The notes under the pieces were generated by a model. It did no database searches and had not been told where the DNA came from. It worked only from the letters and a program-made list of their open reading frames with translations. Position numbers and translations under genes: made by a program. This document shows positions 1 through 64,000 of a stretch of DNA of 64,000 nucleotides, piece by piece; positions within the stretch are counted from its first letter, which is position 1; every line of letters begins with the position of its first letter. The stretch comes from Terracidiphilus sp. Its GTDB lineage: Bacteria; Acidobacteriota; Terriglobia; Terriglobales; Acidobacteriaceae. Where the stretch lies: NCBI GenBank assembly GCA_049520855.1, contig JBEKPI010000001.1, positions 9,625 through 73,624 of the forward strand, read 5' to 3'.

Positions 1-722
1 GACTCAACCAGCAGCAACCAGTCTCTGCCCGGATAATGCAGCACTACGTCGGGCATCTTGCCGTGTGTTTCGACTCCAACGCCCAATTCGGCGAGTAGCG
101 GTTTCTCGAAGTAGCCCCACTTCTCGCCGGTATCCCCGGCGTAAATCAGAACGGCTCCGGGCACAAAACGTGGCGCGAAGCTTTCAATGATCTCTCGGAT
201 CAACTCGCTGTGTTCGCCGGGACTGAGCTTGATTACCTTACCCGGCGCGATCTGAACGGGGACAAGGTTCTGCTTGCGCTCATTAGCGTATCGTGCGACC
301 AATGTCTGGCGCTTCGCAAGGTAAGCATTCAGTTTTACTTTCCATGCGGTTGCGCCAAAGCTACGCAATAATTCGAGTGCGAGAGGCTCGATTTGATAAA
401 CGGCCGCGGGGCTGTTCACTGGTCGCGTCGGATTGTCGGGATTGTAGACGGCAAGGCCAGCGTCAACGAATTGGTGCATGGTTTGTCGCCGTATTGTTTC
501 TCGTGTGTTGGGTGCGTAGTCCTTTTGGTAATGTTCGCGGATCCAATCCATGATCGGAGTGATTCCCATTAGCGGGCTTTCGGCCTGTGACCAGTTGCTC
601 CTTGGTTGCAGGTTCAGCAAGGCCAGCAAGGAGAGCGCCGAACGTTCGTTCTGTTGGGCTTTCGGGAGGCCGAGAGCAGTCAGAACTTGCAGAGCTGAAC
701 CAACCAAAGCTTTCTTGTTCAT
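1..722 (-). CDS. Type II restriction endonuclease, BsuBI/PstI family (partial; 3' end runs off the window)
   Basis: Not in the ORF track. Manual minus-strand translation from ATG 722 gives MNKKALVG...QQNERSALSLLALL...MGITPIMDWIREHY...APNTRETIRRQTMHQF...NSPAAVYQI...HGKMPDVVL...WLLLVES, typical of BsuBI/PstI endonucleases. 4-bp ATGA overlap with the methyltransferase stop. Confidence 0.85.
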   Translation of the reverse strand, partial: MNKKALVGSALQVLTALGLPKAQQNERSALSLLALLNLQPRSNWSQAESPLMGITPIMDWIREHYQKDYAPNTRETIRRQTMHQFVDAGLAVYNPDNPTRPVNSPAAVYQIEPLALELLRSFGATAWKVKLNAYLAKRQTLVARYANERKQNLVPVQIAPGKVIKLSPGEHSELIREIIESFAPRFVPGAVLIYAGDTGEKWGYFEKPLLAELGVGVETHGKMPDVVLHYPGRDWLLLVE

Positions 723-2203
723 CCCGTGAGCCCCTGCGAAATTGCGTCCATTCTGGCTTGGGGGATTATCCCCTGGCTGCGCGCGCACTCGCCAATTGCG
801 ATTAATGTGCGTCGATCCGGGTATTTCATTAGCCGGAGGTCGGTGGCGTTAACCTGAGTGTGACCGTTGAACCGACGGAAGTTCTCGTCAACCGCTGTGG
901 TATTGAGGAAGACTGCCAGACCGTAGGCAAGTGCTTCAGGCATGCCATGCTTTTCTTCGTGAAAGACATTCAAGTGGTTTTCAAATCCGAGAAGTTTCGC
1001 GCCGGGGAATTTGTCAGGTCTCACAACGCTCGCAATAATACGGCGCGGTTCCTCTTTAGACGAGAAACGTCGAACCACTGTGTAGAAGCCGTTCGGGTAG
1101 AGCCACCGTCTAGTCTCCTTGTTGATTGCAATGGCGTTTCCACGCTTGATTCCTTCTCTTGGCCAGTGGGTAGTTTGGCCGCTGAAGTGGCCTGGATAGA
1201 GGAGAGGTGCGGTGTTCTTGTCTGGCATCTCTTGGAGATGTTCGAGAAATCTGAAATCGACAATAGGGCCTGTAGAGACTCCGATTCCGAGTTCCGTTGG
1301 GGTGAATCGGACGCCCTTGGACAGTTCGATGGCGCTATATCCGAGCGAGGTTGGGATGTGGATAAACTTGTTAGGGTCATCGGGAAAGACAATCCGGTCG
1401 AAGGGATGCTCTTGGGCGGCAAGATCGCTAAAGCTGTCGTCGTCGGAGTGGGAGACCGTAACGCTGCTCTGTACCCCGGCACACTCGAGTCGCATAATGA
1501 CGTTCTCCTGCAAAACGTCGTCGTCCTTGAACGCTTTGGTTCGTGACGCGAACAAGTGCAGGTGGCGTAACGCGGCGCTCCTCAGGAGGAATTCGCGAAA
1601 TGGCCTATAGTATGGGCCGTTGCAGAAGCTGCGCGGGATGATGGCGACGACCTGCCCCCCCGGCTTCATCCGGGACAAGGCTAGGGCAACGAAGGCCGAA
1701 TAGAGATTGACTGTTTCGATGCCGGCCTGCCGCAAGATAAGGCGATGACTTGATAGGCTGTTGATCTTCTTGTACGGCGGATTCAAGATCGCGTGTGTAT
1801 ATTGCCGAGGAGCCAAGCTTTGCATTGCTGCTGCTTCGATAAAGTCACCTGGAAGTACGCGATAGCTTACGGGGAGCCGAGGCTGGTAGCGGACCAGCAT
1901 TCGATCAAGGTGGAAACGCAAAGCAGGGTCGATTTCGTAGGCATCTACTTGGGCATCGCGAAAGGAGAACCCATCGGAGGCGGCCCAGCGGTCGAGGAAG
2001 GCGCATGTGAGTGCACCCAGACCTGCTCCTGCATCAAGCAACGTACAGGTAGTAAGTGCGCTTGGCGGGAAGAGCGTAGCCATGAATCGCGCTACTGGCG
2101 TGGGCGTCATGAATTGCCCAAGCGCGGATTTGCGCCCCGACGCAATTCCCGGCGCCAATGTCCGCCGTACGCTATCTGCGTGCTCAAGTAGCTGAATCGG
2201 CAT
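719..2203 (-). CDS. N6-adenine DNA methyltransferase (Eco57I/BsuBI-PstI-like), cognate of the adjacent endonuclease
   Basis: SAM-binding LLDAGAGLG, catalytic NPPY, N-terminal LGQFMTP; translationally coupled to the endonuclease. Confidence 0.9.
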   Translation of the reverse strand: MPIQLLEHADSVRRTLAPGIASGRKSALGQFMTPTPVARFMATLFPPSALTTCTLLDAGAGLGALTCAFLDRWAASDGFSFRDAQVDAYEIDPALRFHLDRMLVRYQPRLPVSYRVLPGDFIEAAAMQSLAPRQYTHAILNPPYKKINSLSSHRLILRQAGIETVNLYSAFVALALSRMKPGGQVVAIIPRSFCNGPYYRPFREFLLRSAALRHLHLFASRTKAFKDDDVLQENVIMRLECAGVQSSVTVSHSDDDSFSDLAAQEHPFDRIVFPDDPNKFIHIPTSLGYSAIELSKGVRFTPTELGIGVSTGPIVDFRFLEHLQEMPDKNTAPLLYPGHFSGQTTHWPREGIKRGNAIAINKETRRWLYPNGFYTVVRRFSSKEEPRRIIASVVRPDKFPGAKLLGFENHLNVFHEEKHGMPEALAYGLAVFLNTTAVDENFRRFNGHTQVNATDLRLMKYPDRRTLIAIGECARSQGIIPQARMDAISQGLTG

Positions 2204-2299
2204 TATTTGCTCGCCTCGGTAAGCGCCTGCCTAGACAGATACGCTTCTAGAATCATACGACGAAGACAGCACAAAGCGGCAGGAATATATTGGTGAACG

Positions 2300-2680
2300 A
2301 TGCTGATGAGGCTGCATATCGAGTATGAGAAGCAAGCGGAGTATCCGCTTGAGCGGAGGGAGACGGGCAGGCTCGACTGGCGCGTGGAGAAGATGGCTCT
2401 GTCAAAGGATAAGACGCAGTTGCGGTATAACGAGTTTTTGACGCTGAGCGGGATTCCGACGGAGGCGTATGAGTACAGGCTGGGGATTCGGAGCGCGCTG
2501 GAGTGGGTGGTGGACCAGTACCGGGTTTCGACGGATAAGCGGTCGGGGATTGTGAACGATCCGAATCGAGAGGACGATGCGGAGTATATTGTGCGGCTGG
2601 TGGGGCAGGTGGTTACGGTTTCGGTGGAGACGGTGCGTCTGGTGCGGGATCTAGCGGGGTTGGGGATCGATCAGAGGTGA
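2300..2680 (+). pseudogene. Orphan C-terminal fragment of a type ISP restriction-modification enzyme
   Basis: LHIEYE...VEKM...YNEFLTLSGIP.EAYEYRLG.RSALEWVVDQYRVSTDKRSGIVNDPN resembles the type ISP C-terminal domain. Only 126 aa of a normally >1000-aa protein, with an in-frame TGA at 2294-2296 just upstream. Confidence 0.75.
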
Positions 2681-2749
2681 GAGTCAGAATCCGGAGCTCA
2701 ATGCTCTAGAATGAAGACGCAACGATCTTCGACCCAGGATTCCCCTCTC

Positions 2750-3682
2750 ATGACCGCAGCACTGAACTCCACACTCGTCTCCGCACTTGAAGCGGCCGCC
2801 GCGAAGGCTGGCCTGGCGCTTGCCTCCACCTCCGAGGGCTCCGACTCGAAGGGCCACCCCACGGCGGTCTTTGAATTGGGTTTGCCCTCCGCGGGCGCCG
2901 ACGGACGCACCGTCAGGCTGGAACTGAGCGAGGCTTTCAGCTTTGACAAGCCGGAGTTGCTGCCGGCGATGACGGCCCATCTGGCGGCTCAGGCCAAGCG
3001 GCTGCGCAATCCGCGGCCCGAGTGCTATGTCACGCTGGGCGGGCTGCCGGTGGCGTTCGGGCAGTTCCAATGGCCTTTTCATCGTTCGACCTCGGGCGCC
3101 GACACCTATATCGTCCACGGCGAGATGCACCTGGCCGACGGCGGCACGCACAACCTGCACGCCAAGGTTGCCGCCTCGGTCACGCTGACTTTTGCCGAGA
3201 TTGTGCCGGCCATGGAGCAGCCCTATGCGGAGACGTTTGTGTACAACGCCGTGCGCAAGACGGTGGACCTGGGCCAGCTTGAGTTTCTGAAGTCCGGCAA
3301 CCGCCAGCCGGTGCCGGTGACCACGCGCTACTACAGCCGCTGGCAAAAGAAGTTTCTCTTTACCGAGACCAACGACGAGGAACGGCTCGCCTACCTGCTG
3401 CGCAAGGTCTACTGGCTCAGCGGCGTGCTGGGCGAGGGGAAGCCAGTGTGGATTGCCGACCCGAGGGACGCGCAATACCTGAACACGGCAGAGACCGATT
3501 TGCTGCGCATGGCCGGTCACAAAGCCGGCGAGGGATTGCTGGTGCTGGAGGGCGAGTTTGCCGCCGCCACCCCGCTGCTGCTGGCCCGCGCGCCCGAATA
3601 CCAGGCAACGCTCGAAGCCGCGCTCAACTTCACCAAGCCTCAATTCAACGAGTCGATGCGCTCCGGGCACGCGAATATGTAG
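2750..3682 (+). CDS. Hypothetical protein (about 310 aa)
   Basis: Long ORF with GC3-rich coding-like codon use. A TAGAAT -10 box at 2707-2712 overlaps the track start (2711), favouring ATG 2750. No recognisable family motif. Confidence 0.7.
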   Translation: MTAALNSTLVSALEAAAAKAGLALASTSEGSDSKGHPTAVFELGLPSAGADGRTVRLELSEAFSFDKPELLPAMTAHLAAQAKRLRNPRPECYVTLGGLPVAFGQFQWPFHRSTSGADTYIVHGEMHLADGGTHNLHAKVAASVTLTFAEIVPAMEQPYAETFVYNAVRKTVDLGQLEFLKSGNRQPVPVTTRYYSRWQKKFLFTETNDEERLAYLLRKVYWLSGVLGEGKPVWIADPRDAQYLNTAETDLLRMAGHKAGEGLLVLEGEFAAATPLLLARAPEYQATLEAALNFTKPQFNESMRSGHANM

Positions 3683-3700
3683 GGCATTGGCGGCGTTCTT

Positions 3701-4126
3701 TCAGAGCGCCGCGCCGCATCCCGAGCAGAAGCGCGCGCCCTGGCCATTGGCCTGCCGGCAGCGTCCGCAGGCCAGCAGCGTACCTGGCTGCGCCGGCGGC
3801 ACGTTCACTGTGACGTTGATCGGCTGGCCCCATCCCGGCATCGGAATCCCCAGGGTTGCCGCAATCCCCGCCGCCTGGATGGCGTTGAACTCCCGCACCC
3901 GGCCGGGCATGAAAAAGCACTCGATAAAGCCCAGAATCCACGGAAAGGGCGACCAGCAGAAACAGCAATAGAGAATCCCCAAGCCGGTTCTGCGCAGATA
4001 GAAATGGTGCAGGCCGAAGCCGCCCAGAAACAGCGCCAGCAGGATGCCGACTACCTCGTCGCGGCGCACCATTTCATACTGCTGGTAAAAGATCGCTTGC
4101 GCGTTGGGATACGCCTGGGTGCTCAT
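3701..4126 (-). CDS. TM2-domain membrane protein with C-terminal zinc ribbon
   Basis: LLALFLGGFGLHHFYL (TM2) plus CGRC...CSGC; AAGGAG Shine-Dalgarno before ATG 4126. Confidence 0.8.
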   Translation of the reverse strand: MSTQAYPNAQAIFYQQYEMVRRDEVVGILLALFLGGFGLHHFYLRRTGLGILYCCFCWSPFPWILGFIECFFMPGRVREFNAIQAAGIAATLGIPMPGWGQPINVTVNVPPAQPGTLLACGRCRQANGQGARFCSGCGAAL

Positions 4127-4249
4127 GGCCGCTTCTCCTTGCCCTGTCGCCAATATACGCAATTGCGCCCTCGCGGGTTCCAGCGGCCCATGCTGCCCAT
4201 CACGAACCTTAATCCGCACCGGCCCCCGACGACGCGCATCCAATGAAAT

Positions 4250-5131
4250 ATGAGTACATCAATGTTACCCGCATCCGGCAGCGGCACATTCCGGATCGGC
4301 GGCGACCTGCCCGTTCACCGTCTGGGCTACGGAACCATGCGACTGGTAGGCGAAGGCGCATGGGGCGAGCCTGCCGATGCCGCCGAAGCCCGCCACGTTC
4401 TGCGCCGGGCTGTCGAGCTGGGCGTCACGCTCATCGACACCGCCGACGCCTATGGCCCGGAGATTGCCGAACGGCTGATCGCCGAGGCGCTTCATCCCTA
4501 TCCAGCGGGCCTTGTCATCGCCACCAAGGGCGGCATCACGCGGCAGGGGCCGGCGAAGACAGAATACGTGGGCCGCGCGGGCTATTTGATCCAATGTGTC
4601 GAGATGAGCCTGCGGCGGCTCAAGCTCGACCGTATCGACCTGTATCAACTGCATCGCATCGACCCCCGGACGCCGTTGGAGGAGTCTCTCGGCGCGCTCA
4701 AGAACCTACAGACCCAGGGCAAGATTCGCCACATCGGCCTGAGCGAGGTCTCCGCGGCCGAAATTGAAGAGGCCCGCAAGATCGTCGAAGTGACGACTGT
4801 CCAGAATCGATACAGTCTGGCCGACCGGCGGCACGAGGAAACACTGGCGTATTGCGAGCGGCAAGGAATCGGCTTCCTTCCCTGGTACCCGATCAATGCC
4901 GGCAAGCTGCTCAAGCCCGACCACCCTTCGGCGCAGGCTCTGGCCCAGATCGCCACCCGCCATTCAGCCACGGTTGCTCAGCTTTCGCTGGCGTGGCTGC
5001 TCGAACGCTCGCCGGTGATGCTGCCGATTCCCGGCACGTCGAAGGTCGCGCATCTGGAGGAGAACGTCGCGGCGGCTGGAGTCAAGCTGAGCGCGGAGGA
5101 GTTGACGGAGTTAGAGAAGACCGCAAGCTAA
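4250..5131 (+). CDS. Aldo/keto reductase
   Basis: LGYGTM, IDTADAYG, IATKGG, IDLYQLHR, IRHIGLSEV, VQNRYS, PIPGT motifs. Confidence 0.92.
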   Translation: MSTSMLPASGSGTFRIGGDLPVHRLGYGTMRLVGEGAWGEPADAAEARHVLRRAVELGVTLIDTADAYGPEIAERLIAEALHPYPAGLVIATKGGITRQGPAKTEYVGRAGYLIQCVEMSLRRLKLDRIDLYQLHRIDPRTPLEESLGALKNLQTQGKIRHIGLSEVSAAEIEEARKIVEVTTVQNRYSLADRRHEETLAYCERQGIGFLPWYPINAGKLLKPDHPSAQALAQIATRHSATVAQLSLAWLLERSPVMLPIPGTSKVAHLEENVAAAGVKLSAEELTELEKTAS

Positions 5132-5437
5132 CGCGTTTCTCAATATGAAGATCAACATTGCTTCGGAAAAGGAGGCTTTGCGCCGGAAGGAAAGCTCAGC
5201 AACAGCCTATTTTTTCTGGAGTTTCATATCCAGGACAGTCTATATGCCCCTTTGAATGTTCCATGGGCTTCGATCCACACTCCAGCTCAGTATCGACTGA
5301 AGACATTTAGGTATATTCTCCAGGTCTCCCAGGTTCGAAATTTCGGAGATGGGAGAGTATAAAACTTCCCATTCGGTTTTCTGGGATTCATCTTACAATC
5401 CCAAGTCTCTTCAGAGACCAGTGGTACCCAGATTTGT

Positions 5438-5487
5438 GCGCGGGTCCGGAGACCCGCGCTACAGCCGCTCTAGAGAGCGGCGCTACA
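5438..5487 (-). repeat. Two tandem GTAG-type REP-like palindromes downstream of recA
   Basis: On the minus strand: GTAG-CGCCGCTCTCTAGAGCGGC then GTAG-CGCGGGTCTCCGGACCCGCGC; two GC-rich hairpins each preceded by GTAG. Confidence 0.65.
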
Positions 5488-5492
5488 AACTA

Positions 5493-6569
<1,077 letters not shown>

Positions 6570-6762
6570 TTTGGGGGCTCCTCAAAAAAAGTGCTCGCTG
6601 GCACGGATCCTTTTATTTGCAGGAAACGGCGCGGCGGCCTGGAATGGATTTCGTAAGGATTGTAGCAGGGCTGGACGGAGAAAGACAGAAGATACTGGCG
6701 AAGAAACGGAAAAGTATTCAGCCAAACGACCACATTTAGCGATCTGCATCACTTTTTATAAA

Positions 6763-6791
6763 TTGCATCGTTTTTTGTTTTGATGTAGTAT
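6763..6791 (+). promoter_or_regulatory. sigma70-type promoter of vapBC (probably leaderless transcript)
   Basis: TTGCAT-N17-TAGTAT; the ATG at 6798 begins 7 nt after the -10 box. Confidence 0.65.
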
Positions 6792-6797
6792 GGGGAT

Positions 6798-7055
6798 ATG
6801 AGAACCACGATCACACTGAACGACGAGACCCATATCTTTGCCAGCGATTACGCCCGTGCGCGTGGACTCACGCTCAGTGGGGCCATCGACGAGCTCATCC
6901 GCAAGGCGGAGCCGGCACCAGAACCTAAGCCCGGAATCGTGTTTTCTCCCGACGGTTTCCCGATGTTTCCTCCATCTGGAACCGGCAGGGTTATTACGGA
7001 CGAGATGGTGAAGAAACTCGAGGAGGAAGAGTTTGATCCTAAAAAGTTTGCTTGA
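6798..7055 (+). CDS. vapB: Antitoxin, RHH/CopG-type (VapB-like)
   Basis: MRTTITL ribbon-helix-helix start, acidic C-terminus, overlaps the PIN toxin gene. Confidence 0.8.
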   Translation: MRTTITLNDETHIFASDYARARGLTLSGAIDELIRKAEPAPEPKPGIVFSPDGFPMFPPSGTGRVITDEMVKKLEEEEFDPKKFA

Positions 7056-7470
7056 TTTGAACGTCTTGATTGCGCTCACCGATCCGGAGCACCAGCATCA
7101 CCAGAAGGCGCGGAATTGGCTTACTTCCTCCGGTGGTGAGCGATTGGGCATTTGTCCCTTGACTGAGTCGGGATTTTTGCGGGTGACGACCAATCCCGCA
7201 TTCCACCTCGGCCCACGAACTTTGGAGCACGCAGTCGCCATTCTTCAGGCGCTCAAAGGACGTGATGACTACTGGTATTGCCCGATCGATGAAAGTTGGG
7301 TAACCCTTACCGCTGGGTTTGCTGCACGCATCTTCGGCCATCAACAGGTGACCGATGCTTATCTCTTAGGACTTGCGATCAAAGAGAAAGGTGTGCTGGT
7401 CACCTTCGACAAGGGCATTCGACGCATGGCGGGCGCGGAGTTCAGCCGGAACGTTCTGCTTATTGAGTAA
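7033..7470 (+). CDS. vapC: PIN-domain toxin (VapC-like)
   Basis: LLDLNVLIAL...TESGFLRV...QVTDAYLLGLA...LVTFD, the PIN acidic residue pattern. Confidence 0.9.
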   Translation: MILKSLLDLNVLIALTDPEHQHHQKARNWLTSSGGERLGICPLTESGFLRVTTNPAFHLGPRTLEHAVAILQALKGRDDYWYCPIDESWVTLTAGFAARIFGHQQVTDAYLLGLAIKEKGVLVTFDKGIRRMAGAEFSRNVLLIE

Positions 7471-7485
7471 AGAGAAACGTGCGAA

Positions 7486-7782
7486 TCAGACGCTGTAGGC
7501 GCCGATGCGTGTTTCGCGCGCGGTGAGCGAGTCGCAGGCGCGATCGAGGGTTTCGTATTCCTGGTCGTGGTCCTTGCGGAATGCGCGGAAAGCCTCTTCG
7601 CTGGCCCAGCGGTCGATGGTGAGGTAGTTGCATGGGATGTAGGCGTTGCGCAGCAACTCCGTACCCAGGTAGTCGGGCGAGGCGCCGAACAGTTTGGCCC
7701 AGGCGCCCCCGGGCGCATAGGCGGCCTCAAAGCCGGCAACCTTCTCCTCGGCAATCTCAAACTGCCATACAACGACGAACAT
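7486..7782 (-). CDS. Antibiotic biosynthesis monooxygenase (ABM) domain protein
   Basis: MFVVVWQFEI...FEAAY...YLGTELL...YLTIDRWASEEAF; start reassigned to ATG 7782 (98 aa). Confidence 0.75.
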   Translation of the reverse strand: MFVVVWQFEIAEEKVAGFEAAYAPGGAWAKLFGASPDYLGTELLRNAYIPCNYLTIDRWASEEAFRAFRKDHDQEYETLDRACDSLTARETRIGAYSV

Positions 7783-7994
7783 AGGCGGCACCAATCTCTT
7801 CCTTATGGTAGCGCAGAGGGGATTGCAGTGGCGAAAGTGGGCGTAATCCCACAACAAGAATCGAGATACAAGGCTCCAACGGCCGCGCTGGCCAAGAATT
7901 TGACAGTCGGCTGGAATGACGGCATGGGCGAGGATGGTGGCGTGTCCGGGGAGGCTCTTCCGGACGGCAAAAAAGGAACTTCCTTGGCAACTCG

Positions 7995-8012
7995 TGTGCA
8001 ACGCATTGCACA
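7995..8012. promoter_or_regulatory. Perfect palindrome, candidate bEBP upstream activating sequence
   Basis: TGTGCAA-CGCA-TTGCACA, 48 bp upstream of a -24/-12 promoter; an IHF-like TAACATGTTGAAT (8033-8045, one mismatch) lies between them. Confidence 0.6.
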
Positions 8013-8060
8013 TAAGTCTACTTATCGATATTTAACATGTTGAATCTAAAAGCCTTGCTT

Positions 8061-8076
8061 TGGTATGGAACGTGCA
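8061..8076 (+). promoter_or_regulatory. sigma54 (-24/-12) promoter of the PEP-CTERM gene
   Basis: TGGTATGGAACGTGCA: GG-N10-GC with correct spacing. Confidence 0.6.
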
Positions 8077-8304
8077 ACTGTCGATACATGTTGAATTGGA
8101 GCGCCGTGGTCGGCGGTTCTGGGCATTTTTCCCCAATCGTGCTCTTAATCCTACCGTCGCTCTAAGGGGAAACAATGGTTTCGCAGTATGCGTGCGGAGA
8201 TGTTCCAGCACACTACCTGTGCAAGGCAGCGCGGGTTTTGGGTGGTCAGCCGCAAGAGGTTTAAGCAGGACAGATGCCCGCGAGGGTGAAATTTTGGAGG
8301 AACC

Positions 8305-8961
8305 ATGAAGAAACTCGGATTTGCTTTACTCGCATTGGCGGCTGCTCTTGCAACAGCTCCAGCCGCAATGGCGACTGGCGGGGTGCCGATTTATGTCGAC
8401 ATTTGGGGCACTAGTACTGCCAACCCCAACGGAACCAGCGGCGTCGGCATCGTTTCCGGCGGCGGCGTTCTCACGGGTACCTTGGTCGGCGGCTCATATG
8501 AGATCACCGGCGGTACGTTTACGATTGACGGCATGGCCGCAGACTTAATCCCCTACGCAGGCGGAGTCTACCCGGCGCCAGTTCCTTCCCCCGGTGGTGG
8601 TGGGTTTACTTACGACGACACGCTTAGTCTGACATCGCCGTATGTTGACGCTGCGGGCGCACTGCTGTTCTCGATTCCCAGTATGCCGAATACGCAAGCA
8701 GCGCTCTTTTTCTGCTCCAATGTCAGTGGCAACTGCCTTGCCGGCGGCGGCGGCAACGACCTCCTGGAATTCTACAACACATCAACTGAGCTTTACACAC
8801 CCCTCTATGTTGGAGACCCCCCAATCACTGGCTACGACATCAACATGAGCGCCTCGCTGACCCCGGAGCCGTCCTCGTGGCTGTTGATGGGCACAGGGCT
8901 GCTCTTCCTGGTTGGTTTTCTTTATCGGAAGGCGAAGCCCGGATTCAATCAAGCGGCTTGA
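8305..8961 (+). CDS. PEP-CTERM sorting-domain surface protein
   Basis: Signal peptide MKKLGFALLALAAALA; Gly/Thr/Ser-rich body; C-terminal TPEPSSWLLMGTGLLFLVGFLYRKAK; GGAGG Shine-Dalgarno. Confidence 0.92.
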   Translation: MKKLGFALLALAAALATAPAAMATGGVPIYVDIWGTSTANPNGTSGVGIVSGGGVLTGTLVGGSYEITGGTFTIDGMAADLIPYAGGVYPAPVPSPGGGGFTYDDTLSLTSPYVDAAGALLFSIPSMPNTQAALFFCSNVSGNCLAGGGGNDLLEFYNTSTELYTPLYVGDPPITGYDINMSASLTPEPSSWLLMGTGLLFLVGFLYRKAKPGFNQAA

Positions 8962-8981
8962 TTTCACCGTTTGTTCGGTCG

Positions 8982-9017
8982 AAGACGGGGGGCGCGGAAT
9001 CGCGCCCCCCGTCTTTT
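8982..9017 (+). terminator. Intrinsic terminator
   Basis: 15-bp stem AAGACGGGGGGCGCG-GAAT-CGCGCCCCCCGTCTT ending in a T run, right after the PEP-CTERM stop. Confidence 0.85.
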
Positions 9018-9359
9018 GCGCTTGCGACGGTCTGCCGGCGGGCTTTGTAATCAAGCTCCGCTTCCGCGGCAGAGTCCTTCAGCCTCAGTTTGGCCATCCA
9101 TGTGTGCAGACAGCGGGTCTGGCCCGTTGAGTCCACGCAAGACCGGTTACCGAAAGATAATGCGCCCACCTTTTTGGAGCAGGTGAAGGTCTTAGAGCAA
9201 AACCAGGGATACTATATTCTGATAAGCCTCGTCCGAGGCCGCCGCTCTCCGTTGGTCGCGTTGACTTGAGTGCTATGCCCTCGGATACATCTTCCCTGGT
9301 TTTGCTATAGCCGCGCCAGATCGTGCAAGAAATTGAAATCAAAGGAGACCTCGGCCCCA

Positions 9360-11837
9360 ATGACATCCGTCAGCGGCATGCGCAAGATTCCGTTTCTTTC
9401 AGGTGTCTTTCTACTTACCTTCTCTTCGCTGCTTTTTCAAATCCTGCAGACCCGCATTATGTCTGTTATCTCCTGGTATTATCTGGCTTTCTTTGCGATC
9501 AGCGTGGCCATGCTGGGCATGACCGCCGGCGCTGTCTGGGTCTATCTTTGGCGCGAGCGCTTCCGGACCGAACAACTGCCAGCCACCCTGTCCAATTTCG
9601 CACTCCTTGCCGCGCTGGCCATGCCAGCGTCGATGGTGTTGGTGTTTTGCCTGATTACCTCGCCAGCATTGTCGCTCACCACAGTGGTTTCGTGGGCTTT
9701 GCTGCTGGCCTGCATGGCCGCGCCATATGTGTTTGCCGGAGTCGCGGTGAGCCTGGCGCTGACGCGCAGTCCCTTCCCCATCGGACAGGTTTACGGCGTG
9801 GACCTTCTCGGCGCGGCGCTGGGATGCATAGCGGTGCTTATGTTGCTGAATGTTCTGGACGGCCCGACCGCTGTGATTGTGGCTGGGGCCATCGCCGGCC
9901 TGTCCTCCATGGCGTTCGCCGCCAGCGCCAGCGCCGAAGACCGGAAGCGTCTCCAGCCGAAGCCCTGGTGGCGTCGCCCCGGGACGGTCGTGGCCGAGTT
10001 GCTGGCGCTCGCTCTGTTCAATGCGCTCTCACCTGTAGGCTTCAGCCCGATTCTGGTCAAGAATGTCGTCGATTATCAGGGCAAATATGGCCGGTTCGAA
10101 AAGTGGAATTCCTATTCCCGCATCCGAGCTTCTCGTCCCCACCCGATGTTCCCGAATTTGTGGGGCCCCTCGCCCAAGTTACCGCCGGACACCAGCGTTT
10201 CCGACGTTGTGATAGGCATTGACGGCCTTCCGGACACCACCGATATGTACCACTATGACGGTACAAGCAGCTCCAATTCGTTCCTTCAATACGATCAGGC
10301 CAATCTGGCCTATCACCTTCCCAACATCCATAAGTCCGCGGTAATCGGCGTTGGCGGCGGCCAGGACATTTTGTCGGCTCATCTGTTCGGAGTTTCCGAC
10401 ATCACCGGCGTGGAGCTGAATCCGATCATCATCGACATGCACACGCGAGATCCTTTGTATGCGAAGTTTTCCAACCTGACAGCTCTTCCGAATCTCAAGC
10501 TGCATGTGGACGACGCGCGCAGTTGGTTTGCCGCCACCAATGAAAGGTTCGATCTGGTGCAGATGACCGTCATCGACACCTGGGCGTCAACCGGAGCCGG
10601 CGCCTTCAGCCTGAGCGAGAATGGACTCTACACCCTGGAGGGATGGCGCGCCTATCTGAAAACGCTCAACCCGGAGGGCATCTTCACGGTCAGCCGCTGG
10701 TACGGTCCCGGTCAGGTCGACGAGACGGGACGAATGATTGGATTGGCGACAGCGGCTCTATTGGATGCCGGCGTCAAGGATGCGCGCCCGCATCTGTTCG
10801 TCGCGATTACCGGGCATCTCGCTACCATGGTGCTGTCCAAATCGCCTTTCACAGAGGAGCAGTTGCGCGCGCTGCATGAAGCGGTGCGAGAGAACGATTT
10901 TGGAGAACTGTTATCGCCGGACCGTACCTCCGAATCCAAGCTGCTGGGCCAGATCGTCGATTGTCACGACCTCAACTCATTGAATCGCGTGTTGGGTTCC
11001 ACCTATCTCGATCTCACTGTGCCCACCGACTCCCGTCCGTTTTTCTTCAACCAACTGCGCATCTTCGATCTGCCTGGCCTCATCACCGTTGTGCGGAATG
11101 AACGCAATAGAGCGGGTGGCGGCGTTTGGTGGGGCAATCTCATGGCGTCCGCCGTGCTGGTGATGATTCTGTTCATCTCCATCGTCGCGGTAATCGCCGC
11201 GATCCTTGTGCCCCTGCGCAGCACGGCGCGCGAATGTTCGCGATCCCTGGCTGTCGCCGGCAGCCTGTATTTTTCTTTGATCGGCATGGGCTTCATGTTA
11301 GCCGAGATCGCGCTTTTGCAGTATTTCAGCGTGTACCTGGGTCATCCTATCTATTCTCTGGGAGTGTGCCTGTTCAGCCTGATTTTGGCATCGGGACTGG
11401 GCAGCCTTGCATCGGAATGGCTCAGGCTGAACACGCGCGTAAAGCTGCTGGCGTGGGGCTCAATGGTCGTCGTCTACCTTGCGGTCATGGAACGTGTTTT
11501 GCCGGCGCTCTTCCAGGCCACCACTGCTCGAGATCGCATGGTGCGCATCGGTATTTCGCTGGCTGCCATCATGCCGCTGGGCTTTCTGCTCGGCTTCGCC
11601 TTCCCCACTGGAATGAGGCTGGTCAATGCTGTGGACAGTCAGCCAACGCCGTGGTTTTGGGGCATCAACGGCGCCACCGGCGTTCTCGCGTCTGTCTTGG
11701 CGGTGATCTTCAGCATGTCGTTTGGCATCAATGTGACCATGCTGATCTCCGCGGTGTGTTATCTCCTGCTGATTCCAGCCGGCTTCGCGCTGTTCGTGCT
11801 CCGCCCCCGAATGGCGCTGCCGGCCGGGAACGAATGA
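9360..11837 (+). CDS. Multi-pass membrane protein with central spermidine-synthase-like SAM domain
   Basis: N- and C-terminal TM bundles; VIGVGGGQD, GVELNP, VDDARSW, FDLVQM motifs; AAAGGAG before ATG 9360. Confidence 0.75.
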   Translation: MTSVSGMRKIPFLSGVFLLTFSSLLFQILQTRIMSVISWYYLAFFAISVAMLGMTAGAVWVYLWRERFRTEQLPATLSNFALLAALAMPASMVLVFCLITSPALSLTTVVSWALLLACMAAPYVFAGVAVSLALTRSPFPIGQVYGVDLLGAALGCIAVLMLLNVLDGPTAVIVAGAIAGLSSMAFAASASAEDRKRLQPKPWWRRPGTVVAELLALALFNALSPVGFSPILVKNVVDYQGKYGRFEKWNSYSRIRASRPHPMFPNLWGPSPKLPPDTSVSDVVIGIDGLPDTTDMYHYDGTSSSNSFLQYDQANLAYHLPNIHKSAVIGVGGGQDILSAHLFGVSDITGVELNPIIIDMHTRDPLYAKFSNLTALPNLKLHVDDARSWFAATNERFDLVQMTVIDTWASTGAGAFSLSENGLYTLEGWRAYLKTLNPEGIFTVSRWYGPGQVDETGRMIGLATAALLDAGVKDARPHLFVAITGHLATMVLSKSPFTEEQLRALHEAVRENDFGELLSPDRTSESKLLGQIVDCHDLNSLNRVLGSTYLDLTVPTDSRPFFFNQLRIFDLPGLITVVRNERNRAGGGVWWGNLMASAVLVMILFISIVAVIAAILVPLRSTARECSRSLAVAGSLYFSLIGMGFMLAEIALLQYFSVYLGHPIYSLGVCLFSLILASGLGSLASEWLRLNTRVKLLAWGSMVVVYLAVMERVLPALFQATTARDRMVRIGISLAAIMPLGFLLGFAFPTGMRLVNAVDSQPTPWFWGINGATGVLASVLAVIFSMSFGINVTMLISAVCYLLLIPAGFALFVLRPRMALPAGNE

Positions 11838-11844
11838 GGCGGCC

Positions 11845-14751
11845 TCAAATTACTCTCAAATTGGCAAATCTTTCCATCAGCTTCTTCATGCCGTGGCGAG
11901 AGAAAAGCACGGTGAGCTTGGCGTCTTCGCCGTCTCCTTCGCGCATGAGGATGGTGCCCTCGCCGTACTTCGAGTGGCGAACGCGCTGGCCTTTCTTGAG
12001 ATTGGCCGCCGCGCCGCGTTGAGGCAGGTCCATCTCCGCGCGCGGCGATGCCGGACGTGGAAGCGAACCAGGTTTGCCGTGCCCCTTCTGGCCTCCGAAG
12101 AAGCGGGCGATGTTGTCGATGGAGGGTGGCGCTTCCGGCGCCGCAGGCGCTTCCGCGCTCTTTCCTTTTGGATTGGGTTCTTTGTTGGATAAAGAGCTTT
12201 GGGAAGTCATCCACGAGGCGACAAAGGGCTTGGCGGAGGAGATCTTCGCGCTTGCGCCATAAGCCTCATTTTCGCTGGAAACGAAGCCGCCGGCCAGCGA
12301 ACGTGGAGCTTCCTGGTTTTCGTCTTCGTAGTTGTAGTGCCGGTCGGGGAAGTCGCTCGACTGGCCCTGGCGGCGGGATCCTCCGAATCGCGAGCCGCCT
12401 CCGTAAGCCTTTGGATAGCCGGGTGTGGACCAGGATGAGGATTGGGCCGCGCCGCGTCCTCCGAGGTTTTCAATCAATTGGCTGGGAACTTCTTCAAGGA
12501 AGCGCGAAGGGATACTCGTCTCCGGCGCGTCGTTGCCGTACCGTCTTCTGTAGTGGGCGCGGGTGAGGATCAGGGAGTTCATGGCGCGGGTCATGCCGAC
12601 GTAGCAGAGGCGGCGTTCTTCTTCGAGTTCGTCGGGATTATTGAGAGTGCGGGAGTGGGGAAAGAGGCCCTCCTCGAGGCCGGCGAGGAATACCAACGGG
12701 AATTCCAGGCCCTTGGCGGCATGAAGCGTCATTAACGTGACGCGGGCATCGGGGTCGAACTGGTCGGTGTCGGAGGCCAGAGCCGCGTGGTCGAGGAACT
12801 CGGCCAGGGTTTCGCCGCGAGCTTCGGCGTCGTGTGCGGCGTTGGCCAGTTCCTTCAGGTTTTCAATGCGGCTGAAGGCCTCCGGCGAGCCTTCGGTTTC
12901 GAGAGCTTTGATGTAGCCGGTGCGGTCGATGAGGAACTTGATCAGCTCTGGGAGGGTGGCGGCGTCGCCGGGAGCGCGAAAGGCGCGTCCCTGCCCCTGC
13001 TCGTCTGCCGCAACTTCTTCGGCGTCCGATTCAAAATCGGGATCGGGCTTGGGAGTTTCCTCTGGCTGCTTACTCATGGTGAGGAAAGGGCGCTTGGACT
13101 GCGGGGCGAAGGGCGAAAAATGCGAGGCGTCGAGCAGCGGAAGCTGGCTTTCCTCACCGCCGAAGTTGAAATCGGTGGCTGATTCGGCGCTGGCCGAGTC
13201 GGCCGAGGCAGCTCCGAATCCGAAACCCGTGTCGGCGTCCTCCTGGGATTCCGCGCTGGCGGCCACATCGGCCGCCAGCTTGCCGGCGAAATCCGGGTCC
13301 ATCATGGCCTGGGCGTCGAGGATGAGCTGTCGGAAGGACTCGATGGCCATCAGGGCGCGGGTGGGGATGAGGCGATTGGCGATGGCGGCGGAGAGGGCTT
13401 CCCAAGTGGATACGCCGGTTTCAAGAGCCAGGCGCTCGAGGGTTTCGAGGGTGGTCTTGCCGATGCCGCGGGCCGGGGAGTTGATGACCCGTTGCAGGGC
13501 CATGGAATCGTGCGGATTGCGAACCAGACGAAGATAGCTTAGGAGATCCTTGATTTCGGCGCGCTCGTAGAAGCTGAAGCCGCCGACCATGGTGTAGCGG
13601 ATGTTGTAGCGGCGAAGAGCTTCCTCGACCAGCCGGGACTGGGAGTTGGTGCGATAGAGGACCGCGCAGTGGGGCCCTCCGGGCTCTTGCGTTTCGGATG
13701 AGTTCCCTTGGTTGAGAAACTGCTGGATGCGGTCGGCGATGAAAAGAGCCTCGTTTTCGCCGTCGGGGGCTTCATAGTAGCCGATCAGCGAGCCGCCCTG
13801 GCGGTCGGTCCAGAGCTTTTTGCCCTTGCGGCGGAGATTATTTGCGACCACCGCGCCAGCGGCTTCCAAGATGATCTGCGTCGATCGGTAGTTCTGCTCC
13901 AGGCGGACGATGCGGGCGTTGGGAAAGTCCTTTTCAAATTCCAGAATGTTGCGAATGTCTGCGCCGCGCCAGGAGTAGATGCTCTGGTCCTCGTCGCCGA
14001 CGGCGCAGACATTTTTTCGTTCGCCGGCCAGCAGCTTCATCAGCTCGTACTGGGGGCGGTTGGTGTCCTGATATTCGTCGACGAGCAGATAGCGGTAGCG
14101 GCGCTGATAGCGTTCGCGAACCTCGGCTGAAACCTTGAGCAAGCGGACAGCTTCCAGCAGCAAGTCGTCGAAATCGAGTGCGTTGCACTTGCGCAGCTCG
14201 GCCTTGTAGCCCTGATAGATGTGGGCGATGCGCTCGCTGTTTGCGTCTTTCGAGGCGAGGTAGTACTCCTGCGGATCGACCATGTGGCTCTTGGCCCAGG
14301 AAATGCGTCCGAGAACCGCGCGCGGAGTAAGCTGCTTGGTATCCATCCCCATGCGCTTCATGATCTGCTTGACGATGGCTTGCTGGTCGTTCTCGTCGTA
14401 GATGGCAAAGGAGCGGGTGAGGCCCTCGCTGCCCACTTTGAGGGCTTCGATGTCGCGGCGCAAAAGCCGCACGCAGAGCGAGTGGAAGGTGCAGATGAGA
14501 GGCTTGGCCAGAGACGAGTGATCGAGCAGCCGGTCGACACGCTCACCCATCTCGCTGGCGGCCTTGTTGGTGAAGGTGACGGCCAAAATCGAGTCGGGCG
14601 CTACACCCTTTTCGCGGATGAGCCAGGCGATACGGCTGGTAATGACGCGCGTCTTGCCCGAGCCAGCCCCGGCCAGGATCAGCAGGGGGCCTTCCGTGGC
14701 CTCGACGGCGATGCGCTGTTCGGGATTCAGGTTGGCGAGCTGCGGCTGCAA
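11845..14751 (-). CDS. pcrA: ATP-dependent DNA helicase UvrD/PcrA
   Basis: AGAGSGKTR, VDEYQDTN, VGDEDQSIYSWRGA, EQNYRST, TLHAAKGLEF, EEERRLCYVGMTRA; C-terminal GQRVRHSKYGEG domain. Confidence 0.95.
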   Translation of the reverse strand: MQPQLANLNPEQRIAVEATEGPLLILAGAGSGKTRVITSRIAWLIREKGVAPDSILAVTFTNKAASEMGERVDRLLDHSSLAKPLICTFHSLCVRLLRRDIEALKVGSEGLTRSFAIYDENDQQAIVKQIMKRMGMDTKQLTPRAVLGRISWAKSHMVDPQEYYLASKDANSERIAHIYQGYKAELRKCNALDFDDLLLEAVRLLKVSAEVRERYQRRYRYLLVDEYQDTNRPQYELMKLLAGERKNVCAVGDEDQSIYSWRGADIRNILEFEKDFPNARIVRLEQNYRSTQIILEAAGAVVANNLRRKGKKLWTDRQGGSLIGYYEAPDGENEALFIADRIQQFLNQGNSSETQEPGGPHCAVLYRTNSQSRLVEEALRRYNIRYTMVGGFSFYERAEIKDLLSYLRLVRNPHDSMALQRVINSPARGIGKTTLETLERLALETGVSTWEALSAAIANRLIPTRALMAIESFRQLILDAQAMMDPDFAGKLAADVAASAESQEDADTGFGFGAASADSASAESATDFNFGGEESQLPLLDASHFSPFAPQSKRPFLTMSKQPEETPKPDPDFESDAEEVAADEQGQGRAFRAPGDAATLPELIKFLIDRTGYIKALETEGSPEAFSRIENLKELANAAHDAEARGETLAEFLDHAALASDTDQFDPDARVTLMTLHAAKGLEFPLVFLAGLEEGLFPHSRTLNNPDELEEERRLCYVGMTRAMNSLILTRAHYRRRYGNDAPETSIPSRFLEEVPSQLIENLGGRGAAQSSSWSTPGYPKAYGGGSRFGGSRRQGQSSDFPDRHYNYEDENQEAPRSLAGGFVSSENEAYGASAKISSAKPFVASWMTSQSSLSNKEPNPKGKSAEAPAAPEAPPSIDNIARFFGGQKGHGKPGSLPRPASPRAEMDLPQRGAAANLKKGQRVRHSKYGEGTILMREGDGEDAKLTVLFSRHGMKKLMERFANLRVI

Positions 14752-14836
14752 GTTGGCGTCCGGGCGGGAAGGATCCTGACTCTAGTGTACCGTTCACGGA
14801 CTGATCTCGCAGGACGCGCGCTATCATGTAGGGACA

Positions 14837-15397
14837 ATGAGAGATTCCAATCAACCTCCGCGCCGGGTCGCCGTTTACTGCGGATCGGCCGACGGAGCCA
14901 ATCCCGCCTATCTCGCCGAGGCCCGTGCTCTTGGCGCGGCGATTGCGGCCTCCGGGCTGGGGATGGTCTACGGAGGGGCGAACATCGGGTTAATGGGCGC
15001 GGTAGCCGATGCGGCGCTGGCTGGAGGGGCCGAGGTCATTGGCGTGCTGCCCGCGGTGCTGGACGGACGCGAGATCGCGCACGCAGGGTTGACCCAGTTC
15101 GAGCTGGCGCCCACCATGCATGAGCGCAAGGCGCGCATGGCCGAGCTGGCCGATGCGTTTTTGGTGTTGCCCGGCGGCTACGGCACGCTGGAAGAGTTGC
15201 TGGAGGCAGTGACCTGGGCGCAACTCGGTTTGCACTCGAAGCCCGTCATCCTCATCAACACCGCCGGCTACTGGGACGGGCTGTTGGCCTTTCTCGATTC
15301 GACAGTGGAGGCAGGATTTCTAAGGAAAAGGAACCGCGAGCTGCTGCGCGTGGCAGTTAATGCTCAGGAGGCGGTGCGGATGGCGATTGCAAGCTGA
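14837..15397 (+). CDS. LOG family nucleotide 5'-monophosphate phosphoribohydrolase
   Basis: VYGGANIGLMGAVA, MHERK, PGGYGTLEE. Confidence 0.92.
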   Translation: MRDSNQPPRRVAVYCGSADGANPAYLAEARALGAAIAASGLGMVYGGANIGLMGAVADAALAGGAEVIGVLPAVLDGREIAHAGLTQFELAPTMHERKARMAELADAFLVLPGGYGTLEELLEAVTWAQLGLHSKPVILINTAGYWDGLLAFLDSTVEAGFLRKRNRELLRVAVNAQEAVRMAIAS

Positions 15398-15452
15398 CGG
15401 AATCCCAGTTCCCAAAATCGAGACCAGGGGCACCCGACCTGCGCGATACGAT

Positions 15453-16052
15453 TCAGTCGATTTCTGTGAGCTGGCCAGTCAAATGTTCTGCGAGATAGTC
15501 TGCCATCTGGGAGACGTTGAAGTGACCCTCGTGCCAATGGCGGTCTGCTTCTCTAAGTGCCTCATAATATGGTTCTCGATTCTCTCTAATGCGTTCTGGG
15601 ACGATCTTCTTGCCCGGTAACAATCTTCCTTGCCTCATGCAAATGAGGTAATAGCACGCCGCTCTGGCCGTTCTTCCGTTTCCCTCTACAAATGGATGTA
15701 TCCAATTGAGTCTCCACAGAGCATACGCAGGAAGGATCGTGGGGTGGTCCTGGACATCCCAATTTTCATGTATGAGCGAGAAGAACCGGTCCATTTCATT
15801 CGCAACATCTTTGAAATGAGGCGGCTGATGATTGCCTACATAGATCGGCTCCTCCCGGTAGCGTCCGCCAAATTGGGCTATATTCGCAGTTGCTGCCGCG
15901 TTCAGCGACCATAGCGTGTACTTGTCGAACGCCTCTATGCCCTTTGTCAAGCCAATTTCGATGCAATTCAACAGCAGGTCGTACTGCCGCAAGAGGTTCT
16001 GCTCTTCGACTTTGGCATAGAGTTCCGGGTTGTCGCTTTTTCTAACGCTCAT
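15453..16052 (-). CDS. Fic-domain protein (putative AMPylase)
   Basis: Canonical HPFVEGNGRTAR motif. Confidence 0.9.
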   Translation of the reverse strand: MSVRKSDNPELYAKVEEQNLLRQYDLLLNCIEIGLTKGIEAFDKYTLWSLNAAATANIAQFGGRYREEPIYVGNHQPPHFKDVANEMDRFFSLIHENWDVQDHPTILPAYALWRLNWIHPFVEGNGRTARAACYYLICMRQGRLLPGKKIVPERIRENREPYYEALREADRHWHEGHFNVSQMADYLAEHLTGQLTEID

Positions 16053-16067
16053 AGGAAAGGCAAGCAG

Positions 16068-16295
16068 CTACTTGCAGTGCTCATTTGCCGACGAAAAAAG
16101 ACGTACGCTTTGCGATGCGCGCCGTACGCTATCTTTCGTTATTTGGTTTGAATTCAGGGCGTTGCCAAATGCAAAGCTGACCCTCTGTTCACGCAACTCC
16201 TCGTCGGTTACGCTTCGGTTGCGCGATTCGCTCAAAAGACGCAGCAAGTCATCATTCGCTTGAAGAACACCAAGAAATTGTTTACGCTCTGCCAT
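16068..16295 (-). CDS. Small protein, putative Fic antitoxin
   Basis: 75 aa, GGAGG Shine-Dalgarno, 15 bp upstream of fic; EELREQRVSFAFGN motif. Confidence 0.6.
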   Translation of the reverse strand: MAERKQFLGVLQANDDLLRLLSESRNRSVTDEELREQRVSFAFGNALNSNQITKDSVRRASQSVRLFSSANEHCK

Positions 16296-16336
16296 AATGC
16301 GCCCTCCTTGACGATTCCTTCCCGGTTCAAACATCA

Positions 16337-16352
16337 TAACGCAACTGCGTTA
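16337..16352. promoter_or_regulatory. Perfect palindrome, candidate operator of the antitoxin-fic operon
   Basis: TAACGCA-AC-TGCGTTA abutting a minus-strand TATGAT -10-like box. Confidence 0.45.
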
Positions 16353-16491
16353 GTCGTGCTTCAGTCAACCAAATTCCCTTGTTTATGCTTCATATAACCC
16401 GTGGATTCCATTTTCTATTTCTGGGTCACAGATTCCGCCAACGGAAGCGCCGGTATTCGTGACGTCATGTTTCGTATACTCAACTCAGCGT

Positions 16492-17337
16492 ATGTCCACA
16501 GCCCTCGACAGAATTCTGGCGACGACGCGAGCCACTGTGGCCGCGGCCAAGGCGCGTGTTTCGATTGCAGAGCTGGAACGGCTGGCCGATGCGCACCAGC
16601 CGCGCGGTTGGGCCGCGGCCTTGCGCCAACGGGCCGCCACAGGTCCAGCCGTTATCGCCGAGATCAAAAAGGCCTCGCCCTCCAAAGGGCTGATTCGCGC
16701 GGAGTTCGACGCGGCGTGGCTTGCGCGGCGCTACCAAGCTGGCGGCGCGTCGGCGCTCTCCGTGTTGACCGACGAGCCATACTTTCAAGGTAGCCTACGC
16801 AACCTGGAGTTGGCCTCGGGTGCTGTTTCGCTGCCCTGCCTGCGCAAGGATTTCATGATCGACGAGTACCAGATCGTTGAGGCCCGCGCGCATCGGGCGG
16901 ACGCCATTCTGCTGATCGCCGCCGCGCTCGACGACGGCGAGCTCCAGCGCTTTGCCCAGGCGGCGCACTCTCTTTCGCTTGACGTGCTGGTCGAGGTGCA
17001 TACGGCTAGCGAGCTCGACCGCGTACTGGCAACGCTGGGCGTCTCCGGGGGGCTGGGCGAGACCGGCGCGGATGCCATCGGCGTGAACAATCGCGACCTC
17101 AAGACATTCGAGGTGCGCCTCGAAACCTCGCTTGAATTGGTGGAGCGGATTCCTCCCACCGTGGTGCGGGTTGCCGAGAGCGGCCTCAAGGCACCCGAAG
17201 ACCTGGCGCGCCTGCGCGCGGCGGGCTTCGATGCCTTCCTGATCGGCGAGAGCCTGATGCGCCAGCCCGATCCCGGCGCGGCGCTGGAATCGCTGCTGGC
17301 CGCAACCGTCGTAATGGGAGCAGCTGCGGGCCTATGA
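16492..17337 (+). CDS. trpC: Indole-3-glycerol phosphate synthase
   Basis: IAEIKKASPSKG, LSVLTD, LRKDF, LVEVH, IGVNNRDL, AESG, LIGESLM; start set at ATG 16492, downstream of TATACT (16475-16480). Confidence 0.96.
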   Translation: MSTALDRILATTRATVAAAKARVSIAELERLADAHQPRGWAAALRQRAATGPAVIAEIKKASPSKGLIRAEFDAAWLARRYQAGGASALSVLTDEPYFQGSLRNLELASGAVSLPCLRKDFMIDEYQIVEARAHRADAILLIAAALDDGELQRFAQAAHSLSLDVLVEVHTASELDRVLATLGVSGGLGETGADAIGVNNRDLKTFEVRLETSLELVERIPPTVVRVAESGLKAPEDLARLRAAGFDAFLIGESLMRQPDPGAALESLLAATVVMGAAAGL

Positions 17338-18008
17338 GCATCTGGGTCAAAATCTGCGGCAACACTTCACTCGCCGACGCGCGGATGGCCGTCGAAGCGG
17401 GGGCGGACGCGGTTGGGTTTGTCTTTGCGCCCAGCCCGCGCCAGGTGACGACCGCAGAAGTCGCCGCGATCACTCCGCATTTGCCGGCAACGATCGAGAA
17501 GATAGGCGTCTTCGTGGACGCCGCGCTGGAGGAGATCGCGGCCACGGCGCGCGCATGTGGCCTGACCGGCGTACAACTGCACTTCGACGCGGACCCCGAG
17601 CTGCCGGCAGCGCTCCATGCGCTCCTGGGGCCGCAATTGCTCATTCTGCGCGTACTGCATTTTGACGCGGAAACCGCCGCGCAGTACGCAGCCGGGATTG
17701 CCGCGCATACGCGGAACCCGCATGTGGATGCGGTGCTGGTGGACTCGCGCACGGCATCGGCCGTCGGGGGCACCGGCGTTACCTTCGATTGGGCTGTAGC
17801 CCGTAGGATTCTTCCACAATTCGAGGAAGCGCACCAGCGCATCGTGGTCGCCGGCGGGCTGAACGCGTCCAACGTCGCAGAAGCTATTCGCTCGCTTCGT
17901 CCTTGGGGCGTGGATACAGTCTCCGGCGTTGAAGCTGCTCCAGGCCGCAAAGACCCGGTTAAGGTGCGGGAGTTTGTGGCCAGCGCGAGGACAGGAAATC
18001 GCACATAG
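17334..18008 (+). CDS. trpF: Phosphoribosylanthranilate isomerase
   Basis: VKICG, GADAVGFVF, VQLH, GGTG, AGGLNASNV, VDTVSGVE..PGRKD; ATGA overlap with trpC. Confidence 0.96.
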   Translation: MSIWVKICGNTSLADARMAVEAGADAVGFVFAPSPRQVTTAEVAAITPHLPATIEKIGVFVDAALEEIAATARACGLTGVQLHFDADPELPAALHALLGPQLLILRVLHFDAETAAQYAAGIAAHTRNPHVDAVLVDSRTASAVGGTGVTFDWAVARRILPQFEEAHQRIVVAGGLNASNVAEAIRSLRPWGVDTVSGVEAAPGRKDPVKVREFVASARTGNRT

Positions 18009-18068
18009 AGACCAGCCCCGGCGCAGTTCAGTTCGGCTGTTCCAGACCGCAGGGCCCTGTTACGATCA
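17996..18068 (+). repeat. 73-bp direct repeat, copy A (includes the last codons and stop of trpF)
   Basis: 65/73 identical to 20552-20624 without gaps (hand alignment). Confidence 0.9.
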
Positions 18069-18075
18069 AGCGATT

Positions 18076-18323
18076 ATGGCTGGCGGCCTGAATCTCGGGG
18101 GGAAACGTGAGTGGGTTGCGCGGGGATTGTTCTGGAGTGGCGCATCTTTCCTGCTCTCGCTACTTCCTGCACGAGATTAGCTCTTGGTTTTGAGCTATCA
18201 TCGCACTTGCCAGGTAAGACTTCTCCATACGATGTGAACCGAATCGCAGCAGGCGGCCAAAGCCTGGGGCGATTCCGGGTTCAAACCGCTGTTCTCCGAG
18301 CCACAGGCAGCTATTGGCCTTGA
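18076..18323 (+). pseudogene. Internally deleted polysaccharide deacetylase (CE4-like) remnant
   Basis: MAGGLNLGGKREWVARGLFWSGASFLLSLLPARD*LLVLSYHR (in-frame TAG at 18178-18180 before an LxYHR motif), then in another frame PYDVNRIAAGGQSLGRFRVQTAVLRATGSYWP, which reads like a deacetylase C-terminus. Confidence 0.5.
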
Positions 18324-26367: not shown

Positions 26368-28701
26368 CTAACCGAGTCCTTGCAGAGCAGTCCGCGCGTT
26401 CTTTGCATCCGGCGAGTCGGGCGCCAGAGAAATGGCCTTCTTCAAATGAGTTGCGGCATTGACCTTATCCCCCAGTTTGCCGAACACCATTCCCAGGTGA
26501 TACTCCATAGCAGAGCTGTTCGGATCGGTCTTGACCGCGTCTTCCAGAAGATCGCGGGCAAATCCGTAAGTTCCCTTGTAATAGTAAGCCCACGCCAGGG
26601 TGTCCGCGGTGATCGGTGAAGCCGGCATGGCCTTCCGCGCAGTCTGGGCCAGCGTCAAAGCCACATCAACGTTTTCGCCATTCTGAAGCATCATATAGGC
26701 AAGATTGTTGGCTGCAATGGGCTGCGCCGGCTGGATTTGAAGAGCCTTCTTGTAGTAGTCCTCAGCCTTCTGCTTATCGCCAACCGACTCCTCGAGGGTT
26801 CCGAGAATGGCAAAGGCCGTGGCACTGGCGGGATGATCCTTGGACCACAACTGCCATGCGGCGATTGCACTTGCGGCCTGTCCGCGCTGCACCTGAATCT
26901 GCGCGTAGATGGCAACCGCCTCGCCGTCGTCGGGGTTCATCTCTATGGCTTTCTGCGCGGCGCCGGCCGCCTGATCGAAGTTCTTGCTTCGGGCCTGCAA
27001 CTGAGCCAGCATGTCGTAAAATCCGCTGTTCTTCGGACTCTTGGCGATTTGCGCGTTCAGGCGATCCAAGGCCTGGGCCGGTTGCTTGATTGAGAGATCA
27101 TAGCCAATCAGTTCGCGCATGGCGCCAATCGAATTGGGGTCATATTGCAGAGCCTGCTCCAGCAGCGACGTGCCTTCAGGGTATTTCTTTTGCGCGTAGC
27201 GAAGTTGGCCGAGCATCTGATAAGCCTGCGAGCTTGGCGGCGTGGCGCCGATTGCAGTCTTCAGGTCGGCCTCCGCTTTGTCCTGTTCGTTACGCGACAA
27301 CTCCACTGCAGCGCGCCATACATAACCGCTGGGGTAACGAGGCGCGGCGGCAATTGTCTTGTCCGCCACATCGGACAGCAACGTCATATTGCCATGCTGG
27401 CTTGCCATGCGCGCAAGCTCCTCCTCCGCTTCCAATCCGGGCGGATTGAGTTGCGCCGCCTGACGAAGACTCGTTTCGGCCAGACCGCTATCGCCCTTGG
27501 CGAGCGCGGCCTTGCCCAGCCAAAATTGGATGAAAGCGTCCTTCGGGGCATCGTTGGCCGCACCCCGAAGGGCATTGATCGCATCGTCAGGCTTGCCGTT
27601 GTTGAGCAAAACAATTCCGTTCAGCACGGCGACCTGGGGATCCTTGCTATTCTTCTTCATCAGCTCGGAGACAACGCTTTGGGCGGTCCCATAATCCTTG
27701 ACCTGAAGAAGAACACGGACGTATCCCTCCCGCACAGACAGATTCTTGGGATACTGCTGAGAAAGTCTTGCAAACTCCGCCTTGGCCTTGTCGATCTGCC
27801 CCGAGCTATCGTAGTAGTCCGCCAGCAGCCGCACTCCCCGAGGATCGTCCGCGAGATCGTTTGAAGCCTGGCGAAGCACTTCCTCAGCCCTTGCCTGATT
27901 GCCTTGCCTCAAAACAACCTGAGCAAGAGTCTCCCTGGCGCTCAGATTCTTTCGATCCGTAGCGACAGCACTCCAGCATATCTGCTCGGCATCCTGCAAA
28001 CGGCCGCTCTTGATATAGAAAGCGGCGAGCAACAGCTTGGCGTTCACGGATTTTGGCTCGAGTGCGACCGACTTCTTCAATTCGCTCTCAACCATAGAAC
28101 TATTCGCCGGATCGCCCATTTCAAGCAATGCAAGAGTCTCGTGAAGATCCGCCTTGTCGGGGGCGAGTTCCAGCGCGCGATGAATCTCAGTCAGGGCCAG
28201 ATCCTGTTGTCCCCGCCTGGCCGCAATGCGCGAAAGCAACGAGTGAATATCGGCGTTGTTAGGCTGTGCCGCCAATACCGTGGCGGCCTGCGCCTGCGCC
28301 TCGTCGATCTTGCCCCCGGCAAGGAGCAAGTTTCCCAGATCGGTCCGCGCTTTGTAGTTCTCCGGCTGCAGGTACACCGTTCGTTGCAGTTCGCCGTAAG
28401 CGGCGCTCATCGCACCCATATGGAGATAAGTCTGCGACAGGGCGTAATGCGCATCGGCAAAGTTCTTGTCAATCTTCAAGGCGTTGGAAAACTGAATGGC
28501 AGCTTCCCTGTCCTTGCCAAGAGCGCTATACTTCTGGCCGCTTTCCAGATATTTATGCTTTCGGACGTTTGGATCGCGGAAGCATCCGGACAATATGGAA
28601 AGCGACAAAAAGAGAGTAACCACTGCAAGAGCAGCGCGGCCGTTCCGCGATCTCCTACTGCCATCGAAGCCGGATTGAAATGCCTTGAATCTGCTTTCCA
28701 T
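26368..28701 (-). CDS. TPR-repeat lipoprotein (PrsT-like, PEP-CTERM system)
   Basis: Lipobox LSGC after a hydrophobic stretch; many TPR units; C-terminal AANNLAY, ADTLAWAYY, YHLGM. Confidence 0.8.
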   Translation of the reverse strand: MESRFKAFQSGFDGSRRSRNGRAALAVVTLFLSLSILSGCFRDPNVRKHKYLESGQKYSALGKDREAAIQFSNALKIDKNFADAHYALSQTYLHMGAMSAAYGELQRTVYLQPENYKARTDLGNLLLAGGKIDEAQAQAATVLAAQPNNADIHSLLSRIAARRGQQDLALTEIHRALELAPDKADLHETLALLEMGDPANSSMVESELKKSVALEPKSVNAKLLLAAFYIKSGRLQDAEQICWSAVATDRKNLSARETLAQVVLRQGNQARAEEVLRQASNDLADDPRGVRLLADYYDSSGQIDKAKAEFARLSQQYPKNLSVREGYVRVLLQVKDYGTAQSVVSELMKKNSKDPQVAVLNGIVLLNNGKPDDAINALRGAANDAPKDAFIQFWLGKAALAKGDSGLAETSLRQAAQLNPPGLEAEEELARMASQHGNMTLLSDVADKTIAAAPRYPSGYVWRAAVELSRNEQDKAEADLKTAIGATPPSSQAYQMLGQLRYAQKKYPEGTSLLEQALQYDPNSIGAMRELIGYDLSIKQPAQALDRLNAQIAKSPKNSGFYDMLAQLQARSKNFDQAAGAAQKAIEMNPDDGEAVAIYAQIQVQRGQAASAIAAWQLWSKDHPASATAFAILGTLEESVGDKQKAEDYYKKALQIQPAQPIAANNLAYMMLQNGENVDVALTLAQTARKAMPASPITADTLAWAYYYKGTYGFARDLLEDAVKTDPNSSAMEYHLGMVFGKLGDKVNAATHLKKAISLAPDSPDAKNARTALQGLG

Positions 28702-28793
28702 CGTCGTCCATCCTTTCAGCTTGTCACTCGAGCGGCTACCATTTGAAGCCGCTGGCTTAGCCACGCCGCCGTTCCCTGCTCCATTCATGGCGC

Positions 28794-29435
28794 TCAGTCA
28801 GGGACAAATCGCGGCAGCAAGGGCGCAAGTTGCCCGGTGAATGTCTCGGCGCGTTTTCTAGCGGTCTCCACGTCATCGCTTGAAGAGATCGGCGTAATCA
28901 CCCGGACAAGCGCCGCATCCGTTCGATTCAGCCGAATTGCATCAGCGACCATGTATATCTTTGCCATATATTCGTTTGCCACGCTACGCCCGTGCGCCTG
29001 GTACCAGTAGATAACGAACTGCCTCGCATCGCCGTTAGCAATAATGTATTCTCCGACACGGTGGGGCCTGCCATTTACGTCAATCAGATTGACGTATTTA
29101 GAAGACTCAAAGACCCAACCGGCTCCTGGCAAGCAATGCTTAGGAGAATGAATGGTTTGGCCGGTCCTCTGGGTGGGAAAATAGGCGATGAACAGACTGA
29201 TCGGCAATGCCTGTGAGCCTTGGGTATAAATCCGCGAAAGAAAGTCTCCAGCCCCAAGAACATCAAGGGTCTGCTGGTCGAGTTGCTGATCGCTTCCAAT
29301 CCGTCCCGCTATCTCGCTCGGAAACTGCGACAAGGCCTCGCTTGGGGGATTCCGATCGGCATTGGGGCGCGAATGAAGCAGGATCACTGTTCCGGCAAGC
29401 AGCAGGACCGAAGCCCAAAAGCGAAGGTTCTTCAT
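28794..29435 (-). CDS. epsI: EpsI family exosortase-associated protein
   Basis: IHSPKHCLPGAGW, YWYQAHGR, DAALVRV; ATGA overlap with the exosortase. Confidence 0.88.
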   Translation of the reverse strand: MKNLRFWASVLLLAGTVILLHSRPNADRNPPSEALSQFPSEIAGRIGSDQQLDQQTLDVLGAGDFLSRIYTQGSQALPISLFIAYFPTQRTGQTIHSPKHCLPGAGWVFESSKYVNLIDVNGRPHRVGEYIIANGDARQFVIYWYQAHGRSVANEYMAKIYMVADAIRLNRTDAALVRVITPISSSDDVETARKRAETFTGQLAPLLPRFVPD

Positions 29436-30319
29436 GTCTGCCGCCTTTTGACCGGGAATAAACCCATTGTGCGGTGGACGAGATAAAGGCACCCTAGAGA
29501 AACCAAAAAGATGACCCAACCGGAGAACTCATGAAAAAAGCCCAGGGCTTTGTCTGGATCCCAGTACTGGACGCACAATCCGGTGCCGAGAATACGCACC
29601 GCGTTGGCTGCAATCGCGATCGGAATGCTGGCCAGAACGAGCAAGATTCTCCGCAAGACGGACTTTTCCATGAAGTACCCATAAAAGACCGACAGCGTGA
29701 ACAGGCTCATCAAGGAGCGGATGCCGCTGCAGGCCTCTGCCACCTCCAGCTTCATCAAGGGAAGCTGGATGACATTGCCATCCCGCAGAACCGGCACGCC
29801 GAAGAGAGGAAGCAGGTCGCTGGCCAGCTTTGAAGCCAGGATCTGCAGCGGAAAGGTTATCTGGTTAAAGATTATTTCCGGAAGCGGAATCGCCAGCAAC
29901 AAGACCGCCAGGGCGAAGCGCAACTCCTTCAGCAACTGCCATCCGCCGAAGCAAAGCACCAGGCCGGCCAGCAGGATGAGCAGAGAGACACGGGAGAGAA
30001 AGAGCTCGGATCCGTAGACCCCAAGGAGGAGGACGACAAGCGCGAAGGCCATAACGGCAATTCCGCTCCAGGCAGGGGCGATGATCGTCCCGAGAAGGAT
30101 GCTTTTCTTATCCCACACCAAATACGCGGCAAACAGGGGCACCAGGAAGCCGTGAGAGTAATCGGGTATCTGCCACCAGTCGGTAGCCAGTTTCCCCAGC
30201 ACCTGATAATAAACCGCCGCCACCAGCAGGCAGATCGTTGCCGAACCCAATAGAAACTGAGCGTTGGATAAGGGCCAGGAGCCTTGGGGCGCCGCAGAAG
30301 TCTGTATGTCTTGAGCCAT
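29432..30319 (-). CDS. Exosortase (EpsH/XrtA family)
   Basis: DYSHGFLVP, EVAEACSGIRS (catalytic Cys), ANAVRI (Arg), FHEFSGW (His). Confidence 0.93.
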   Translation of the reverse strand: MAQDIQTSAAPQGSWPLSNAQFLLGSATICLLVAAVYYQVLGKLATDWWQIPDYSHGFLVPLFAAYLVWDKKSILLGTIIAPAWSGIAVMAFALVVLLLGVYGSELFLSRVSLLILLAGLVLCFGGWQLLKELRFALAVLLLAIPLPEIIFNQITFPLQILASKLASDLLPLFGVPVLRDGNVIQLPLMKLEVAEACSGIRSLMSLFTLSVFYGYFMEKSVLRRILLVLASIPIAIAANAVRILGTGLCVQYWDPDKALGFFHEFSGWVIFLVSLGCLYLVHRTMGLFPVKRRQT

Positions 30320-30369
30320 TTTCTCCGTGATTGGATCCTCGATGATATCGATTCGCTCTTTCTCATACT

Positions 30370-30385
30370 AGCAATCGGAGTGCCG
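30370..30385 (-). promoter_or_regulatory. sigma54 promoter of the exosortase-epsI-TPR operon
   Basis: Minus strand CGGCACTCCGATTGCT, near consensus, 50 bp upstream of the start codon. Confidence 0.75.
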
Positions 30386-30434
30386 AAAGTGAAAGAATTC
30401 GATTCAGGGGAACTCCCCACGCATCTCCTTTCGT

Positions 30435-30476
30435 TGGGAAACCAACTTCCGGTGGTAGTGGAAAACGCTTTCCACT
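30435..30476. promoter_or_regulatory. Tandem GGAA-N6-TTCC palindromes, candidate activator sites
   Basis: GGAAACCAACTTCC (30437-30450) and AGTGGAAA-ACGC-TTTCCACT (30457-30476), centres 23 bp apart. Confidence 0.5.
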
Positions 30477-30613
30477 TTTCAGGACATTCGATGGCATACT
30501 TTTGCCCAATGGAAGGGAACATATCTGCTTTTCCCTTATCATCTCCCGTAGAGAAACGTCCAAAGGTGCCTATCTTCTACAGATAGCCGCCTTCTAGATC
30601 AGTCCCCCCGGTT

Positions 30614-30629
30614 TGGAACCTGCATTGCT
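30614..30629 (+). promoter_or_regulatory. sigma54 promoter of the rightward EPS export operon
   Basis: TGGAACCTGCATTGCT, 26 bp before ATG 30656. Confidence 0.7.
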
Positions 30630-30655
30630 ATGGAAGGGTGGTACCCTGGCCCCTT

Positions 30656-31573
30656 ATGGGAAGCATAGCAACCATCCACAACGCGAAACGGCAGGCCAAA
30701 CAGAACCCCCCTATTGAGGCGAGGCTGCAGCGTGCGATTTTGCGGATAGCCGAGAGCGAATGTCCGGTCTTGATCTTGGGCGAACATGGCGCCGGGAAGC
30801 GATTCGTTGCCGGACAAATCCATGCACAGTCGTCTCTGTCCCGCTGCGAGTTCAAGGAGATCTGTTGCAGCGATGTCGACGCACAGGCACTACAGGCCGC
30901 TCTTTCTACCCATGGAACCGTCTATCTGGTTGAAATCACCGATCTTAGCCTTTTCATGCAAGAATTCCTCCTCAACACATACTTTCGCTCGGATCAGCCG
31001 CAAACCTGCCGTCTCCTTTGTGGTTCGAGCCGCGAACTTCTGGAGGAAGTCAAGTCGTGGCGGATGAGAGAAGATTTCTTCTACTTTGTCTCAGCCGTTA
31101 CGCTTCGGATTCCCCCACTACGGTATCGGAAGTCCGAGATTCTCTCCATAGCAGATGAGCTTTTGACCCGGTACTCCAAGCAGTTCGACCGCCCCAAGCC
31201 GGTGCTTTGCAAGGAAAGCATCGAACACCTGATGGAGCACGCATGGCCCGGCAATCTGTCGGAACTTGAGACCGCGATCAAGACGTTCGTCGCCATTGGG
31301 GACCAGGCGATTTCTCTCGCCGCGATTAAAGCGGCGTCGCCATCGGGGAGGTCAAATGGGAGCCGCCGGCATATGCTCTTGAAGGAAGCCACGCGGGCCT
31401 CATCGATCCAGATCGAACGCCAGCTGATCTCCGAGGTTCTGGTTTCGACCGGCGGCAACCGGAAACGCGCCGCTGTCGACCTTGGCATCAGCTACAAGGC
31501 CCTGCTGTACAAACTGAAGCAGATCGAAACGGAAAACCAATCCGTGTCCTCGAAGAATGGAGTCGCAGTATGA
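30656..31573 (+). CDS. Degenerate sigma54-activator-like protein (AAA+ remnant plus Fis-type HTH)
   Basis: GEHGAGK Walker A kept; GAFTGA loop absent; Walker B YLVE; EDFFYFVS; WPGNLSEL; HTH NRKRAAVDLGISYKALLYKL. Confidence 0.8.
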   Translation: MGSIATIHNAKRQAKQNPPIEARLQRAILRIAESECPVLILGEHGAGKRFVAGQIHAQSSLSRCEFKEICCSDVDAQALQAALSTHGTVYLVEITDLSLFMQEFLLNTYFRSDQPQTCRLLCGSSRELLEEVKSWRMREDFFYFVSAVTLRIPPLRYRKSEILSIADELLTRYSKQFDRPKPVLCKESIEHLMEHAWPGNLSELETAIKTFVAIGDQAISLAAIKAASPSGRSNGSRRHMLLKEATRASSIQIERQLISEVLVSTGGNRKRAAVDLGISYKALLYKLKQIETENQSVSSKNGVAV

Positions 31574-32217
31574 AACCAAGAAGCCTCTTCATTGTGGCAC
31601 TACTTGCTCCAGCGCTCTTCTGCCACGCTCAAGACAAGGCGCCCGCCAATCAGCCGGCTGCACAAAGCACGGTCAAACCGGCTTCGGCGGGCACATCCAC
31701 GCCGGCCGCGCAGGACGCGGGCAAGCCGGCTCTGGCGGAAAGCTATGTCATCGGCGCGTCCGATGTTCTTGCGATCACTGTATTCAAAGAGCCTACCCTG
31801 TCGGGCAGCCTTCTTGTCCGGCCTGACGGCATGATCTCGATGCCGCTTCTCGGCGATGTCGAAGCCTCCGGCAAGACGCCCCTGCAATTGGCAGAGGAAG
31901 TTACGACCAAGCTGAAGAAGTACATACAGGATCCTAATGTCTCTGTCGTGCTGAGTCAGATCAACAGCAAGAAAGTTTTCCTGATTGGCGAAATCGCCAA
32001 GACGGGACCTGTGGACTTGACTCCCGGTATGACCTTGTTAGAGGCAATTGCCGCCGGCGGCGGGCTGACGCAATTCGCCAACTCGAGGAAGATGTACATT
32101 CTGCGCAACGAAAGCGGCAATCATCTGAAGATTCCCTTGCAATACAAGCAAGCACTGGATGGCTATGACGCCTTCAATCTCACTCTGAAACCGGGCGATA
32201 CGATTGTCGTTCCGTAG
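31570..32217 (+). CDS. Polysaccharide export protein (Wza/EpsE-like, SLBB)
   Basis: YVIGASDVLAITVF, VRPDGMISMPLLGDV, LKPGDTIVVP; signal peptide. Confidence 0.9.
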   Translation: MKPRSLFIVALLAPALFCHAQDKAPANQPAAQSTVKPASAGTSTPAAQDAGKPALAESYVIGASDVLAITVFKEPTLSGSLLVRPDGMISMPLLGDVEASGKTPLQLAEEVTTKLKKYIQDPNVSVVLSQINSKKVFLIGEIAKTGPVDLTPGMTLLEAIAAGGGLTQFANSRKMYILRNESGNHLKIPLQYKQALDGYDAFNLTLKPGDTIVVP

Positions 32218-32227
32218 GGCTGGCCAA

Positions 32228-33460
32228 ATGAAACCGAGTTACACGCTCCTGGCAATGCTCTTCGCCGTCAGTGCCGCGGCAAGAGCGCAGGTTGAACCCG
32301 CGGCGACCGACGCAGCAGCGCTGCTGGCCGGCGGCACATTGCACTACGATCTGCGCTATTCGCAAACCGCACAGTTCTACGGCGGGCCCGAGGGCGACTT
32401 GCAGCGGAGCGTCGTGTCCGGAGAGGTGGCCTATTCAGGTTCCAAGGAAGCCCTCCCGTTCAATTTGACCTATTCAGGCGGCGATATGTGGACCATTTCC
32501 GGCACGTCCGAGGGATCTGGGGTGTTTCAGCATCTCTTGGTATCGCAAGGCTTTCTTAGGCGCAAGTGGTCGTTCACCGTCAGCGACAATGTGAGCTATC
32601 TTCCGCAGGCGGCGACGACGGGATTCTCGGGAATTCCTGGAGTGGGAATTCTGCCTGGATCGCCCGGCGAGCCGACTCAGCCGATCCTGACGCTGAACAC
32701 GCGGAGCATCAACAACGCAGTGAGCCCGGATTTCACCTATAACCTGGACTACGCAACCAAGGTCAGCATCGGCGGCAGCTACGGAATTCTGCGATTCCCG
32801 GACGGCAACGGCCTGGAAGTCGATTCGATGCAGGTGGCCCCACAAGTCGAAAGGCGACTGGACGCACTCAACTCGCTTACGGGTCAATACGTCTTTTCCC
32901 GCTTTACCTATACTCAATTTGCGTTCGCCATGGAAACTCAATCCGCGCTTTTCGGCTACCAGCGCACTTGGAGCCGGCGGTTCAAGACGACCTTCGCCCT
33001 CGGGCCGGAGTGGGTCCGCAGTTCCGACAGCGCGGCAATTCCCTCATCGACTCATCTCACAGCGAATGCGAATGCCAGCTACGAGGCCAGGTCGACGACG
33101 GTCACGCTTTCCTACTCACAAGCATCCACTGGGGGCGCGGGGGTGACTACGGAGCCCGGAACGCACATCCAGGATGTCAACGGGGCGTTCTCGCGGCAGT
33201 TCGGAAGGAATCTGACGATAACCGCTACCGGCACGTACATGCGCACACAGGGATTGCTAAACGGTGGTTCCATCAACGGAGTGTTTGGCGGTGTGGCGGC
33301 AACGCGCCAGCTCGGCCGGTACATCTCCGTATTCGCGAACTACACGGCAATCAAACAGTCGTCGAGCGCCGCGCTTCCAACGAATGCCATCAGTGGATTA
33401 TCGCAGGTGGCCGCTTTCGGAGTCGGTTACTCTCCGCGCGAAATTCACCTCAAGAAGTAA
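32228..33460 (+). CDS. Putative outer-membrane beta-barrel protein of the EPS locus
   Basis: Signal peptide, alternating Ser/Thr/Tyr/Gly beta-strand pattern, position after the export gene. Confidence 0.6.
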   Translation: MKPSYTLLAMLFAVSAAARAQVEPAATDAAALLAGGTLHYDLRYSQTAQFYGGPEGDLQRSVVSGEVAYSGSKEALPFNLTYSGGDMWTISGTSEGSGVFQHLLVSQGFLRRKWSFTVSDNVSYLPQAATTGFSGIPGVGILPGSPGEPTQPILTLNTRSINNAVSPDFTYNLDYATKVSIGGSYGILRFPDGNGLEVDSMQVAPQVERRLDALNSLTGQYVFSRFTYTQFAFAMETQSALFGYQRTWSRRFKTTFALGPEWVRSSDSAAIPSSTHLTANANASYEARSTTVTLSYSQASTGGAGVTTEPGTHIQDVNGAFSRQFGRNLTITATGTYMRTQGLLNGGSINGVFGGVAATRQLGRYISVFANYTAIKQSSSAALPTNAISGLSQVAAFGVGYSPREIHLKK

Positions 33461-33476
33461 CTAATCAAGGAGGCCT

Positions 33477-35021
33477 ATGCTCGGGCATCGGGAACTGACA
33501 ATGCAGGACTACGCAGGGATGTTGAAGCGGCGATTCCGGCTGATTTTAGCTTCCACGGTTCTGCTCCTGGGGATCGGTTTCGGAATCACATTCATCATCC
33601 CCCCGCAGTACACCTCGCAGACGCTGGTGCTCATCGAGCAGCAAAAGGTTCCCGAGGACTATGTCAAACCCGTTGTCGATGAAGATCTGGGCGCGCGTTT
33701 GGCGTCGATGAAGGAACAGATCATGAGCCGCTCGCGCATACAACCGATCATCGAGCGATTTGGCCTGTACCCCGGCGGCAAATACACAATGGACGACCGC
33801 ATCCAGTTGACGCAGAAGGCGATTGGGATCAACCCGATCCGCTCGGACCAGTCCCATGGGATGCCAGGCTTTTTTATCTCGTTCAAGGCGCAGGACGCGC
33901 ATACTGCCCAGCAGGTGTGCGGCGAGATCACATCGCTCTTTGTCAGCGCGAATCTCACTGCGCGCGAGGATTCGGCAGAAGGCACGACCGACTTCTTGAA
34001 GCAGCAGCTTGAGGACTCAAAAAGAAACCTCGACGAACAGGACGCAAAACTTGCCGCCTTTGAGCAAAGGAATATCGGCAAGCTTCCGGGGCAGACACTT
34101 CATCTCGGGGACATGGCCCTTGCCATGGGCAGCCCAAACGAAAGTACGCTTCAGGCGCTCACCTCCCAGCTGGACGCGACGACCCAGGCGCTGAATCGCT
34201 TACAAGAAAACGATACCCTTCTTAAAGCTGTGATTTCCCAGCAGACGCAGGTTTCATCAAGCGTGGACCCGGCCTCGGGGACATCCGAGGATGCCCTGAA
34301 AACCGAGCTCAAGGATGCACTCCAGCAGCAACAGCAATTGGAAACTCAGTACACGCCGGATTATCCGGACGTGGTTGCCATCAAGCGCAAGATTGCCGGC
34401 CTGCGGGCAGAGATCGCTCACGCTTCGGTCGAACCCGTGAAGGGATCGGCCCCGGTCAGTAATCACGACTCGGTGCAGCTTCTGGAACTCAAAGCCCGGC
34501 TTCACGCGGGGAGTGAGGCCATGACCGAAGCCAAGCAGAAACAGGCTCAACTCGAACAGCAGATTCGCAGCTACGAGGCGAAGATCGAGGCCAGCCCCCT
34601 GGTCGAGGAAGAGTACAAGCAGGTCACCCGCGATCATGAGACGGCTTTGCAGTTCTACAACACTCTGCTGACCAAGATGAATGAATCGTCCATGGCAACC
34701 GCTCTGGAACACCGCCAGCAGGGCGAACAGTTCCGCGTAATGGACGCTCCAAACCTCCCGGACGAGCCCACCTTCCCGAACCGTCTCATATTCTCCGGTG
34801 GCGGCTTAGCATCCGGCCTTATTCTGGGCCTGCTTCTTGCCGCGTTGCTGGAGTATCGCGATACTTCCGTGCGCAACGAGAGGGACATTTGGGCTTTTAC
34901 CAAGCTGCCGACGCTGGCCGTCGTCTCCTACATCGCCGATTTAGGCGCCCCCCGCGAAGCCCGAAAGCGCGGGAGACTCTTCTCTCGATTCACAAAACCC
35001 ATTGAAAGCGCGCGCGGATAA
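33477..35021 (+). CDS. Polysaccharide chain-length determinant / co-polymerase (Wzc N-terminal-like)
   Basis: Two TM segments flanking coiled coils; YTPDYPDV; EQFRVMDAPNLPDEP. Confidence 0.88.
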   Translation: MLGHRELTMQDYAGMLKRRFRLILASTVLLLGIGFGITFIIPPQYTSQTLVLIEQQKVPEDYVKPVVDEDLGARLASMKEQIMSRSRIQPIIERFGLYPGGKYTMDDRIQLTQKAIGINPIRSDQSHGMPGFFISFKAQDAHTAQQVCGEITSLFVSANLTAREDSAEGTTDFLKQQLEDSKRNLDEQDAKLAAFEQRNIGKLPGQTLHLGDMALAMGSPNESTLQALTSQLDATTQALNRLQENDTLLKAVISQQTQVSSSVDPASGTSEDALKTELKDALQQQQQLETQYTPDYPDVVAIKRKIAGLRAEIAHASVEPVKGSAPVSNHDSVQLLELKARLHAGSEAMTEAKQKQAQLEQQIRSYEAKIEASPLVEEEYKQVTRDHETALQFYNTLLTKMNESSMATALEHRQQGEQFRVMDAPNLPDEPTFPNRLIFSGGGLASGLILGLLLAALLEYRDTSVRNERDIWAFTKLPTLAVVSYIADLGAPREARKRGRLFSRFTKPIESARG

Positions 35022-35023
35022 CT

Positions 35024-35956
35024 ATGTACAGATCCTTTTTTGGCCTTCGCGCCCTTCCTTTCGGAGCCAGTCCAGATCCGCGGTTTCTCTTTCTGAGGCC
35101 GCAGATCAGAGAGGCGCTTGCCTGCCTGCAATACGGCATCGCGGCGCGCAAGGGATTTGTGGTAATGACGGGAGAGGTAGGAACAGGAAAGACGACCCTT
35201 CTTAAGACCGTCCTGGGCACCTTCGCCAAGGGACGCATTGCGACGGCCTTCGTCTTCAATCCTCGGCTCGATGTACTCGATTTTTTTGAGTTCGTGCTCA
35301 CGGACTTTGGCATTCCGCCCAAGACGCGGACCAAGTCGGGCATGCTGTTGCAGTTGAATAGCTGGCTCATCGAGCGCTATCGAGCTCAGCAGTTGACCGC
35401 CATCGTGGTCGATGAAGCGCAGAATCTCTCCTGGGAACTTCTCGAAGAGATTCGCTTGCTGACCAATCTCGAAACCTCATCCGAGAGGCTGGTGCAGATT
35501 GTCCTTTCAGGCCAGCCCGAGCTCGAGGAGAGACTTCACCACCCCAGCGTTCGCCAGCTTCGCCAGCGCATTTCTCTGTGGTGCAAGACGCAGCCGTTGA
35601 GCGCCGAAGAGACGCAGGCCTACATTGCCGAGAGATTGCGCATCGCCGGAGCAAGCCAGCCGGTTCTGCTGCCCGAAGCGGCCGAGCTTGTCCATTTCTA
35701 CTCGAAAGGCATTCCCCGCATCGTCAATCTGATATGCGAACATGCCTTGATCAGCGCTTATGCGGAACAGATCAGGCCGATTCCAGCGTATATCGTTGAG
35801 TCGGTCGGCCTGGAACTCGACCTCGTCCAGCATCCTTTCACAATCTCGCCATCGGCTATGCAGGGTTTAATGGAGCGTAATCGTCATGCAAACGTGCCCG
35901 ACGCCGCTTCCTCCACCATCGAGCACGCCGATTCACTGAAGGAACGTGAAATATGA
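35024..35956 (+). CDS. ExeA-like AAA ATPase (PEP-CTERM locus type)
   Basis: GEVGTGKTT, VVDEAQNL, LSGQPEL, GIPRIVNLICEHAL. Confidence 0.88.
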   Translation: MYRSFFGLRALPFGASPDPRFLFLRPQIREALACLQYGIAARKGFVVMTGEVGTGKTTLLKTVLGTFAKGRIATAFVFNPRLDVLDFFEFVLTDFGIPPKTRTKSGMLLQLNSWLIERYRAQQLTAIVVDEAQNLSWELLEEIRLLTNLETSSERLVQIVLSGQPELEERLHHPSVRQLRQRISLWCKTQPLSAEETQAYIAERLRIAGASQPVLLPEAAELVHFYSKGIPRIVNLICEHALISAYAEQIRPIPAYIVESVGLELDLVQHPFTISPSAMQGLMERNRHANVPDAASSTIEHADSLKEREI

Positions 35957-36861
35957 GCCGTATATACGATGCGCTTCAAAGAGCCGATCTTGAGCGGAGA
36001 GCCGCGCAAGAGCCGGAAGTCGCGGAGATTCATGAGCCGTTCGTTGCCCCCGGCGCCGAGGATCTGCCCTCGGCCAAGGCCGGCCTCACCCTCGAGAACA
36101 TCGCCCGGCATCCATGGAACCCATCCATGGCCTCCCTGCCGACGCTGACCGACGGCGGCGAAAGCATCGAGCAGTTTCGCGCTCTTCGATCGCATCTCTA
36201 CCAGTTCCTGGATCAGGGCCCGCTCAAGACGATCCTGATAAGCAGCGGCATGCCCGCGGAGGGCAAGAGTTTTGTCGCGGCAAATCTGGCCATGAGCCTG
36301 GCGCGCAACGAGGCTCACCGCATTCTGCTCATCGACGCCGATCTGCGCGGCCCATCGCTCCAGAACATGCTCGGAGCTCCCAGAATGCCCGGCCTCACTG
36401 AATATCTGGCCGGCGCGGCGGAGGCGATGGACATCCTTCAGCGCAACCAGGCTTCCCGGAACGATGAATCCGGCATCGAAGTGAGCATCCCCAATCTCAC
36501 CTTTATCCCCGCAGGCGCGGGCGGCGAAAAATCTTCGGAACTCGTTGCCAATCACCGCATCGAAGAGCTGATAGCAACCCTTGCGCCGCACTTCGACTGG
36601 ATTCTGATCGACTCCCCGCCGGTCCTCGCGTTTGCGGACGCAATCGACCTTGCCCGCGCCGCCGATGCAGTGCTGCTCGTTGCCCGCGGAGCAAGCACAC
36701 CTTTCGATGTCGCGCAACGAGCGCAGGCTGCCTTCAGCAACGCGCGCATCCTCGGCTTCGTGCTGAATGCCGTCAAGGACGCTCCCCGCAACACGTCTTA
36801 TTATTACGGCTATAAAGACGGCGGATCGTATTGGCGAAAGGATAAGCGGCGACAGGGATGA
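35953..36861 (+). CDS. CpsD/CapB family bacterial tyrosine kinase
   Basis: EQFRALRS, SGMPAEGKS, IDADLR, LIDSPP, C-terminal YYYGY tyrosine cluster. Confidence 0.92.
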   Translation: MSRIYDALQRADLERRAAQEPEVAEIHEPFVAPGAEDLPSAKAGLTLENIARHPWNPSMASLPTLTDGGESIEQFRALRSHLYQFLDQGPLKTILISSGMPAEGKSFVAANLAMSLARNEAHRILLIDADLRGPSLQNMLGAPRMPGLTEYLAGAAEAMDILQRNQASRNDESGIEVSIPNLTFIPAGAGGEKSSELVANHRIEELIATLAPHFDWILIDSPPVLAFADAIDLARAADAVLLVARGASTPFDVAQRAQAAFSNARILGFVLNAVKDAPRNTSYYYGYKDGGSYWRKDKRRQG

Positions 36862-38249
36862 TCAGACTTTTCAATGTTTACTATCCGACCCGGACGCTGG
36901 CGCTGTTCTTTTGCGAAGTGCTTCTTGTTGGGGGAACGTTCTTGTTGGCCGCAACATGCACGTTCCTCATAAGGCCGGATGGATACATCGAACTGATCAA
37001 TGCTCTGATCTATGAGAACGGCTTGCTGAAGATCGCGGGCATTACCGCCTTCACCCTGCTTCTCACGTATTACTTCGACCTGTATGGGCCGCGGCGCATG
37101 TCGGAGAACCTGGAGATCTACTTTCGCCTTTTGCTCGTTCTCGGCGTTCTATCCTTTGTTCTCGCGGGATTCGACTTTCTTTTTCCGGATTTGGCTATCG
37201 GTCCTTATGTCTTTGTCGCCGGCGTCCCCTTCCTGACGATTGTTCTCGTCGTCTGGCGCTGGGCTTATGAGCGGATCATCGGCCTTCCCATGTTCCGCGA
37301 ACGCGTCTACATTTTGGGATGCGGCCAGCGGGCTCGCACAATGGTTGAAACATTGCGCGCAAGCCGCGATGCGGGAATGGAAGTTGTCGGTTGGAAAGGC
37401 GAAAGCGAGGCTCATGGGCAGCGCGACCGCTTCGCCGCGGACCTTCGTGGTTTCCGCAACCAGAGGCCACGCATTGACCGTGTCATCGTTGCCATGGAAG
37501 ACCGTCGCGGATCGATGCCTGTTCGAGAGTTGCTCGACCTGCGCATCCGCGGCGTTGTCATAGAGAATTCCAGCGCGCTGATGGAGCGGCTCTCGGGCAA
37601 ATTGCCGCTCGACGGGCTCGATCCGAGCACTCTCATTTTCACTGAGGGCTTCCGCATGAGCACGTCGCAGCAGCTCTTGCGGCGTATTCTCTCGTTTGCA
37701 GTCTCCTTTCTGGCGCTGACGATCTGCTTGCCGTTTATCCCATTGATCGTTCTTGCTGTGCGCCTGTCTTCGCCGGGGCCCATCTTTTTTAGCCAGACAC
37801 GGGTTGGGAAGCGCGGGCGTCTGTTTACCGCTTACAAGTTCCGAACCATGCGGAAGGATGCCGAATCGCAAGGAGCGGTGTGGGCTACCAGAGACGATCC
37901 ACGCGTCACGCCGATCGGCAGGTTCATGCGCAGCACCAGGCTCGACGAGATTCCGCAGCTTTGGAACGTCCTTCGGGGAGAGATGGCCTTTGTCGGTCCT
38001 CGTCCCGAGCGCCCGGAGTTTGTGCAGTGGCTTAGCGACGAAATTCCCTTTTACGACCTCCGGCACATGATTCGCCCAGGCATTACGGGCTGGGCGCAGG
38101 TGCGCTACCGATACGGGGCAAGCCTGGAGGAGACCAAGCGCAAGCTTGAATACGACCTCTACTACATCAAGCATCAGTCGCTTGGCCTTGACCTGCTCAT
38201 CATGTTTGAGACCATTAAAACGATCATTCTGCGGAGAGGCGCGCAGTGA
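36858..38249 (+). CDS. Priming sugar transferase (undecaprenyl-phosphate glycosylphosphotransferase)
   Basis: YKFRTM, DPRVTPIGRFMRSTRLDEIPQLWNVLRGEM, GPRPERP, RPGITGWAQV. Confidence 0.93.
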   Translation: MIRLFNVYYPTRTLALFFCEVLLVGGTFLLAATCTFLIRPDGYIELINALIYENGLLKIAGITAFTLLLTYYFDLYGPRRMSENLEIYFRLLLVLGVLSFVLAGFDFLFPDLAIGPYVFVAGVPFLTIVLVVWRWAYERIIGLPMFRERVYILGCGQRARTMVETLRASRDAGMEVVGWKGESEAHGQRDRFAADLRGFRNQRPRIDRVIVAMEDRRGSMPVRELLDLRIRGVVIENSSALMERLSGKLPLDGLDPSTLIFTEGFRMSTSQQLLRRILSFAVSFLALTICLPFIPLIVLAVRLSSPGPIFFSQTRVGKRGRLFTAYKFRTMRKDAESQGAVWATRDDPRVTPIGRFMRSTRLDEIPQLWNVLRGEMAFVGPRPERPEFVQWLSDEIPFYDLRHMIRPGITGWAQVRYRYGASLEETKRKLEYDLYYIKHQSLGLDLLIMFETIKTIILRRGAQ

Positions 38250-39466
38250 GAATCATCTTCTGGCTGTCGATGCTTGGCATTCTCTACACCTACGCGGGAT
38301 ACCCCGCGGTGATGTGGACCTTAGCGCGGCTGCGGCCGCGGCCCTGGCTGGCCGGCCCGATCTCTCCCAGCGTTAGCATTGTGCTCGCGGTGCATAACGG
38401 CGCGGCGATGCTCCCGCGCCAGATCGAGCGCCTGCTCGCCCTGGACTATCCCAACATTGAAGAGATCGTTATCGTCTCGGATGGCTCAACCGACGGTACG
38501 GCGGAACTGCTTGCTCGCCAGCACCATCCACGGCTCAAGACCATTGTTCTAAATGAGCACTGCGGCAAGGCGGTTGCCGTCAACGCCGGCGTGGCCAAGG
38601 CAACGGCAGACATCATCCTGTTTGTCGATATCCGGCCGGAGATTGCTTCCGGCGCGATTCAGCAGCTTGTGAGCAACTTCGCCGACCCCAAGGTTGGCTG
38701 CGTGGCCGGCGAACTGATTCTGCGCAAGGAACTTCAAGATGCCGCCTCCGCGGCCGTCAGCGGATTTTATTGGCGATATGAGAAATGGATCAGGACGTGC
38801 GAGTCCATTTGCGGTTCCCCGGTTGGCGTCTATGGGGGGTTCTACGCGATTCGCCGCGAACTCGCAGTGCCGCAGCCGCCCGGAATGATCCTGGATGACA
38901 TGTTTCAGCCGCTCTCGATCATCCGCCAGGGCTACCGTTCCGTCCTCGATCCGAAAGCCTACGTTTACGATAGCTGGCCATCGAAAATCGAAGAGGAGTT
39001 TCATCGCAAAGTGCGCACACTCGCGGGAAACTTCCAGCTTTTCCAACTCGCGCCCTGGACGCTGAGCCCCCGGAATCCAGTTCTCTTTCAACTTGTTTCG
39101 CACAAGATCATGCGCCTCGTAGTGCCCTACCTGTTGGTGCTGCTGCTTGTCTCCGCGCTGGCGCTTTCGCGCGGCTCGCTCATCTATGCGGCAGTTGCCG
39201 CCTTTCAGATTGCTGGCTGGACCCTTGCAATCGCCGCCCTGCGCTACAGGATTCCCGTGCTGCATCGTATCGCGGCTCCAGCCAGCGCGCTGCTCGTACT
39301 CAAAGCGGCCGCCGTCGTCGGGCTCTACAGATTTCTCTTCACGCGCGGTCCGCTTTGGAAGATATGGAATTCAAATCGGCCTTCAGCAAGGGCTACAATT
39401 CTTGAAGCGGGGAACTCCGCGCCGCCGGAGTCCTTGGCAACTGCCTCGGGAGATGACCGAGCGTAG
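38246..39466 (+). CDS. Membrane glycosyltransferase family 2
   Basis: VSDGSTDGT, GKAVAVN, GGFYAIRR, LDDM; C-terminal TM helices. Confidence 0.85.
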   Translation: MRIIFWLSMLGILYTYAGYPAVMWTLARLRPRPWLAGPISPSVSIVLAVHNGAAMLPRQIERLLALDYPNIEEIVIVSDGSTDGTAELLARQHHPRLKTIVLNEHCGKAVAVNAGVAKATADIILFVDIRPEIASGAIQQLVSNFADPKVGCVAGELILRKELQDAASAAVSGFYWRYEKWIRTCESICGSPVGVYGGFYAIRRELAVPQPPGMILDDMFQPLSIIRQGYRSVLDPKAYVYDSWPSKIEEEFHRKVRTLAGNFQLFQLAPWTLSPRNPVLFQLVSHKIMRLVVPYLLVLLLVSALALSRGSLIYAAVAAFQIAGWTLAIAALRYRIPVLHRIAAPASALLVLKAAAVVGLYRFLFTRGPLWKIWNSNRPSARATILEAGNSAPPESLATASGDDRA

Positions 39467-39511
39467 AGTTCTTGCGATAATGCGGATCGACGAGAGGAGC
39501 ATCACGCCGTC

Positions 39512-40540
39512 ATGAACCAATCCAAGCTGATGATTGTTTCCATCCTGGGAATCGGAGCCATCGTGACGGGCTATGGCCTTCACAACCACATTGTCAAGGT
39601 CAAGGCGGCCAAGCTGGAGCACGCCGCCGCGCCCGCGGCCTACTTCCCTCCAGGGGCCATCTGGACACAGGACGTGAGCCGCGCGCCCGTCGATCCTCAA
39701 TCCTCGGCCATCATTGCCTGGCTAGCGGATGCGGGCGGTTGGGGACACGGCAGGATGCAAGTTGACTTTGGCCTCCGCGTTATGCAGGCCGACGCCAACA
39801 CGCCGTTTATCCCCTTTCGCAAAGGCGCAGCGTTCTACACCGCGGATTCCGACCTGGTCTCCACCTTCCCTCTTCCGGCCAAAGGCGGCATCGAAGCGCA
39901 GCCGGGCTATCAGTGCAACATCGACCAGGACGACTGCCACCTGATCGTAGTGGACCGAAGTCACGGCAAACTTTACGAAGCCTACCAAGCCAACGTCGCC
40001 GATGGCGTCCTGACCGCGACTGATTTAGCGGTGTGGGATCTCAATCGAGTCTACCCGCCCTCCGGACGGGGCGATCAATGCACAAGCACCGACGCCGCGG
40101 GCCTTCCCATCGCTCCGCTGCTGTTTACCGCCGATGAACTGGCCGTTGGCAGCATCAACCACGCAATCCGCTTTATCCTTCCCAATCCGCGCATCCGCGC
40201 GCACGTATTCGTGCATCCCGCAACTCACGCGGGCGCTCCGCGCGGGCCGATTACCGCCCCGCCAATGGGCGCGCATTTTCGCCTGAAGGCTTCGTTTGAC
40301 ATGTCTAAACTTACGCCGGCAGCGCAGGTTGTCGCGCGAGCCATGCAGAAATACGGCATGTTCCTCTCCGATGGAGGAAATATCGCCCTTACGGCACAGA
40401 ACGACGCGGACACGAAAGCAAAGTATGCGGATATAGATTTCGACTCTCACGACTTGCAGGATATTAAGGTAACGGACTTTGAAGTCCTCGATTTGGGAAC
40501 TCCCATCCGATTGACAGATGACTGTGTGCGGAATCCATGA
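39512..40540 (+). CDS. Secreted or anchored protein of unknown function
   Basis: N-terminal hydrophobic segment; DCHLIVVD, STDAAGLPI, INHAIRF, YGMFLSDGG. Confidence 0.7.
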   Translation: MNQSKLMIVSILGIGAIVTGYGLHNHIVKVKAAKLEHAAAPAAYFPPGAIWTQDVSRAPVDPQSSAIIAWLADAGGWGHGRMQVDFGLRVMQADANTPFIPFRKGAAFYTADSDLVSTFPLPAKGGIEAQPGYQCNIDQDDCHLIVVDRSHGKLYEAYQANVADGVLTATDLAVWDLNRVYPPSGRGDQCTSTDAAGLPIAPLLFTADELAVGSINHAIRFILPNPRIRAHVFVHPATHAGAPRGPITAPPMGAHFRLKASFDMSKLTPAAQVVARAMQKYGMFLSDGGNIALTAQNDADTKAKYADIDFDSHDLQDIKVTDFEVLDLGTPIRLTDDCVRNP

Positions 40541-40732
40541 AACGGAAAGTAGCAGCCCCCGCGGTTATTGACCTGGATGGAAGGGAATCGCAGTACCAAT
40601 CTAATAGTGGAATCCGGATGATTCGGTTGCCCTAGCCGCGATGGAGATTAAAGCGAAGGCCTTGACCGGCCGGTCCATTCCGACACGAACGAATCGTTGG
40701 AATGAATCTATGGAAGAAAATGGGGCAATTTC

Positions 40733-42310
40733 ATGAAGCAAGGTAGAGCGGTGATCATCGGGGCAGGCCCTGCCGGACTGACTGCCGCGCTCGAACTCCA
40801 GCGCAGCACGGAAATCAAGCCCATTCTGCTTGAGGCCAGCCACGAAATAGGCGGGATCTCGCGGACCGTACGCTACAAGGGCAACCGCATGGACATTGGC
40901 GGCCATCGCTTCTTCTCGAAGTCGGACCGCGTGATGCGGTGGTGGCTCGATCTGATGCCTGTCGAAGCCGGCACGGGCGAGGAAGGCCAACTCCGCTACC
41001 AAGGCCAGCAGCGCGGCTTGCCCTCGTCAAGCATGGCGCCCGATCCTCAAACGGCGGACCGGGTTATGCTGGTCCGCACGCGCAAGAGCCGCATCTATTT
41101 TCTGCGCCGCTTCTTTGACTATCCGATCAGCCTGACCGCCGCAACGTTCAGGAATATGGGCCTGGTTCGCACCGTTCGCTGCGGAGTCAGTTATATGCGT
41201 TCGGCGCTGCTTCCACAGCGCGAGGAGCGCTCGCTCGAGGACTTCATCATCAACCGCTTTGGCAAACAGCTTTACCTCACCTTTTTCAAATCGTATACAG
41301 AGAAAGTCTGGGGCGTGCCGTGCCGTGAGATCAGCGCCGAATGGGGCGCCCAGCGCATCAAGGGGCTTTCATTGAAAGGCGTGGTGACGCACTTCCTCAA
41401 GAAGACGTTTGGCTCGAAGCAGTCCGGCGACATAGCTCAGAAGAAGACCGAGACTTCGCTGATCGAGAAATTTCTCTATCCCAAGTTCGGCCCCGGCCAG
41501 CTCTGGGAACATGTTGCCGGACTGGTTCGCCAGGGCGGCGGCGAAATTCATTTCGGAGTCCAGATCGACCACATTCATCTGAATGGCAACAAAGTGGAAT
41601 TCGTAGAAGGCTTGAATGACGCGGGGGAGCGAGTTACTTATGCAGGCGAGTACTTCTTCTCAACCATGCCTGTCCGCGATCTGATTCGCGCCATTTCCAC
41701 TCCGGTTCCCGCCGAAGTTAGCGAAGTTAGCGAAGGACTCATGTATCGCGATTTCATTACAGTCGGCTTGCTCGCCAGCAAGCTAAGCGTGACCGAGAAG
41801 GACGGCGGCGCGCTCAAGGACAATTGGATCTATATCCAGGAGCCCGACGTGATTGTTGGCCGCCTGCAAATCTTCAATAACTGGAGCTCATGGCTGGTGG
41901 GAAGCCCGGATAAAGTCTGGATTGGCCTGGAATACTTTTGCAACGATACCGACCCTCTATGGAAGCTCAGCGACGATGAGATGGCCAAGTTTGCTGTCGG
42001 AGAAGTGGCCAAAATCGGCATCCTCAAGGCCGAGGATGTCGAGGATACCCATGTGGTCCGCGTTCCCAAGACCTATCCGGCGTATTTTGGCAGCTACGGA
42101 CGCTTCAATGTTATTCGCGATTACCTTGACAGCTTTGAGAATCTATTTCTGGTCGGACGCAACGGCATGCACAAGTACAACAACCAGGACCACTCCATGC
42201 TGACCGCCATGACCGCAGTCGAAAACATCGTCAACGGCGTCACCGCTAAAGATAACATCTGGGCTATTAACACGGAGATGGAGTATCACGAAGAAAAGGC
42301 GGCGAAGTGA
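40733..42310 (+). CDS. FAD-dependent oxidoreductase (protoporphyrinogen oxidase / UDP-galactopyranose mutase-like fold)
   Basis: [38 protein letters not shown]. Confidence 0.85.
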
Positions 42311-42387
42311 GCTTTATCTCCTATCCATCCACCCCTGAGCCATCGATCTTGCCTTATGGCACTTCCTGTCGAACCTGTCGCTTGTTG

Positions 42388-43488
42388 CTATGGTTGTCTT
42401 AGGGTTGCGCGCCGTACCCGCGTGGTGGTTCGATAGAGGTCCATGTAGGCATCGGCCATAGCTTCCAGCGTAAATCGCGAATGGAATGCCTCTTCCGCGT
42501 TCATCGAGAATTGAACCCGCTCCGCATCGTTGGCTGCCATCCGAAGAATTGCGGCTGCCATCCCGGCAGGATCGGTTAACGGCACCGTAAACCCCGCTTG
42601 GGCAATCCGGACAACTTCCGCCATCCCTCCGACGTCGGTAACGACTGCCGGGAGTCCGAGCGAAAAGGCTTGCAGGAGCGACATGGGCAACCCCTCTGAC
42701 TTCGACGACATGATGAAGGCGTCGGCTGCTGAAAAGAACGGCGCAACATCAAGCTGCTGCCCCCAGAACGTTACCTGCGAAGCGATGCCCAACTCCGTGG
42801 CCTGACGTTGCAGGGTCTCGCGTTCACTCCCGTCCCCTACCATCCAAAGCCGTAGGCCCGGCATAGAGGAAAGCGCTGCGCGAAAGGCATTGAGCAGCAG
42901 CGGATGATTCTTGACGGGAGCAAGCCTGCCCACGTAGACGAACGTGAATCCGCTCTTCTTTGGCTGCTGTTCCCGCGCCACTCGCTCAATCGGGAGCGCG
43001 CCGTTGTATACGCGTACAATCTTTCGCGCCGGTGCACTGTGAATGCTCTTCATATTGTGCGTGGTTGCGTCGCAGATGCCAACGATCCAGTCGCAACAGG
43101 TAGCGGCAAGGGCATATTTCAGCTCCACGACCACGCGGCGCGGTGGGGCCACCAAGCTATGCCGGGTCGAAACGATGGCAGGTACGCCCGCCATTCTGGC
43201 CGCCATAGCCGCATATGCTGTCGGCGTCGGGTTATGAAGATGGACTGCATCCGGCTTCAACTCTTTGAATATTTGGACGAAATTTCGCGCGGAGTCTGAC
43301 AAGTGCCGTCCCACGTTCGGAAGCACGTTGAAGCCCTCCGCTCGCAACCGCTCACCGAGTGGGCCAAGAGCCCCAACCGCATAGATGCATGGGTCGTGCC
43401 CCTGTTGCCGCTGTAAACGGCACATCTGCGAGACAAGCGTCTCCGCGCCACCAACTTCCATGCTGTCTACTATATGTGCAATCTTCAT
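42388..43488 (-). CDS. Glycosyltransferase family 4
   Basis: VGGAE, VGRLAPVKN, EGLPMSLLQA, TDVGG. Confidence 0.9.
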   Translation of the reverse strand: MKIAHIVDSMEVGGAETLVSQMCRLQRQQGHDPCIYAVGALGPLGERLRAEGFNVLPNVGRHLSDSARNFVQIFKELKPDAVHLHNPTPTAYAAMAARMAGVPAIVSTRHSLVAPPRRVVVELKYALAATCCDWIVGICDATTHNMKSIHSAPARKIVRVYNGALPIERVAREQQPKKSGFTFVYVGRLAPVKNHPLLLNAFRAALSSMPGLRLWMVGDGSERETLQRQATELGIASQVTFWGQQLDVAPFFSAADAFIMSSKSEGLPMSLLQAFSLGLPAVVTDVGGMAEVVRIAQAGFTVPLTDPAGMAAAILRMAANDAERVQFSMNAEEAFHSRFTLEAMADAYMDLYRTTTRVRRATLRQP

Positions 43489-43571
43489 TCAGGTTGCCTG
43501 AACCTCCGACAGCGGTATCCGGTCAGAATTCTGTTCTGGTATTCAAATGGTAACTTCTCGATACTCTTGAA

Positions 43572-44969
43572 TCAGTGCATCACGTTCAGAATTCGGACCA
43601 TGATGTACATCAGCAGCACCAATACGACCGAAAAAACGCCCGCGTATGGCAGTACGCGAGCTAGACGAAGCCGAGGAGCGGTCATACCCCGTTGCAAAGC
43701 CATCTGGTAAACCACTTCTACCATGCCTCCCAACAGAAACAATGTCAGAACAAAGGCGCGGGAAAGAAACCACGCTGCAACCAGTAAGCCTGTAAGCGAC
43801 AAGACCAGCAAGCGTCCCAGTCTATTGATCTCCGCCTTGTCGATTGCATCGGCGCTTGTCGGCGCCTGCGGAAAAAGCCCCGATTCTACGATGATCGGCT
43901 CTGCTTCAGCCACCTTCGCCGGCGAAGCAATGACCATGGCGTCCCTCACCGTTGGAAGCAGAAACATGGTCCAAAAATACAACCCGAAGAAGCCGAGCTC
44001 GGCCGCGCAGACTACGATCGAATTATGCGCGGTCTGACCAACCTTGTCCGACATTTGGCCGAAGCCTACACCGAAGAATGGATGCGCCTTCAGCAGTCCG
44101 AGGCCGTCACCCCAAAGAGCCATGCGGTCTGAACCTGCATTGGCTGAAATCTCCCGGCCCCCGGTGAAGTTCAGGGCAGATGCCGCGATGAACACGGCGC
44201 CCGCCACAAACAGCGAAGGCAGTGCCCCAATGCGCCGCCATGCCGAAACGACAGCCACCGCCATCAAAGCCACGAGGGCGCCACGCGAGTGCGTCAGAAA
44301 CATTCCGAACAGCAAGGCGCAAACCGGCAATATCACAAATGCGAAGTTCCGAAACATTCTCTTCTTGCGCCAGAAAATAAATACCAGCGGAATCACGCAG
44401 ACAATCAATTGAGCGAAATCGTTCGGGTCGTTAATTTCTCCCAATCCCCTCAGCCGATAGATCCACTCGCCTGCGGAGTTCAGCATTGGAAGAAGGTAAG
44501 GGTGCTCGAAATTCCATAACTGCCGATTAACGCCCCCTGTGGACTCTGCCAAGGGAGGGCCGCTCCGCGGGATCTCGCGGAGCAGGTCAAAATACCCGTT
44601 CCCAATCACAAACAGGCAGACGACCAGCAACATAAGAACAAGGATTTGCAAGTGAGTCCGAGTCTTGCAATGCAGGCAGACTAGCAAATATGCGAAGGCA
44701 TTCGGAATGAATACCAAAATCTCCTGTACTGCGCCGCCAGGCCACCTCATCCCAATGAGCATTGACAAGACAACGGCCAATGCCAACCCAATCAAGGCCA
44801 GAGACTGTGGCGTCTTCAGAATGAATGATTTTATGAGCGCGGGCACAGAGACGAATAAAGCCAGCACCGCTAGAATCAGCTCAATACGAAAAGGCGCGAG
44901 TGGCCCGAACAGGGTAGTCGGCGTGAGGTAGTTCGTAACGAAATAGAGAACGCTTAAAACAAAGCCCAT
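43572..44969 (-). CDS. O-antigen ligase / Wzy polymerase family protein
   Basis: Many TM helices; NDPNDFA, LTHSRGA, GVGFG, TAHNS; start set at ATG 44969. Confidence 0.82.
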   Translation of the reverse strand: MGFVLSVLYFVTNYLTPTTLFGPLAPFRIELILAVLALFVSVPALIKSFILKTPQSLALIGLALAVVLSMLIGMRWPGGAVQEILVFIPNAFAYLLVCLHCKTRTHLQILVLMLLVVCLFVIGNGYFDLLREIPRSGPPLAESTGGVNRQLWNFEHPYLLPMLNSAGEWIYRLRGLGEINDPNDFAQLIVCVIPLVFIFWRKKRMFRNFAFVILPVCALLFGMFLTHSRGALVALMAVAVVSAWRRIGALPSLFVAGAVFIAASALNFTGGREISANAGSDRMALWGDGLGLLKAHPFFGVGFGQMSDKVGQTAHNSIVVCAAELGFFGLYFWTMFLLPTVRDAMVIASPAKVAEAEPIIVESGLFPQAPTSADAIDKAEINRLGRLLVLSLTGLLVAAWFLSRAFVLTLFLLGGMVEVVYQMALQRGMTAPRLRLARVLPYAGVFSVVLVLLMYIMVRILNVMH

Positions 44970-45165
44970 GGTGAACAGCCTTAGCGAAGAGTGTTTCACA
45001 ATCAGGATAACCGATACGCCTGTGACGAACCCCCACTTTGCGCGGCCACAAAAGAATGAAACCGGCGACCGGACTGGCGATATAGGGACGGATTGAAAGC
45101 AGGCCATAGCGGCGGAAACTGGCGACCGGGCAAGGATTGGAAAGAGGGGGTATGTGGTTGAAATC

Positions 45166-46317
45166 CTACGCAGGCGTCTTCAGGGATTCCTGCCGGTAAT
45201 GGGAACTGCTTTTCAAGAACCTGCTCTCGACCAAGCGCCACATAAGTAAACTTGCCAGGGCAATCAGCGAAAGGCTGACAACTAGGAAAATCGCCGGGCT
45301 CTGTTTTGCGAGGCCCAATGCAATCAGGGTCTGCAATACGGGCCAATGAACAATATATACACCATACGAGAAATCGCCGAACCTCGAAAAGTTTCCGAAA
45401 TAGCGCCAGAAGCCGAAGACGAGCACGATCCCCGATATCCAGAAGACGTCGAGGGCGCCCGCCGTAAGAAATTGGTCGAGAATAAACAAGCCTGCGGTAA
45501 TGCATAAAATAACCCCGAAGTGCAATTTCAGTTGATCGAAATACAGAAGCAGCAAGATGCCCGCGCTGAAATACACGAGTTGTGCTGGAAACTGCGCCTC
45601 TAACTGCGAATAGATGCCGCGAGACTGGTCCAATGAGAAAAGACTCCGCGAATGGTCCATCGAAGCAAGAAATGCGAACCCATACTTCCATATGCAAGAA
45701 AAGCAAAAGATTGCTCCAATGATCTTCTTGGTTCCAAAGCGGCTGCAAAGGTAATGGATGACGGGCACGAACAAATAGAACGCGACTTCAATCTTGAGCG
45801 TCCACAACGCGCCATTTACGGCCGGGATGCCGTTCGAATTGAATACCCCAGGCAGCGTGGGCGCAAGGAAATTGAGAAATACGAGATTCGCGCCAAGGTA
45901 CTTCCAGAATCCAGATCCGAAGTATTGCGCCAAAGACAGGGTGCTCAAAGGCCAAAGCGCCATTGCCGCAAGAACAACAACTGTAAAGTAAGCCGGGTAA
46001 ATGCGCCTGACCCGCTTTTCCATATAGGAGCCAATGGAAGAGGACTGGGTATAACTGCGATAAATAAGCAGCCCGCTGATGACGAAAAACGATTTCACGG
46101 CAAAATGCGGAGAAAGGTACCTGCCAAAAGCGGAGAAGGCTAAGATGCCAGTCAGCGCGTAGACATGAAACAAGGCAACAATGGACGCCAAGATCAAGCG
46201 TAGGCAATCCAGATTGTTGCTTCTAAAGTCTGTGCCTCCTCTCACTTTGACGTCTCCCAAGATTCCGAAAAATGGCCGTGAATTGCCGCTGCCCGCTGCG
46301 GGCCGCCTAAGCGCCAT
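45166..46317 (-). CDS. Acyltransferase family 3 (polysaccharide O-acyltransferase)
   Basis: NNLDCLR, FFVISG, RRIYPAY, NGALWTLKIEV, SYGVYIVHWP. Confidence 0.9.
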   Translation of the reverse strand: MALRRPAAGSGNSRPFFGILGDVKVRGGTDFRSNNLDCLRLILASIVALFHVYALTGILAFSAFGRYLSPHFAVKSFFVISGLLIYRSYTQSSSIGSYMEKRVRRIYPAYFTVVVLAAMALWPLSTLSLAQYFGSGFWKYLGANLVFLNFLAPTLPGVFNSNGIPAVNGALWTLKIEVAFYLFVPVIHYLCSRFGTKKIIGAIFCFSCIWKYGFAFLASMDHSRSLFSLDQSRGIYSQLEAQFPAQLVYFSAGILLLLYFDQLKLHFGVILCITAGLFILDQFLTAGALDVFWISGIVLVFGFWRYFGNFSRFGDFSYGVYIVHWPVLQTLIALGLAKQSPAIFLVVSLSLIALASLLMWRLVESRFLKSSSHYRQESLKTPA

Positions 46318-46529
46318 TCTCCGATATTAATAGATTGGACCGAGACAAACCAGCACTTTCGCTCTGGATCGCTTGGCCGTTCGAGCAACAAATCGCGAGT
46401 TGCGGCTGGGGAACTCTCCTCGAAGTCTTTGATACCGAAAGGAAGCGTACTCTATACTCTAGATTCGTTGATTTGATCGCTGCGCATCCTGCCAGGCCGG
46501 CCAATGCGCGCAAGGGGAACATCCATTCC

Positions 46530-47555
46530 ATGAAGATCACTCGACACGCGGAAATCTGGCTGTTGCCCTATTTGAGGGATCGTCTGCGGAAAGTTGTTCG
46601 GGCGTCAAAGCCGAGGCGCGCCTGGGTTGCCATCACCGATCACTACGAACCGCTGGGAATGGGGGCATCTCATGAGACTGCGGTCGAGCGGGTTGATAGG
46701 TGGCACGACAAGTGGCCGCGCATCGCCGAGGACGCTCCCAGGGATGCGGCTGGCCAGCGCCCGCAGTACAGCTTCTTTTACCCTCAGGAAGAGTACCGGC
46801 ACGATCTGCTCGAGGGCTTAGCGTCGATTGTGCGCCTTGGCGTCGGCGATGTCGAAGTACATCTGCATCACGACAACGAACAGCGCGACTCCTTCATCCA
46901 AAAAGTCACAGAGTATTGCCGCCGCCTGACGGATGATCACGGCCTGCTTCGCCAGCAGGATGGCCGCACAGTCTTCGGCTTCATCCATGGCAACTGGGCG
47001 CTCGACAACTCGCTCCCGGATGGAAAGTGGTGCGGCCTAAACGGGGAGATCGCCCTGCTGCGCGATCTTGGCTGCTACGCCGATTTCACCATGCCCTCTC
47101 TTCCCTCGGCGAGCCAGGGGCGCGTGGTGAACCAAATCTACTGGTGTACAAGCAATCCCGACAATCGGCCACGATCCTTCGATCGCGGGATTGAGGCCAG
47201 CGAAGGCGGCGGAAAGCGCGGCGACCTGCTGATGATCACGGGTCCGCTCGGCCTCCGCTTCGGCGAACGGCTGCTGCCGCGCATTGAAACCGGGGAGATC
47301 GCGGGCAACGATCCGCCGTCGCCCTTGCGGGTACGCCGGTGGTTCGATCTGGCGCCCACTATTGGCGACGATCTCTTTCTCAAGCTCCATACCCACGGCG
47401 CGCAGGAGAGAAACCTCGAGCCACTGCTCAACGGAGGGCTCGGCAACTTGTTTGGCTGGCTCGCGGAGGAGGCGGATCGAAGAGGCATCGATATCCATTG
47501 GGCCACGGCCTGGCAGATGTACCAGGCTGCCGCAGCCCTGATACATGGCAGCTAA
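46530..47555 (+). CDS. Hypothetical His/Asp-rich protein, possibly deacetylase-like barrel
   Basis: TDHYEP, EVHLHHD, FIHGNWALDN, YADFTMPS, KLHTHG; start set at ATG 46530. Confidence 0.65.
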   Translation: MKITRHAEIWLLPYLRDRLRKVVRASKPRRAWVAITDHYEPLGMGASHETAVERVDRWHDKWPRIAEDAPRDAAGQRPQYSFFYPQEEYRHDLLEGLASIVRLGVGDVEVHLHHDNEQRDSFIQKVTEYCRRLTDDHGLLRQQDGRTVFGFIHGNWALDNSLPDGKWCGLNGEIALLRDLGCYADFTMPSLPSASQGRVVNQIYWCTSNPDNRPRSFDRGIEASEGGGKRGDLLMITGPLGLRFGERLLPRIETGEIAGNDPPSPLRVRRWFDLAPTIGDDLFLKLHTHGAQERNLEPLLNGGLGNLFGWLAEEADRRGIDIHWATAWQMYQAAAALIHGS

Positions 47556-47607
47556 TCGGTCTCCCAAATGGGTCAATGATGGGTTAAGGTAACGAAGGGA
47601 ACTCAGG

Positions 47608-48687
47608 ATGCACGTGCTGCATGTAGTTGGCGCAAGGCCGAACTTTATGAAAGCGGCACCCGTCTATCGCGCGCTGGCCAGCCGAGGCCACGAGCAGACG
47701 CTGGTGCATACCGGCCAGCACTACGACGCGCTGATGTCGGATATCTTCTTTAAGACGTTAGAGATTCCGGCCCCAGACGAAAACCTCAACCTCGGTTCGG
47801 GGTCTCATGCGCAGCAAACCGCGGCGATCATGAGCCGCTTCGAGCCGGTGGTGCTGGCCCGCCAGCCGGAGATCGTGCTGGTCTATGGCGACGTGAATTC
47901 AACCGTCGCCGCCGCGCTGGTTTGCGCCAAGCTCGGAGTACGCGTAGGGCACGTCGAGTCGGGGCTGCGCTCCTTTGACCGCACGATGCCGGAGGAGATC
48001 AACCGCCTGGTGACCGACCAGCTCGCGGACCTTCTCTTCACTCCATCGGCAGACGGCGATGAAAACCTGGCGCGCGAGGGCATCGCCAAGAAAAAAATCT
48101 TCCTGGTCGGCAACGTTATGATCGATACATTGATCCAATTCCTGCCGAAAGCCGACGAAATCTTTCCCCGGCTAAAGGCGGAGCTTTCCCTGGGTTCTTA
48201 TGGATTGGTAACCCTTCATCGCCCTTCAAACGTCGATGACGAGGCAGCCTTCCTGCCGATGCTGCAAGCAATTGACGATTTGAGCCGTGAACTGCCGCTG
48301 ATCTTTCCCGTCCATCCACGCACACGCCAGAGGTGGGCGGCGCAACTCGATCGGTGCAATCCCAATCTGCGCGCCATTGAGCCGTTGGGCTACCTTGAGT
48401 TTCTCGCGTTGCAGAAGAACGCCACGGTTGTCATTACCGACTCGGGCGGCATTCAGGAGGAAACTACCTATCTGGGAACGCCGTGCCTCACAATGCGCGA
48501 GAACACCGAGCGCCCGATCACCATTACGCTGGGTACGAATCTTCTGGTCGGGCGCGATTGGGAGCTGCTCCGCAAAGGCTTTTATGTGGCGCTGAACGGT
48601 CCTCGCAAACAGACTGCCCCACCGCCGCTCTGGGACGGCAAGGCATCGGAGCGGATCGCCGAGATTCTTACCCGGCATGGTCTCTAG
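47608..48687 (+). CDS. wecB: UDP-N-acetylglucosamine 2-epimerase (non-hydrolysing)
   Basis: GARPNFMK, HTGQHYD, GDVNST, HVESGLRSFD, TLHRPSNVD, TDSGGIQEE. Confidence 0.95.
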   Translation: MHVLHVVGARPNFMKAAPVYRALASRGHEQTLVHTGQHYDALMSDIFFKTLEIPAPDENLNLGSGSHAQQTAAIMSRFEPVVLARQPEIVLVYGDVNSTVAAALVCAKLGVRVGHVESGLRSFDRTMPEEINRLVTDQLADLLFTPSADGDENLAREGIAKKKIFLVGNVMIDTLIQFLPKADEIFPRLKAELSLGSYGLVTLHRPSNVDDEAAFLPMLQAIDDLSRELPLIFPVHPRTRQRWAAQLDRCNPNLRAIEPLGYLEFLALQKNATVVITDSGGIQEETTYLGTPCLTMRENTERPITITLGTNLLVGRDWELLRKGFYVALNGPRKQTAPPPLWDGKASERIAEILTRHGL

Positions 48688-48737
48688 ATCAACACATTCG
48701 GGGCGCAATATGGTACTCGATAGGAGAGGCAAAGGCT

Positions 48738-48766
48738 TTGACAGACCAAAAAGCGCGTTCGATACT
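48738..48766 (+). promoter_or_regulatory. sigma70-type promoter upstream of the GT4 / radical SAM operon
   Basis: TTGACA-N17-GATACT. Confidence 0.5.
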
Positions 48767-48811
48767 CTATTCCGTTCCCGCGAGAAGGAACGGTTTTGCT
48801 GAGGCCACCGG

Positions 48812-50146
48812 ATGAGTGACTTGAATGTATTGCTAATAACCTACTCGTTTCCTCCCGCCGGCGGCGTGGGAGTCATGCGCGCCGCAAGCCTTGCGCGCTA
48901 CTTGCCCGCGGAGGGGATCCGGCTCGATGTGCTGACCGCGCGCAATGCGTCAACGGTAGGATACGATTCCGCGCTCCTCAAGGAGATTCCCGCCGAAGTC
49001 AAGGTTCACCGGACCCTCACGCTTGATCTCCCCTTTGGCTTCAAGAAGTGGGTCAAGAAGCTCATCACCGGAGGGAAACCCGTCAAGGATCGCGCATCGG
49101 GCGCCGCCCCGGCTGGCAAGCTAAACTTCCTTAAGAGGGCTATGCAAGATGCTCTGCTGCCCGACCCGCAGGTAACTTGGCTTCCAGTGCTTACACGCTT
49201 CGCCCGCTACATTGTGAAGAAGCGAGAGATCGACCTTGTTCTCATCACGGTGCCGCCTTTCTCCAGCGTTCTGTTGGTGGAGCGGCTTCGCAAGGCATTT
49301 CCTCACCTGGCCATTGTCGTTGACTTTCGCGATGAATGGCTCTCAACCACCATCGATTTGGTCAGCTTTTTGTTCAGCGCCGGCGAGCGAGCCCACAAGG
49401 TAGCGCGCAGTGCAGAGGCAAGCGCGGTGACAAATGCAACAGCCGTGGTTGCCGTTACCGAGGCCGCTCGGCGCGAGATTCGCGGTCGCTATCCGGAAGA
49501 GCCCGAAGACAAGTTCCATCTTATCCCGAACGGGTTTGACGCGCCCCGATTAACCGGCCCCGGGGGCTCCGCGGAACCCCGGCCCGGCGACAAGATCGTC
49601 GTCACGTATATAGGAACGATTTACAGCTCAACCGAACCAACCACGCTGGTTCAAGCTCTGCGATCGCTGCCGAACGAAGTGAAGTCCCGATTCAGACTTC
49701 GCTTTATCGGCCACATCGAGGAACCGCGCTTTCGCGAGGCCCTTTTGCAACTGGGCGGAATGGTGGAACTGAAGGGCTTTCTGCCGCAACACCAAGCTCT
49801 GGCCGAAATGAACGATACCGACTACGTTCTGCTGATCAACCACGATCCGCTGAACGTCGCGGCCAAGTTCTATGACTATATTGGCGGGGGCAAGCCCATT
49901 CTTGGCGCCCTCAACCCCAGGGGTGAAACACGCCGTCTCTTCGACGATCTACGGGTCGGCTGGTGGGCCGACATTCATAATGTCGAAGGCATCCGCCGGC
50001 TTTTCGTCGACGCCGCGGCCCGGGGCAAAGCGCTGGCCGGCGAGTTTCGGCCCGATCTGAAGAAAATATCGCTCTACGAGCGCAAGGTTCTTGCGCAGCG
50101 CTATGCAAGCCTGCTGCGTACCACCGTCCTTCACCAGCCCCGGTAG
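48812..50146 (+). CDS. Glycosyltransferase family 4-like
   Basis: YSFPPAGGVG, DFRDEW, IPNGFD, KFYDY. Confidence 0.85.
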   Translation: MSDLNVLLITYSFPPAGGVGVMRAASLARYLPAEGIRLDVLTARNASTVGYDSALLKEIPAEVKVHRTLTLDLPFGFKKWVKKLITGGKPVKDRASGAAPAGKLNFLKRAMQDALLPDPQVTWLPVLTRFARYIVKKREIDLVLITVPPFSSVLLVERLRKAFPHLAIVVDFRDEWLSTTIDLVSFLFSAGERAHKVARSAEASAVTNATAVVAVTEAARREIRGRYPEEPEDKFHLIPNGFDAPRLTGPGGSAEPRPGDKIVVTYIGTIYSSTEPTTLVQALRSLPNEVKSRFRLRFIGHIEEPRFREALLQLGGMVELKGFLPQHQALAEMNDTDYVLLINHDPLNVAAKFYDYIGGGKPILGALNPRGETRRLFDDLRVGWWADIHNVEGIRRLFVDAAARGKALAGEFRPDLKKISLYERKVLAQRYASLLRTTVLHQPR

Positions 50147-50311
50147 CCGACGGGTTCTTTCTAAGAAGGCGCCTGAGCGATTTCGAGTGCAGGCAACCGG
50201 ATCATGCTTGTATGCAGCCGAGTGGCGGAGTAGAATCTCCGCATGATCCCGAATTCTTTTATGCAGTGCGTCGTATGAAGAACGCCGAGAATTGCGTGCA
50301 CGGAGGAAACA

Positions 50312-51733
50312 ATGAGGGTTTTGCTGGCTGACCCGCCTCAGCGCGAGAGCGATTACGATGCCGCCTACCCCAACATGGGGATTCTTTACTTGATAGGCAG
50401 CGCGAGACAGCGTTTTTCTGGTTCCGGCATCAGCATTGAATACCTGGAAAGCCAGTATGACCTTGCAGGGCACCTGGAAGCCATAGCGCGCATCCAACCG
50501 GACCTCTATGGACTGTCCTACGCTTCTTTCACTTCCCCGCTCGCTCACCGGACAATTGCAGCCGTGCGCGAGCGATTTCCGGGGCTTCCAATTATTGCCG
50601 GCGGCGCGCATCCAACGGCCGCTTGGGAACAAGTGATCCGAGAGACCGCTGTCGATGTCTGTGTTATTGGAGAAGGCGAAGATGTCTTCTGCGATGTTGT
50701 GGCCCACTTTGCCGGCCAGGGCAAGGCCCTGGAGGATATTCTGGGCATCGCCTTCCGCCGCGAGGGCGCTCCCTTCCGCACCGCGAAACGTCCGCCCATC
50801 AAGAATTTGGATACCATCCCGTCTCCGGCGTGGGATCTCATCGATTTTGCCAAGTACAAAGGGATGCACCTGCATCAAGCTGAGCCACAGACCTATGTCG
50901 TGGTGAGCCGCGGCTGCCCGTTCGATTGCGGCTTCTGTTCCAATCCAATCTGGAAAGAGAGCAAGCCGTGGGTTCGGCTCCGCGGGGCGCAATCGGTTGC
51001 CGAAGAGGTCGAGCAGTTGTACCAGCGGGGCATCCGCGAGGTCTACCTGAGCGCCGACGAATTCAACGTGAATCTCGATTGGCCGATCAAAGTCGCGCGG
51101 GCACTTCAGAGTCTCGGGCACAGCGACCTGCATTTTCAATGCAATGTTCGCGCCGACAAGGTCAACGAGGAATTGGCGTGTGAGTTTCGCAAGATGAACC
51201 TCTGGATGGTCCATATCGGCGTGGAAAGCGGAAACCAGCGCACCATAGACGGCCTCAAGAAGCGCATCGAACTCGATCAAGTGGTCAACGCCTGCCAGAT
51301 CTTTCAGGCTCAAGGCATTAAGGTATTCGGCTTCCTTATGCTCTATCATGCATGGGAAGAGGAGGGGCAGCTTGCCTTTGAGACCCCGGCCGAAGTGAAT
51401 AAGACCTTTGAATTCGCGCGGCGCCTGTTGCGCGCGGGATTGATCAACTATATGTCATGGCAAGTGGCGACGCCGTATCCTGGATCTCGTCTTTGGGGGA
51501 CCGCCCAAAAGTTTGGCCTGCTCTGCGACTCCCACCGCTTCGGCGACGTGCGGGAAAAGGCTATGAATCTGCCCGGCGTTTCCGAGCGGGATATTCGCCG
51601 CTCATTGCGCAAAGGCTACGTGATAAAGACTTGGTATGCTATCAAGTCAGGCCACATAAGTTGGAGGCATTTGACCCGCGCCCGCCAGGTCTTGGCAATC
51701 ATGCTCAACCAGGACTGGCTAAAGGCCAAGTGA
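50312..51733 (+). CDS. B12-binding radical SAM protein (class B methyltransferase-like)
   Basis: GGAHPT cobalamin-domain motif; SRGCPFDCGFC (CxxxCxxC); GVESGNQ; ATPYPGS. Confidence 0.9.
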   Translation: MRVLLADPPQRESDYDAAYPNMGILYLIGSARQRFSGSGISIEYLESQYDLAGHLEAIARIQPDLYGLSYASFTSPLAHRTIAAVRERFPGLPIIAGGAHPTAAWEQVIRETAVDVCVIGEGEDVFCDVVAHFAGQGKALEDILGIAFRREGAPFRTAKRPPIKNLDTIPSPAWDLIDFAKYKGMHLHQAEPQTYVVVSRGCPFDCGFCSNPIWKESKPWVRLRGAQSVAEEVEQLYQRGIREVYLSADEFNVNLDWPIKVARALQSLGHSDLHFQCNVRADKVNEELACEFRKMNLWMVHIGVESGNQRTIDGLKKRIELDQVVNACQIFQAQGIKVFGFLMLYHAWEEEGQLAFETPAEVNKTFEFARRLLRAGLINYMSWQVATPYPGSRLWGTAQKFGLLCDSHRFGDVREKAMNLPGVSERDIRRSLRKGYVIKTWYAIKSGHISWRHLTRARQVLAIMLNQDWLKAK

Positions 51734-51793
51734 GCATATACTGGGGATCGGATTCAGTATCCAAACCTAGCCTGCCGGAACGGAACGATAGCC

Positions 51794-52972
51794 ATGCTCA
51801 GGATTGCCGTCGTCACCGCGCATTTCCCCAGTTCGGCTCAGCCCACCCACGGCCGGCCTGCCTATGAAACGCTGCGCGTCCTCTCCGAAACGTCAGAGGT
51901 TCAGGTCTTCTATCCCCATGCGGCGTACCCGTCCTTGCTCAAACCGCGATCCTACAACTCAGCTGCCCTCGACACCTCCTATAGCTTGCCTGGCGTGAAG
52001 GCCCGCTACTACAACTACCCTGCGCTGCCCCTGGTTTCGCGCCCGTTCAACGGCTGGATGGCAGCCCACGCCCTGCTGCCTCTTGTCCGCGGCTTTGCGC
52101 CGGATATTATCTTCAGCTACTTTCTTTACCCGGATGGATATGCCGCGCTCAAGATCGGCAAAGCGCTCTCGGTTCCCGTCGTGGCCATGGGTGTTGGCTC
52201 CGATGTTCACAATATCGGCGATCGATTTTCGGCAATGCACACCCGCGCCGTTCTCAGCAAAGCCGATTATCTAGTCGCGATCAGCGGCGATCTGCGCGAG
52301 CGAATGGTGGCCATGGGCGCTCCGCCTGAAAGAACCCGCGCGATCCTCAGCGGCTGCGACCTCTCCGTCTTCCACCCCAGCAACCGCCTTGAGGCGCGCC
52401 AGAAGCTCGGCATCGGCCCGGCGGTGGAGGCCGTCGTTTATATCGGGCGCATGGATGTGAAAAAGGGCCTTCGCGAACTCGTCGCAGCGGCGGCCTCCTT
52501 GCATCCTGCGCGTCCCAACTTGCATGTGTATCTGGTTGGCGAGGGGCCGGACAGGCCAGTGATCGAGAGCGCCATCCAGGCGAACAACGCCGACCGTTAC
52601 ATCCACGCGCTGCCCCAGTGCAGCTTTGCCGATGTCGCCGTCTGGATGGCGGCGGCCGATCTGGTCACCTTGCCGAGTTACATGGAAGGCTGTCCCAACG
52701 CAGTGCTTGAGGCGCTCGCCAGCGGCCGGCCTGTCGTCGCCACCAGCGTTGGCGGCATCCCCGAAATCCTTAGCAAAGAATGTGGACGCCTCGTGCCCCC
52801 TCGCGACCCCGGCGCGCTGGCGCAGGCCCTGGCATCGGTCCTCGACAGAACCTGGGACGCCCAGGCCATCTCCGCGGAGGAGAGTCGAAGCTGGAAGGAC
52901 GTTGCGGCGGAGCTGCTCAAGATTTTCGAATCGCTTGTATCCTATCGCCAGGAGGGAGCCAATGCCCGTTAG
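51794..52972 (+). CDS. Glycosyltransferase family 4
   Basis: LYPDG, GSDV, LPSYMEGCPNAVLEALASG, VGGIPE. Confidence 0.9.
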   Translation: MLRIAVVTAHFPSSAQPTHGRPAYETLRVLSETSEVQVFYPHAAYPSLLKPRSYNSAALDTSYSLPGVKARYYNYPALPLVSRPFNGWMAAHALLPLVRGFAPDIIFSYFLYPDGYAALKIGKALSVPVVAMGVGSDVHNIGDRFSAMHTRAVLSKADYLVAISGDLRERMVAMGAPPERTRAILSGCDLSVFHPSNRLEARQKLGIGPAVEAVVYIGRMDVKKGLRELVAAAASLHPARPNLHVYLVGEGPDRPVIESAIQANNADRYIHALPQCSFADVAVWMAAADLVTLPSYMEGCPNAVLEALASGRPVVATSVGGIPEILSKECGRLVPPRDPGALAQALASVLDRTWDAQAISAEESRSWKDVAAELLKIFESLVSYRQEGANAR

Positions 52973-53002
52973 CCTGCCGCAGAACCGTCCGGAAGGCTGC
53001 CC

Positions 53003-53608
53003 ATGAGCGCGCTGCGCAAAGTCGGCCGATGTCTCAAGAGCTTACTCACGGCCATCGGACTGATCACCGTCCTGGTGATTTCCACGCCCATCGTCTCGTG
53101 GTGGGCGCGGGCTTACTCCGGCCCCATCGAGCGGCCTAAAGGCGACATTCTCATCCTGCTCAGCGCCGCGGACGACGACCGGGGAGGCATCTCCTTTTCA
53201 TCGTACTGGCGAGCGCGCGAGGCGATCTTTGCCTGGCAGACCGGCGGATTCAAGACGATTGTGGTCACCGGCGGCGGCGGCCCGGGCATCCTCGACTACT
53301 TGATCGTCGAAGGCATTCCCCGCGAAGCCATCGTGGCCGAGTGGCGATCTTCCAACACCCGCCAAAGCGGAATCGAGATGGCGCGCATGACGCAAAACAT
53401 GCCCGGCAAGAAGGTACTGCTGACCAGCGACTTTCACATGTACCGCGCGCTTCGCGTCTTCCGCAAGCTCGGCATCGACGTCACGCCCATGGCGGTTCCG
53501 GATGTGCTTCACTCGACCGAACATTGGAACGGACGCTTTTCCGGCTTCGAGACCATGCTGGTGGAGTCTGGCAAGATCGCCTACTATGCGATTCGCGGGT
53601 GGATATAG
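53003..53608 (+). CDS. YdcF / DUF218 family envelope protein
   Basis: N-terminal TM; VTGG, LLTSDFHMYRA. Confidence 0.82.
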   Translation: MSALRKVGRCLKSLLTAIGLITVLVISTPIVSWWARAYSGPIERPKGDILILLSAADDDRGGISFSSYWRAREAIFAWQTGGFKTIVVTGGGGPGILDYLIVEGIPREAIVAEWRSSNTRQSGIEMARMTQNMPGKKVLLTSDFHMYRALRVFRKLGIDVTPMAVPDVLHSTEHWNGRFSGFETMLVESGKIAYYAIRGWI

Positions 53609-53769
53609 ATCGACTCTCCAGTCCACATTGCATACCGGGCGCCCTGCAAGCCGCTCTTTACTCCCGCGCCAGCGGCAAGGACTGATGGTTGTATCATGGA
53701 CCATGTGCCGGCAAGAGGAATCAATCGGATCATAGCTTTGATCCATGTTTTGTTGGGAAAGAAGGCCAG

Positions 53770-54852
53770 ATGAGCCTGAAGATCGCGATTGTCGGATGCG
53801 GCAAGATCGCGGATGCGCATGTTGAGGAGATCCGAAAAATACCCTCCGTTCATTTGTGCGCCGTCTGCGATCTGGAGCCGATCATGGCCGAGCAGTTAGC
53901 CGTTCGCTATTCTGTTCCGCAATGGTACTCCGATGTTGCGAAGATGCTCGAAGCGGAGAGGCCCGACGTCCTGCACATTACAACGCCGCCGCAATCGCAT
54001 CTGCCGCTTACCGAGCAAGCGCTCGCGGCAGGCTGCCATGTATTCATCGAGAAACCCATTGCGCTGCGCTATAGCGACGCTCAAGCTATCATCGCGGCGG
54101 CAATCGCGGCGGGCAAGAAGCTTGCTGTGAATTACTGGCCGAGGTTCGAGGCTCCCGCCCTTGAGTTGCGCCGGCTGCATGAATCGGGAGTGCTTGGCAA
54201 CCCAGTTCATGTGGAGAGCTCTATCGGTTATGACTTGCAGGGAGAATTCGGAATGGCATTGAGGCGCGACCCCCAGCACTGGGTGCGCCGGCTTCCCGGC
54301 AAGTTGTTTCAGAACGTCCTGGACCATGTCCTGAATAAGATAACTCCATTTCTGGAGGACGAGAATCCTTTCATTCAAGCCATAGCCTGGCAAGCGGAAG
54401 CCGCTGCAGGCGAGGGCGGCAGCGATGAGCTTCTGGATGAATTGCGCGTGATGATACGGGGCGCGCAGGTAAGCGCCTATGCGACTTTCTCCGCGCATGC
54501 CCGCCCGGTCGGGCAAATATTGCGGGTTTATGGAACGAAGAACACCGCGCATGTTGACTACATCGCGCGCACCGTTGTTCTCGAGAGAAAGCAGACTTTC
54601 CCGTCCGCTCTGGGCCGCTTGTTTCCACCGTTCCTGGCCGCGAAGGATCACTTGCGGCAAGGCTTGAAAAATGTGAATAGCTTCTCTCATGCGCGTTTCC
54701 ATTTTTTCGATGGCATGCGCCGCCTGCTCGAAGATTTCTATCTCAGCATTGAAAAGGATTCGCCCCCGCCGATTGACTACGGGGAGATACTGCGCGTCTC
54801 GGCAATGATGGAGCGAATCTTCGAACAGGTTTATCCGGAGGTGCGCGCTTGA
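53770..54852 (+). CDS. Gfo/Idh/MocA family oxidoreductase
   Basis: IVGCGKIA, HITTPPQSH, HVFIEKP; start set at ATG 53770. Confidence 0.9.
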   Translation: MSLKIAIVGCGKIADAHVEEIRKIPSVHLCAVCDLEPIMAEQLAVRYSVPQWYSDVAKMLEAERPDVLHITTPPQSHLPLTEQALAAGCHVFIEKPIALRYSDAQAIIAAAIAAGKKLAVNYWPRFEAPALELRRLHESGVLGNPVHVESSIGYDLQGEFGMALRRDPQHWVRRLPGKLFQNVLDHVLNKITPFLEDENPFIQAIAWQAEAAAGEGGSDELLDELRVMIRGAQVSAYATFSAHARPVGQILRVYGTKNTAHVDYIARTVVLERKQTFPSALGRLFPPFLAAKDHLRQGLKNVNSFSHARFHFFDGMRRLLEDFYLSIEKDSPPPIDYGEILRVSAMMERIFEQVYPEVRA

Positions 54853-55883
54853 AAGTCCTGGTCACAGGCGCGGGCGGTTTCCTCGGAGTGCATGTCGTCG
54901 AGCGCCTGCTTGCTCATGGTTATACGGATATCAGGTGCTTTCTCCGCGACAGTGGCAAGACTGAGCGGCTGTTGACCTTGCCGGAGTCACATTCTGGCCC
55001 TAAGCTGGAGCTATGCTACGGCAATCTGCGTTCGAAATCCGACTGCGCGCTGGCCGTAGCGGATGTCTCGCTGGTCATTCATCTGGCAGCGGGATTGAAA
55101 GGCGCGCCGGCGGAGCTATTCGCAGACTCGGTGGTCGCTTCCCGCAACCTGCTTGACGCCTTGGAAGAGCGCGACGGTATACCGATCCAAGAGACCCGCG
55201 TAGTTCTTGTAAGCTCTTTTGGCGTCTACGGGGCGGCGGCCTTGCCGCGGGGCACCCTGATCGACGAGGGGACGCCGCTTGAGGAACATCCTGAACTGCG
55301 TGACACCTACTCCCATTCCAAGCTGCGGCAAGAGCAATTGTTCCGGGATTATCAGCAAAAAGCAGGTTTTCAGCTTGTCGTACTGCGCCCAGGCGTGATT
55401 TACGGGCCGGGCGGCGGGGCCTTCTCCAGCCGGGTTGGCTTGCAGATAGGGCCAGTATTCTTCCATCTGGGAGGAAGCAATCTGCTCCCCCTGGCTTATG
55501 TCGTCAATTGCGCGGAGGCGATTGTTTTGGCGGCTGGGCATCCCGCCGCGGCAGGGCAAGTCTACAACGTACATGACGATGACCTGCCGACCGCATCCCG
55601 GTATCTGCGTGAATATAAGAGGCATGTCAAGCAGATGCGCTCGATCCGCCTGCCCTATTTTGCCACCAGGATGCTGGCTAGATTCCTGGAAGCGTACTAT
55701 CGGCGTTCCCAAGGCCAGTTGCCGGCAATCATCACTCGCTACAAGGCCGCGGCAGCCTGGGGTGGAAACAGGTTCGACAACGCCAAGCTGCATACGCTCG
55801 GTTGGAGCCAATTGGTCGCGACGCCGGATGCAATGGCGAAGACATTCGAGCATCTGCGAAGGCAAGATGCGAGGCGGCAATAG
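54849..55883 (+). CDS. NAD-dependent epimerase/dehydratase
   Basis: VTGAGGFLG, HLAAG, VSSFGVY, YSHSK, LRPGVIYG. Confidence 0.9.
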   Translation: MKVLVTGAGGFLGVHVVERLLAHGYTDIRCFLRDSGKTERLLTLPESHSGPKLELCYGNLRSKSDCALAVADVSLVIHLAAGLKGAPAELFADSVVASRNLLDALEERDGIPIQETRVVLVSSFGVYGAAALPRGTLIDEGTPLEEHPELRDTYSHSKLRQEQLFRDYQQKAGFQLVVLRPGVIYGPGGGAFSSRVGLQIGPVFFHLGGSNLLPLAYVVNCAEAIVLAAGHPAAAGQVYNVHDDDLPTASRYLREYKRHVKQMRSIRLPYFATRMLARFLEAYYRRSQGQLPAIITRYKAAAAWGGNRFDNAKLHTLGWSQLVATPDAMAKTFEHLRRQDARRQ

Positions 55884-55922
55884 TTGTCGGGGATTATCGA
55901 AGTACGGCCCGGCGAAGCCGCT

Positions 55923-57044
55923 TCAATGCGGCTTTCTCCCGGTCAACGCCGGCTTGATCTCTTTGGGTTTCGTTGCGGCCTGCATATGGATATGCCTTGA
56001 GGCCGAATTCCTTGCCTTGTGCGGTGTTTCCAATGCTCCGCCGGCTTGCGAGTCTTGCAGCTTATAGAGCAGCGACCTATAGCTGATGTTGAGCCATTTG
56101 GCAGTCTTCCGGCGGCTCCAGCTATTCGCCTCCAGCACCTTCAGTATGATCTGCCGCTCCAAATCCTGCGTGGCGGCCTTGGTAATCTCCTTCAGCGAAA
56201 CGGGGCTGGCCAGATCGATTTTGGTATTCAGCCCGGCCGAACTCGTCCGGACAGTCGAAACCAGATCCGCCGCCAAGGACTCTTCGCTGCCGATCAGAAT
56301 ATAGCTGCGAATCATGTTTTCCAGTTGCCGTATGTTTCCAGGCCAGTCGTACCGCTGCATCAAGCGCGTCACCTCGCGCGAAAGCGGCTTCGGAGCGCGG
56401 TGAAATGCCTTCGCATGTCGATCAATGAAGTAGTCGATCAACATGGGCAGATCAACGGCCCGCTGGCGCAAGGGCGGCAATTCGATGGTCACGGCGTTGA
56501 TACGGAAAAAGAAATCCAGCCGAAAGCCTCCATCCTCGGCTTGCTGCCGCAGGTTGTCGCTGGCCGCGCTGACCAGCCGGGTATTGACCTTTCTCGATTC
56601 CTGTCCGCCGACACGCATAAAGCTGCCATCCTGAAGCATCTGCAGCAGCTTGGCCTGAACCGACATATCCAGGTCGCCAATCTCATCGAGAAACAGGGTC
56701 CCCATGTGCGCCAGTTCGACACGGCCGCGCTTGGTTGCATAGGCTCCGGTAAAAGCCCCTTTTTCATAACCGAAGAGTTCCGACTCGATCAGCGAGTGCG
56801 GAATCGCGGGGCATGCCACCTTGACCCATGCGCCCTTCGAGCGGTTGGAGTAAGCATGAAGCAGTTTTGCAAAAATCTCCTTGCCCGTTCCGCTCTCGCC
56901 CTGTAGCAGCACCGGAACCGTCGTCGCGGCAACCCGCTCCAGCTTTTCCCGAGCAACGGCCATCAGGGCTGTTTGGCCGAAGACCACCTCCATCGGAGGA
57001 AGATCGCGGGTATCGGCTGATTCGGTTGCGCGCGCCAGAGGCAT
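55923..57044 (-). CDS. sigma54 activator lacking an N-terminal sensory domain
   Basis: GESGTGKE, ESELFGYEKGAFTGA, FLDEIG, FFRIN, WPGNIRQL, HTH ISYRSLLYK; ATG 57044 preferred (track start 57074). Confidence 0.88.
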   Translation of the reverse strand: MPLARATESADTRDLPPMEVVFGQTALMAVAREKLERVAATTVPVLLQGESGTGKEIFAKLLHAYSNRSKGAWVKVACPAIPHSLIESELFGYEKGAFTGAYATKRGRVELAHMGTLFLDEIGDLDMSVQAKLLQMLQDGSFMRVGGQESRKVNTRLVSAASDNLRQQAEDGGFRLDFFFRINAVTIELPPLRQRAVDLPMLIDYFIDRHAKAFHRAPKPLSREVTRLMQRYDWPGNIRQLENMIRSYILIGSEESLAADLVSTVRTSSAGLNTKIDLASPVSLKEITKAATQDLERQIILKVLEANSWSRRKTAKWLNISYRSLLYKLQDSQAGGALETPHKARNSASRHIHMQAATKPKEIKPALTGRKPH

Positions 57045-57083
57045 AGTCAATCCAAAATTCAAGATTCGATTCACATTCCTGTA

Positions 57084-57099
57084 GGCAACTTTCCGGCCA
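57084..57099 (-). promoter_or_regulatory. Possible sigma54 promoter of the sensor-less bEBP
   Basis: Minus strand TGGCCGGAAAGTTGCC, correct GG-N10-GC spacing. Confidence 0.5.
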
Positions 57100-57245
57100 A
57101 ACTCAAACGGTCGGATAGTAACCAGCGTGATATACTTTAGTAACCTTTTTTCTGCTCAATGGTAATCTAGCGCATGGTTTCAGAGCGCTCTCGATCCGCT
57201 TTTGTTCAAGAGTGTGTAATTTTTTGCGCATCATAGCGAATGAAT

Positions 57246-57263
57246 TACCACTTTTGAGTGGTA
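57246..57263. promoter_or_regulatory. Palindrome between the divergent bEBP genes
   Basis: TACCAC-TTTTGA-GTGGTA. Confidence 0.4.
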
Positions 57264-57432
57264 CTATAAGGAATAGGCAGCATAGTTTTGCATCCCCCGG
57301 GGTCCGCGGAAGTTGTTCTTGACTCCTCTGCAAATCACAGCTTAAGGATAGTCCAAACATCTTCGTCCTGGCCATCAGGAGAGGAATGAAATCCCCCCTT
57401 TGCACGGTTTTGAATGAAGGGAAAAGTCTGCG

Positions 57433-58899
57433 ATGGCGAGCATTTCATTGGGAGCGTCAATGAAGACGAAGAGTAAGCGCAGCCTTCTCATTGCAGCTCT
57501 TGACCCAGATACTGCAATCCTCAATTATCTTCACCGCAGTCTTGCCGACCGTTTCAGCGTGAGCCTGTTTACCGAGGCCGCCGATCTGATACGAAGCCTG
57601 AGAGAATCTCAGGCGCCTGACCTGCTCCTGATGGACTGGCACCTTGCCGAGAATGGTTCCGGAGAGAACTCGCTCGGCATGCTGATGAAACTACGCGCTT
57701 CCAACCCAACGCTTCCGATCATTATGCTTGCCTGTTCAGCCGAGTTGAAGGATGTGGTGACGGCAACGCGCTTGGGCGCCACGGACGTGATTCTCAAGCC
57801 TTTTAGAAAGAGCGACATCGATCAGGCTGTTCAGGAGTGCCTCAAGGATGCGGGCAAGCAGTTGGACGACGACGATGAGATCAAAGAGATCCCCCTTGAT
57901 GAGAACACATCGTTTGTCAGAGCCTGCAAGCGCATGAGCGAGATCGAATCCCAGTGCAGGCTTGTGGCGCGCGCCGATATTCCTGTTCTCATTCTTGGAG
58001 AGAGCGGAACGGGCAAGGAAGTTGCGACCTTGTTCATCCACAAGATGTCGGCCCGCAGCCAGCGCAGCTTCATGAAGGTAAATTGCGCGGCGATGCCTGC
58101 CGATCTGCTGGAAAGCGAGCTTTTTGGCTATGAGCCAGGCGCGTTTACCGGAGCGATCAAATCCAAGCCGGGTAAATTTGAGATTTGCAACAATGGCACA
58201 ATCTTCCTGGATGAGATTGGCGAGATGCCGGCCGTATTGCAGGCAAAGCTGCTCCAGGTTCTCCAGGATGGGAGCTTTTCGAGGCTGGGCAGCCGGACCA
58301 GCGTGAAAGTCGATGTCCGGGTGATTGCCGCAACCAATATCGACATCAAGGCGGCTATTGCGCAAAAGACCTTTAGAGAGGATCTTTATTACCGTCTCAA
58401 TGGCTTCACGCTGAAGATGCCCCCGCTGCGCGAGCGCACCGAGGAGATTCCGATCCTGGCCCGCCACTTTATGCGCAAGGTGGCCGCGAAATACGAGCGC
58501 GATCCCCTGACGATTTCGCCAAAGCTGATGAAGGCTCTCAGCAGCTATTTATGGCCCGGCAATCTTCGCGAATTGGAGAATACGATCAAGCGCTACCTCA
58601 TCTTGACCGACGAACAGGCGATCATAGACGAACTGATTCCCCGGCAAAGCGAGGAGTCGACGGTCTCTGGCGTGGAAGACACAAACGGCAACGGAAGTCT
58701 GAAGCATCTCGTCCGAAACTTGAAGGGCGGCGCTGAGTCTGCCGCCATCGCTAGAACGCTGGAGGCTACTGGATGGAACCGCAAGGCAGCGGCAGGCGAC
58801 CTGCAGATAAGCTACAAAGCGTTGTTGTACAAGATCAAACAGTACAACCTCGCTCCGCCGCAGAAGCAATCCAATTCGATCCCGAGGCGCAACGCATGA
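57433..58899 (+). CDS. sigma54-dependent response regulator (REC-AAA+-HTH, NtrC/PrsR-like)
   Basis: LLLMDWHL receiver Asp, LKPF; GESGTGKE, GAFTGA, FLDEIG, FREDLYYRL, WPGNLREL; HTH ISYKALLYK. Confidence 0.92.
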   Translation: MASISLGASMKTKSKRSLLIAALDPDTAILNYLHRSLADRFSVSLFTEAADLIRSLRESQAPDLLLMDWHLAENGSGENSLGMLMKLRASNPTLPIIMLACSAELKDVVTATRLGATDVILKPFRKSDIDQAVQECLKDAGKQLDDDDEIKEIPLDENTSFVRACKRMSEIESQCRLVARADIPVLILGESGTGKEVATLFIHKMSARSQRSFMKVNCAAMPADLLESELFGYEPGAFTGAIKSKPGKFEICNNGTIFLDEIGEMPAVLQAKLLQVLQDGSFSRLGSRTSVKVDVRVIAATNIDIKAAIAQKTFREDLYYRLNGFTLKMPPLRERTEEIPILARHFMRKVAAKYERDPLTISPKLMKALSSYLWPGNLRELENTIKRYLILTDEQAIIDELIPRQSEESTVSGVEDTNGNGSLKHLVRNLKGGAESAAIARTLEATGWNRKAAAGDLQISYKALLYKIKQYNLAPPQKQSNSIPRRNA

Positions 58900-59378
58900 T
58901 TCCACCCGCGGGTGGCCGCAATTCCTCCAAGTCGGAGAAGGTGGTGATCCAGTTCGGCTCGAGGACGGTCAAGGGGTACCTCGACTCTCCGGTTTGGAAC
59001 ACTGTGGAAGAACTGTTGAGCAACGCTCCGCACAGCGCGCCTGAGATCTTCCGGGTTCGCCTTCTCGATTCGGATACAGTCGAGGATATATTAACCAAAG
59101 ATATCAAGGCGGTCTTCTATGTAAACAGCTTTGAGGGAGACCCTCATCATCAGATTCTCAATTTTCATTCCCGCGCGCCCATCGTGCATGGGATCTGGAT
59201 GCGGGTGCAGTTTCTCGATGGCGAAGTCATGGAGGGAATCGTGTGCAACTCCATCCGCTATCTCGTCGATCCAGGCTTCTTCCTGGTGCCCACCGATCCT
59301 GACAGCAATAACAGGCTTATTTACGTGCTGAAGAGTTGGCTTGCCGATCATCGCGTCCTCGGGATGCGCAAACTCTAG
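58896..59378 (+). CDS. Hypothetical protein (DUF6982-like)
   Basis: VQFLDGEVMEG, GFFLVPTDPDSNN; ATGA overlap with the response regulator. Family label is from recall. Confidence 0.65.
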   Translation: MIPPAGGRNSSKSEKVVIQFGSRTVKGYLDSPVWNTVEELLSNAPHSAPEIFRVRLLDSDTVEDILTKDIKAVFYVNSFEGDPHHQILNFHSRAPIVHGIWMRVQFLDGEVMEGIVCNSIRYLVDPGFFLVPTDPDSNNRLIYVLKSWLADHRVLGMRKL

Positions 59379-59719
59379 TCGCAGACAGCCGCGCTCTCCT
59401 CAAACGAATAATGCAGAATCTCCGCGGCTATCCCCGTCAATTGCCCTGACGCCCTCTCCGTGCGAACTACCCTTCCCTCGCATCGAATAAAACAGCCAGT
59501 TGAAAGAGTAATCTCCGGAGGCAATTCGACAACAAACTCAAAATTGCCGCCGAGAGGGGCGTTGTCGGCCAGGTCAAGATAGAAATACACTCCCCGGTTG
59601 CTCAAGTCCCGAGTAAAGCCTGGAATCTCGCTCTGCCCCTTGATCACAGTAAGAGCCGCGTTAATCCCAAAGCGCTGCCCTACTCGCTGGACGCGTTCCG
59701 ATTGCAGGTTGCGAATCAT
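59375..59719 (-). CDS. Stand-alone PilZ-domain (c-di-GMP-binding) protein
   Basis: RVGQR (RxxxR) and DLSNRG (D/NxSxxG); GGAAGGA Shine-Dalgarno before ATG 59719. Confidence 0.85.
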   Translation of the reverse strand: MIRNLQSERVQRVGQRFGINAALTVIKGQSEIPGFTRDLSNRGVYFYLDLADNAPLGGNFEFVVELPPEITLSTGCFIRCEGRVVRTERASGQLTGIAAEILHYSFEESAAVCD

Positions 59720-59927
59720 GAGGTCCTTCCTTGCGAACGAAAACAGCAAATTGCGCAGATTGCAAGATTGTGCCTCCATGGCGACATGAAAGCGCTGCGC
59801 ATTGCCGGCTCCGCGCCCGCACCTCTCAGACTGCTCGGCAAGAGGCGCAGCACCAGCGAAGCTGTGGTACGAAGGTATCGCAAATTCCGGTTACCGCAGT
59901 CCCGCACCTTCGGTACTTATGTGTTAG

Positions 59928-59943
59928 AGCAATCTCAATGCCG
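59928..59943 (-). promoter_or_regulatory. sigma54 promoter of the PilZ gene
   Basis: Minus strand CGGCATTGAGATTGCT; shares CGGCAY-N3-GATTGCT with the exosortase promoter. Confidence 0.7.
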
Positions 59944-59991
59944 AATGAATTGTCTGTAAATGTTGAGGTTACGGGCTCGCCTCGACGGAAC

Positions 59992-60009
59992 TATGCAATC
60001 AATTGCGCA
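59992..60009. promoter_or_regulatory. Candidate bEBP upstream activating sequence
   Basis: TATGCAA-TCAA-TTGCGCA; 13/18 identical (promoter orientation) to 7995-8012 and also 48 bp from its -24 element. Confidence 0.6.
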
Positions 60010-60104
60010 GTATATGGGAATAAACTGGACACTTTTGCTCGCATTAGGACGCTCCGCCATGGGCAGTAGCCTCTGCGATCCGTGCGATGCACTACGATGT
60101 CTTC

Positions 60105-61043
60105 ATGGCGGTGCTTCTGGAGATTCGCGGCTTGCGGGTTCGCTTTGCAGAGAGAGAGGCCGTGCGCGGCGTAAGCCTGCGGCTCGATGAGGGTGAGGTA
60201 CTGGGCCTGGTGGGCGAGTCGGGGTCGGGCAAGAGTGCTACGGCGCTGGCGATTCTGGGGCTGCTGGGAACGTCGGCTCAGGTTGCGGGGCAGATTTTGT
60301 GGCGAAGGGCCGGGGCGGAGACTTTGGATGAAATTTCCGTAGACAAAATAGCCCACGGCGTCTCCTCGCAAAGCGATGCTCCGCCAAGTGCTCCCCCAGA
60401 CGCTCCCATGGTCGATCTGTTGCGGCAGCCGCCGGGCGCGCTGCGCAGGCTGCGGGGCCGCGAGATCGCAATGATCTTCCAGGAGCCGATGACAGCGCTG
60501 AATCCGGCGATGACGATTGGCCGCCAAGTGGCCGAGAGCGCCGAGGCTCATTTCCCCTCCTGGACTGGCCGGGAGTCCAAGCGGAAAGCCATCGCCGCGT
60601 TGCAGGAGGTCTGCCTGCCCGAGGCTGCGCGTCGCTACGGGGACTATCCGCATCAATTCTCGGGCGGGCAGCGGCAGCGAATTCTGATTGCCATGGCGCT
60701 GATCAACCGGCCGCGGCTGCTGATCGCCGACGAACCTACGACAGCCCTGGATGTGACCGTGCAAGCCCAAGTACTCGAGCTGCTGCGAGAATTGCAGAGG
60801 CAGCACGGGCTGGCGATGCTATTCATTTCACATGATTTGGCGGTGGTGGGTCAGATCGCCAGCCGGGTCGCGGTGATGCGCTCGGGCGAGGTGGTGGAAA
60901 CCGGTCTCTGTGCCCAGTTGTTGACCAAGCCCGGACACGCTTATACGCGCAGTTTGCTGGCGGCAGTGCCGACGCTGCGCACCGATCGGAAGATTCCGCT
61001 GGCGGTGGCGCCGTCTCAGGAGATCGCCCGGAAGAGCCAGTAG
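60105..61043 (+). CDS. Oligo/dipeptide ABC transporter ATP-binding subunit (DppD/OppD-like)
   Basis: GESGSGKS, IFQEPMTALNP, YPHQFSGGQRQR, IADEPTTALD, SHD. Confidence 0.92.
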   Translation: MAVLLEIRGLRVRFAEREAVRGVSLRLDEGEVLGLVGESGSGKSATALAILGLLGTSAQVAGQILWRRAGAETLDEISVDKIAHGVSSQSDAPPSAPPDAPMVDLLRQPPGALRRLRGREIAMIFQEPMTALNPAMTIGRQVAESAEAHFPSWTGRESKRKAIAALQEVCLPEAARRYGDYPHQFSGGQRQRILIAMALINRPRLLIADEPTTALDVTVQAQVLELLRELQRQHGLAMLFISHDLAVVGQIASRVAVMRSGEVVETGLCAQLLTKPGHAYTRSLLAAVPTLRTDRKIPLAVAPSQEIARKSQ

Positions 61044-62659
61044 AGCAAGCCGGAGAGCAGAGCGGCGGCCGGCAGTGTGAAGACCCAGCCGGAGGCGATG
61101 TTGCGAACGGTGGAGAGGCGCAGGCCGCTGCCGTTGGCGGCCATGGTGCCAGCCACGCCGGAGCTGAGAATGTGCGTGGTTGAAACCGGCTGGCCGAAGA
61201 TGTTGGCGGCGAAGATGGTTGCCATGGTTACCAGGCTGGCGCTGGCGCCCTGCGCATAGGTCATGTGCTCCTTGCCTATCTTTTCGCCCACGGTGACGAC
61301 GACGCGCTTCCAGCCCACCATGGTTCCGAGGCCCAGGGCCAGGGCGACCGCAACCTTGACCCAGTCGGGAATGAACCGCGTCGCCTTGTCCACCTTGCTT
61401 TTGTAGTTCCCCAGAGCGGCGCTTTCTTCCTTGTCGAAAACCGGCTGCTTCTTATCTTTCGCCAGGGCGATGTCGTTCTTCTGCAACAGGCGGATGGCTT
61501 CGCCGGCCACGTACATGTCGTTGCGGACATTGGTCTGATCCTGCGCCGGGACGGATTTGAAGACCTTGTAAAGGGCGACTTCGTGGTTGAGATCCTCGAC
61601 CAGTTCCCGTAGAGCAAGGATGGTGTCCGGCTGAAGCTGCTTGGTGCGGATGTAGTCGGTAACATCGGCGCGGGCATCGGAGCCCAGTATCCCCTTCTTG
61701 TCCACGTGCCGGTCGAGGATATGGCCCGCCTGTTCGGAGGCGGCGATAAACTGCTGTATTTCGCTTGCGGTAACCGCATGATTGAGCGCGTAGGCAGTAG
61801 GGACAGTGCCGATCAGGATCAGCATGATCAGGCCCATGCCCTTTTGTCCGTCGTTGGAGCCGTGGAAGAAGCTGACGCCGGTGCAGGTGAGCACCATCAG
61901 CGCGCGGATGGGCCACGGCGGAGGCTGATCGCTCTTGGGCGCTTCGTAGAGAGATGGATACTTGATCGTCCTCTTGGAGAGAATCAGCAGCAGTCCGGCG
62001 CAGGCGAAGCCCAGCACTGGCGAAATCAGCAGCCACTTGAGAACCCTGGCAGCCTGCTCCCAATCCAAGCCCGAGGTTCCGGTGCGGGCGTTCATCAACT
62101 GGTTGGCGATGCCCACGCCGATGATGGAGCCGACCATGGTGTGCGAGCTGGAGGCTGGAAGCCCGAACCACCATGTGCTCAGGTTCCAGGCAATGGCGGC
62201 GATCAGCAGCGCAAAGACCATCGCGAAACCGGCGCCCGAGCTGACCTGAAGTATCAACTCGACCGGCAGCAGCGTAATGACAGCGAAGGCCACCGTGCCG
62301 GAGGAGAGGAGCACCCCGGCCAGGTTGCAAATACCCGACCAGACTACGGCAACGTTTGGCTCCATCGAATGGGTGTAGATGACTGTGGCGACGGCGTTGG
62401 CGGTGTCGTGGAAGCCGTTGACGAACTCGAAGCCAAGCGCGATAAGCAGCGCAAGGCCGAGCAGCAGATAAGGCCAGAAGCTCGTGATTGTGACCGTGTC
62501 GAGGTCCCTGGCTACGTGAAATGCGATGTAGCAGAGCCCGCCGGCAAGGGCAAGCAGAAACATCGCGATGCCTGCGCGGCCAGGCGTCTTCGTCAGCTTG
62601 CCATCGAGCAGGGAGCTGCCTGAAGGCATCGCTTGCACGGTGGTTGCCAGATCGGCCAT
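61016..62659 (-). CDS. pit: Inorganic phosphate transporter (PiT family)
   Basis: NGFHDTANAVAT, HGSNDGQK, PVSTTH. Confidence 0.95.
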   Translation of the reverse strand: MADLATTVQAMPSGSSLLDGKLTKTPGRAGIAMFLLALAGGLCYIAFHVARDLDTVTITSFWPYLLLGLALLIALGFEFVNGFHDTANAVATVIYTHSMEPNVAVVWSGICNLAGVLLSSGTVAFAVITLLPVELILQVSSGAGFAMVFALLIAAIAWNLSTWWFGLPASSSHTMVGSIIGVGIANQLMNARTGTSGLDWEQAARVLKWLLISPVLGFACAGLLLILSKRTIKYPSLYEAPKSDQPPPWPIRALMVLTCTGVSFFHGSNDGQKGMGLIMLILIGTVPTAYALNHAVTASEIQQFIAASEQAGHILDRHVDKKGILGSDARADVTDYIRTKQLQPDTILALRELVEDLNHEVALYKVFKSVPAQDQTNVRNDMYVAGEAIRLLQKNDIALAKDKKQPVFDKEESAALGNYKSKVDKATRFIPDWVKVAVALALGLGTMVGWKRVVVTVGEKIGKEHMTYAQGASASLVTMATIFAANIFGQPVSTTHILSSGVAGTMAANGSGLRLSTVRNIASGWVFTLPAAALLSGLLYWLFRAIS

Positions 62660-63007
62660 CAGATTTCACCAATGCGGCCGGAGAAATTCCGGACACGCCT
62701 GGGCCTCCGAAGTCTAGCCTCGACAGCGAAATTCAATAGCAAATACAAAGGGGATCGCTTGTGGCGGGAGAGAGAAGAGCCGGATAAATGGGCGTCCATA
62801 AAACCCCAACAACCGCATTTTCGCGCAGTTGTTTGTGCCGCCAGGCAAGGCAATTAACCTGACTGAAACAATTCTACACCGACATGGGGGGTTCTTGGGA
62901 AGGGGCAAAGCGAAGGCGGTGGATAACCGCAATCGCCGGCGGGTCAGCAGGGCTGCCGCGCTGTGCTCGAATGTTTGCCAGAAAAGCCAGAGAGCCAGTT
63001 CCGCGCC

Positions 63008-63982
63008 CTACCGCCAGTCATCGCGGGCGTTCGCCAGGCCCTCGTTCATCAGGGCGTCGAATCCGGTGTTTTTCTTGATAAAGATCTCGCTGAATTGGCG
63101 GTCCTGGCGGAGCAGGATGGCCTGCATGCGGACCAGCTCCAGCAGGGCCAGGAACATGGCGATGAGCGCCCGCTCGGAGCGGGTGTGGCTTAACAGGCGG
63201 CGCAGGGCCACCGGCTTGTCTTCCATCGTGAGGCGGCGGGCGAGGAACTGAATCATCTGGCCGACGGTGACCGAGTCTTCGCTTACGTCGAGGACGGGGC
63301 GGGTGCGGGCGCGCTCCAGAATGTCGCGGAAGATGCGGATCAGGTCGTCGGTATCGGCGGCGATCTCCGGCTCCGAGGCGGCATCGTCCTTGAACTCGCG
63401 CACGCCGGGGTTGGTCCAGGTGGCGGCCTCGAGCATCTGCTTCTGTTGCAGCATTTGGGCGGCGTTTTTGAAGCGCTCGTGCTCCAGCAGCCGTTCGACG
63501 AGTTCCCGGCGCGGATCCTCCGCGGCATCTTCAGGACCGGATGCCGCGCGCGGCAGCAGCATCTTGCTCTTGATGTGGATCAGCAGCGAAGCGGTGTAGA
63601 TGAACTCGCCGGCCACGTCCACATCGGTGGCCTTGAGCTGGTTGACATAGGCCAGGAACTGCGCCGTGATCTTGGCGATGGGAATGTCGTAGATGTCGAT
63701 GTCCTGCTTGCGGATCAGGTCCAGCAGCAGGTCGAGCGGGCCATCGTAGACCTGGCCGACCATGACCGAAAAGGGAGATTGCTCGGAGGCGTCGTCGAGT
63801 TGCTTCCGCCGTGCAGCGGCCTGTGCGGCGGCTCGCTCGCCGGCCCTTTCGTCCGCGGTGGGTTGGGCGGTGAGCACCAGAGGGGCTGCGGCAGCGGGGG
63901 CTTGCTCGGGATCTTTCACAGTCTCCGCGGCGACGATTTCCGGATTGGTGGAATGATCACTCAATGCTGTTTCTTCTGTCAC
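63008..63982 (-). CDS. scpA: Segregation and condensation protein A
   Basis: YDGPLDLLLDLIRK, DIPIAKIT, IKSKMLLP, FLALLEL. Confidence 0.95.
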   Translation of the reverse strand: MTEETALSDHSTNPEIVAAETVKDPEQAPAAAAPLVLTAQPTADERAGERAAAQAAARRKQLDDASEQSPFSVMVGQVYDGPLDLLLDLIRKQDIDIYDIPIAKITAQFLAYVNQLKATDVDVAGEFIYTASLLIHIKSKMLLPRAASGPEDAAEDPRRELVERLLEHERFKNAAQMLQQKQMLEAATWTNPGVREFKDDAASEPEIAADTDDLIRIFRDILERARTRPVLDVSEDSVTVGQMIQFLARRLTMEDKPVALRRLLSHTRSERALIAMFLALLELVRMQAILLRQDRQFSEIFIKKNTGFDALMNEGLANARDDWR

Positions 63983-64000
63983 TTCAGCGGTTCATAGTTG

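What the first reader, a model, noticed from the sequence alone, without database searches (positions are those of the whole stretch)
7995..8076. Same enhancer-plus-sigma54 architecture, same 48-bp spacing, at two loci 52 kb apart
Seen: TGTGCAA-CGCA-TTGCACA then 48 bp then TGGTAT-N5-GTGCA ahead of the PEP-CTERM gene. TGCGCAA-TTGA-TTGCATA then 48 bp then CGGCAT-N5-TTGCT ahead of the PilZ gene (59928-60009, minus). A looser GAA-N6-TTC site lies 49 bp from the exosortase promoter. Known: sigma54 promoters need a bEBP bound to upstream palindromes. Inferred: one regulon links the PEP-CTERM substrate, its exosortase, EPS export and a c-di-GMP receptor. I do not recognise this motif as a described binding site.
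Basis: partly seen in the sequence, partly recalled or inferred. Interest (0 to 1): 0.8.

Follow-up and report, generated by a model that had tools for sequence, protein, structure and literature searches.

The report
AtoC-type enhancer of PEP-CTERM sigma-54 regulon
An 18-bp palindrome placed about 48 bp upstream of sigma-54 promoters is a real, widely conserved enhancer that switches on cell-surface (PEP-CTERM) protein genes, a c-di-GMP-receptor gene and a regulator gene in peat-soil Acidobacteria. It is an acidobacterial version of a control scheme previously described only in Proteobacteria.

Summary
TRYGCAA-N4-TTGCRYA occurs 5 times in this 3.8-Mb Terracidiphilus MAG, against 0-1 in shuffles. 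Four copies precede PEP-CTERM-type genes and one precedes a PilZ gene. The palindrome + 45-52 bp + GG-N10-GC pattern gives 32 hits in 41 related genomes, against 1 for the reversed control. Most hits precede PEP-CTERM or PilZ genes.

In 60 of 70 species the PilZ orthologue keeps the palindrome 46-49 bp from a YGGCAYTGAGATTGCW promoter. The spacer bases between the half-sites vary freely.

The motif is already described: it equals the ChIP-verified E. coli AtoC sites (TATGCAG-N4-TTGCACA). The general scheme, an enhancer plus sigma-54 promoter before PEP-CTERM genes, was published for Proteobacteria (Haft 2006). Here PrsR and PrsK are absent.

The likely activators are the adjacent bEBP paralogues, which share the recognition helix ISY[KR][AS]LLYK. 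Their intergenic region carries a conserved variant site, and their phylogenetic profile matches that of the motif.

The exosortase and EPS promoters are sigma-54-type but use a different conserved palindrome (GTGGAAA-N4-TTTCCAC), so the "one regulon" claim holds at most as a cascade. Binding and transcription start sites remain untested.

Verdict: real; a new variant of a known kind.

The parts
7995..8012 (.). Class-A enhancer (UAS) palindrome TGTGCAA-CGCA-TTGCACA, site 1
   Evidence: Read. It is one of 5 exact genome matches. The same element precedes PEP-CTERM genes in relatives.
8033..8050 (+). Conserved box TAACATGTTGAATCTAAA between the enhancer and -24. It resembles an IHF site (YAANNNNTTGATW); a bend site is inferred.
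   Evidence: Consensus cgTAAnTnnTTGAATcTaaA in 21 PEP-CTERM-type promoters. The genome has two HU/IHF-family genes below the IHF-alpha cut-off. The function is inferred.
8061..8076 (+). Sigma-54 -24/-12 promoter TGGTAT-GGAAC-GTGCA. The predicted transcription start is near 8086-8088.
   Evidence: rpoN is present. The transcription start is not mapped.
8305..8961 (+). PEP-CTERM protein gene (218 aa, signal peptide, C-terminal TPEPSS...RK)
   Evidence: TIGR02595 hit. The CDS is present at 100% identity in contigs of 4 metatranscriptome runs.
59992..60009 (.). Class-A enhancer palindrome TGCGCAA-TTGA-TTGCATA (read on the minus strand), site 2
   Evidence: It is conserved upstream of PilZ orthologues in 60 of 70 species.
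59928..59943 (-). Sigma-54 promoter CGGCAT-TGAGA-TTGCT. The predicted transcription start is near 59918.
   Evidence: The orthologous consensus is YGGCAYTGAGATTGCW at 46-49 bp from the palindrome.
59375..59779 (-). PilZ-domain gene (probable start ATG 59719; 114 aa)
   Evidence: PF07238 33.6 bits. It is convergent with the bEBP1 orthologue in 70 of 80 species. Part of the CDS is in one metatranscriptome.
57433..58899 (+). bEBP1: receiver + sigma-54 AAA+ (GAFTGA) + Fis-type HTH (QISYKALLYKI). It is the prime candidate activator.
   Evidence: Domains; sequence. It is not PrsR (332 bits, cut-off 502.6). Its phylogenetic profile matches the motif.
57213..57230 (.). Variant class-A palindrome TGTGTAA-TTTT-TTGCGCA between the two divergent bEBP genes
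   Evidence: 1-mismatch hit. TRTG[T/A]AA-N4-TTGCRCA is conserved in 66 of 74 species.
57084..57099 (-). Sigma-54 promoter TGGCCGGAAAGTTGCC of the sensor-less bEBP gene, 113 bp from the variant palindrome
   Evidence: It is conserved at 110-117 bp in 49 of the 61 species that show a sigma-54-like site there.
55923..57074 (-). bEBP2: sensor-less sigma-54 activator (AAA+ with GAFTGA + HTH NISYRSLLYKL). It is a regulon member and a possible second-tier activator.
   Evidence: It is divergent from bEBP1 in about 74 of 80 species.
30638..31573 (+). Degenerate ('dead') bEBP paralogue with the same recognition helix (GISYKALLYKL). It is the first gene of the EPS-export operon.
   Evidence: Translation. 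The Sigma54_activat match is partial and there is no GAFTGA.
30458..30475 (.). Class-B palindrome GTGGAAA-ACGC-TTTCCAC between back-to-back sigma-54 promoters (30385-30370 minus, 30614-30629 plus) of the exosortase and EPS-export operons. It is NOT the class-A motif.
   Evidence: It is the only exact copy in the genome. Sequence and spacing are conserved in relatives.

Best explanation
The 18-bp palindrome T-R-Y-GCAA-N4-TTGC-R-Y-A is the upstream activating sequence (enhancer) of an NtrC/AtoC-family bacterial enhancer-binding protein.

A dimer binds it through a Fis-type HTH whose recognition helix is ISY[KR][AS]LLYK. The most likely binder is the response-regulator bEBP encoded at 57433-58899. 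Its sensor-less paralogue at 55923-57074 and the catalytically dead paralogue at 30638-31573 are co-binders or competitors.

The site is centred about 83 bp upstream of the predicted start. It lies a rigid 46-50 bp from the -24 element, or about 111-121 bp in a second class. A conserved A/T-rich, IHF-like box between the two is inferred to bend the DNA, so that the ATPase can remodel sigma-54 RNA polymerase bound at GG-N10-GC.

The regulon comprises about half of the PEP-CTERM (exosortase-substrate) genes, a small PilZ c-di-GMP receptor and the sensor-less bEBP gene itself. It is the acidobacterial (Terracidiphilus and relatives) counterpart of the proteobacterial PrsK/PrsR 'PEP-CTERM box' regulon, but with an AtoC-like operator and without PrsK or PrsR.

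Shown: the sequence architecture, its enrichment, its conservation, its gene association and its co-occurrence with the bEBP genes. Inferred: who binds, DNA bending, and sigma-54 dependence in vivo.
For: 1. Architecture is exact at both loci.

2. Rarity and gene association in the own genome:
- There are 5 exact palindromes, against 0-1 in shuffles.
- Their downstream genes are 3 recognised PEP-CTERM genes, one Gly-rich secreted gene cut by a contig end, and the PilZ gene. Sites with 1-2 mismatches and 48-50-bp spacing precede two more PEP-CTERM genes and a secreted protein.
- Three of 5 exact sites fall in the roughly 0.14% of the genome that lies within 400 bp upstream of the 13 PEP-CTERM genes.

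3. Relatives:
- The composite pattern gives 32 hits, against 1 in the control, in 41 genomes.
- Of 30 loci, 17 precede PEP-CTERM-like ORFs and 4 precede PilZ orthologues.
- A phylum-wide sample of 400 genomes shows the pattern concentrated in the same genus, family and order, and at control level elsewhere.

4. Phylogenetic footprint:
- 60 of 70 species keep palindrome plus promoter upstream of the PilZ gene at 46-49 bp.
- GCA...TGC is invariant (59-60 of 60) while the N4 spacer varies.

5. Identity of the motif: it matches the ChIP-verified E. coli AtoC sites TATGCAG-N4-TTGCACA and TGCGCAA-N4-cTGCATA, which lie upstream of the atoD sigma-54 promoter.

6. Link to the local bEBPs:
- A conserved variant palindrome lies in their own intergenic region, followed by a conserved sigma-54 promoter for bEBP2.
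- The PilZ target is adjacent in 70 of 80 species.
- In the genus, genuine motif instances occur in 8 of 10 genomes with a bEBP1 orthologue and in 0 of 15 without.
- In another family of the order, bEBPs with NISYK[AS]LL helices sit beside palindrome-bearing PEP-CTERM genes and carry palindromes at their own 5' ends.
- The three paralogues share the ISxx[AS]LxYK signature with AtoC.
- The rival AtoC-like bEBP on contig C3 has an anti-correlated profile.

7. Required components and expression: rpoN is present. The PEP-CTERM and PilZ coding regions occur in peat metatranscriptomes.
Against: - There are no binding, transcription-start or rpoN-dependence data. The RNA contigs cover only coding sequence.
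- Most promoters have a single palindrome, whereas atoD and many NtrC-type promoters use tandem sites to assemble the hexamer.
- Site 1 has an off-consensus promoter (TGGTAT...GTGCA) and a 5' UTR of about 220 nt. That is much longer than the 71-nt mean reported for proteobacterial PEP-CTERM genes.
- Seven of 13 PEP-CTERM genes lack the palindrome.
- Recognition-helix identity to AtoC is only 7-8 of 14, no better than for some other bEBPs.
- Two bEBP1-positive genomes lack a strict composite hit.
- The motif tables are partly biased by the selection thresholds.
- Which of the three paralogues binds cannot be resolved in silico.
Confidence: 0.75

Rival explanations
1. The palindrome is a genuine sigma-54 enhancer but is bound by a different bEBP of the genome. 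One candidate is the most AtoC-like one on contig C3 (12001-13437, helix ISRDALRYKL); another is one of the other 8 full bEBPs. The neighbouring bEBP pair would then be only a target.
For: The C3 protein has the highest AtoC model score (440 bits). By my own alignment of the HTH sequences (the script missed this protein), it also has the highest recognition-helix identity to AtoC (9 of 14). No family model singles out the window's bEBPs.
Against: C3 orthologues occur in only 3 other genomes of the genus (G006, G007, G022), none of which has the motif. They are absent from all 7 motif-positive relatives. No palindrome lies near the C3 gene. The window's bEBP genes carry a conserved palindrome and co-occur with the motif.
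Confidence: 0.12
2. The palindrome is the operator of a non-bEBP dimeric regulator, for example a CRP/FNR-like or other HTH protein acting as co-activator or repressor. The true enhancer of these sigma-54 promoters would then lie elsewhere.
For: The 5-4-5 geometry (TGCAA-N4-TTGCA) is shared by many dimeric HTH proteins; FNR's TTGAT-N4-ATCAA is one example (own knowledge). There is only one site per promoter. Additional conserved blocks exist nearby, such as AAGTGnCCAnnTTCTACCCA upstream of the PilZ palindrome.
Against: The site is tied at a fixed distance to GG-N10-GC promoters in more than 80 promoters. It matches an experimentally defined bEBP site base for base. It co-occurs with, and lies in the promoter region of, bEBP genes sharing the AtoC-like helix.
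Confidence: 0.08
3. This is a chance similarity of two A/T-poor palindromes next to GG-N10-GC strings, with no shared regulation.
For: GG-N10-GC strings are common in a 61% G+C genome; there are dozens of heuristic hits in the window alone. A few composite hits in relatives fall in coding sequence.
Against: Enrichment over shuffles and over the reversed control is strong. The gene association, the rigid spacing and the conservation across at least 60 species all argue against chance.
Confidence: 0.02

Closest known systems
Proteobacterial PEP-CTERM cis-regulatory region and PrsK/PrsR/PrsT system (Haft et al. 2006, PMC1569441). RpoN1-dependent pepA of Aquincola tertiaricarbonis is the experimental example (PMC9850573).
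   Same: - Single-gene PEP-CTERM operons with long upstream regions.
- An upstream activator motif, followed by a spacer and a -24/-12 sigma-54 promoter. The published spacer ranges from 32 to 92 nt (mean 62.8), so 46-50 nt fits.
- A PrsT TPR lipoprotein, exosortase, EpsI and XrtA-type EPS genes in the locus.
   Different: - The phylum is Acidobacteriota; the 2006 paper found the motif only in Proteobacteria.
- No PrsR (best 396 bits, cut-off 502.6) and no PrsK (113 bits, cut-off 300).
- The operator is an AtoC-type 7-4-7 palindrome rather than the 17-nt motif ending in TTTACA. The published logo could not be compared in full.
- The spacing is far more rigid.
- The regulon includes a PilZ gene and a sensor-less bEBP gene.
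- Three bEBP paralogues, one of them dead, replace the PrsK/PrsR pair.
E. coli AtoC enhancer of the atoDAEB sigma-54 promoter (Matta et al. 2007, as cited in PMC3118216; sites listed in its Table 5)
   Same: - The half-sites and spacer length are the same: TATGCAG-AAAT-TTGCACA and TGCGCAA-TTTT-CTGCATA, compared with TGTGCAA-CGCA-TTGCACA and TGCGCAA-TTGA-TTGCATA.
- The site lies upstream of a sigma-54 promoter.
- The binder is an NtrC-family response regulator with a Fis-type HTH carrying ISxxALxYKL.
   Different: - E. coli has two abutting sites, 84 bp from TGGCAC; here there is one site at 46-50 bp.
- The targets are short-chain fatty-acid catabolism genes, not surface proteins.
- The local bEBPs fall far below the AtoC equivalog cut-off (346 and 273 bits, cut-off 714).
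Sensor-less bEBPs (PspF, HrpR/HrpS) and c-di-GMP-linked EPS bEBPs (FleQ, VpsR, BerB)
   Same: A receiver-less but catalytically intact bEBP is encoded in the regulon. Sigma-54 or bEBP control of exopolysaccharide and biofilm genes is coupled to c-di-GMP signalling components (family properties from own knowledge).
   Different: Here the c-di-GMP link is a separate small PilZ protein that is a target of the enhancer, not a nucleotide-binding bEBP. No interaction between PilZ and the bEBPs has been shown.

Membership tests
Sigma-54 (-24/-12) promoter | GG and GC dinucleotides separated by 10 nt within a TGGCAC-N5-TTGCW-like context | tested here: met
   8061-8076 is TGGTATGGAACGTGCA and 59943-59928 is CGGCATTGAGATTGCT. 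The orthologous consensus is YGGCAYTGAGATTGCW.
Sigma-54 (-24/-12) promoter | The organism encodes RpoN and bEBPs | tested here: met
   rpoN on contig C97 scores 367 bits summed (cut-off 277). There are 11 full Sigma54_activat proteins.
Sigma-54 (-24/-12) promoter | Transcription starts about 11-13 nt downstream of the GC and depends on rpoN | not testable with these tools
   Metatranscriptome runs are held only as contigs, and these cover coding sequence but not the 5' UTR.
bEBP upstream activating sequence (NtrC/AtoC type) | Inverted repeat located about 70-150 bp upstream of the sigma-54 start and conserved in orthologous promoters | tested here: met
   The centre lies at about -83. It is conserved in 60 of 70 PilZ promoters, 21 PEP-CTERM promoters and 66 of 74 bEBP2 promoters.
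bEBP upstream activating sequence (NtrC/AtoC type) | Sequence equivalent to an experimentally verified bEBP site | tested here: met
   The E. coli AtoC sites fit TRYGCAn-N4-TTGCRYA with one deviation each.
bEBP upstream activating sequence (NtrC/AtoC type) | Tandem (two or more) dimer sites to nucleate the hexamer, as at atoD and glnAp2 | tested here: not met
   Each promoter has a single palindrome. No second site with up to 2 mismatches lies nearby.
bEBP upstream activating sequence (NtrC/AtoC type) | Physical binding by a cognate bEBP | not testable with these tools
   Only indirect evidence exists: gene adjacency, a palindrome in the regulators' own promoter region, the phylogenetic profile and the shared helix.
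PrsK/PrsR/PrsT PEP-CTERM regulon (Haft 2006) | PrsR equivalog (TIGR02915, cut-off 502.6 bits) | tested here: not met
   The best of 11 bEBPs scores 395.9 bits; the window's bEBP1 scores 332.4. The genome is 91% complete.
PrsK/PrsR/PrsT PEP-CTERM regulon (Haft 2006) | PrsK histidine kinase (TIGR02916, cut-off 300 bits) | tested here: not met
   The best hit scores 113 bits and covers the kinase core only.
PrsK/PrsR/PrsT PEP-CTERM regulon (Haft 2006) | PrsT TPR lipoprotein (TIGR02917, cut-off 312.2 bits) | tested here: met
   Window 26368-28788(-) scores 326.8 bits.
PrsK/PrsR/PrsT PEP-CTERM regulon (Haft 2006) | Motif 1 (17 nt ending in TTTACA), then a spacer, then sigma-54 motif 2, upstream of PEP-CTERM genes | tested here: inconclusive
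   The architecture and spacer range fit. The half-site here is TTGCRYA, with TTTACACA only in the bEBP2-promoter variant. The published logo is not available as text.
AtoSC/atoDAEB system | AtoC equivalog (NF008469, cut-off 714 bits) controlling ato genes | tested here: not met
   The scores are 346 bits (bEBP1) and 273 bits (bEBP2). The targets are PEP-CTERM, PilZ and bEBP genes.

The most novel reading that the evidence does not exclude
Terracidiphilus and related Acidobacteria replaced the PrsK/PrsR switch with a three-paralogue bEBP circuit.

- An orphan response-regulator bEBP binds the AtoC-type class-A enhancer. It turns on PEP-CTERM substrates, a PilZ c-di-GMP receptor and a sensor-less bEBP.
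- The sensor-less bEBP then drives the back-to-back exosortase and EPS-export promoters through the distinct class-B palindrome.
- The first gene of that operon, a catalytically dead paralogue with the same recognition helix, feeds back as an enhancer-occupying decoy.
- PilZ ties the circuit to c-di-GMP.
Probability: 0.25. Interest if true: 0.7.

Novelty: new variant of a known kind. Interest (0 to 1): 0.55.

Why it matters
Acidobacteria are among the most abundant soil and peat bacteria. Their exopolysaccharide and surface-protein matrix shapes soil aggregation and carbon retention, yet almost nothing is known about how they regulate it.

This finding gives four things:
- a defined operator;
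- a promoter architecture with rigid spacing;
- a short list of candidate activators;
- a predicted regulon (PEP-CTERM proteins, a PilZ receptor and a second-tier bEBP), conserved in dozens of uncultured species.

It shows that sigma-54 control of PEP-CTERM genes is not confined to Proteobacteria and does not need PrsK/PrsR. It also suggests that AtoC-like DNA recognition has been re-used for a quite different regulon. All of this can be tested by EMSA, DAP-seq and heterologous reporter assays without genetics in the native host.

Tried and rejected
- Rfam scan of the whole window at gathering thresholds found no family, so the long 5' UTRs are not a known riboswitch.
- MAFFT plus RNAalifold on the first 95 nt of 48 non-redundant PilZ 5' UTRs gave no consensus structure, only sequence patches.
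- Metatranscriptome runs were laid on both loci. Only coding-region contigs were found, with no 5' ends, so the transcription-start test could not be done.
- PrsR and PrsK were sought and not found.
- I first read XGC-N10-GC strings 50 bp after the two C33 palindromes as degenerate -24 elements. I dropped this in favour of proper TGGnCCATCACGTGC promoters 121 bp downstream, conserved in both paralogues.
- The overlapping sigma-54-like string TGGCAACTCGTGTGCA (7985-8000) was considered as an alternative promoter. It is explained by the TGCA of the palindrome and is not seen at the other sites.
- I tested the idea that the palindrome is itself a -12 look-alike. It is rejected because no GG lies 10 nt upstream of its TTGC.
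- The GAA-N6-TTC and GTGGAAA-N4-TTTCCAC sites of the exosortase region were tested as members of the same motif. They are rejected: 7 of 14 specified positions mismatch, and the core half-sites are 6 rather than 4 bp apart.
- The C3 AtoC-like bEBP was tested as the binder. It is disfavoured by its phylogenetic profile.
- A codon-usage gene caller written for the purpose covered only 75% of the genome. It was used only as a rough flag for coding versus intergenic sequence.
Full report
**Observation.** Both loci are exactly as described.

- Site 1 is TGTGCAACGCATTGCACA (7995-8012), then 48 bp, then TGGTATGGAACGTGCA (8061-8076).
- Site 2, on the minus strand, is TGCGCAATTGATTGCATA (60009-59992), then 48 bp, then CGGCATTGAGATTGCT (59943-59928).
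- The gene downstream of site 1 is a PEP-CTERM protein (8305-8961; TIGR02595).
- The gene downstream of site 2 is a PilZ-domain protein (PF07238 33.6 bits; RxxxR and DxSxxG motifs present).
- The ORF 7486-8013(-) that overlaps site 1 has an ABM domain only in residues 78-147. The palindrome is therefore probably intergenic.

**Organism and required components.**

- The window is C1:9625-73624 of a 3.8-Mb, 61% G+C, 306-contig genome.
- Close relatives of its bEBP gene are all Terracidiphilus or Acidobacteriaceae MAGs from peat, bog and palsa.
- The genome encodes RpoN and 11 full sigma-54 activators.
- None of these reaches the PrsR cut-off: the best scores 396 bits against 502.6.
- There is no PrsK: 113 bits against a cut-off of 300.
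- PrsT, exosortase, EpsI and XrtA-type EPS genes are present in the window.

**Is it more than chance?**

- TRYGCAA-N4-TTGCRYA occurs 5 times in the genome, against 0-1 in five shuffles that keep local composition.
- The three sites outside the window are as follows. C175:6549 is followed at 49 bp by TGGACATAAAATTGCT and a Gly-rich secreted gene cut by the contig end. C33:2620 and C33:3767 lie upstream of two tandem PEP-CTERM paralogues, with TGGnCCATCACGTGC promoters 121 bp away.
- Sites with 1-2 mismatches and 48-50-bp spacing precede two more PEP-CTERM genes (C91, C17) and a secreted protein (C35).
- In all, 5 of the 12 PEP-CTERM genes with known upstream sequence carry the element, plus the C175 gene. 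Seven do not.
The strict composite pattern gives 32 hits in 16 of 41 related genomes, against 1 hit for the backwards-read control.
- Of the 30 loci fetched, 17 precede PEP-CTERM-like ORFs, 4 precede PilZ orthologues and 1 precedes the truncated Gly-rich gene. The rest look like chance or are unresolved.
- In an even sample of 400 genomes of the phylum, hits are concentrated in the same genus, family and order. Elsewhere they are at control level.

**Phylogenetic footprints.**

- Eighty loci encoding orthologues of the bEBP at 57433-58899 (67-84% identity) were fetched.
- Seventy have the PilZ gene convergent downstream.
- In 60 of those, a palindrome with up to 3 mismatches lies 46-49 bp from a YGGCAYTGAGATTGCW promoter.
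- GCA...TGC is invariant in 59-60 of 60 while the four spacer bases vary. The selection thresholds contribute to part of this conservation.
- About 74 loci have the sensor-less bEBP gene divergent upstream.
- In 66 of 74 loci the intergenic region holds TRTG[T/A]AA-N4-TTGCRCA. In the window this is 57213-57230.
- Towards the sensor-less bEBP gene, in most of these loci this site is followed at 110-117 bp by a conserved TGGCCGGAAAGTTGCA promoter. In the window this is 57099-57084.
- PEP-CTERM-type promoters from 21 sites share a box, cgTAAnTnnTTGAATcTaaA, between enhancer and -24.
- That box resembles the IHF consensus read on the other strand. Two HU/IHF-family genes are present, both below the IHF-alpha cut-off. 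A bending role is inferred, not shown.

**What the motif is.**

- It matches the in vivo-verified E. coli AtoC sites of atoDAEB, GCTATGCAGAAATTTGCACA and GCTATGCAGAAAATTGCGCA (PMC3118216, Table 5).
- I re-read these in the K-12 sequence as TATGCAGAAATTTGCACA-g-TGCGCAATTTTCTGCATA, 84 bp upstream of TGGCACTCCCCTTGCT.
- AtoC's recognition helix is ISRRALMYKL.
- The three paralogues in the window have ISYKALLYKI (57433-58899: receiver + AAA+ + HTH), ISYRSLLYKL (55923-57074: no receiver, GAFTGA intact) and ISYKALLYKL (30638-31573: degenerate AAA+, no GAFTGA).

**Who binds.** The evidence is indirect but consistent.

- The paralogues' own promoter region carries the site.
- A target gene is adjacent in most species.
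- Within the genus, genuine motif instances occur in 8 of 10 genomes with a bEBP1 orthologue and in none of 15 without. The two hits in bEBP1-less genomes precede neither PEP-CTERM nor PilZ genes.
- In a different family of the order, bEBPs of 44-50% identity with NISYK[AS]LL helices lie next to palindrome-bearing PEP-CTERM genes. They also have palindromes at their own 5' ends.
- The most AtoC-like bEBP elsewhere in the genome (contig C3) is found only in three motif-less congeners and in none of the motif-positive ones.

**The exosortase claim.**

- The exosortase (29432-30319, minus strand) and the EPS-export operon (from 30638) have strong back-to-back sigma-54 promoters: 30385-30370 and 30614-30629.
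- These are conserved in relatives.
- Between them lie GGAA-N6-TTCC (30437-30450) and GTGGAAAACGCTTTCCAC (30458-30475).
- The second palindrome is the only exact copy in the genome. It keeps its distances of 72-73 bp and about 138 bp in relatives.
- No class-A palindrome with up to 2 mismatches occurs there in any of 9 genomes.
- The exosortase and EPS promoters therefore belong to the sigma-54 network but use a different operator.
- The sensor-less bEBP gene is itself a class-A target, so a cascade (bEBP1, then bEBP2, then class-B promoters) is an attractive hypothesis. It is untested.
- In one congener without bEBP1 (G014), both class-B-associated promoters have lost the GG-N10-GC register.

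**Comparison with what is known.**

- Haft et al. 2006 described a 17-nt motif 1, a spacer of mean 62.8 nt (range 32-92) and a sigma-54 motif 2 upstream of 99 of 167 proteobacterial PEP-CTERM genes. The motifs co-occur with PrsK, PrsR and PrsT. The paper states that only Proteobacteria share these motifs.
- RpoN dependence of a PEP-CTERM gene was shown in Aquincola.
- Literature searches found nothing on an acidobacterial counterpart.
- The present system has the same logic but differs in several ways: the phylum, an AtoC-type operator, rigid spacing, no PrsK or PrsR, and a regulon that includes a PilZ gene and a second bEBP.

**Expression.** Coding parts of the PEP-CTERM gene (8410-8849) and the PilZ gene (59495-59643) occur at about 100% identity in contigs of peat and wetland metatranscriptomes. 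This is consistent with transcription in situ. The contigs do not reach the 5' UTRs, so the transcription starts remain unmapped.

**Verdict.** The finding is real and its core inference is right: an enhancer plus sigma-54 promoter shared by a PEP-CTERM substrate gene and a PilZ gene. The motif itself is known (AtoC-type) and the scheme is known from Proteobacteria. Extending the same site to the exosortase and EPS operons is not supported. It is a new variant of a known kind, of moderate to good interest.

Noticed in passing
window 30370-30629: The exosortase and EPS-export operons have back-to-back sigma-54 promoters. Between them lies a unique class-B palindrome, GTGGAAAACGCTTTCCAC (30458-30475), and GGAA-N6-TTCC (30437-30450). 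Sequence and spacing (72 bp and about 138 bp) are conserved in congeners.
   Followed up: partly
window 30638-31573: The first gene of the EPS-export operon is a degenerate bEBP. It has no GAFTGA and only a partial AAA+ match, but it keeps an HTH whose recognition helix matches that of the active regulator (ISYKALLYK). It may act as an enhancer-occupying decoy.
   Followed up: partly
L119 (G014:C2, exosortase/EPS intergenic region): This congener lacks a bEBP1 orthologue but keeps the dead-bEBP gene. Both sigma-54 promoters have decayed: one has lost the 10-nt register and the other reads TTGAA instead of TTGC. This is consistent with loss of the activator.
   Followed up: no
genome contig C33:1790-3800 (outside the window): Two tandem PEP-CTERM paralogues each have an exact class-A palindrome, but 121 bp from a TGGnCCATCACGTGC promoter. 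This is the same long-spacing class as the bEBP2 promoter (110-117 bp).
   Followed up: partly
window 60012-60035 and orthologous loci L034-L109: A conserved block of about 20 nt, AAGTGnCCAnnTTCTACCCA, lies 3-6 nt upstream of the PilZ palindrome in most species. Its function is unknown. It could be a second protein site or the promoter of the divergent gene.
   Followed up: no
window 59720-59920 and 8088-8304: Both genes have long 5' UTRs (about 200 and about 220 nt). The PilZ leaders share sequence patches across species (for example TTAAGTA-CCAAAC and GCGCAA). There is no Rfam hit and no alifold consensus structure.
   Followed up: partly
window 58773-59378: A DUF6982 gene (122 bits) lies between bEBP1 and the PilZ gene. 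As an ORF it overlaps the 3' end of bEBP1, so it is probably co-transcribed with it.
   Followed up: no
window 28794-30319: The exosortase (29432-30319) and EpsI (28794-29519) ORFs overlap by 88 nt in different frames. Together they align to the two halves of the fused XrtD-type model. This could be two genes with a later EpsI start, or a frameshifted fusion.
   Followed up: no
genome contigs C175:6830-7300 and C71:1-219: The Gly-rich secreted gene downstream of the third exact palindrome runs off contig C175. A Gly-rich ORF fragment ending in a PEP-CTERM domain opens contig C71. They may be the two ends of one gene.
   Followed up: no

Follow-up and report, generated by a model that had tools for sequence, protein, structure and literature searches.

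How is an exosortase/PEP-CTERM exopolysaccharide (EPS) locus controlled when PrsK and PrsR, the kinase/regulator pair of the proteobacterial system, are missing? The PEP-CTERM/XrtA system with PrsK, PrsR, and PrsT was described by Haft et al. in 2006 (PMC1569441), and in Zoogloea and Aquincola floc formation is RpoN dependent (PMC9850573). The window analyzed here, a continuous stretch of 64,000 nucleotides, comes from a Terracidiphilus-like member of the Acidobacteriaceae, a soil acidobacterium with a genome of 3.8 Mb that is 91% complete. An earlier note on this DNA had proposed a self-contained circuit of three bEBPs and a PilZ protein.

Gene content of the locus

Family models recovered the hallmark PEP-CTERM/EPS genes that the earlier note had named, with exosortase, EpsI, and PrsT in one operon and the export and assembly set in another (Table 1), and we conclude that this is an XrtA-type exosortase/PEP-CTERM exopolysaccharide locus. 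The export operon starts within the stop codon of bEBP1 (ATGA, 31570 to 31573) and encodes a Wza-like exporter, a putative outer membrane protein, a chain-length determinant, and an ExeA-like ATPase, followed by a Tyr autokinase, a TIGR03013 priming glycosyltransferase (426 against a cut-off of 393), a GT2 protein, and a hypothetical protein. Contigs from a peat metatranscriptome, in which DNA carry-over is possible, match epsI, xrt, bEBP1, and export genes, and one of them covers the bEBP1 stretch from 30919 to 31129.

PrsK had been reported as absent from the window; its model (TIGR02916) and that of PrsR (TIGR02915) stay below cut-off throughout the 91%-complete genome, and no histidine kinase of any kind was found among the scanned open reading frames of the window. 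A kinase may lie on a contig that is missing from this assembly. An rpoN gene was found in the genome.

Sigma-54 promoters and candidate enhancers

Control by sigma-54, as claimed earlier, is borne out by conserved -24/-12 promoters and by bEBP paralogues linked to the exosortase locus. Four to five such promoters had been counted; four are in the region, all of them kept in relatives, and a fifth candidate lies outside it. Sites scoring 13.5 or more number five in 128 kb-strands, two of them inside the 336-bp spacer between the exosortase and bEBP1 genes. The promoter on the exosortase side lies 51 nt 5' of the start codon and is kept in close relatives, but only 7 of 20 distant genera showed it, whereas that of the bEBP1 operon is kept in 12 close relatives and is found at the matching position in 17 of the 20. 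The palindrome that lies between them occurs once in the 3.8-Mb genome and is kept in close relatives. A repeat of the GGGAAA-N4-TTTCCC type was found in 15 of 21 genera, 122 to 180 nt 5' of the -24 element in the genera that showed both.

Table 1. Coordinates of the features discussed, given as positions in the window
Feature	Position	Strand	Evidence or remark
Candidate UAS TGCAA-CGCA-TTGCA	7997-8010	+	Outside the region, ahead of a PEP-CTERM gene
Candidate -24/-12 element TGGTATGGAACGTGCA	8061-8076	+	Outside the region, ahead of a PEP-CTERM gene
PEP-CTERM protein gene	8305-8961	+	TIGR02595 match at C terminus
PrsT-type TPR lipoprotein	26368-28788	-	Last gene of exosortase operon; TIGR02917, 326.8 bits (cut-off 312.2)
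EpsI family protein	28794-29519	-	TIGR02914, 119.6 bits (cut-off 42.8)
Exosortase, XrtA-like	29432-30319	-	TIGR02602, 199.5 (cut-off 105.6); XrtA model TIGR03109, 206 (cut-off 208)
Sigma-54 -24/-12 promoter, exosortase operon (CGGCACTCCGATTGCT)	30370-30385	-	Score 13.5 of 15
Candidate enhancer (UAS) palindrome GTGGAAA-ACGC-TTTCCAC	30458-30475		Between two divergent promoters, common to both
Sigma-54 promoter, bEBP1/EPS-export operon (TGGAACCTGCATTGCT)	30614-30629	+	Score 13.5
bEBP1, 305-aa AAA+/HTH_8 protein, helix ISYKALLYK	30656-31573	+	First gene of sigma-54-driven export operon
EPS export/assembly operon	31570-40540	+	NCBIfam matches
bEBP2, sensor-less bEBP, helix ISYRSLLYK	55923-57044	-	PF00158, 205 bits
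Sigma-54 promoter, bEBP2 (TGGCCGGAAAGTTGCC)	57084-57099	-	Kept in 6 relatives
Conserved operator block between bEBP2 and bEBP3	57214-57263		Invariant in 7 relatives
bEBP3, REC-AAA+-HTH response-regulator bEBP, helix ISYKALLYK	57433-58899	+	PF00072, PF00158, PF02954
DUF6982 paralogue	58896-59378	+	PF22478, 122 bits; ATGA overlap with bEBP3 stop codon
PilZ-domain protein, 134 aa	59375-59779	-	PF07238, 32.9 bits (cut-off 22.5)
Sigma-54 promoter, pilZ (CGGCATTGAGATTGCT)	59928-59943	-	Kept in 4 of 4 aligned genomes
Candidate UAS palindrome TGCAA-TCAA-TTGCG	59994-60007		Conserved; 50 nt from pilZ -24/-12 element

An equivalent of the bEBP2 promoter, TTTGGCCCC-N-AGGTGC, stands 5' of PilZ-bEBP2 in eight other genera. 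The operator block beyond it contains GTGTAA-TTTT-TTGCGC (57214 to 57229) and the palindrome TACCACT-N4-AGTGGTA (57246 to 57263), the latter a single occurrence in the genome. A 100-aa open reading frame in the same spacer (57103 to 57405) is probably not a gene, since it has no family match and overlaps these conserved promoter and operator blocks.

An upstream 6-N4-6 palindrome, consistently spaced, accompanies each of the exosortase, bEBP1-export, bEBP2, and pilZ promoters. The half-sites of the candidate enhancers vary by promoter, GGAAA versus TGCAA, and to pair them with the ISYK or ISYR helices of the bEBPs would be a guess. The candidate outside the region has the architecture of the pilZ promoter, sharing its half-site type and 50-nt spacing; no strong -24/-12 sites were found at PEP-CTERM genes elsewhere in the genome. 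A sigma-54-like promoter was also sought in the glycosyltransferase block (40 to 55 kb) and none was found, so that the locus would be only partly sigma-54 dependent.

Three paralogous bEBPs, one lacking the GAFTGA loop

The three bEBPs and their recognition helices are where the earlier note had placed them. The genome holds 13 bEBP-like genes, and this helix type occurs only in these three, which are paralogues forming one clade (support 97/97); within it, bEBP1 joins bEBP2 on a long branch with weak support (89/79). The split between ISYKALLYK (bEBP1 and bEBP3) and ISYR[AS]LLYK (bEBP2) is constant across 10 to 16 genera.

A deletion of about 21 aa in bEBP1 spans the L1/GAFTGA loop, and Val, Phe, and Ser replace the Walker B Asp, the second Arg-finger, and the sensor II Arg, respectively. 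The P-loop is retained, there is no receiver or other N-terminal domain, and the FleQ-type RN motif that follows Walker A is not present, as read from the sequence. Homologues of bEBP1 are uniformly 305 aa long, and the family (about 300 aa) comprises about 110 clusters at 50% identity. Of 92 members, 91 have no GAFTGA; 84 to 90 retain Walker A and 33 the Walker B Asp. The synteny check that had been proposed shows that the exosortase gene stands head-to-head with a bEBP1-family gene in 24 of the 28 genera having bEBP1. Because the GAFTGA loop is missing, bEBP1 would be unable to contact sigma-54, and ATP hydrolysis is probably lost too. Encoded first in the export operon, and so made first on induction, it most likely serves to limit or shape activation, possibly through competition for the enhancer or by joining and poisoning activator hexamers.

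Contact with sigma-54 requires GAFTGA, and the characterized homologues from which it is deleted, TyrR, DhaR, HupR, and VpsR, all act without sigma-54 and work with sigma-70 (PMC3162934; for VpsR, PMC6158489). It is therefore possible, if rather unlikely, that bEBP1 is no damper and is instead a sigma-70-type activator or repressor of their kind, an AAA+/Fis-HTH protein in a polysaccharide/biofilm locus whose AAA+ domain serves only nucleotide- or ligand-dependent oligomerization. Its targets would be other promoters, within the EPS locus or elsewhere, such as those of the glycosyltransferase block, whose biosynthetic genes lack -24/-12 sites and must be controlled in another way, and the strong conservation of the P-loop in the family suggests that binding of a nucleotide or ligand still matters. 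However, bEBP1 lacks the N-terminal sensory domain of these four proteins, its Walker B, Arg-finger, and sensor II residues are degenerate, and, in all genera examined, it shares its recognition helix with the true activator bEBP3. Moreover, its gene immediately follows a sigma-54 promoter and adjoins the common candidate enhancer, a classic feedback layout, and the locus also encodes paralogues that are true activators and have this helix. With bEBP3 as the query, a PDB sequence search listed VpsR among its matches.

HrpR and HrpS are a precedent for co-dependent sensor-less bEBPs, and both retain GAFTGA and the catalytic residues. That bEBP1 is likewise an obligatory positive partner, with a mixed bEBP1-bEBP2 hexamer as the active species, we consider improbable. 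The two proteins are paralogous, neither has a sensor domain, and bEBP2-type genes often lie 3 to 27 kb from bEBP1 and the exosortase, but bEBP1, unlike HrpR and HrpS, lacks the whole loop and has substitutions at the Walker B Asp, at one Arg-finger, and at the sensor II Arg. In addition, bEBP2-type genes occur in 89 genera versus about 27 for bEBP1-type genes, so bEBP2 would work without bEBP1 in most genera. A limiting or shaping role for bEBP1 is the reading that we carry forward.

The bEBP2/bEBP3 cassette

In bEBP2, GAFTGA and Walker A/B are intact, and the protein consists of AAA+ and HTH domains only, without an N-terminal domain. Its start codon is most likely the ATG at 57044 (373 aa) and not 57074, judging from conservation in relatives. 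The receiver of bEBP3 retains DPD and the phospho-acceptor Asp and Lys, with Ala as the T87 equivalent; bEBP3 was rejected as a PrsR (332 bits with the PrsR model, cut-off 502.6).

These two genes are a widespread divergent pair near exosortase loci, and in most genera sampled the order is [small soluble histidine kinase-bEBP3]<>[PilZ-bEBP2]. Among 16 genera mapped, a soluble HisKA/HATPase histidine kinase of 310 to 323 aa is cotranscribed with bEBP3 in 10, and the PilZ gene lies just 5' of bEBP2 on the same strand in 9; in a tenth it is on the kinase/bEBP3 strand. An orthologue of the cassette kinase was sought in the present genome, where the best match has 28 to 31% identity, versus 78% between genera. 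We conclude that the Terracidiphilus-like lineage has lost this kinase and that the loss is derived.

The DUF6982 paralogue overlapping the end of bEBP3 is predicted to be translationally coupled to it, and the tandem is found in at least 15 genera. An AF2 model of DUF6982 has two small beta-barrels, and a PDB search gave no significant match. The PilZ gene comes next, an order that is kept in relatives; here it is a separate gene with its own sigma-54 promoter. Its product, correctly recognized in the earlier note, has canonical RxxxR (RVGQR) and DxSxxG (DLSNRG) motifs.

Orthologues of bEBP2 are present in 89 of 121 genera and bEBP3-type genes in 80, more than the 69 with exosortase genes, and about a third of same-contig cases are more than 30 kb apart, but the idea that the bEBP2/bEBP3/PilZ cassette serves another trait and only happens to lie near a separately regulated EPS locus is very improbable, given an XrtA-like exosortase within 30 kb of a bEBP2-type gene in 19 of 28 same-contig cases (the second result of the synteny check, far above chance for 4- to 5-Mb genomes), a genome-unique helix type common to the cassette bEBPs and the exosortase-linked bEBP1, a 6-N4-6 geometry common to the xrt, bEBP1, bEBP2, and pilZ promoters and one PEP-CTERM gene, and a PEP-CTERM gene directly 3' of bEBP2 in genome G243.

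Proposed circuit

The best explanation of the whole, which we hold to be reasonably probable, is a sigma-54 EPS locus run by an Acidobacteriaceae-specific bEBP set that would replace the PrsK/PrsR pair of Proteobacteria. The xrt-epsI-prsT sorting operon and the export operon would be transcribed from back-to-back sigma-54 promoters with one common enhancer. With its receiver domain, bEBP3 would be the input stage, its kinase lost here and a coupled DUF6982 paralogue present instead, and bEBP2, made from its own sigma-54 promoter, would be a cascade or amplifier stage. The activator/amplifier/damper scheme of the earlier note is thus plausible: it fits the anatomy observed, with a receiver in bEBP3, no sensor in bEBP2, and neither GAFTGA nor an intact ATPase in bEBP1, while the roles themselves, including the cascade order, the pairing of proteins with sites, and the negative part given to bEBP1, are what we infer from the genes present, the state of their motifs, and the conservation of promoters, palindromes, and linkage.

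That the circuit is self-contained is not supported, because the kinase loss is derived, relatives pairing bEBP3 with a dedicated kinase, and because the receiver retains its phospho-acceptor Asp. The Lys and two acidic residues of the receiver are retained as well, so that a phosphodonor from elsewhere, or some other partner (the DUF6982 paralogue, for example), would still be expected. The proposed c-di-GMP input may act through PilZ, which is tied to the circuit by association: its motifs are canonical, its gene has its own sigma-54 promoter, and it lies beside bEBP2 elsewhere. In concept this resembles FleQ and BerB, bEBPs that tie c-di-GMP to EPS genes (PMC5552954, PMC10723142) and so connect c-di-GMP, a bEBP, RpoN, and exopolysaccharide expression; those bEBPs bind c-di-GMP directly, whereas here the separate PilZ protein is the only recognizable c-di-GMP module.

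The likeness to the PrsK-PrsR-PrsT system covers the exosortase, EpsI, PrsT, the TIGR03013 priming transferase, the chain-length/ATPase/Tyr-kinase set, PEP-CTERM proteins, sigma-54 promoters with upstream activator sites (here candidates), and an NtrC-type response-regulator bEBP. In contrast to that system, PrsK and PrsR are missing here, with all the bEBPs at 332 to 387 bits against the PrsR cut-off, and the relatives' kinase is soluble, unlike the membrane protein PrsK. Two extra paralogues are present, one sensor-less and one without GAFTGA, and the targets of sigma-54 would be the exosortase operon, the export operon, and the regulator genes, whereas in the PrsK-PrsR-PrsT system they are mainly single PEP-CTERM genes. 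PrsT without PrsK and PrsR also breaks the 2006 phylogenetic profile. Like PspF/PspA and HrpR-HrpS/HrpV, the locus has a sensor-less bEBP, and a small protein, PilZ, is encoded directly 5' of it in those 9 genera; unlike them, the neighbor has a PilZ domain and is not a PspA- or HrpV-type inhibitor, its partnership with bEBP2 is putative, and bEBP2 itself appears to be sigma-54 dependent. In this acidobacterial family, the genes for slime export and protein sorting would thus be under sigma-54 and a conserved set of three bEBPs, one of them without the parts needed for activation, where Proteobacteria use a kinase/regulator pair.

Gene content of the exosortase locus

The window corresponds to C1:9625-73624 of its genome, which comprises 3.8 Mb in 306 contigs and is 91% complete. 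The public loci closest to the window are those of Terracidiphilus sp. and of metagenome-assembled Acidobacteriaceae genomes from peat and soil. A gene map was built from NCBIfam and Pfam scans of the window ORFs, and its features are collected in the table below. The exosortase, EpsI, and PrsT genes form an exosortase operon on the minus strand; the exosortase falls slightly short of the cut-off of the XrtA-specific model (206 versus 208). The TIGR03013 priming glycosyltransferase exceeds its cut-off, and the models for export, chain-length, ATPase, and tyrosine kinase functions gave strong E-values, yet scores under the equivalog cut-offs. There are 12 PEP-CTERM substrate matches (TIGR02595) over cut-off in the genome, one of them in the window, and rpoN was found as well.

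Features of the exosortase locus and its surroundings, by position in the window
Feature	Position	Strand	Remarks
Candidate enhancer palindrome, PEP-CTERM gene	7997-8010		
PEP-CTERM substrate gene	8305-8961		TIGR02595
ATP-grasp/LMW-phosphatase fusion	21678-23360	-	left flank
Wzx-like/methyltransferase fusion	23412-26246	-	left flank
PrsT	26368-28788	-	TIGR02917, above cut-off
EpsI	28794-29519	-	TIGR02914, above cut-off
Exosortase	29432-30319	-	TIGR02602, 199.5 bits (cut-off 105.55)
Predicted exosortase promoter	30370-30385	-	
Candidate enhancer palindrome, exosortase/bEBP1 spacer	30458-30475		
Predicted bEBP1 promoter	30614-30629	+	
bEBP1	30656-31573	+	first gene of export operon
Remainder of export operon	to 40540	+	Wza-like exporter, putative OM protein, chain-length determinant, ExeA-like ATPase, Tyr autokinase (35953-36861), TIGR03013 priming transferase, GT2, hypothetical gene
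Biosynthetic block	40.7-55.9 kb		FAD oxidoreductase, GT4s, Wzy, acyltransferase, WecB, B12-radical SAM enzyme (50312-51733, +), DUF218, GFO and SDR enzymes
bEBP2	55923-57044	-	
Predicted bEBP2 promoter	57084-57099	-	
Operator block	57214-57263		palindrome at 57246-57263
bEBP3	57433-58899	+	
DUF6982	58896-59378	+	
PilZ	59375-59779	-	
Predicted pilZ promoter	59928-59943	-	
Candidate enhancer palindrome, pilZ	59994-60007		

Its gene content places the locus in the PEP-CTERM/XrtA EPS system, but no protein of the genome is recognized as PrsK or PrsR. The best genome match to PrsK (TIGR02916) reached 113 bits against a cut-off of 300, through the generic kinase core only. For PrsR (TIGR02915), bEBP3 scored 332 bits and the best protein of the genome, encoded on contig C9, scored 387 bits, so that none reached the cut-off of 502.6. 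The map and the genome scan thus bear out the earlier note in its EPS and exosortase genes, its three bEBPs, its PilZ gene, and its missing PrsK. Haft et al. (2006) found the PrsK/PrsR/PrsT set in Proteobacteria only and expected that other regulators would be discovered outside this group (PMC1569441); unlike that set, the window locus has PrsT without PrsK and PrsR.

The flippase-like ORF on the left flank encodes 944 aa, with a Wzx-like polysaccharide flippase region and a C-terminal class I methyltransferase, both by weak Pfam matches. Its neighbor joins an ATP-grasp domain to a Wzb-like low-molecular-weight phosphotyrosine phosphatase, the likely partner of the tyrosine autokinase. The B12-binding radical SAM enzyme lies between EPS-cluster glycosyltransferases, which suggests an unusual sugar modification, e.g., methylation. 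Contigs of a peat metatranscriptome match epsI, the exosortase gene, bEBP1, and export genes, which is weak evidence that the locus is expressed in situ.

Three paralogous bEBPs share a recognition helix type

Among the 13 bEBP-like genes of the genome, an ISY[KR]xLLYK helix is found only in bEBP1, bEBP2, and bEBP3, and the three form a clade with 97/97 support in which bEBP1 occupies a long branch. The exclusive helix and the clade support justify calling them paralogues, as the earlier note had done, although the long branch calls for caution in the case of bEBP1. In bEBP3, the full REC-AAA+-HTH architecture is present, and the receiver has the DPD motif, the phospho-acceptor Asp, and the Lys, with Ala where Thr87 would be expected. 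bEBP2 consists of an intact AAA+ core and an HTH and has no sensory domain. Both match PF00158 (205 bits for bEBP2 and 222 bits for bEBP3), and in both the GAFTGA motif, Walker A and B motifs, Arg-fingers, and sensor II are all intact. In the alignment, none of the three carries the FleQ-type "RN" motif after Walker A, and FleQ-like direct binding of c-di-GMP by the bEBPs was dropped for that reason.

The helix is also conserved by paralogue. It reads ISYKALLYKL in bEBP1 of all of 10 genera, ISYKALLYKI in bEBP3 of 15 of 16 genera (ISYKAMLNKV in the remaining one, genome G198), and ISYR[AS]L[LM]YK in bEBP2 of all 15 genera from which the helix was recovered. The decayed paralogue therefore keeps the helix of the receiver-domain activator and not that of the sensor-less one.

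bEBP1 belongs to a conserved family without GAFTGA

Alignment of the three bEBPs showed that bEBP1 has a deletion of about 21 residues that includes the GAFTGA loop. It has Val in place of the Walker B Asp, Phe in place of the second Arg-finger, and Ser in place of the sensor II Arg, and PF00158 matched it in fragments only (57 bits). With the loop deleted and catalytic residues changed, bEBP1 is a homologue of sigma-54 activators and not a functional member. About 25 residues precede the AAA+ core, and the N-terminal sensory domain is absent.

Close homologues of bEBP1 are all 305 aa long, at 73 to 91% identity. An exhaustive search of 50%-identity representatives gave full-length matches in about 110 clusters, whose proteins have about 300 aa, and 131 of the best 150 matches have no GAFTGA-like motif. 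The T-G-A columns are gapped in 91 of 92 aligned members, the P-loop (GExGxGK) is retained in 84 to 90 of the 92, and the Walker B Asp is present in 33. NCBIfam holds no model naming this family. From this pattern of sequence conservation, bEBP1 is best described as representing a conserved family rather than a decayed gene.

We surveyed 121 Acidobacteriaceae genera, with one genome per genus. An exosortase was found in 69 genomes and a bEBP1 match in 28, and in 24 of those 28 the bEBP1 and exosortase genes stand head-to-head, separated by less than 1.1 kb. A phylum-wide sample yielded no bEBP1 orthologues outside the family.

The bEBP2/bEBP3 cassette and its kinase

bEBP2-type genes occur in 89 of the 121 genera and bEBP3-type genes in 80, nearly always as divergent neighbors, and bEBP2 lies within 30 kb of an XrtA-like exosortase in 19 of 28 same-contig pairs. 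Cassette layouts were mapped in 16 genera. In type A (eight genera), a gene for a soluble HisKA/HATPase kinase of 310 to 323 aa precedes bEBP3, and this pair diverges from a PilZ gene followed by bEBP2. Type B (two genera) has the type A kinase and PilZ gene and, in addition, DUF6982 following bEBP3; G246, one of these genera, has its PilZ gene on the kinase/bEBP3 strand. In type C (six genera and the window), bEBP3 is followed by DUF6982 and diverges from bEBP2, with no kinase and no PilZ gene upstream of bEBP2. A kinase therefore adjoins bEBP3 in 10 of the 16 mapped genera.

No histidine kinase was found among the scanned ORFs of the window. The bEBP3-linked soluble kinase is 78% identical between two genera, whereas the best match in our genome, at 91% completeness, is only 28 to 31% identical and is not an orthologue. 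This difference indicates that the absence of the kinase is a derived loss and not the ground state. The earlier note's description of the circuit as self-contained is not supported, and the unlinked cognate kinase that it had left to be sought did not turn up in this genome, either as PrsK or as the soluble kinase. Contig C9 carries, at 8347-12295 (-), a 1038-aa histidine kinase that weakly matches the N-terminal region of PrsK (24 bits), adjoining the bEBP with the best PrsR score of the genome. The two may represent a remote counterpart of PrsK and PrsR that has no connection with the locus. This kinase was rejected as the missing partner of bEBP3, since it and its neighboring bEBP are far under the cut-offs and form a pair of their own.

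The PilZ protein of the window matches PF07238 (32.9 bits versus 22.5) and has the motifs RVGQR (RxxxR) and DLSNRG ((D/N)xSxxG), by which it is predicted to be a member of the c-di-GMP receptor family. DUF6982 was matched in 115 of 121 genomes, most of which carry a high-scoring copy away from bEBP3. In at least 15 genera, most of them lacking the kinase, the gene after bEBP3 is a divergent paralogue. Our genome, in contrast to most of the 115, has only the bEBP3-linked paralogue; the separate copy may be missing through the 9% incompleteness or through real loss. The AF2 model of DUF6982 is of modest quality (pLDDT 66). Foldseek found nothing significant in the PDB; the best match was to tandem Tudor/KOW-like barrels (E = 0.009, TM of about 0.25), and MrkH and YcgR appeared with nonsignificant scores only.

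Locus L060, on contig C3 of the type A genome G243, contains two further genes. A PEP-CTERM protein gene (343-927, -) lies directly downstream of the bEBP2-type gene, which ties the cassette to exosortase substrates. After the kinase-bEBP3 operon, a gene at 5716-7707 (+) encodes a 663-aa PAS-PAS-HisKA-HATPase-REC hybrid kinase that could be an extra sensory input.

Predicted sigma-54 promoters and candidate enhancers

A weighted scan for GG-N10-GC on both window strands returned only five sites scoring at least 13.5, and two of these lie, correctly oriented, in the 336-bp exosortase/bEBP1 spacer. Both spacer promoters and the palindrome GTGGAAA-ACGC-TTTCCAC are kept in 12 close relatives, and the palindrome has one copy in the genome. 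A single one-mismatch near-copy, GAGGAAAACGATTTCCAC, occurs elsewhere, at C25:2594-2611. An element of the TGGCA-N6-CGTGCT type stands ahead of the bEBP1-family gene in 17 of 20 distant genera. An inverted repeat of the GGGAAA-N4-TTTCCC type is present in the spacers of 14 of these 20 genera and of the window, 15 of 21 in all, and lies 122 to 180 nt upstream of the -24 element where both were found.

The bEBP2 promoter and its operator block, which contains a second genome-unique palindrome, are kept in six relatives. Within the block, upstream of bEBP2, the palindrome TACCACT-N4-AGTGGTA is overlapped by the GG-N10-GC element TGGTAATTCATTCGCT (57235-57250, -), which is highly conserved and may represent either a second, weak sigma-54 promoter or just part of the operator. 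A 100-aa ORF at 57103-57405 (-) was set aside as spurious, having no family match and overlapping these conserved blocks. Type A genera have a conserved TTTGGCCCC-N-AGGTGC promoter at the PilZ-bEBP2 pair, which indicates that the sigma-54 dependence of the sensor-less activator is ancestral.

The pilZ promoter and its palindrome TGCAA-TCAA-TTGCG are kept in all four aligned genomes. Some 52 kb away, the PEP-CTERM gene of the window has TGCAA-CGCA-TTGCA exactly 50 nt before a -24/-12 site, a spacing that matches pilZ; its region shows no synteny in three genomes compared. The candidate enhancers have a common 6-N4-6 geometry with a central AA-N4-TT and two flavors of half-site, GGAAA and TGCAA. 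The scan found no such -24/-12 promoters in the biosynthetic block. Among the 12 PEP-CTERM genes, only that of the window has the pilZ-type architecture, and strong -24/-12 sites were sought with modest candidates as the only result, which leaves a PrsR-like regulon spanning all PEP-CTERM genes unsupported. Two tandem PEP-CTERM paralogues at C33:1790-3104 (-) have in common an upstream TGG(C/A)CCATCACGTGC(A/C) with GG-N10-GC spacing and are possible further sigma-54 targets.

Discussion

A hierarchical sigma-54 circuit is the best-supported model for this locus. In it, bEBP3 would be the input activator, normally driven by a kinase; bEBP2 would be a sensor-less, PilZ-associated activator that itself depends on sigma-54; and bEBP1 would be a non-activating paralogue produced from the induced export operon. 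Since contact with sigma-54 requires the GAFTGA motif, and homologues that lack the motif work in other ways (PMC3162934; VpsR, PMC6158489), a role as a classical activator is excluded for bEBP1. We prefer to regard it as a competitor or poison subunit. The identity of its helix is the strongest sequence argument that it would act at activator sites. Two other roles, as a co-activator or as a sigma-70-type factor, are less preferred. When bEBP1 is compared with VpsR/TyrR-type proteins, the GAFTGA defect is seen and the N-terminal sensory domain is absent.

Starting from bEBP1 as a competitor or poison subunit, a joint reading can be formulated that we consider possible, if doubtful. bEBP1 would be a built-in anti-activator, a dominant-negative paralogue without GAFTGA and without ATPase activity that carries the recognition helix of the activator, is made first from the induced operon, and shuts the enhancer down. 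The PilZ protein would serve in trans as the c-di-GMP sensor for sensor-less bEBP2, and the DUF6982 paralogue would stand in for the lost histidine kinase as the receiver-domain partner. If true, this would exemplify a new principle of sigma-54 circuit design and give c-di-GMP a new route to sigma-54 transcription.

Sigma-54 control of PEP-CTERM/floc genes is already known (PMC9850573), as is control of EPS by bEBPs or c-di-GMP, through FleQ, BerB (PMC5552954), and VpsR. What is new is the conserved pairing of an exosortase with a GAFTGA-less bEBP behind a predicted sigma-54 promoter, the unit of PilZ and a sensor-less bEBP, and the exchange of a kinase for DUF6982. Our literature search for acidobacterial exosortase regulation found no paper, and to our knowledge nothing is known of EPS/exosortase regulation in Acidobacteriota. 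Acidobacteria rank among the most abundant bacteria of soil and peat, and the exopolysaccharides they make are important to soil aggregation and to the retention of carbon. A natural decoy or poison bEBP, if true, would interest sigma-54 biology in general as well as the design of synthetic circuits. For acidobacteria, the analysis defines a conserved candidate set, the kinase-bEBP3/PilZ-bEBP2 cassette and a bEBP1 that lacks GAFTGA and whose gene faces that of the exosortase head-to-head. With its concrete promoters and enhancer motifs, direct tests become possible of RpoN dependence, of input through c-di-GMP, and of what the degenerate paralogue does.

What the first reader, a model, noticed from the sequence alone, without database searches (positions are those of the whole stretch)
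30656..31573. Catalytically dead bEBP with the same recognition helix as the active regulator: a decoy?
Seen: the GAFTGA loop is deleted, Walker B Asp is Val (YLVE), the arginine-finger position is Phe (FFYFV versus LYYRL), and sensor II Arg is Ser (GNLSEL). The HTH keeps ISYKALLYK, identical to 57433-58899. It is the first gene of a sigma54-driven operon. Inferred: once induced it competes for the enhancer or poisons hexamers, giving negative feedback. Alternative: a VpsR-like sigma70/c-di-GMP-dependent regulator.
Basis: partly seen in the sequence, partly recalled or inferred. Interest (0 to 1): 0.75.

Follow-up and report, generated by a model that had tools for sequence, protein, structure and literature searches.

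The report
ATPase-dead activator paralog at EPS locus
The gene encodes a well-conserved relative of sigma-54 activators that has lost the loop that touches sigma-54 and key ATP-splitting residues. It keeps the same DNA-reading helix as the locus's real activator, so it is a working DNA-binding regulator of an acidobacterial exopolysaccharide/exosortase locus, not a broken gene and probably not a mere decoy.

Summary
Observation confirmed. ORF 30656-31573 (305 aa) has an AAA+ core, lid and Fis-type HTH. A 21-residue deletion removes the GAFTGA loop; it reads YLVE for FLDE, FFYF for LYYR and GNLSEL for GNLREL. Walker A Lys is kept, and ISYKALLYK is identical to the full-length activator at 57433-58899.

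It is not a pseudogene: dN/dS is 0.15 overall, 0.05 in the HTH and 0.16 in the AAA+ core, against 0.04 in the active partner's core.

It belongs to a monophyletic family of about 300-aa GAFTGA-less proteins in Acidobacteriota. These are always the first gene of the XrtA/PEP-CTERM polysaccharide-export operon, divergent from the exosortase gene. The HTH is nearly invariant across the family, while catalytic residues erode patchily.

Two divergent sigma-54 promoters (30370-30385 minus, 30614-30629 plus) flank GGAA-N6-TTCC palindromes. This layout recurs in orthologues about 40% identical. Genomes with the short protein nearly always carry one full-length ISYKALLYK activator.

Six Terracidiphilus MAGs lack that activator. 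Their sigma-54 promoters have decayed, yet they keep this gene and the palindrome under equal constraint. A pure decoy is therefore unlikely.

Best reading: an atypical EBP that shares the enhancer with its active sibling, probably damping it here, and also has an autonomous role. New variant of a known kind.

The parts
30656..31573 (+). ORF of 305 aa: short, GAFTGA-less, hydrolysis-dead bEBP paralogue (AAA+ core, lid, Fis-type HTH; no N-terminal sensor domain)
   Evidence: AF2 model has pLDDT 83.7, and more than 90 over most of the AAA+ core and lid. Best structural matches are ZraR, NtrX and NtrC1. The ATG start is conserved in 14 orthologues.
30779..30802 (+). Walker A GEHGAGKR (G42-R49): Lys48 kept; Arg replaces the usual Glu after the Lys
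   Evidence: Lys is kept in 59 of 61 family representatives. The K+1 residue is Arg in 27 and Glu in 11.
30902..30907 (+). Junction (L83|S84) of the 21-residue deletion that removes the L1/GAFTGA loop
   Evidence: No family member (0 of 61) has a GAFTGA-like motif. Walker A Lys to Walker B spacing is 44-56 residues against 65 in the canonical paralogues.
30923..30934 (+). Degenerate Walker B YLVE (Y90-E93): Asp replaced by Val
   Evidence: This position is V, A, N, I or S among close orthologues, so it drifts freely. Asp is kept in only 14 of 61 family representatives.
31085..31087 (+). Arginine-finger position is Phe144
   Evidence: The position is F, L or H among close orthologues. Arg is kept in 29 of 61 family representatives.
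31259..31261 (+). Sensor II position is Ser202 (GNLSEL)
   Evidence: The position is S, T or P among close orthologues. Arg is kept in 33 of 61 family representatives.
31409..31522 (+). Fis-type HTH (HTH_8, residues 252-289); recognition helix ISYKALLYK at 31487-31513
   Evidence: dN/dS is 0.047. The exact ISYKALLYKLK occurs in 44 of 61 family representatives and the rest differ by 1-3 residues.
30614..30629 (+). Sigma-54 promoter TGGAAC-N5-TTGCT ahead of the ORF and the export operon
   Evidence: Intact in 8 of 8 partner-bearing Terracidiphilus loci. Present ahead of the gene in 10 of 12 deep orthologues.
30370..30385 (-). Divergent sigma-54 promoter CGGCAC-N5-TTGCT ahead of exosortase-EpsI-PrsT
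   Evidence: Intact in 7 of 8 partner-bearing loci and 1 of 6 partner-less loci. Also present in L016, L018, L021, L022, L023 and L024.
30437..30450 (.). Palindrome 1, GGAAaccaacTTCC
   Evidence: GGAA-N6-TTCC occurs 6 times in the window against 1.43 expected. Conserved in Terracidiphilus loci.
30458..30475 (.). Palindrome 2, GTGGAAAacgcTTTCCAC (perfect 7+7 with a 4-nt spacer); the presumed enhancer and operator
   Evidence: Unique in the window and in the whole 3.8-Mb assembly. Conserved in close and deep orthologues. The same palindrome lies 166 bp upstream of a sigma-54 promoter and a PEP-CTERM gene in a genome that has only the full-length activator.
30492..30506 (+). Conserved box TGGCATACTTTTGCC. 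It is either a third, degenerate half-palindrome (GGnA-N6-T[TG]CC) or an extended -10 element (TGnCATACT) that would put palindrome 2 at about -41.
   Evidence: fixed spacing in most Terracidiphilus loci but absent from deep orthologues. The generic sigma-70 scan found nothing.
31570..39466 (+). Downstream operon: export protein, outer-membrane protein, chain-length determinant, ATPase, tyrosine kinase, priming and GT2 glycosyltransferases
   Evidence: Overlapping or closely spaced starts and stops.
26368..30319 (-). Divergent operon: exosortase (29432-30319), EpsI (28794-29519), PrsT TPR protein (26368-28788)
57433..58899 (+). Full-length REC-AAA+-HTH activator with intact GAFTGA, Walker A and B, R finger and sensor II, and the same ISYKALLYK helix (PrsR-like but below the TIGR02915 cut-off)
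   Evidence: Orthologues were found in 19 of 20 sampled genomes.
55923..57074 (-). Sensor-less intact bEBP with ISYRSLLYK, divergent from the activator above; the two are conserved as a pair

Best explanation
The ORF encodes a folded, selectively maintained 'atypical' enhancer-binding-protein paralogue.

What it has lost: the sigma-54-contacting L1/GAFTGA loop, the Walker B Asp, the arginine finger and the sensor II Arg. It therefore cannot remodel sigma-54 holoenzyme or hydrolyse ATP.

What it keeps: the AAA+ fold, the Walker A Lys (so nucleotide binding is possible), the lid, and a Fis-type HTH. The recognition helix (ISYKALLYK) is the signature it shares with the locus's full-length PrsR-like sigma-54 activator.

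Proposed mechanism: it binds, as a dimer or higher oligomer, the GGAA-N6-TTCC palindromes (30437-30450 and 30458-30475). These sit between the divergent sigma-54 promoters of the exosortase operon and the polysaccharide-export operon, so they are the same enhancer the full-length activator uses. In this genome, occupying the enhancer with a protein blind to sigma-54 most simply damps sigma-54-dependent transcription of both operons. Its own gene is among them, which gives negative feedback. It also has a partner-independent role, controlling the locus without sigma-54.

Shown here: the motif states, fold, selection, synteny, promoter and palindrome conservation, co-occurrence with the activator, and retention after activator loss.

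Inferred: binding to the palindromes, competition with the activator, and the sign of regulation.
For: 1. Motif losses and the retained HTH. Confident AAA+/lid/HTH model.
2. Purifying selection: whole gene 0.15, HTH 0.047, lid 0.085, AAA+ core 0.16. The active partner's AAA+ core is 0.042 in the same genus. Catalytic positions vary freely among close orthologues.
3. The family forms one clan (support 100/99). All 61 representatives lack GAFTGA. The HTH is near-invariant while Walker B Asp is kept in 14 of 61, the R finger in 29 of 61 and sensor II Arg in 33 of 61. Members that retain the motifs are basal, and the target clade is the most derived.
4. Identical synteny at 43% identity.
5. Divergent sigma-54 promoters plus palindromes in close and deep orthologues. 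The palindrome is unique in the assembly.
6. The ISYKALLYK DNA pattern occurs in 46 of 121 genomes of the class: usually 2 copies where the short gene is present and 1 where it is not (control: 1 hit). The second copy is a full-length intact bEBP in 19 of 20 sampled genomes.
7. A genome with only the full-length activator has the same palindrome 166 bp upstream of a sigma-54 promoter and a PEP-CTERM gene.
8. Six partner-less MAGs keep the gene and the palindrome. The plus promoter is intact in 1 of 6 of them against 8 of 8 partner-bearing loci; the minus promoter in 1 of 6 against 7 of 8.
9. rpoN is present in this genome.
10. RNA-run contigs identical or nearly identical to the gene and operon.
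Against: - There is no binding, transcription-start or expression-response data, so the sign of regulation is unknown.
- Sharing a recognition helix does not prove identical site choice. Flanking HTH residues differ (21 of 28 identical).
- Retention in partner-less lineages shows that competition cannot be the whole function.
- The partner-less genomes are MAGs of unknown completeness and form mostly one subclade. The Fisher tests (about 0.003 and 0.016) are therefore not phylogenetically corrected, although the promoter lesions differ between loci.
- dS is near 1, so dN/dS values are approximate.
- Extra genomic copies of the palindrome in other genomes lie mostly inside open frames without sigma-54 promoters.
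Confidence: 0.45

Rival explanations
1. Sigma-54-independent activator. It would work like VpsR, TyrR, HupR or DhaR, binding palindrome 2 at about -41 of an extended -10 (sigma-70-type) promoter (TGnCATACT, 30492-30500) and switching on the export operon. Binding of a nucleotide or c-di-GMP to the hydrolysis-dead AAA+ pocket might gate it. Competition with the sigma-54 activator would be a side effect.
For: - Most characterised GAFTGA-less EBPs act with sigma-70, and VpsR activates polysaccharide genes from a site abutting the -35 (PMC6158489, PMC3162934).
- Lineages that lost the activator and the sigma-54 promoters must express the operon some other way, and they keep this gene, the palindrome and the TGGTACACT box at fixed spacing.
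- Walker A Lys is near-invariant in the family, 59 of 61.
- A PilZ gene sits in the locus.
Against: - The extended -10 box occurs only within Terracidiphilus and not in deep orthologues. It can equally be read as a third half-palindrome.
- The generic sigma-70 scan finds no promoter.
- No c-di-GMP-binding residues could be identified.
- Ancestrally the gene sits behind a sigma-54 promoter and co-occurs with the activator.
Confidence: 0.25
2. Pure decoy or poison subunit. Its only role would be to antagonise the active bEBP, by titrating the enhancer or by entering mixed hexamers that lack an R finger and L1 loop.
For: - Same recognition helix, a sigma-54-driven gene, and dead trans-acting residues.
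- Near-obligate co-occurrence with a full-length partner across the class.
Against: - Six genomes keep it under unchanged purifying selection after losing the partner and the sigma-54 promoters.
- The AAA+ core is only 31% identical to the partner and lacks L1 and L2, so co-assembly is unproven.
Confidence: 0.15
3. Positive co-factor. It would pre-occupy or bend the enhancer, or nucleate assembly of the active bEBPs (including the sensor-less 55923-57074 protein), giving positive feedback.
For: - It is the first gene of the activated operon.
- There are several adjacent half-sites spaced 23 and 33 bp apart.
- There is precedent for co-dependent bEBP pairs such as HrpR/HrpS (from my own knowledge).
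Against: - Loss of the R finger and L1 would cripple a mixed ring.
- There is no evidence of interaction.
- Its persistence without partners argues against an obligate helper role.
Confidence: 0.08
4. Decaying relic without function.
For: Loss of several catalytic residues.
Against: - dN/dS is 0.15, and 0.05 in the HTH.
- Over 100 clusters at 73-91% identity are all intact and about 305 aa long.
- Synteny is conserved across the class.
- Transcript fragments exist.
Confidence: 0.02

Closest known systems
VpsR (Vibrio cholerae), an atypical EBP
   Same: It is a bEBP homologue without GAFTGA and with a non-consensus Walker B. It controls exopolysaccharide genes and binds next to or over the -35 region (PMC6158489). 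It is also a structural neighbour of the model (7v2b).
   Different: VpsR has an N-terminal REC domain, acts at sigma-70 promoters that lack -24/-12 elements, and needs c-di-GMP. The protein here has no N-terminal domain. Its gene sits behind a sigma-54 promoter and enhancer, and it is paired with an active paralogue that has the same recognition helix. c-di-GMP binding was not tested.
TyrR / PhhR / HupR / DhaR / NtrX (other atypical EBPs)
   Same: AAA+ and Fis-type HTH regulators with defective GAFTGA that work without sigma-54, as activators or repressors (PMC6158489, PMC3162934). NtrX is among the best structural matches.
   Different: All of these carry N-terminal sensory or receiver domains and are stand-alone regulators. 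None is described as sharing an enhancer with an active sibling, or as part of exosortase loci.
PrsR (TIGR02915), the PEP-CTERM-box response regulator of Proteobacteria
   Same: It belongs to the same biological system (XrtA/PEP-CTERM/EPS), in which an upstream motif plus a sigma-54 promoter precedes target genes (PMC1569441). TIGR02915 is among the best NCBIfam hits.
   Different: The score is 121 bits against a 502.6 cut-off. The protein here has no receiver domain and no GAFTGA. No PrsK is present above cut-off. The full-length neighbour (332 bits) is the better, though still sub-threshold, PrsR analogue.
Anti-activators of bEBPs (PspA, FleN, HrpV, NifL)
   Same: They are a possible functional analogy: negative control of a sigma-54 activator, often encoded in the regulated operon.
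   Different: Those proteins are unrelated to bEBPs and act by protein-protein contact. Here the candidate is a paralogue of the activator with its own DNA-binding domain.
FleQ (Pseudomonas)
   Same: A bEBP that regulates EPS operons from sites at the promoter, independently of sigma-54 and ATP hydrolysis, with its AAA+ pocket used as a ligand site.
   Different: FleQ keeps GAFTGA and its ATPase and is also a true sigma-54 activator. One protein does both jobs, whereas here the two jobs would be split between paralogues.

Membership tests
Canonical sigma-54-dependent bEBP (PF00158 activators) | AAA+ sigma-54 interaction domain fold | tested here: met
   PF14532 at 1.2e-18 and PF00158 at 2.4e-15, the latter split into two stretches. 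The AF2 model matches ZraR, NtrC1 and PspF.
Canonical sigma-54-dependent bEBP (PF00158 activators) | GAFTGA (L1) loop that contacts sigma-54 | tested here: not met
   A 21-residue deletion removes it. It is absent in all 61 family representatives.
Canonical sigma-54-dependent bEBP (PF00158 activators) | Catalytic set: Walker B Asp-Glu, arginine finger, sensor II Arg | tested here: not met
   V92, F144 and S202. These positions drift among close orthologues.
Canonical sigma-54-dependent bEBP (PF00158 activators) | Walker A P-loop Lys | tested here: met
   GEHGAGKR. Lys is kept in 59 of 61 representatives. Nucleotide binding itself was not testable.
Atypical (GAFTGA-less) EBPs: TyrR, PhhR, HupR, DhaR, NtrX, VpsR | bEBP homologue with a defective or absent GAFTGA and a C-terminal HTH | tested here: met
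Atypical (GAFTGA-less) EBPs: TyrR, PhhR, HupR, DhaR, NtrX, VpsR | Regulates transcription without sigma-54 (sigma-70 promoters) | tested here: inconclusive
   Indirect only. The gene and palindrome are retained where the sigma-54 promoters and the activator are lost. A candidate extended -10 exists only in the genus, and the generic scan was negative.
Atypical (GAFTGA-less) EBPs: TyrR, PhhR, HupR, DhaR, NtrX, VpsR | N-terminal sensory or receiver domain | tested here: not met
   Only about 20 disordered residues precede the AAA+ domain.
PrsR (TIGR02915) | Score above the curated cut-off; REC-AAA+-HTH architecture | tested here: not met
   120.8 bits against a 502.6 cut-off, and no REC domain.
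c-di-GMP-binding EBPs (FleQ/VpsR type) | c-di-GMP binding to the AAA+ domain | not testable with these tools
   No diagnostic sequence signature could be applied. The only contextual hint is a PilZ gene at 59375-59779.
Short GAFTGA-less ISYKALLYK family of Acidobacteriota (defined here) | About 290-340 aa; no N-terminal domain; L1 deleted; ISYKALLYK-type HTH; first gene of the export operon, divergent from the exosortase gene | tested here: met

The most novel reading that the evidence does not exclude
This would be a conserved two-paralogue enhancer circuit. A full-length sigma-54 activator and a sigma-54-blind, hydrolysis-dead sibling read the same palindromic enhancer through an identical recognition helix. 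The dead sibling is encoded as the first gene of the activated operon, which gives built-in paralogue interference (negative feedback or pulse shaping) on exosortase and exopolysaccharide expression across Acidobacteriota. In some lineages the dead sibling has taken over the locus entirely after the sigma-54 arm was lost.
Probability: 0.3. Interest if true: 0.7.

Novelty: new variant of a known kind. Interest (0 to 1): 0.58.

Why it matters
Acidobacteria are among the most abundant soil and peat bacteria, and their exopolysaccharides shape soil aggregation. Almost nothing is known about how these loci are regulated.

This work defines a widespread, unnamed regulator family tied to XrtA/PEP-CTERM loci. 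It proposes its operator (GTGGAAA-N4-TTTCCAC) and identifies the likely acidobacterial counterpart of PrsR.

It also offers a natural series showing how an AAA+ activator degrades stepwise into a plain DNA-binding regulator: the L1 loop goes first, then the catalytic residues. The series includes lineages where loss of the activator coincides with decay of the sigma-54 promoters.

If the paralogue-interference circuit is real, it would be a clear bacterial example of a dominant-negative-style paralogue acting at an enhancer.

Tried and rejected
1. Pseudogene or relic: rejected by dN/dS and conservation.
2. 'ISYKALLYK is a generic bEBP helix': rejected. Only 3 of 13 bEBP-like ORFs in the genome carry it, and the reversed-pattern control gave 1 hit against 46 genomes.
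3. Membership of PrsR or any named NCBIfam equivalog: every score is far below its cut-off.
4. A bona fide PrsK kinase in the genome: none above cut-off.
5. A wider regulon for the palindrome: the perfect site is unique in this assembly, and the single 1-mismatch intergenic hit (C25) lies between convergent genes. In other genomes, 15 of 19 extra perfect copies have no outward-facing sigma-54 promoter within 330 bp and most lie in long open frames.
6. Generic sigma-70 promoter scan of the control region: nothing found. The extended -10 idea rests only on a genus-level conserved box.
7. Transcription-start evidence from public RNA: one peat metatranscriptome gave only short contigs inside the genes, with no 5' end.
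8. My first promoter scan of five genome-search loci used the wrong strand, because those loci are not re-oriented. It was redone correctly.
9. The tree did not place the full-length ISYKALLYK group as the specific sister of the short family. The long branch leaves the origin of the shared helix (common descent or conversion) open.
10. The PexR paper (PMC12754779) was checked as a possible analogue. PexR is a canonical sigma-54 activator with dual function and is not comparable.
Full report
**The object.** ORF 30656-31573 (+) encodes 305 aa. An in-frame GTG lies at 30638, but 14 orthologues all begin at the ATG. Pfam finds Sigma54_activ_2 (residues 22-155), AAA_lid_14 and HTH_8, and nothing N-terminal. 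All NCBIfam equivalogs score far below their cut-offs; TIGR02915 (PrsR) gives 121 bits against 502.6.

**Motif states.** I aligned the protein with the two intact bEBPs of the window: 57433-58899 (REC-AAA+-HTH) and 55923-57074 on the minus strand (AAA+-HTH). The alignment shows:
- A 21-residue deletion that excises the GAFTGA/L1 loop.
- A shortened L2 region.
- Walker B YLVE in place of FLDE.
- F144 at the arginine-finger position.
- S202 at sensor II.

Kept are Walker A Lys (GEHGAGKR), Walker B Glu and R138. The HTH carries ISYKALLYK, identical to 57433-58899. From helix 2 through the recognition helix, 21 of 28 residues are identical, against 31% identity overall.

**It is not decaying.** More than 100 clusters at 73-91% identity are all about 305 aa and intact, from Terracidiphilus and Acidobacteriaceae MAGs.

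| Region | dN/dS, short gene | dN/dS, full-length activator in the same genus |
|---|---|---|
| Whole gene | 0.15 | 0.117 |
| HTH | 0.047 | 0.037 |
| Lid | 0.085 | 0.105 |
| AAA+ alpha/beta core | 0.16 | 0.042 |

These are pairwise NG86 values among 13 Terracidiphilus orthologues. The ATPase core is about four-fold relaxed but still constrained, and the DNA-binding domain is as constrained as in the real activator. The former catalytic positions vary freely among close orthologues: V/A/N/I/S at Walker B, F/L/H at the R finger, and S/T/P at sensor II. An AlphaFold model (pLDDT 83.7, and more than 90 over most of the core) has an intact AAA+/lid/HTH fold. Its nearest structures are ZraR, NtrX and NtrC1. 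Short contigs from a peat metatranscriptome match the gene and the operon, one of them identically. This is weak evidence of expression.

**A family, not a one-off.** A full-library search found about 100 clusters (at 50% identity) of 290-340-aa proteins that align in one stretch, meaning they lack L1. The table gives the state of each feature in 61 representatives.

| Feature | Present in (of 61) |
|---|---|
| GAFTGA | 0 |
| Walker A Lys | 59 |
| Walker B Asp | 14 |
| Walker B Glu | 38 |
| Arginine finger | 29 |
| Sensor II Arg | 33 |
| Exact ISYKALLYKLK | 44 (the rest differ by 1-3 residues) |

In a maximum-likelihood tree the short family is one clan (support 100/99). Members that keep the catalytic motifs are basal, and the target's clade is the most derived. 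L1 was therefore lost once, and the ATPase residues eroded afterwards.

A member only 43% identical (P0138) has the same neighbourhood: EpsI and exosortase on one strand, then on the other strand the short gene, Poly_export, an outer-membrane protein and a chain-length determinant. In a sample of 121 genomes of the class, about 25 carry a member. Outside the class, the HTH pattern occurs in about 10 of some 180 sampled genomes of the phylum, from a few other families.

**Context and cis-elements.** The window holds an XrtA/PEP-CTERM locus.
- Leftward: PrsT, EpsI and exosortase.
- Rightward: the short gene, which overlaps the start of the export gene by 4 bp, then an outer-membrane protein, chain-length determinant, ATPase, tyrosine kinase and glycosyltransferases.

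The 336-bp control region contains the only two 1-mismatch matches to TGGCAC-N5-TTGCW in 64 kb. They are correctly oriented for the two operons: 30370-30385 on the minus strand and 30614-30629 on the plus strand.

Between them lie GGAA-N6-TTCC palindromes at 30437 and 30460. This pattern occurs 6 times in the window against 1.43 expected. The second extends to a perfect GTGGAAAacgcTTTCCAC, which is unique in the window and in the 3.8-Mb assembly.

The arrangement is conserved in Terracidiphilus. A sigma-54 promoter lies upstream of the gene in 10 of 12 deep orthologues, and in most of those a palindrome sits roughly 125-290 bp further upstream. rpoN is present. The statement 'first gene of a sigma-54-driven operon' is therefore well supported by conservation, though not by transcription-start data.

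**The paired activator.** ISY[KR][AS]LLYK is confined to the three bEBPs of this locus among the 13 in the genome. A back-translated ISYKALLYK DNA pattern hits 46 of 121 genomes of the class; the reversed control hits 1. There are typically two copies where the short gene is present and one where it is absent. In 19 of 20 sampled genomes the other copy is a 455-571-aa ORF with intact GAFTGA, Walker A and B, and sensor II, and usually the R finger. It generally lies 5-60 kb from the short gene where both sit on one contig.

One genome (G101) has only the full-length protein. There the same palindrome, GTGGAAAATTTTTTCCAC, lies 166 bp upstream of TGGCCA-N5-TTGCA and a gene ending in VPEPG-TM-RRK, a PEP-CTERM substrate. 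This matches the proteobacterial design of a PrsR site plus a sigma-54 promoter described by Haft et al. (PMC1569441). It ties the ISYKALLYK helix to this palindrome. No PrsK scores above cut-off.

**A natural experiment.** Thirteen Terracidiphilus MAGs carry the short gene. Six of them (the genomes of L001, L004, L008, L009, L012 and L015) have no other ISY..LLYK ORF and no orthologue of the activator. In two of these with long contigs, the syntenic EPS cluster ends without the bEBP pair within 30-40 kb.

| Loci | Plus promoter GG/GC intact | Minus promoter GG/GC intact |
|---|---|---|
| Partner-bearing (8, including the window) | 8 of 8 | 7 of 8 |
| Partner-less (6) | 1 of 6 | 1 of 6 |

The lesions differ between loci: GC to AC, GG to AG, TTGC to TTTT, TGG to TTG, and 1-bp spacing changes. 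Uncorrected Fisher tests give p of about 0.003 and 0.016. Yet these genomes keep the short gene with unchanged constraint (dN/dS 0.15, HTH 0.055) and keep palindrome 2. Two conclusions follow:
- The -24/-12 elements are real and depend on the ISY..LLYK activators.
- The short protein has a function that needs neither the activator nor sigma-54.

Caveats: MAG completeness is unknown, and the partner-less loci mostly form one subclade.

**Mechanism.** The protein cannot activate sigma-54; this follows from the established roles of GAFTGA, Walker B Asp and the R finger (PMC7175178, PMC3162934). The most conserved part is the HTH it shares with the activator, and the only perfect site in the genome lies ahead of its own operon. 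I therefore infer that it binds the enhancer.

In this genome both arms are intact, so occupancy by a sigma-54-blind paralogue should damp activation of both operons, including its own gene. Retention without partners shows an additional autonomous role.

A conserved box 25 nt downstream of palindrome 2 (TGGCATACT here, TGGTACACT in most relatives) could be an extended -10 that places the palindrome at about -41, the geometry of a class II activator as proposed for VpsR (PMC6158489). The near-invariant Walker A Lys suggests that nucleotide binding (ATP or another ligand) still matters, possibly for oligomerisation; this was not testable. I give about 0.45 to the shared-enhancer modulator with an autonomous role, 0.25 to a primarily sigma-54-independent activator, 0.15 to a pure decoy or poison, 0.08 to a co-factor and 0.02 to a relic.

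**Comparison and novelty.** GAFTGA-less 'atypical EBPs' are known: TyrR, PhhR, HupR, DhaR, NtrX, HsfA and VpsR (PMC6158489, PMC3162934). The kind is therefore not new. Four things differ here:
- There is no sensory domain at all.
- The family is fixed in position in acidobacterial exosortase/EPS loci.
- It is systematically paired with an active paralogue carrying the identical recognition helix.
- Its own gene lies under that paralogue's enhancer and sigma-54 promoter.

Five searches of the held literature found no description of this family or circuit. I rate it a new variant of a known kind, of moderate to high interest.

Noticed in passing
L084 (G101:C1) about 575074-575841: In a genome with only the full-length ISYKALLYK activator, GTGGAAAATTTTTTCCAC lies 166 bp upstream of TGGCCAGGGACTTGCA and a 184-aa secreted protein ending ...VPEPGTLSLMATGLLGAAATVRRK. 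That is a PEP-CTERM substrate behind the same enhancer type.
   Followed up: yes
window 55923-59779: A regulatory island sits at the far end of the EPS cluster. It holds a sensor-less intact bEBP (ISYRSLLYK) divergent from the REC-bEBP (ISYKALLYK), then a DUF6982 protein (58773-59378) and a PilZ-domain protein (59375-59779, minus strand). The bEBP pair is conserved as a unit in related genomes and is lost as a unit in six MAGs.
   Followed up: partly
window 7985-8076 and 59928-60010: Two further sigma-54-like promoters: TGGTAT-N5-GTGCA ahead of the PEP-CTERM gene 8305-8961, and CGGCAT-N5-TTGCT ahead of the PilZ gene. They are preceded by a different palindrome type (TGCA/GCAA half-sites), possibly the site of the ISYRSLLYK paralogue. 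The C-terminus of 8305-8961 is a PEP-CTERM signal (LTPEPSS...YRKAK).
   Followed up: partly
L039 (G065:C7:1644300-1647000): The second ISYKALLYK hit in this genome lies in an open frame of only 89 aa. It may be an HTH-only remnant or a frameshifted activator.
   Followed up: no
G140:C133:3300-5128 and G173:C9:3502496-3504328: Outside the window's class, two genomes of another acidobacterial family carry two ISYKALLYK ORFs only 1.8 kb apart on the same strand. The paired arrangement may therefore also exist as a tandem.
   Followed up: no
window 30501-30535: Downstream of the conserved box lies TTTGCCC...GGGAAC (in relatives GTTTCCC-N7-GGGAAC). This is an inverted repeat that could be a further operator or a 5'-UTR hairpin.
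   Followed up: no
Several class genomes (G057, G013, G091, G059 and others): Perfect TGGAAA-N4-TTTCCA occurs at 22 places in 27 genomes, against 1 for the reversed control. Most of the 19 copies that lie away from the short gene sit in long open frames without sigma-54 promoters. The enrichment is unexplained; it could be codon or dipeptide bias, or cryptic sites.
   Followed up: partly
window 21678-26246: An ATP-grasp/low-molecular-weight phosphatase fusion and a 944-aa ORF with no NCBIfam hit lie next to PrsT. First-stage notes also flagged these, and I did not examine them.
   Followed up: no
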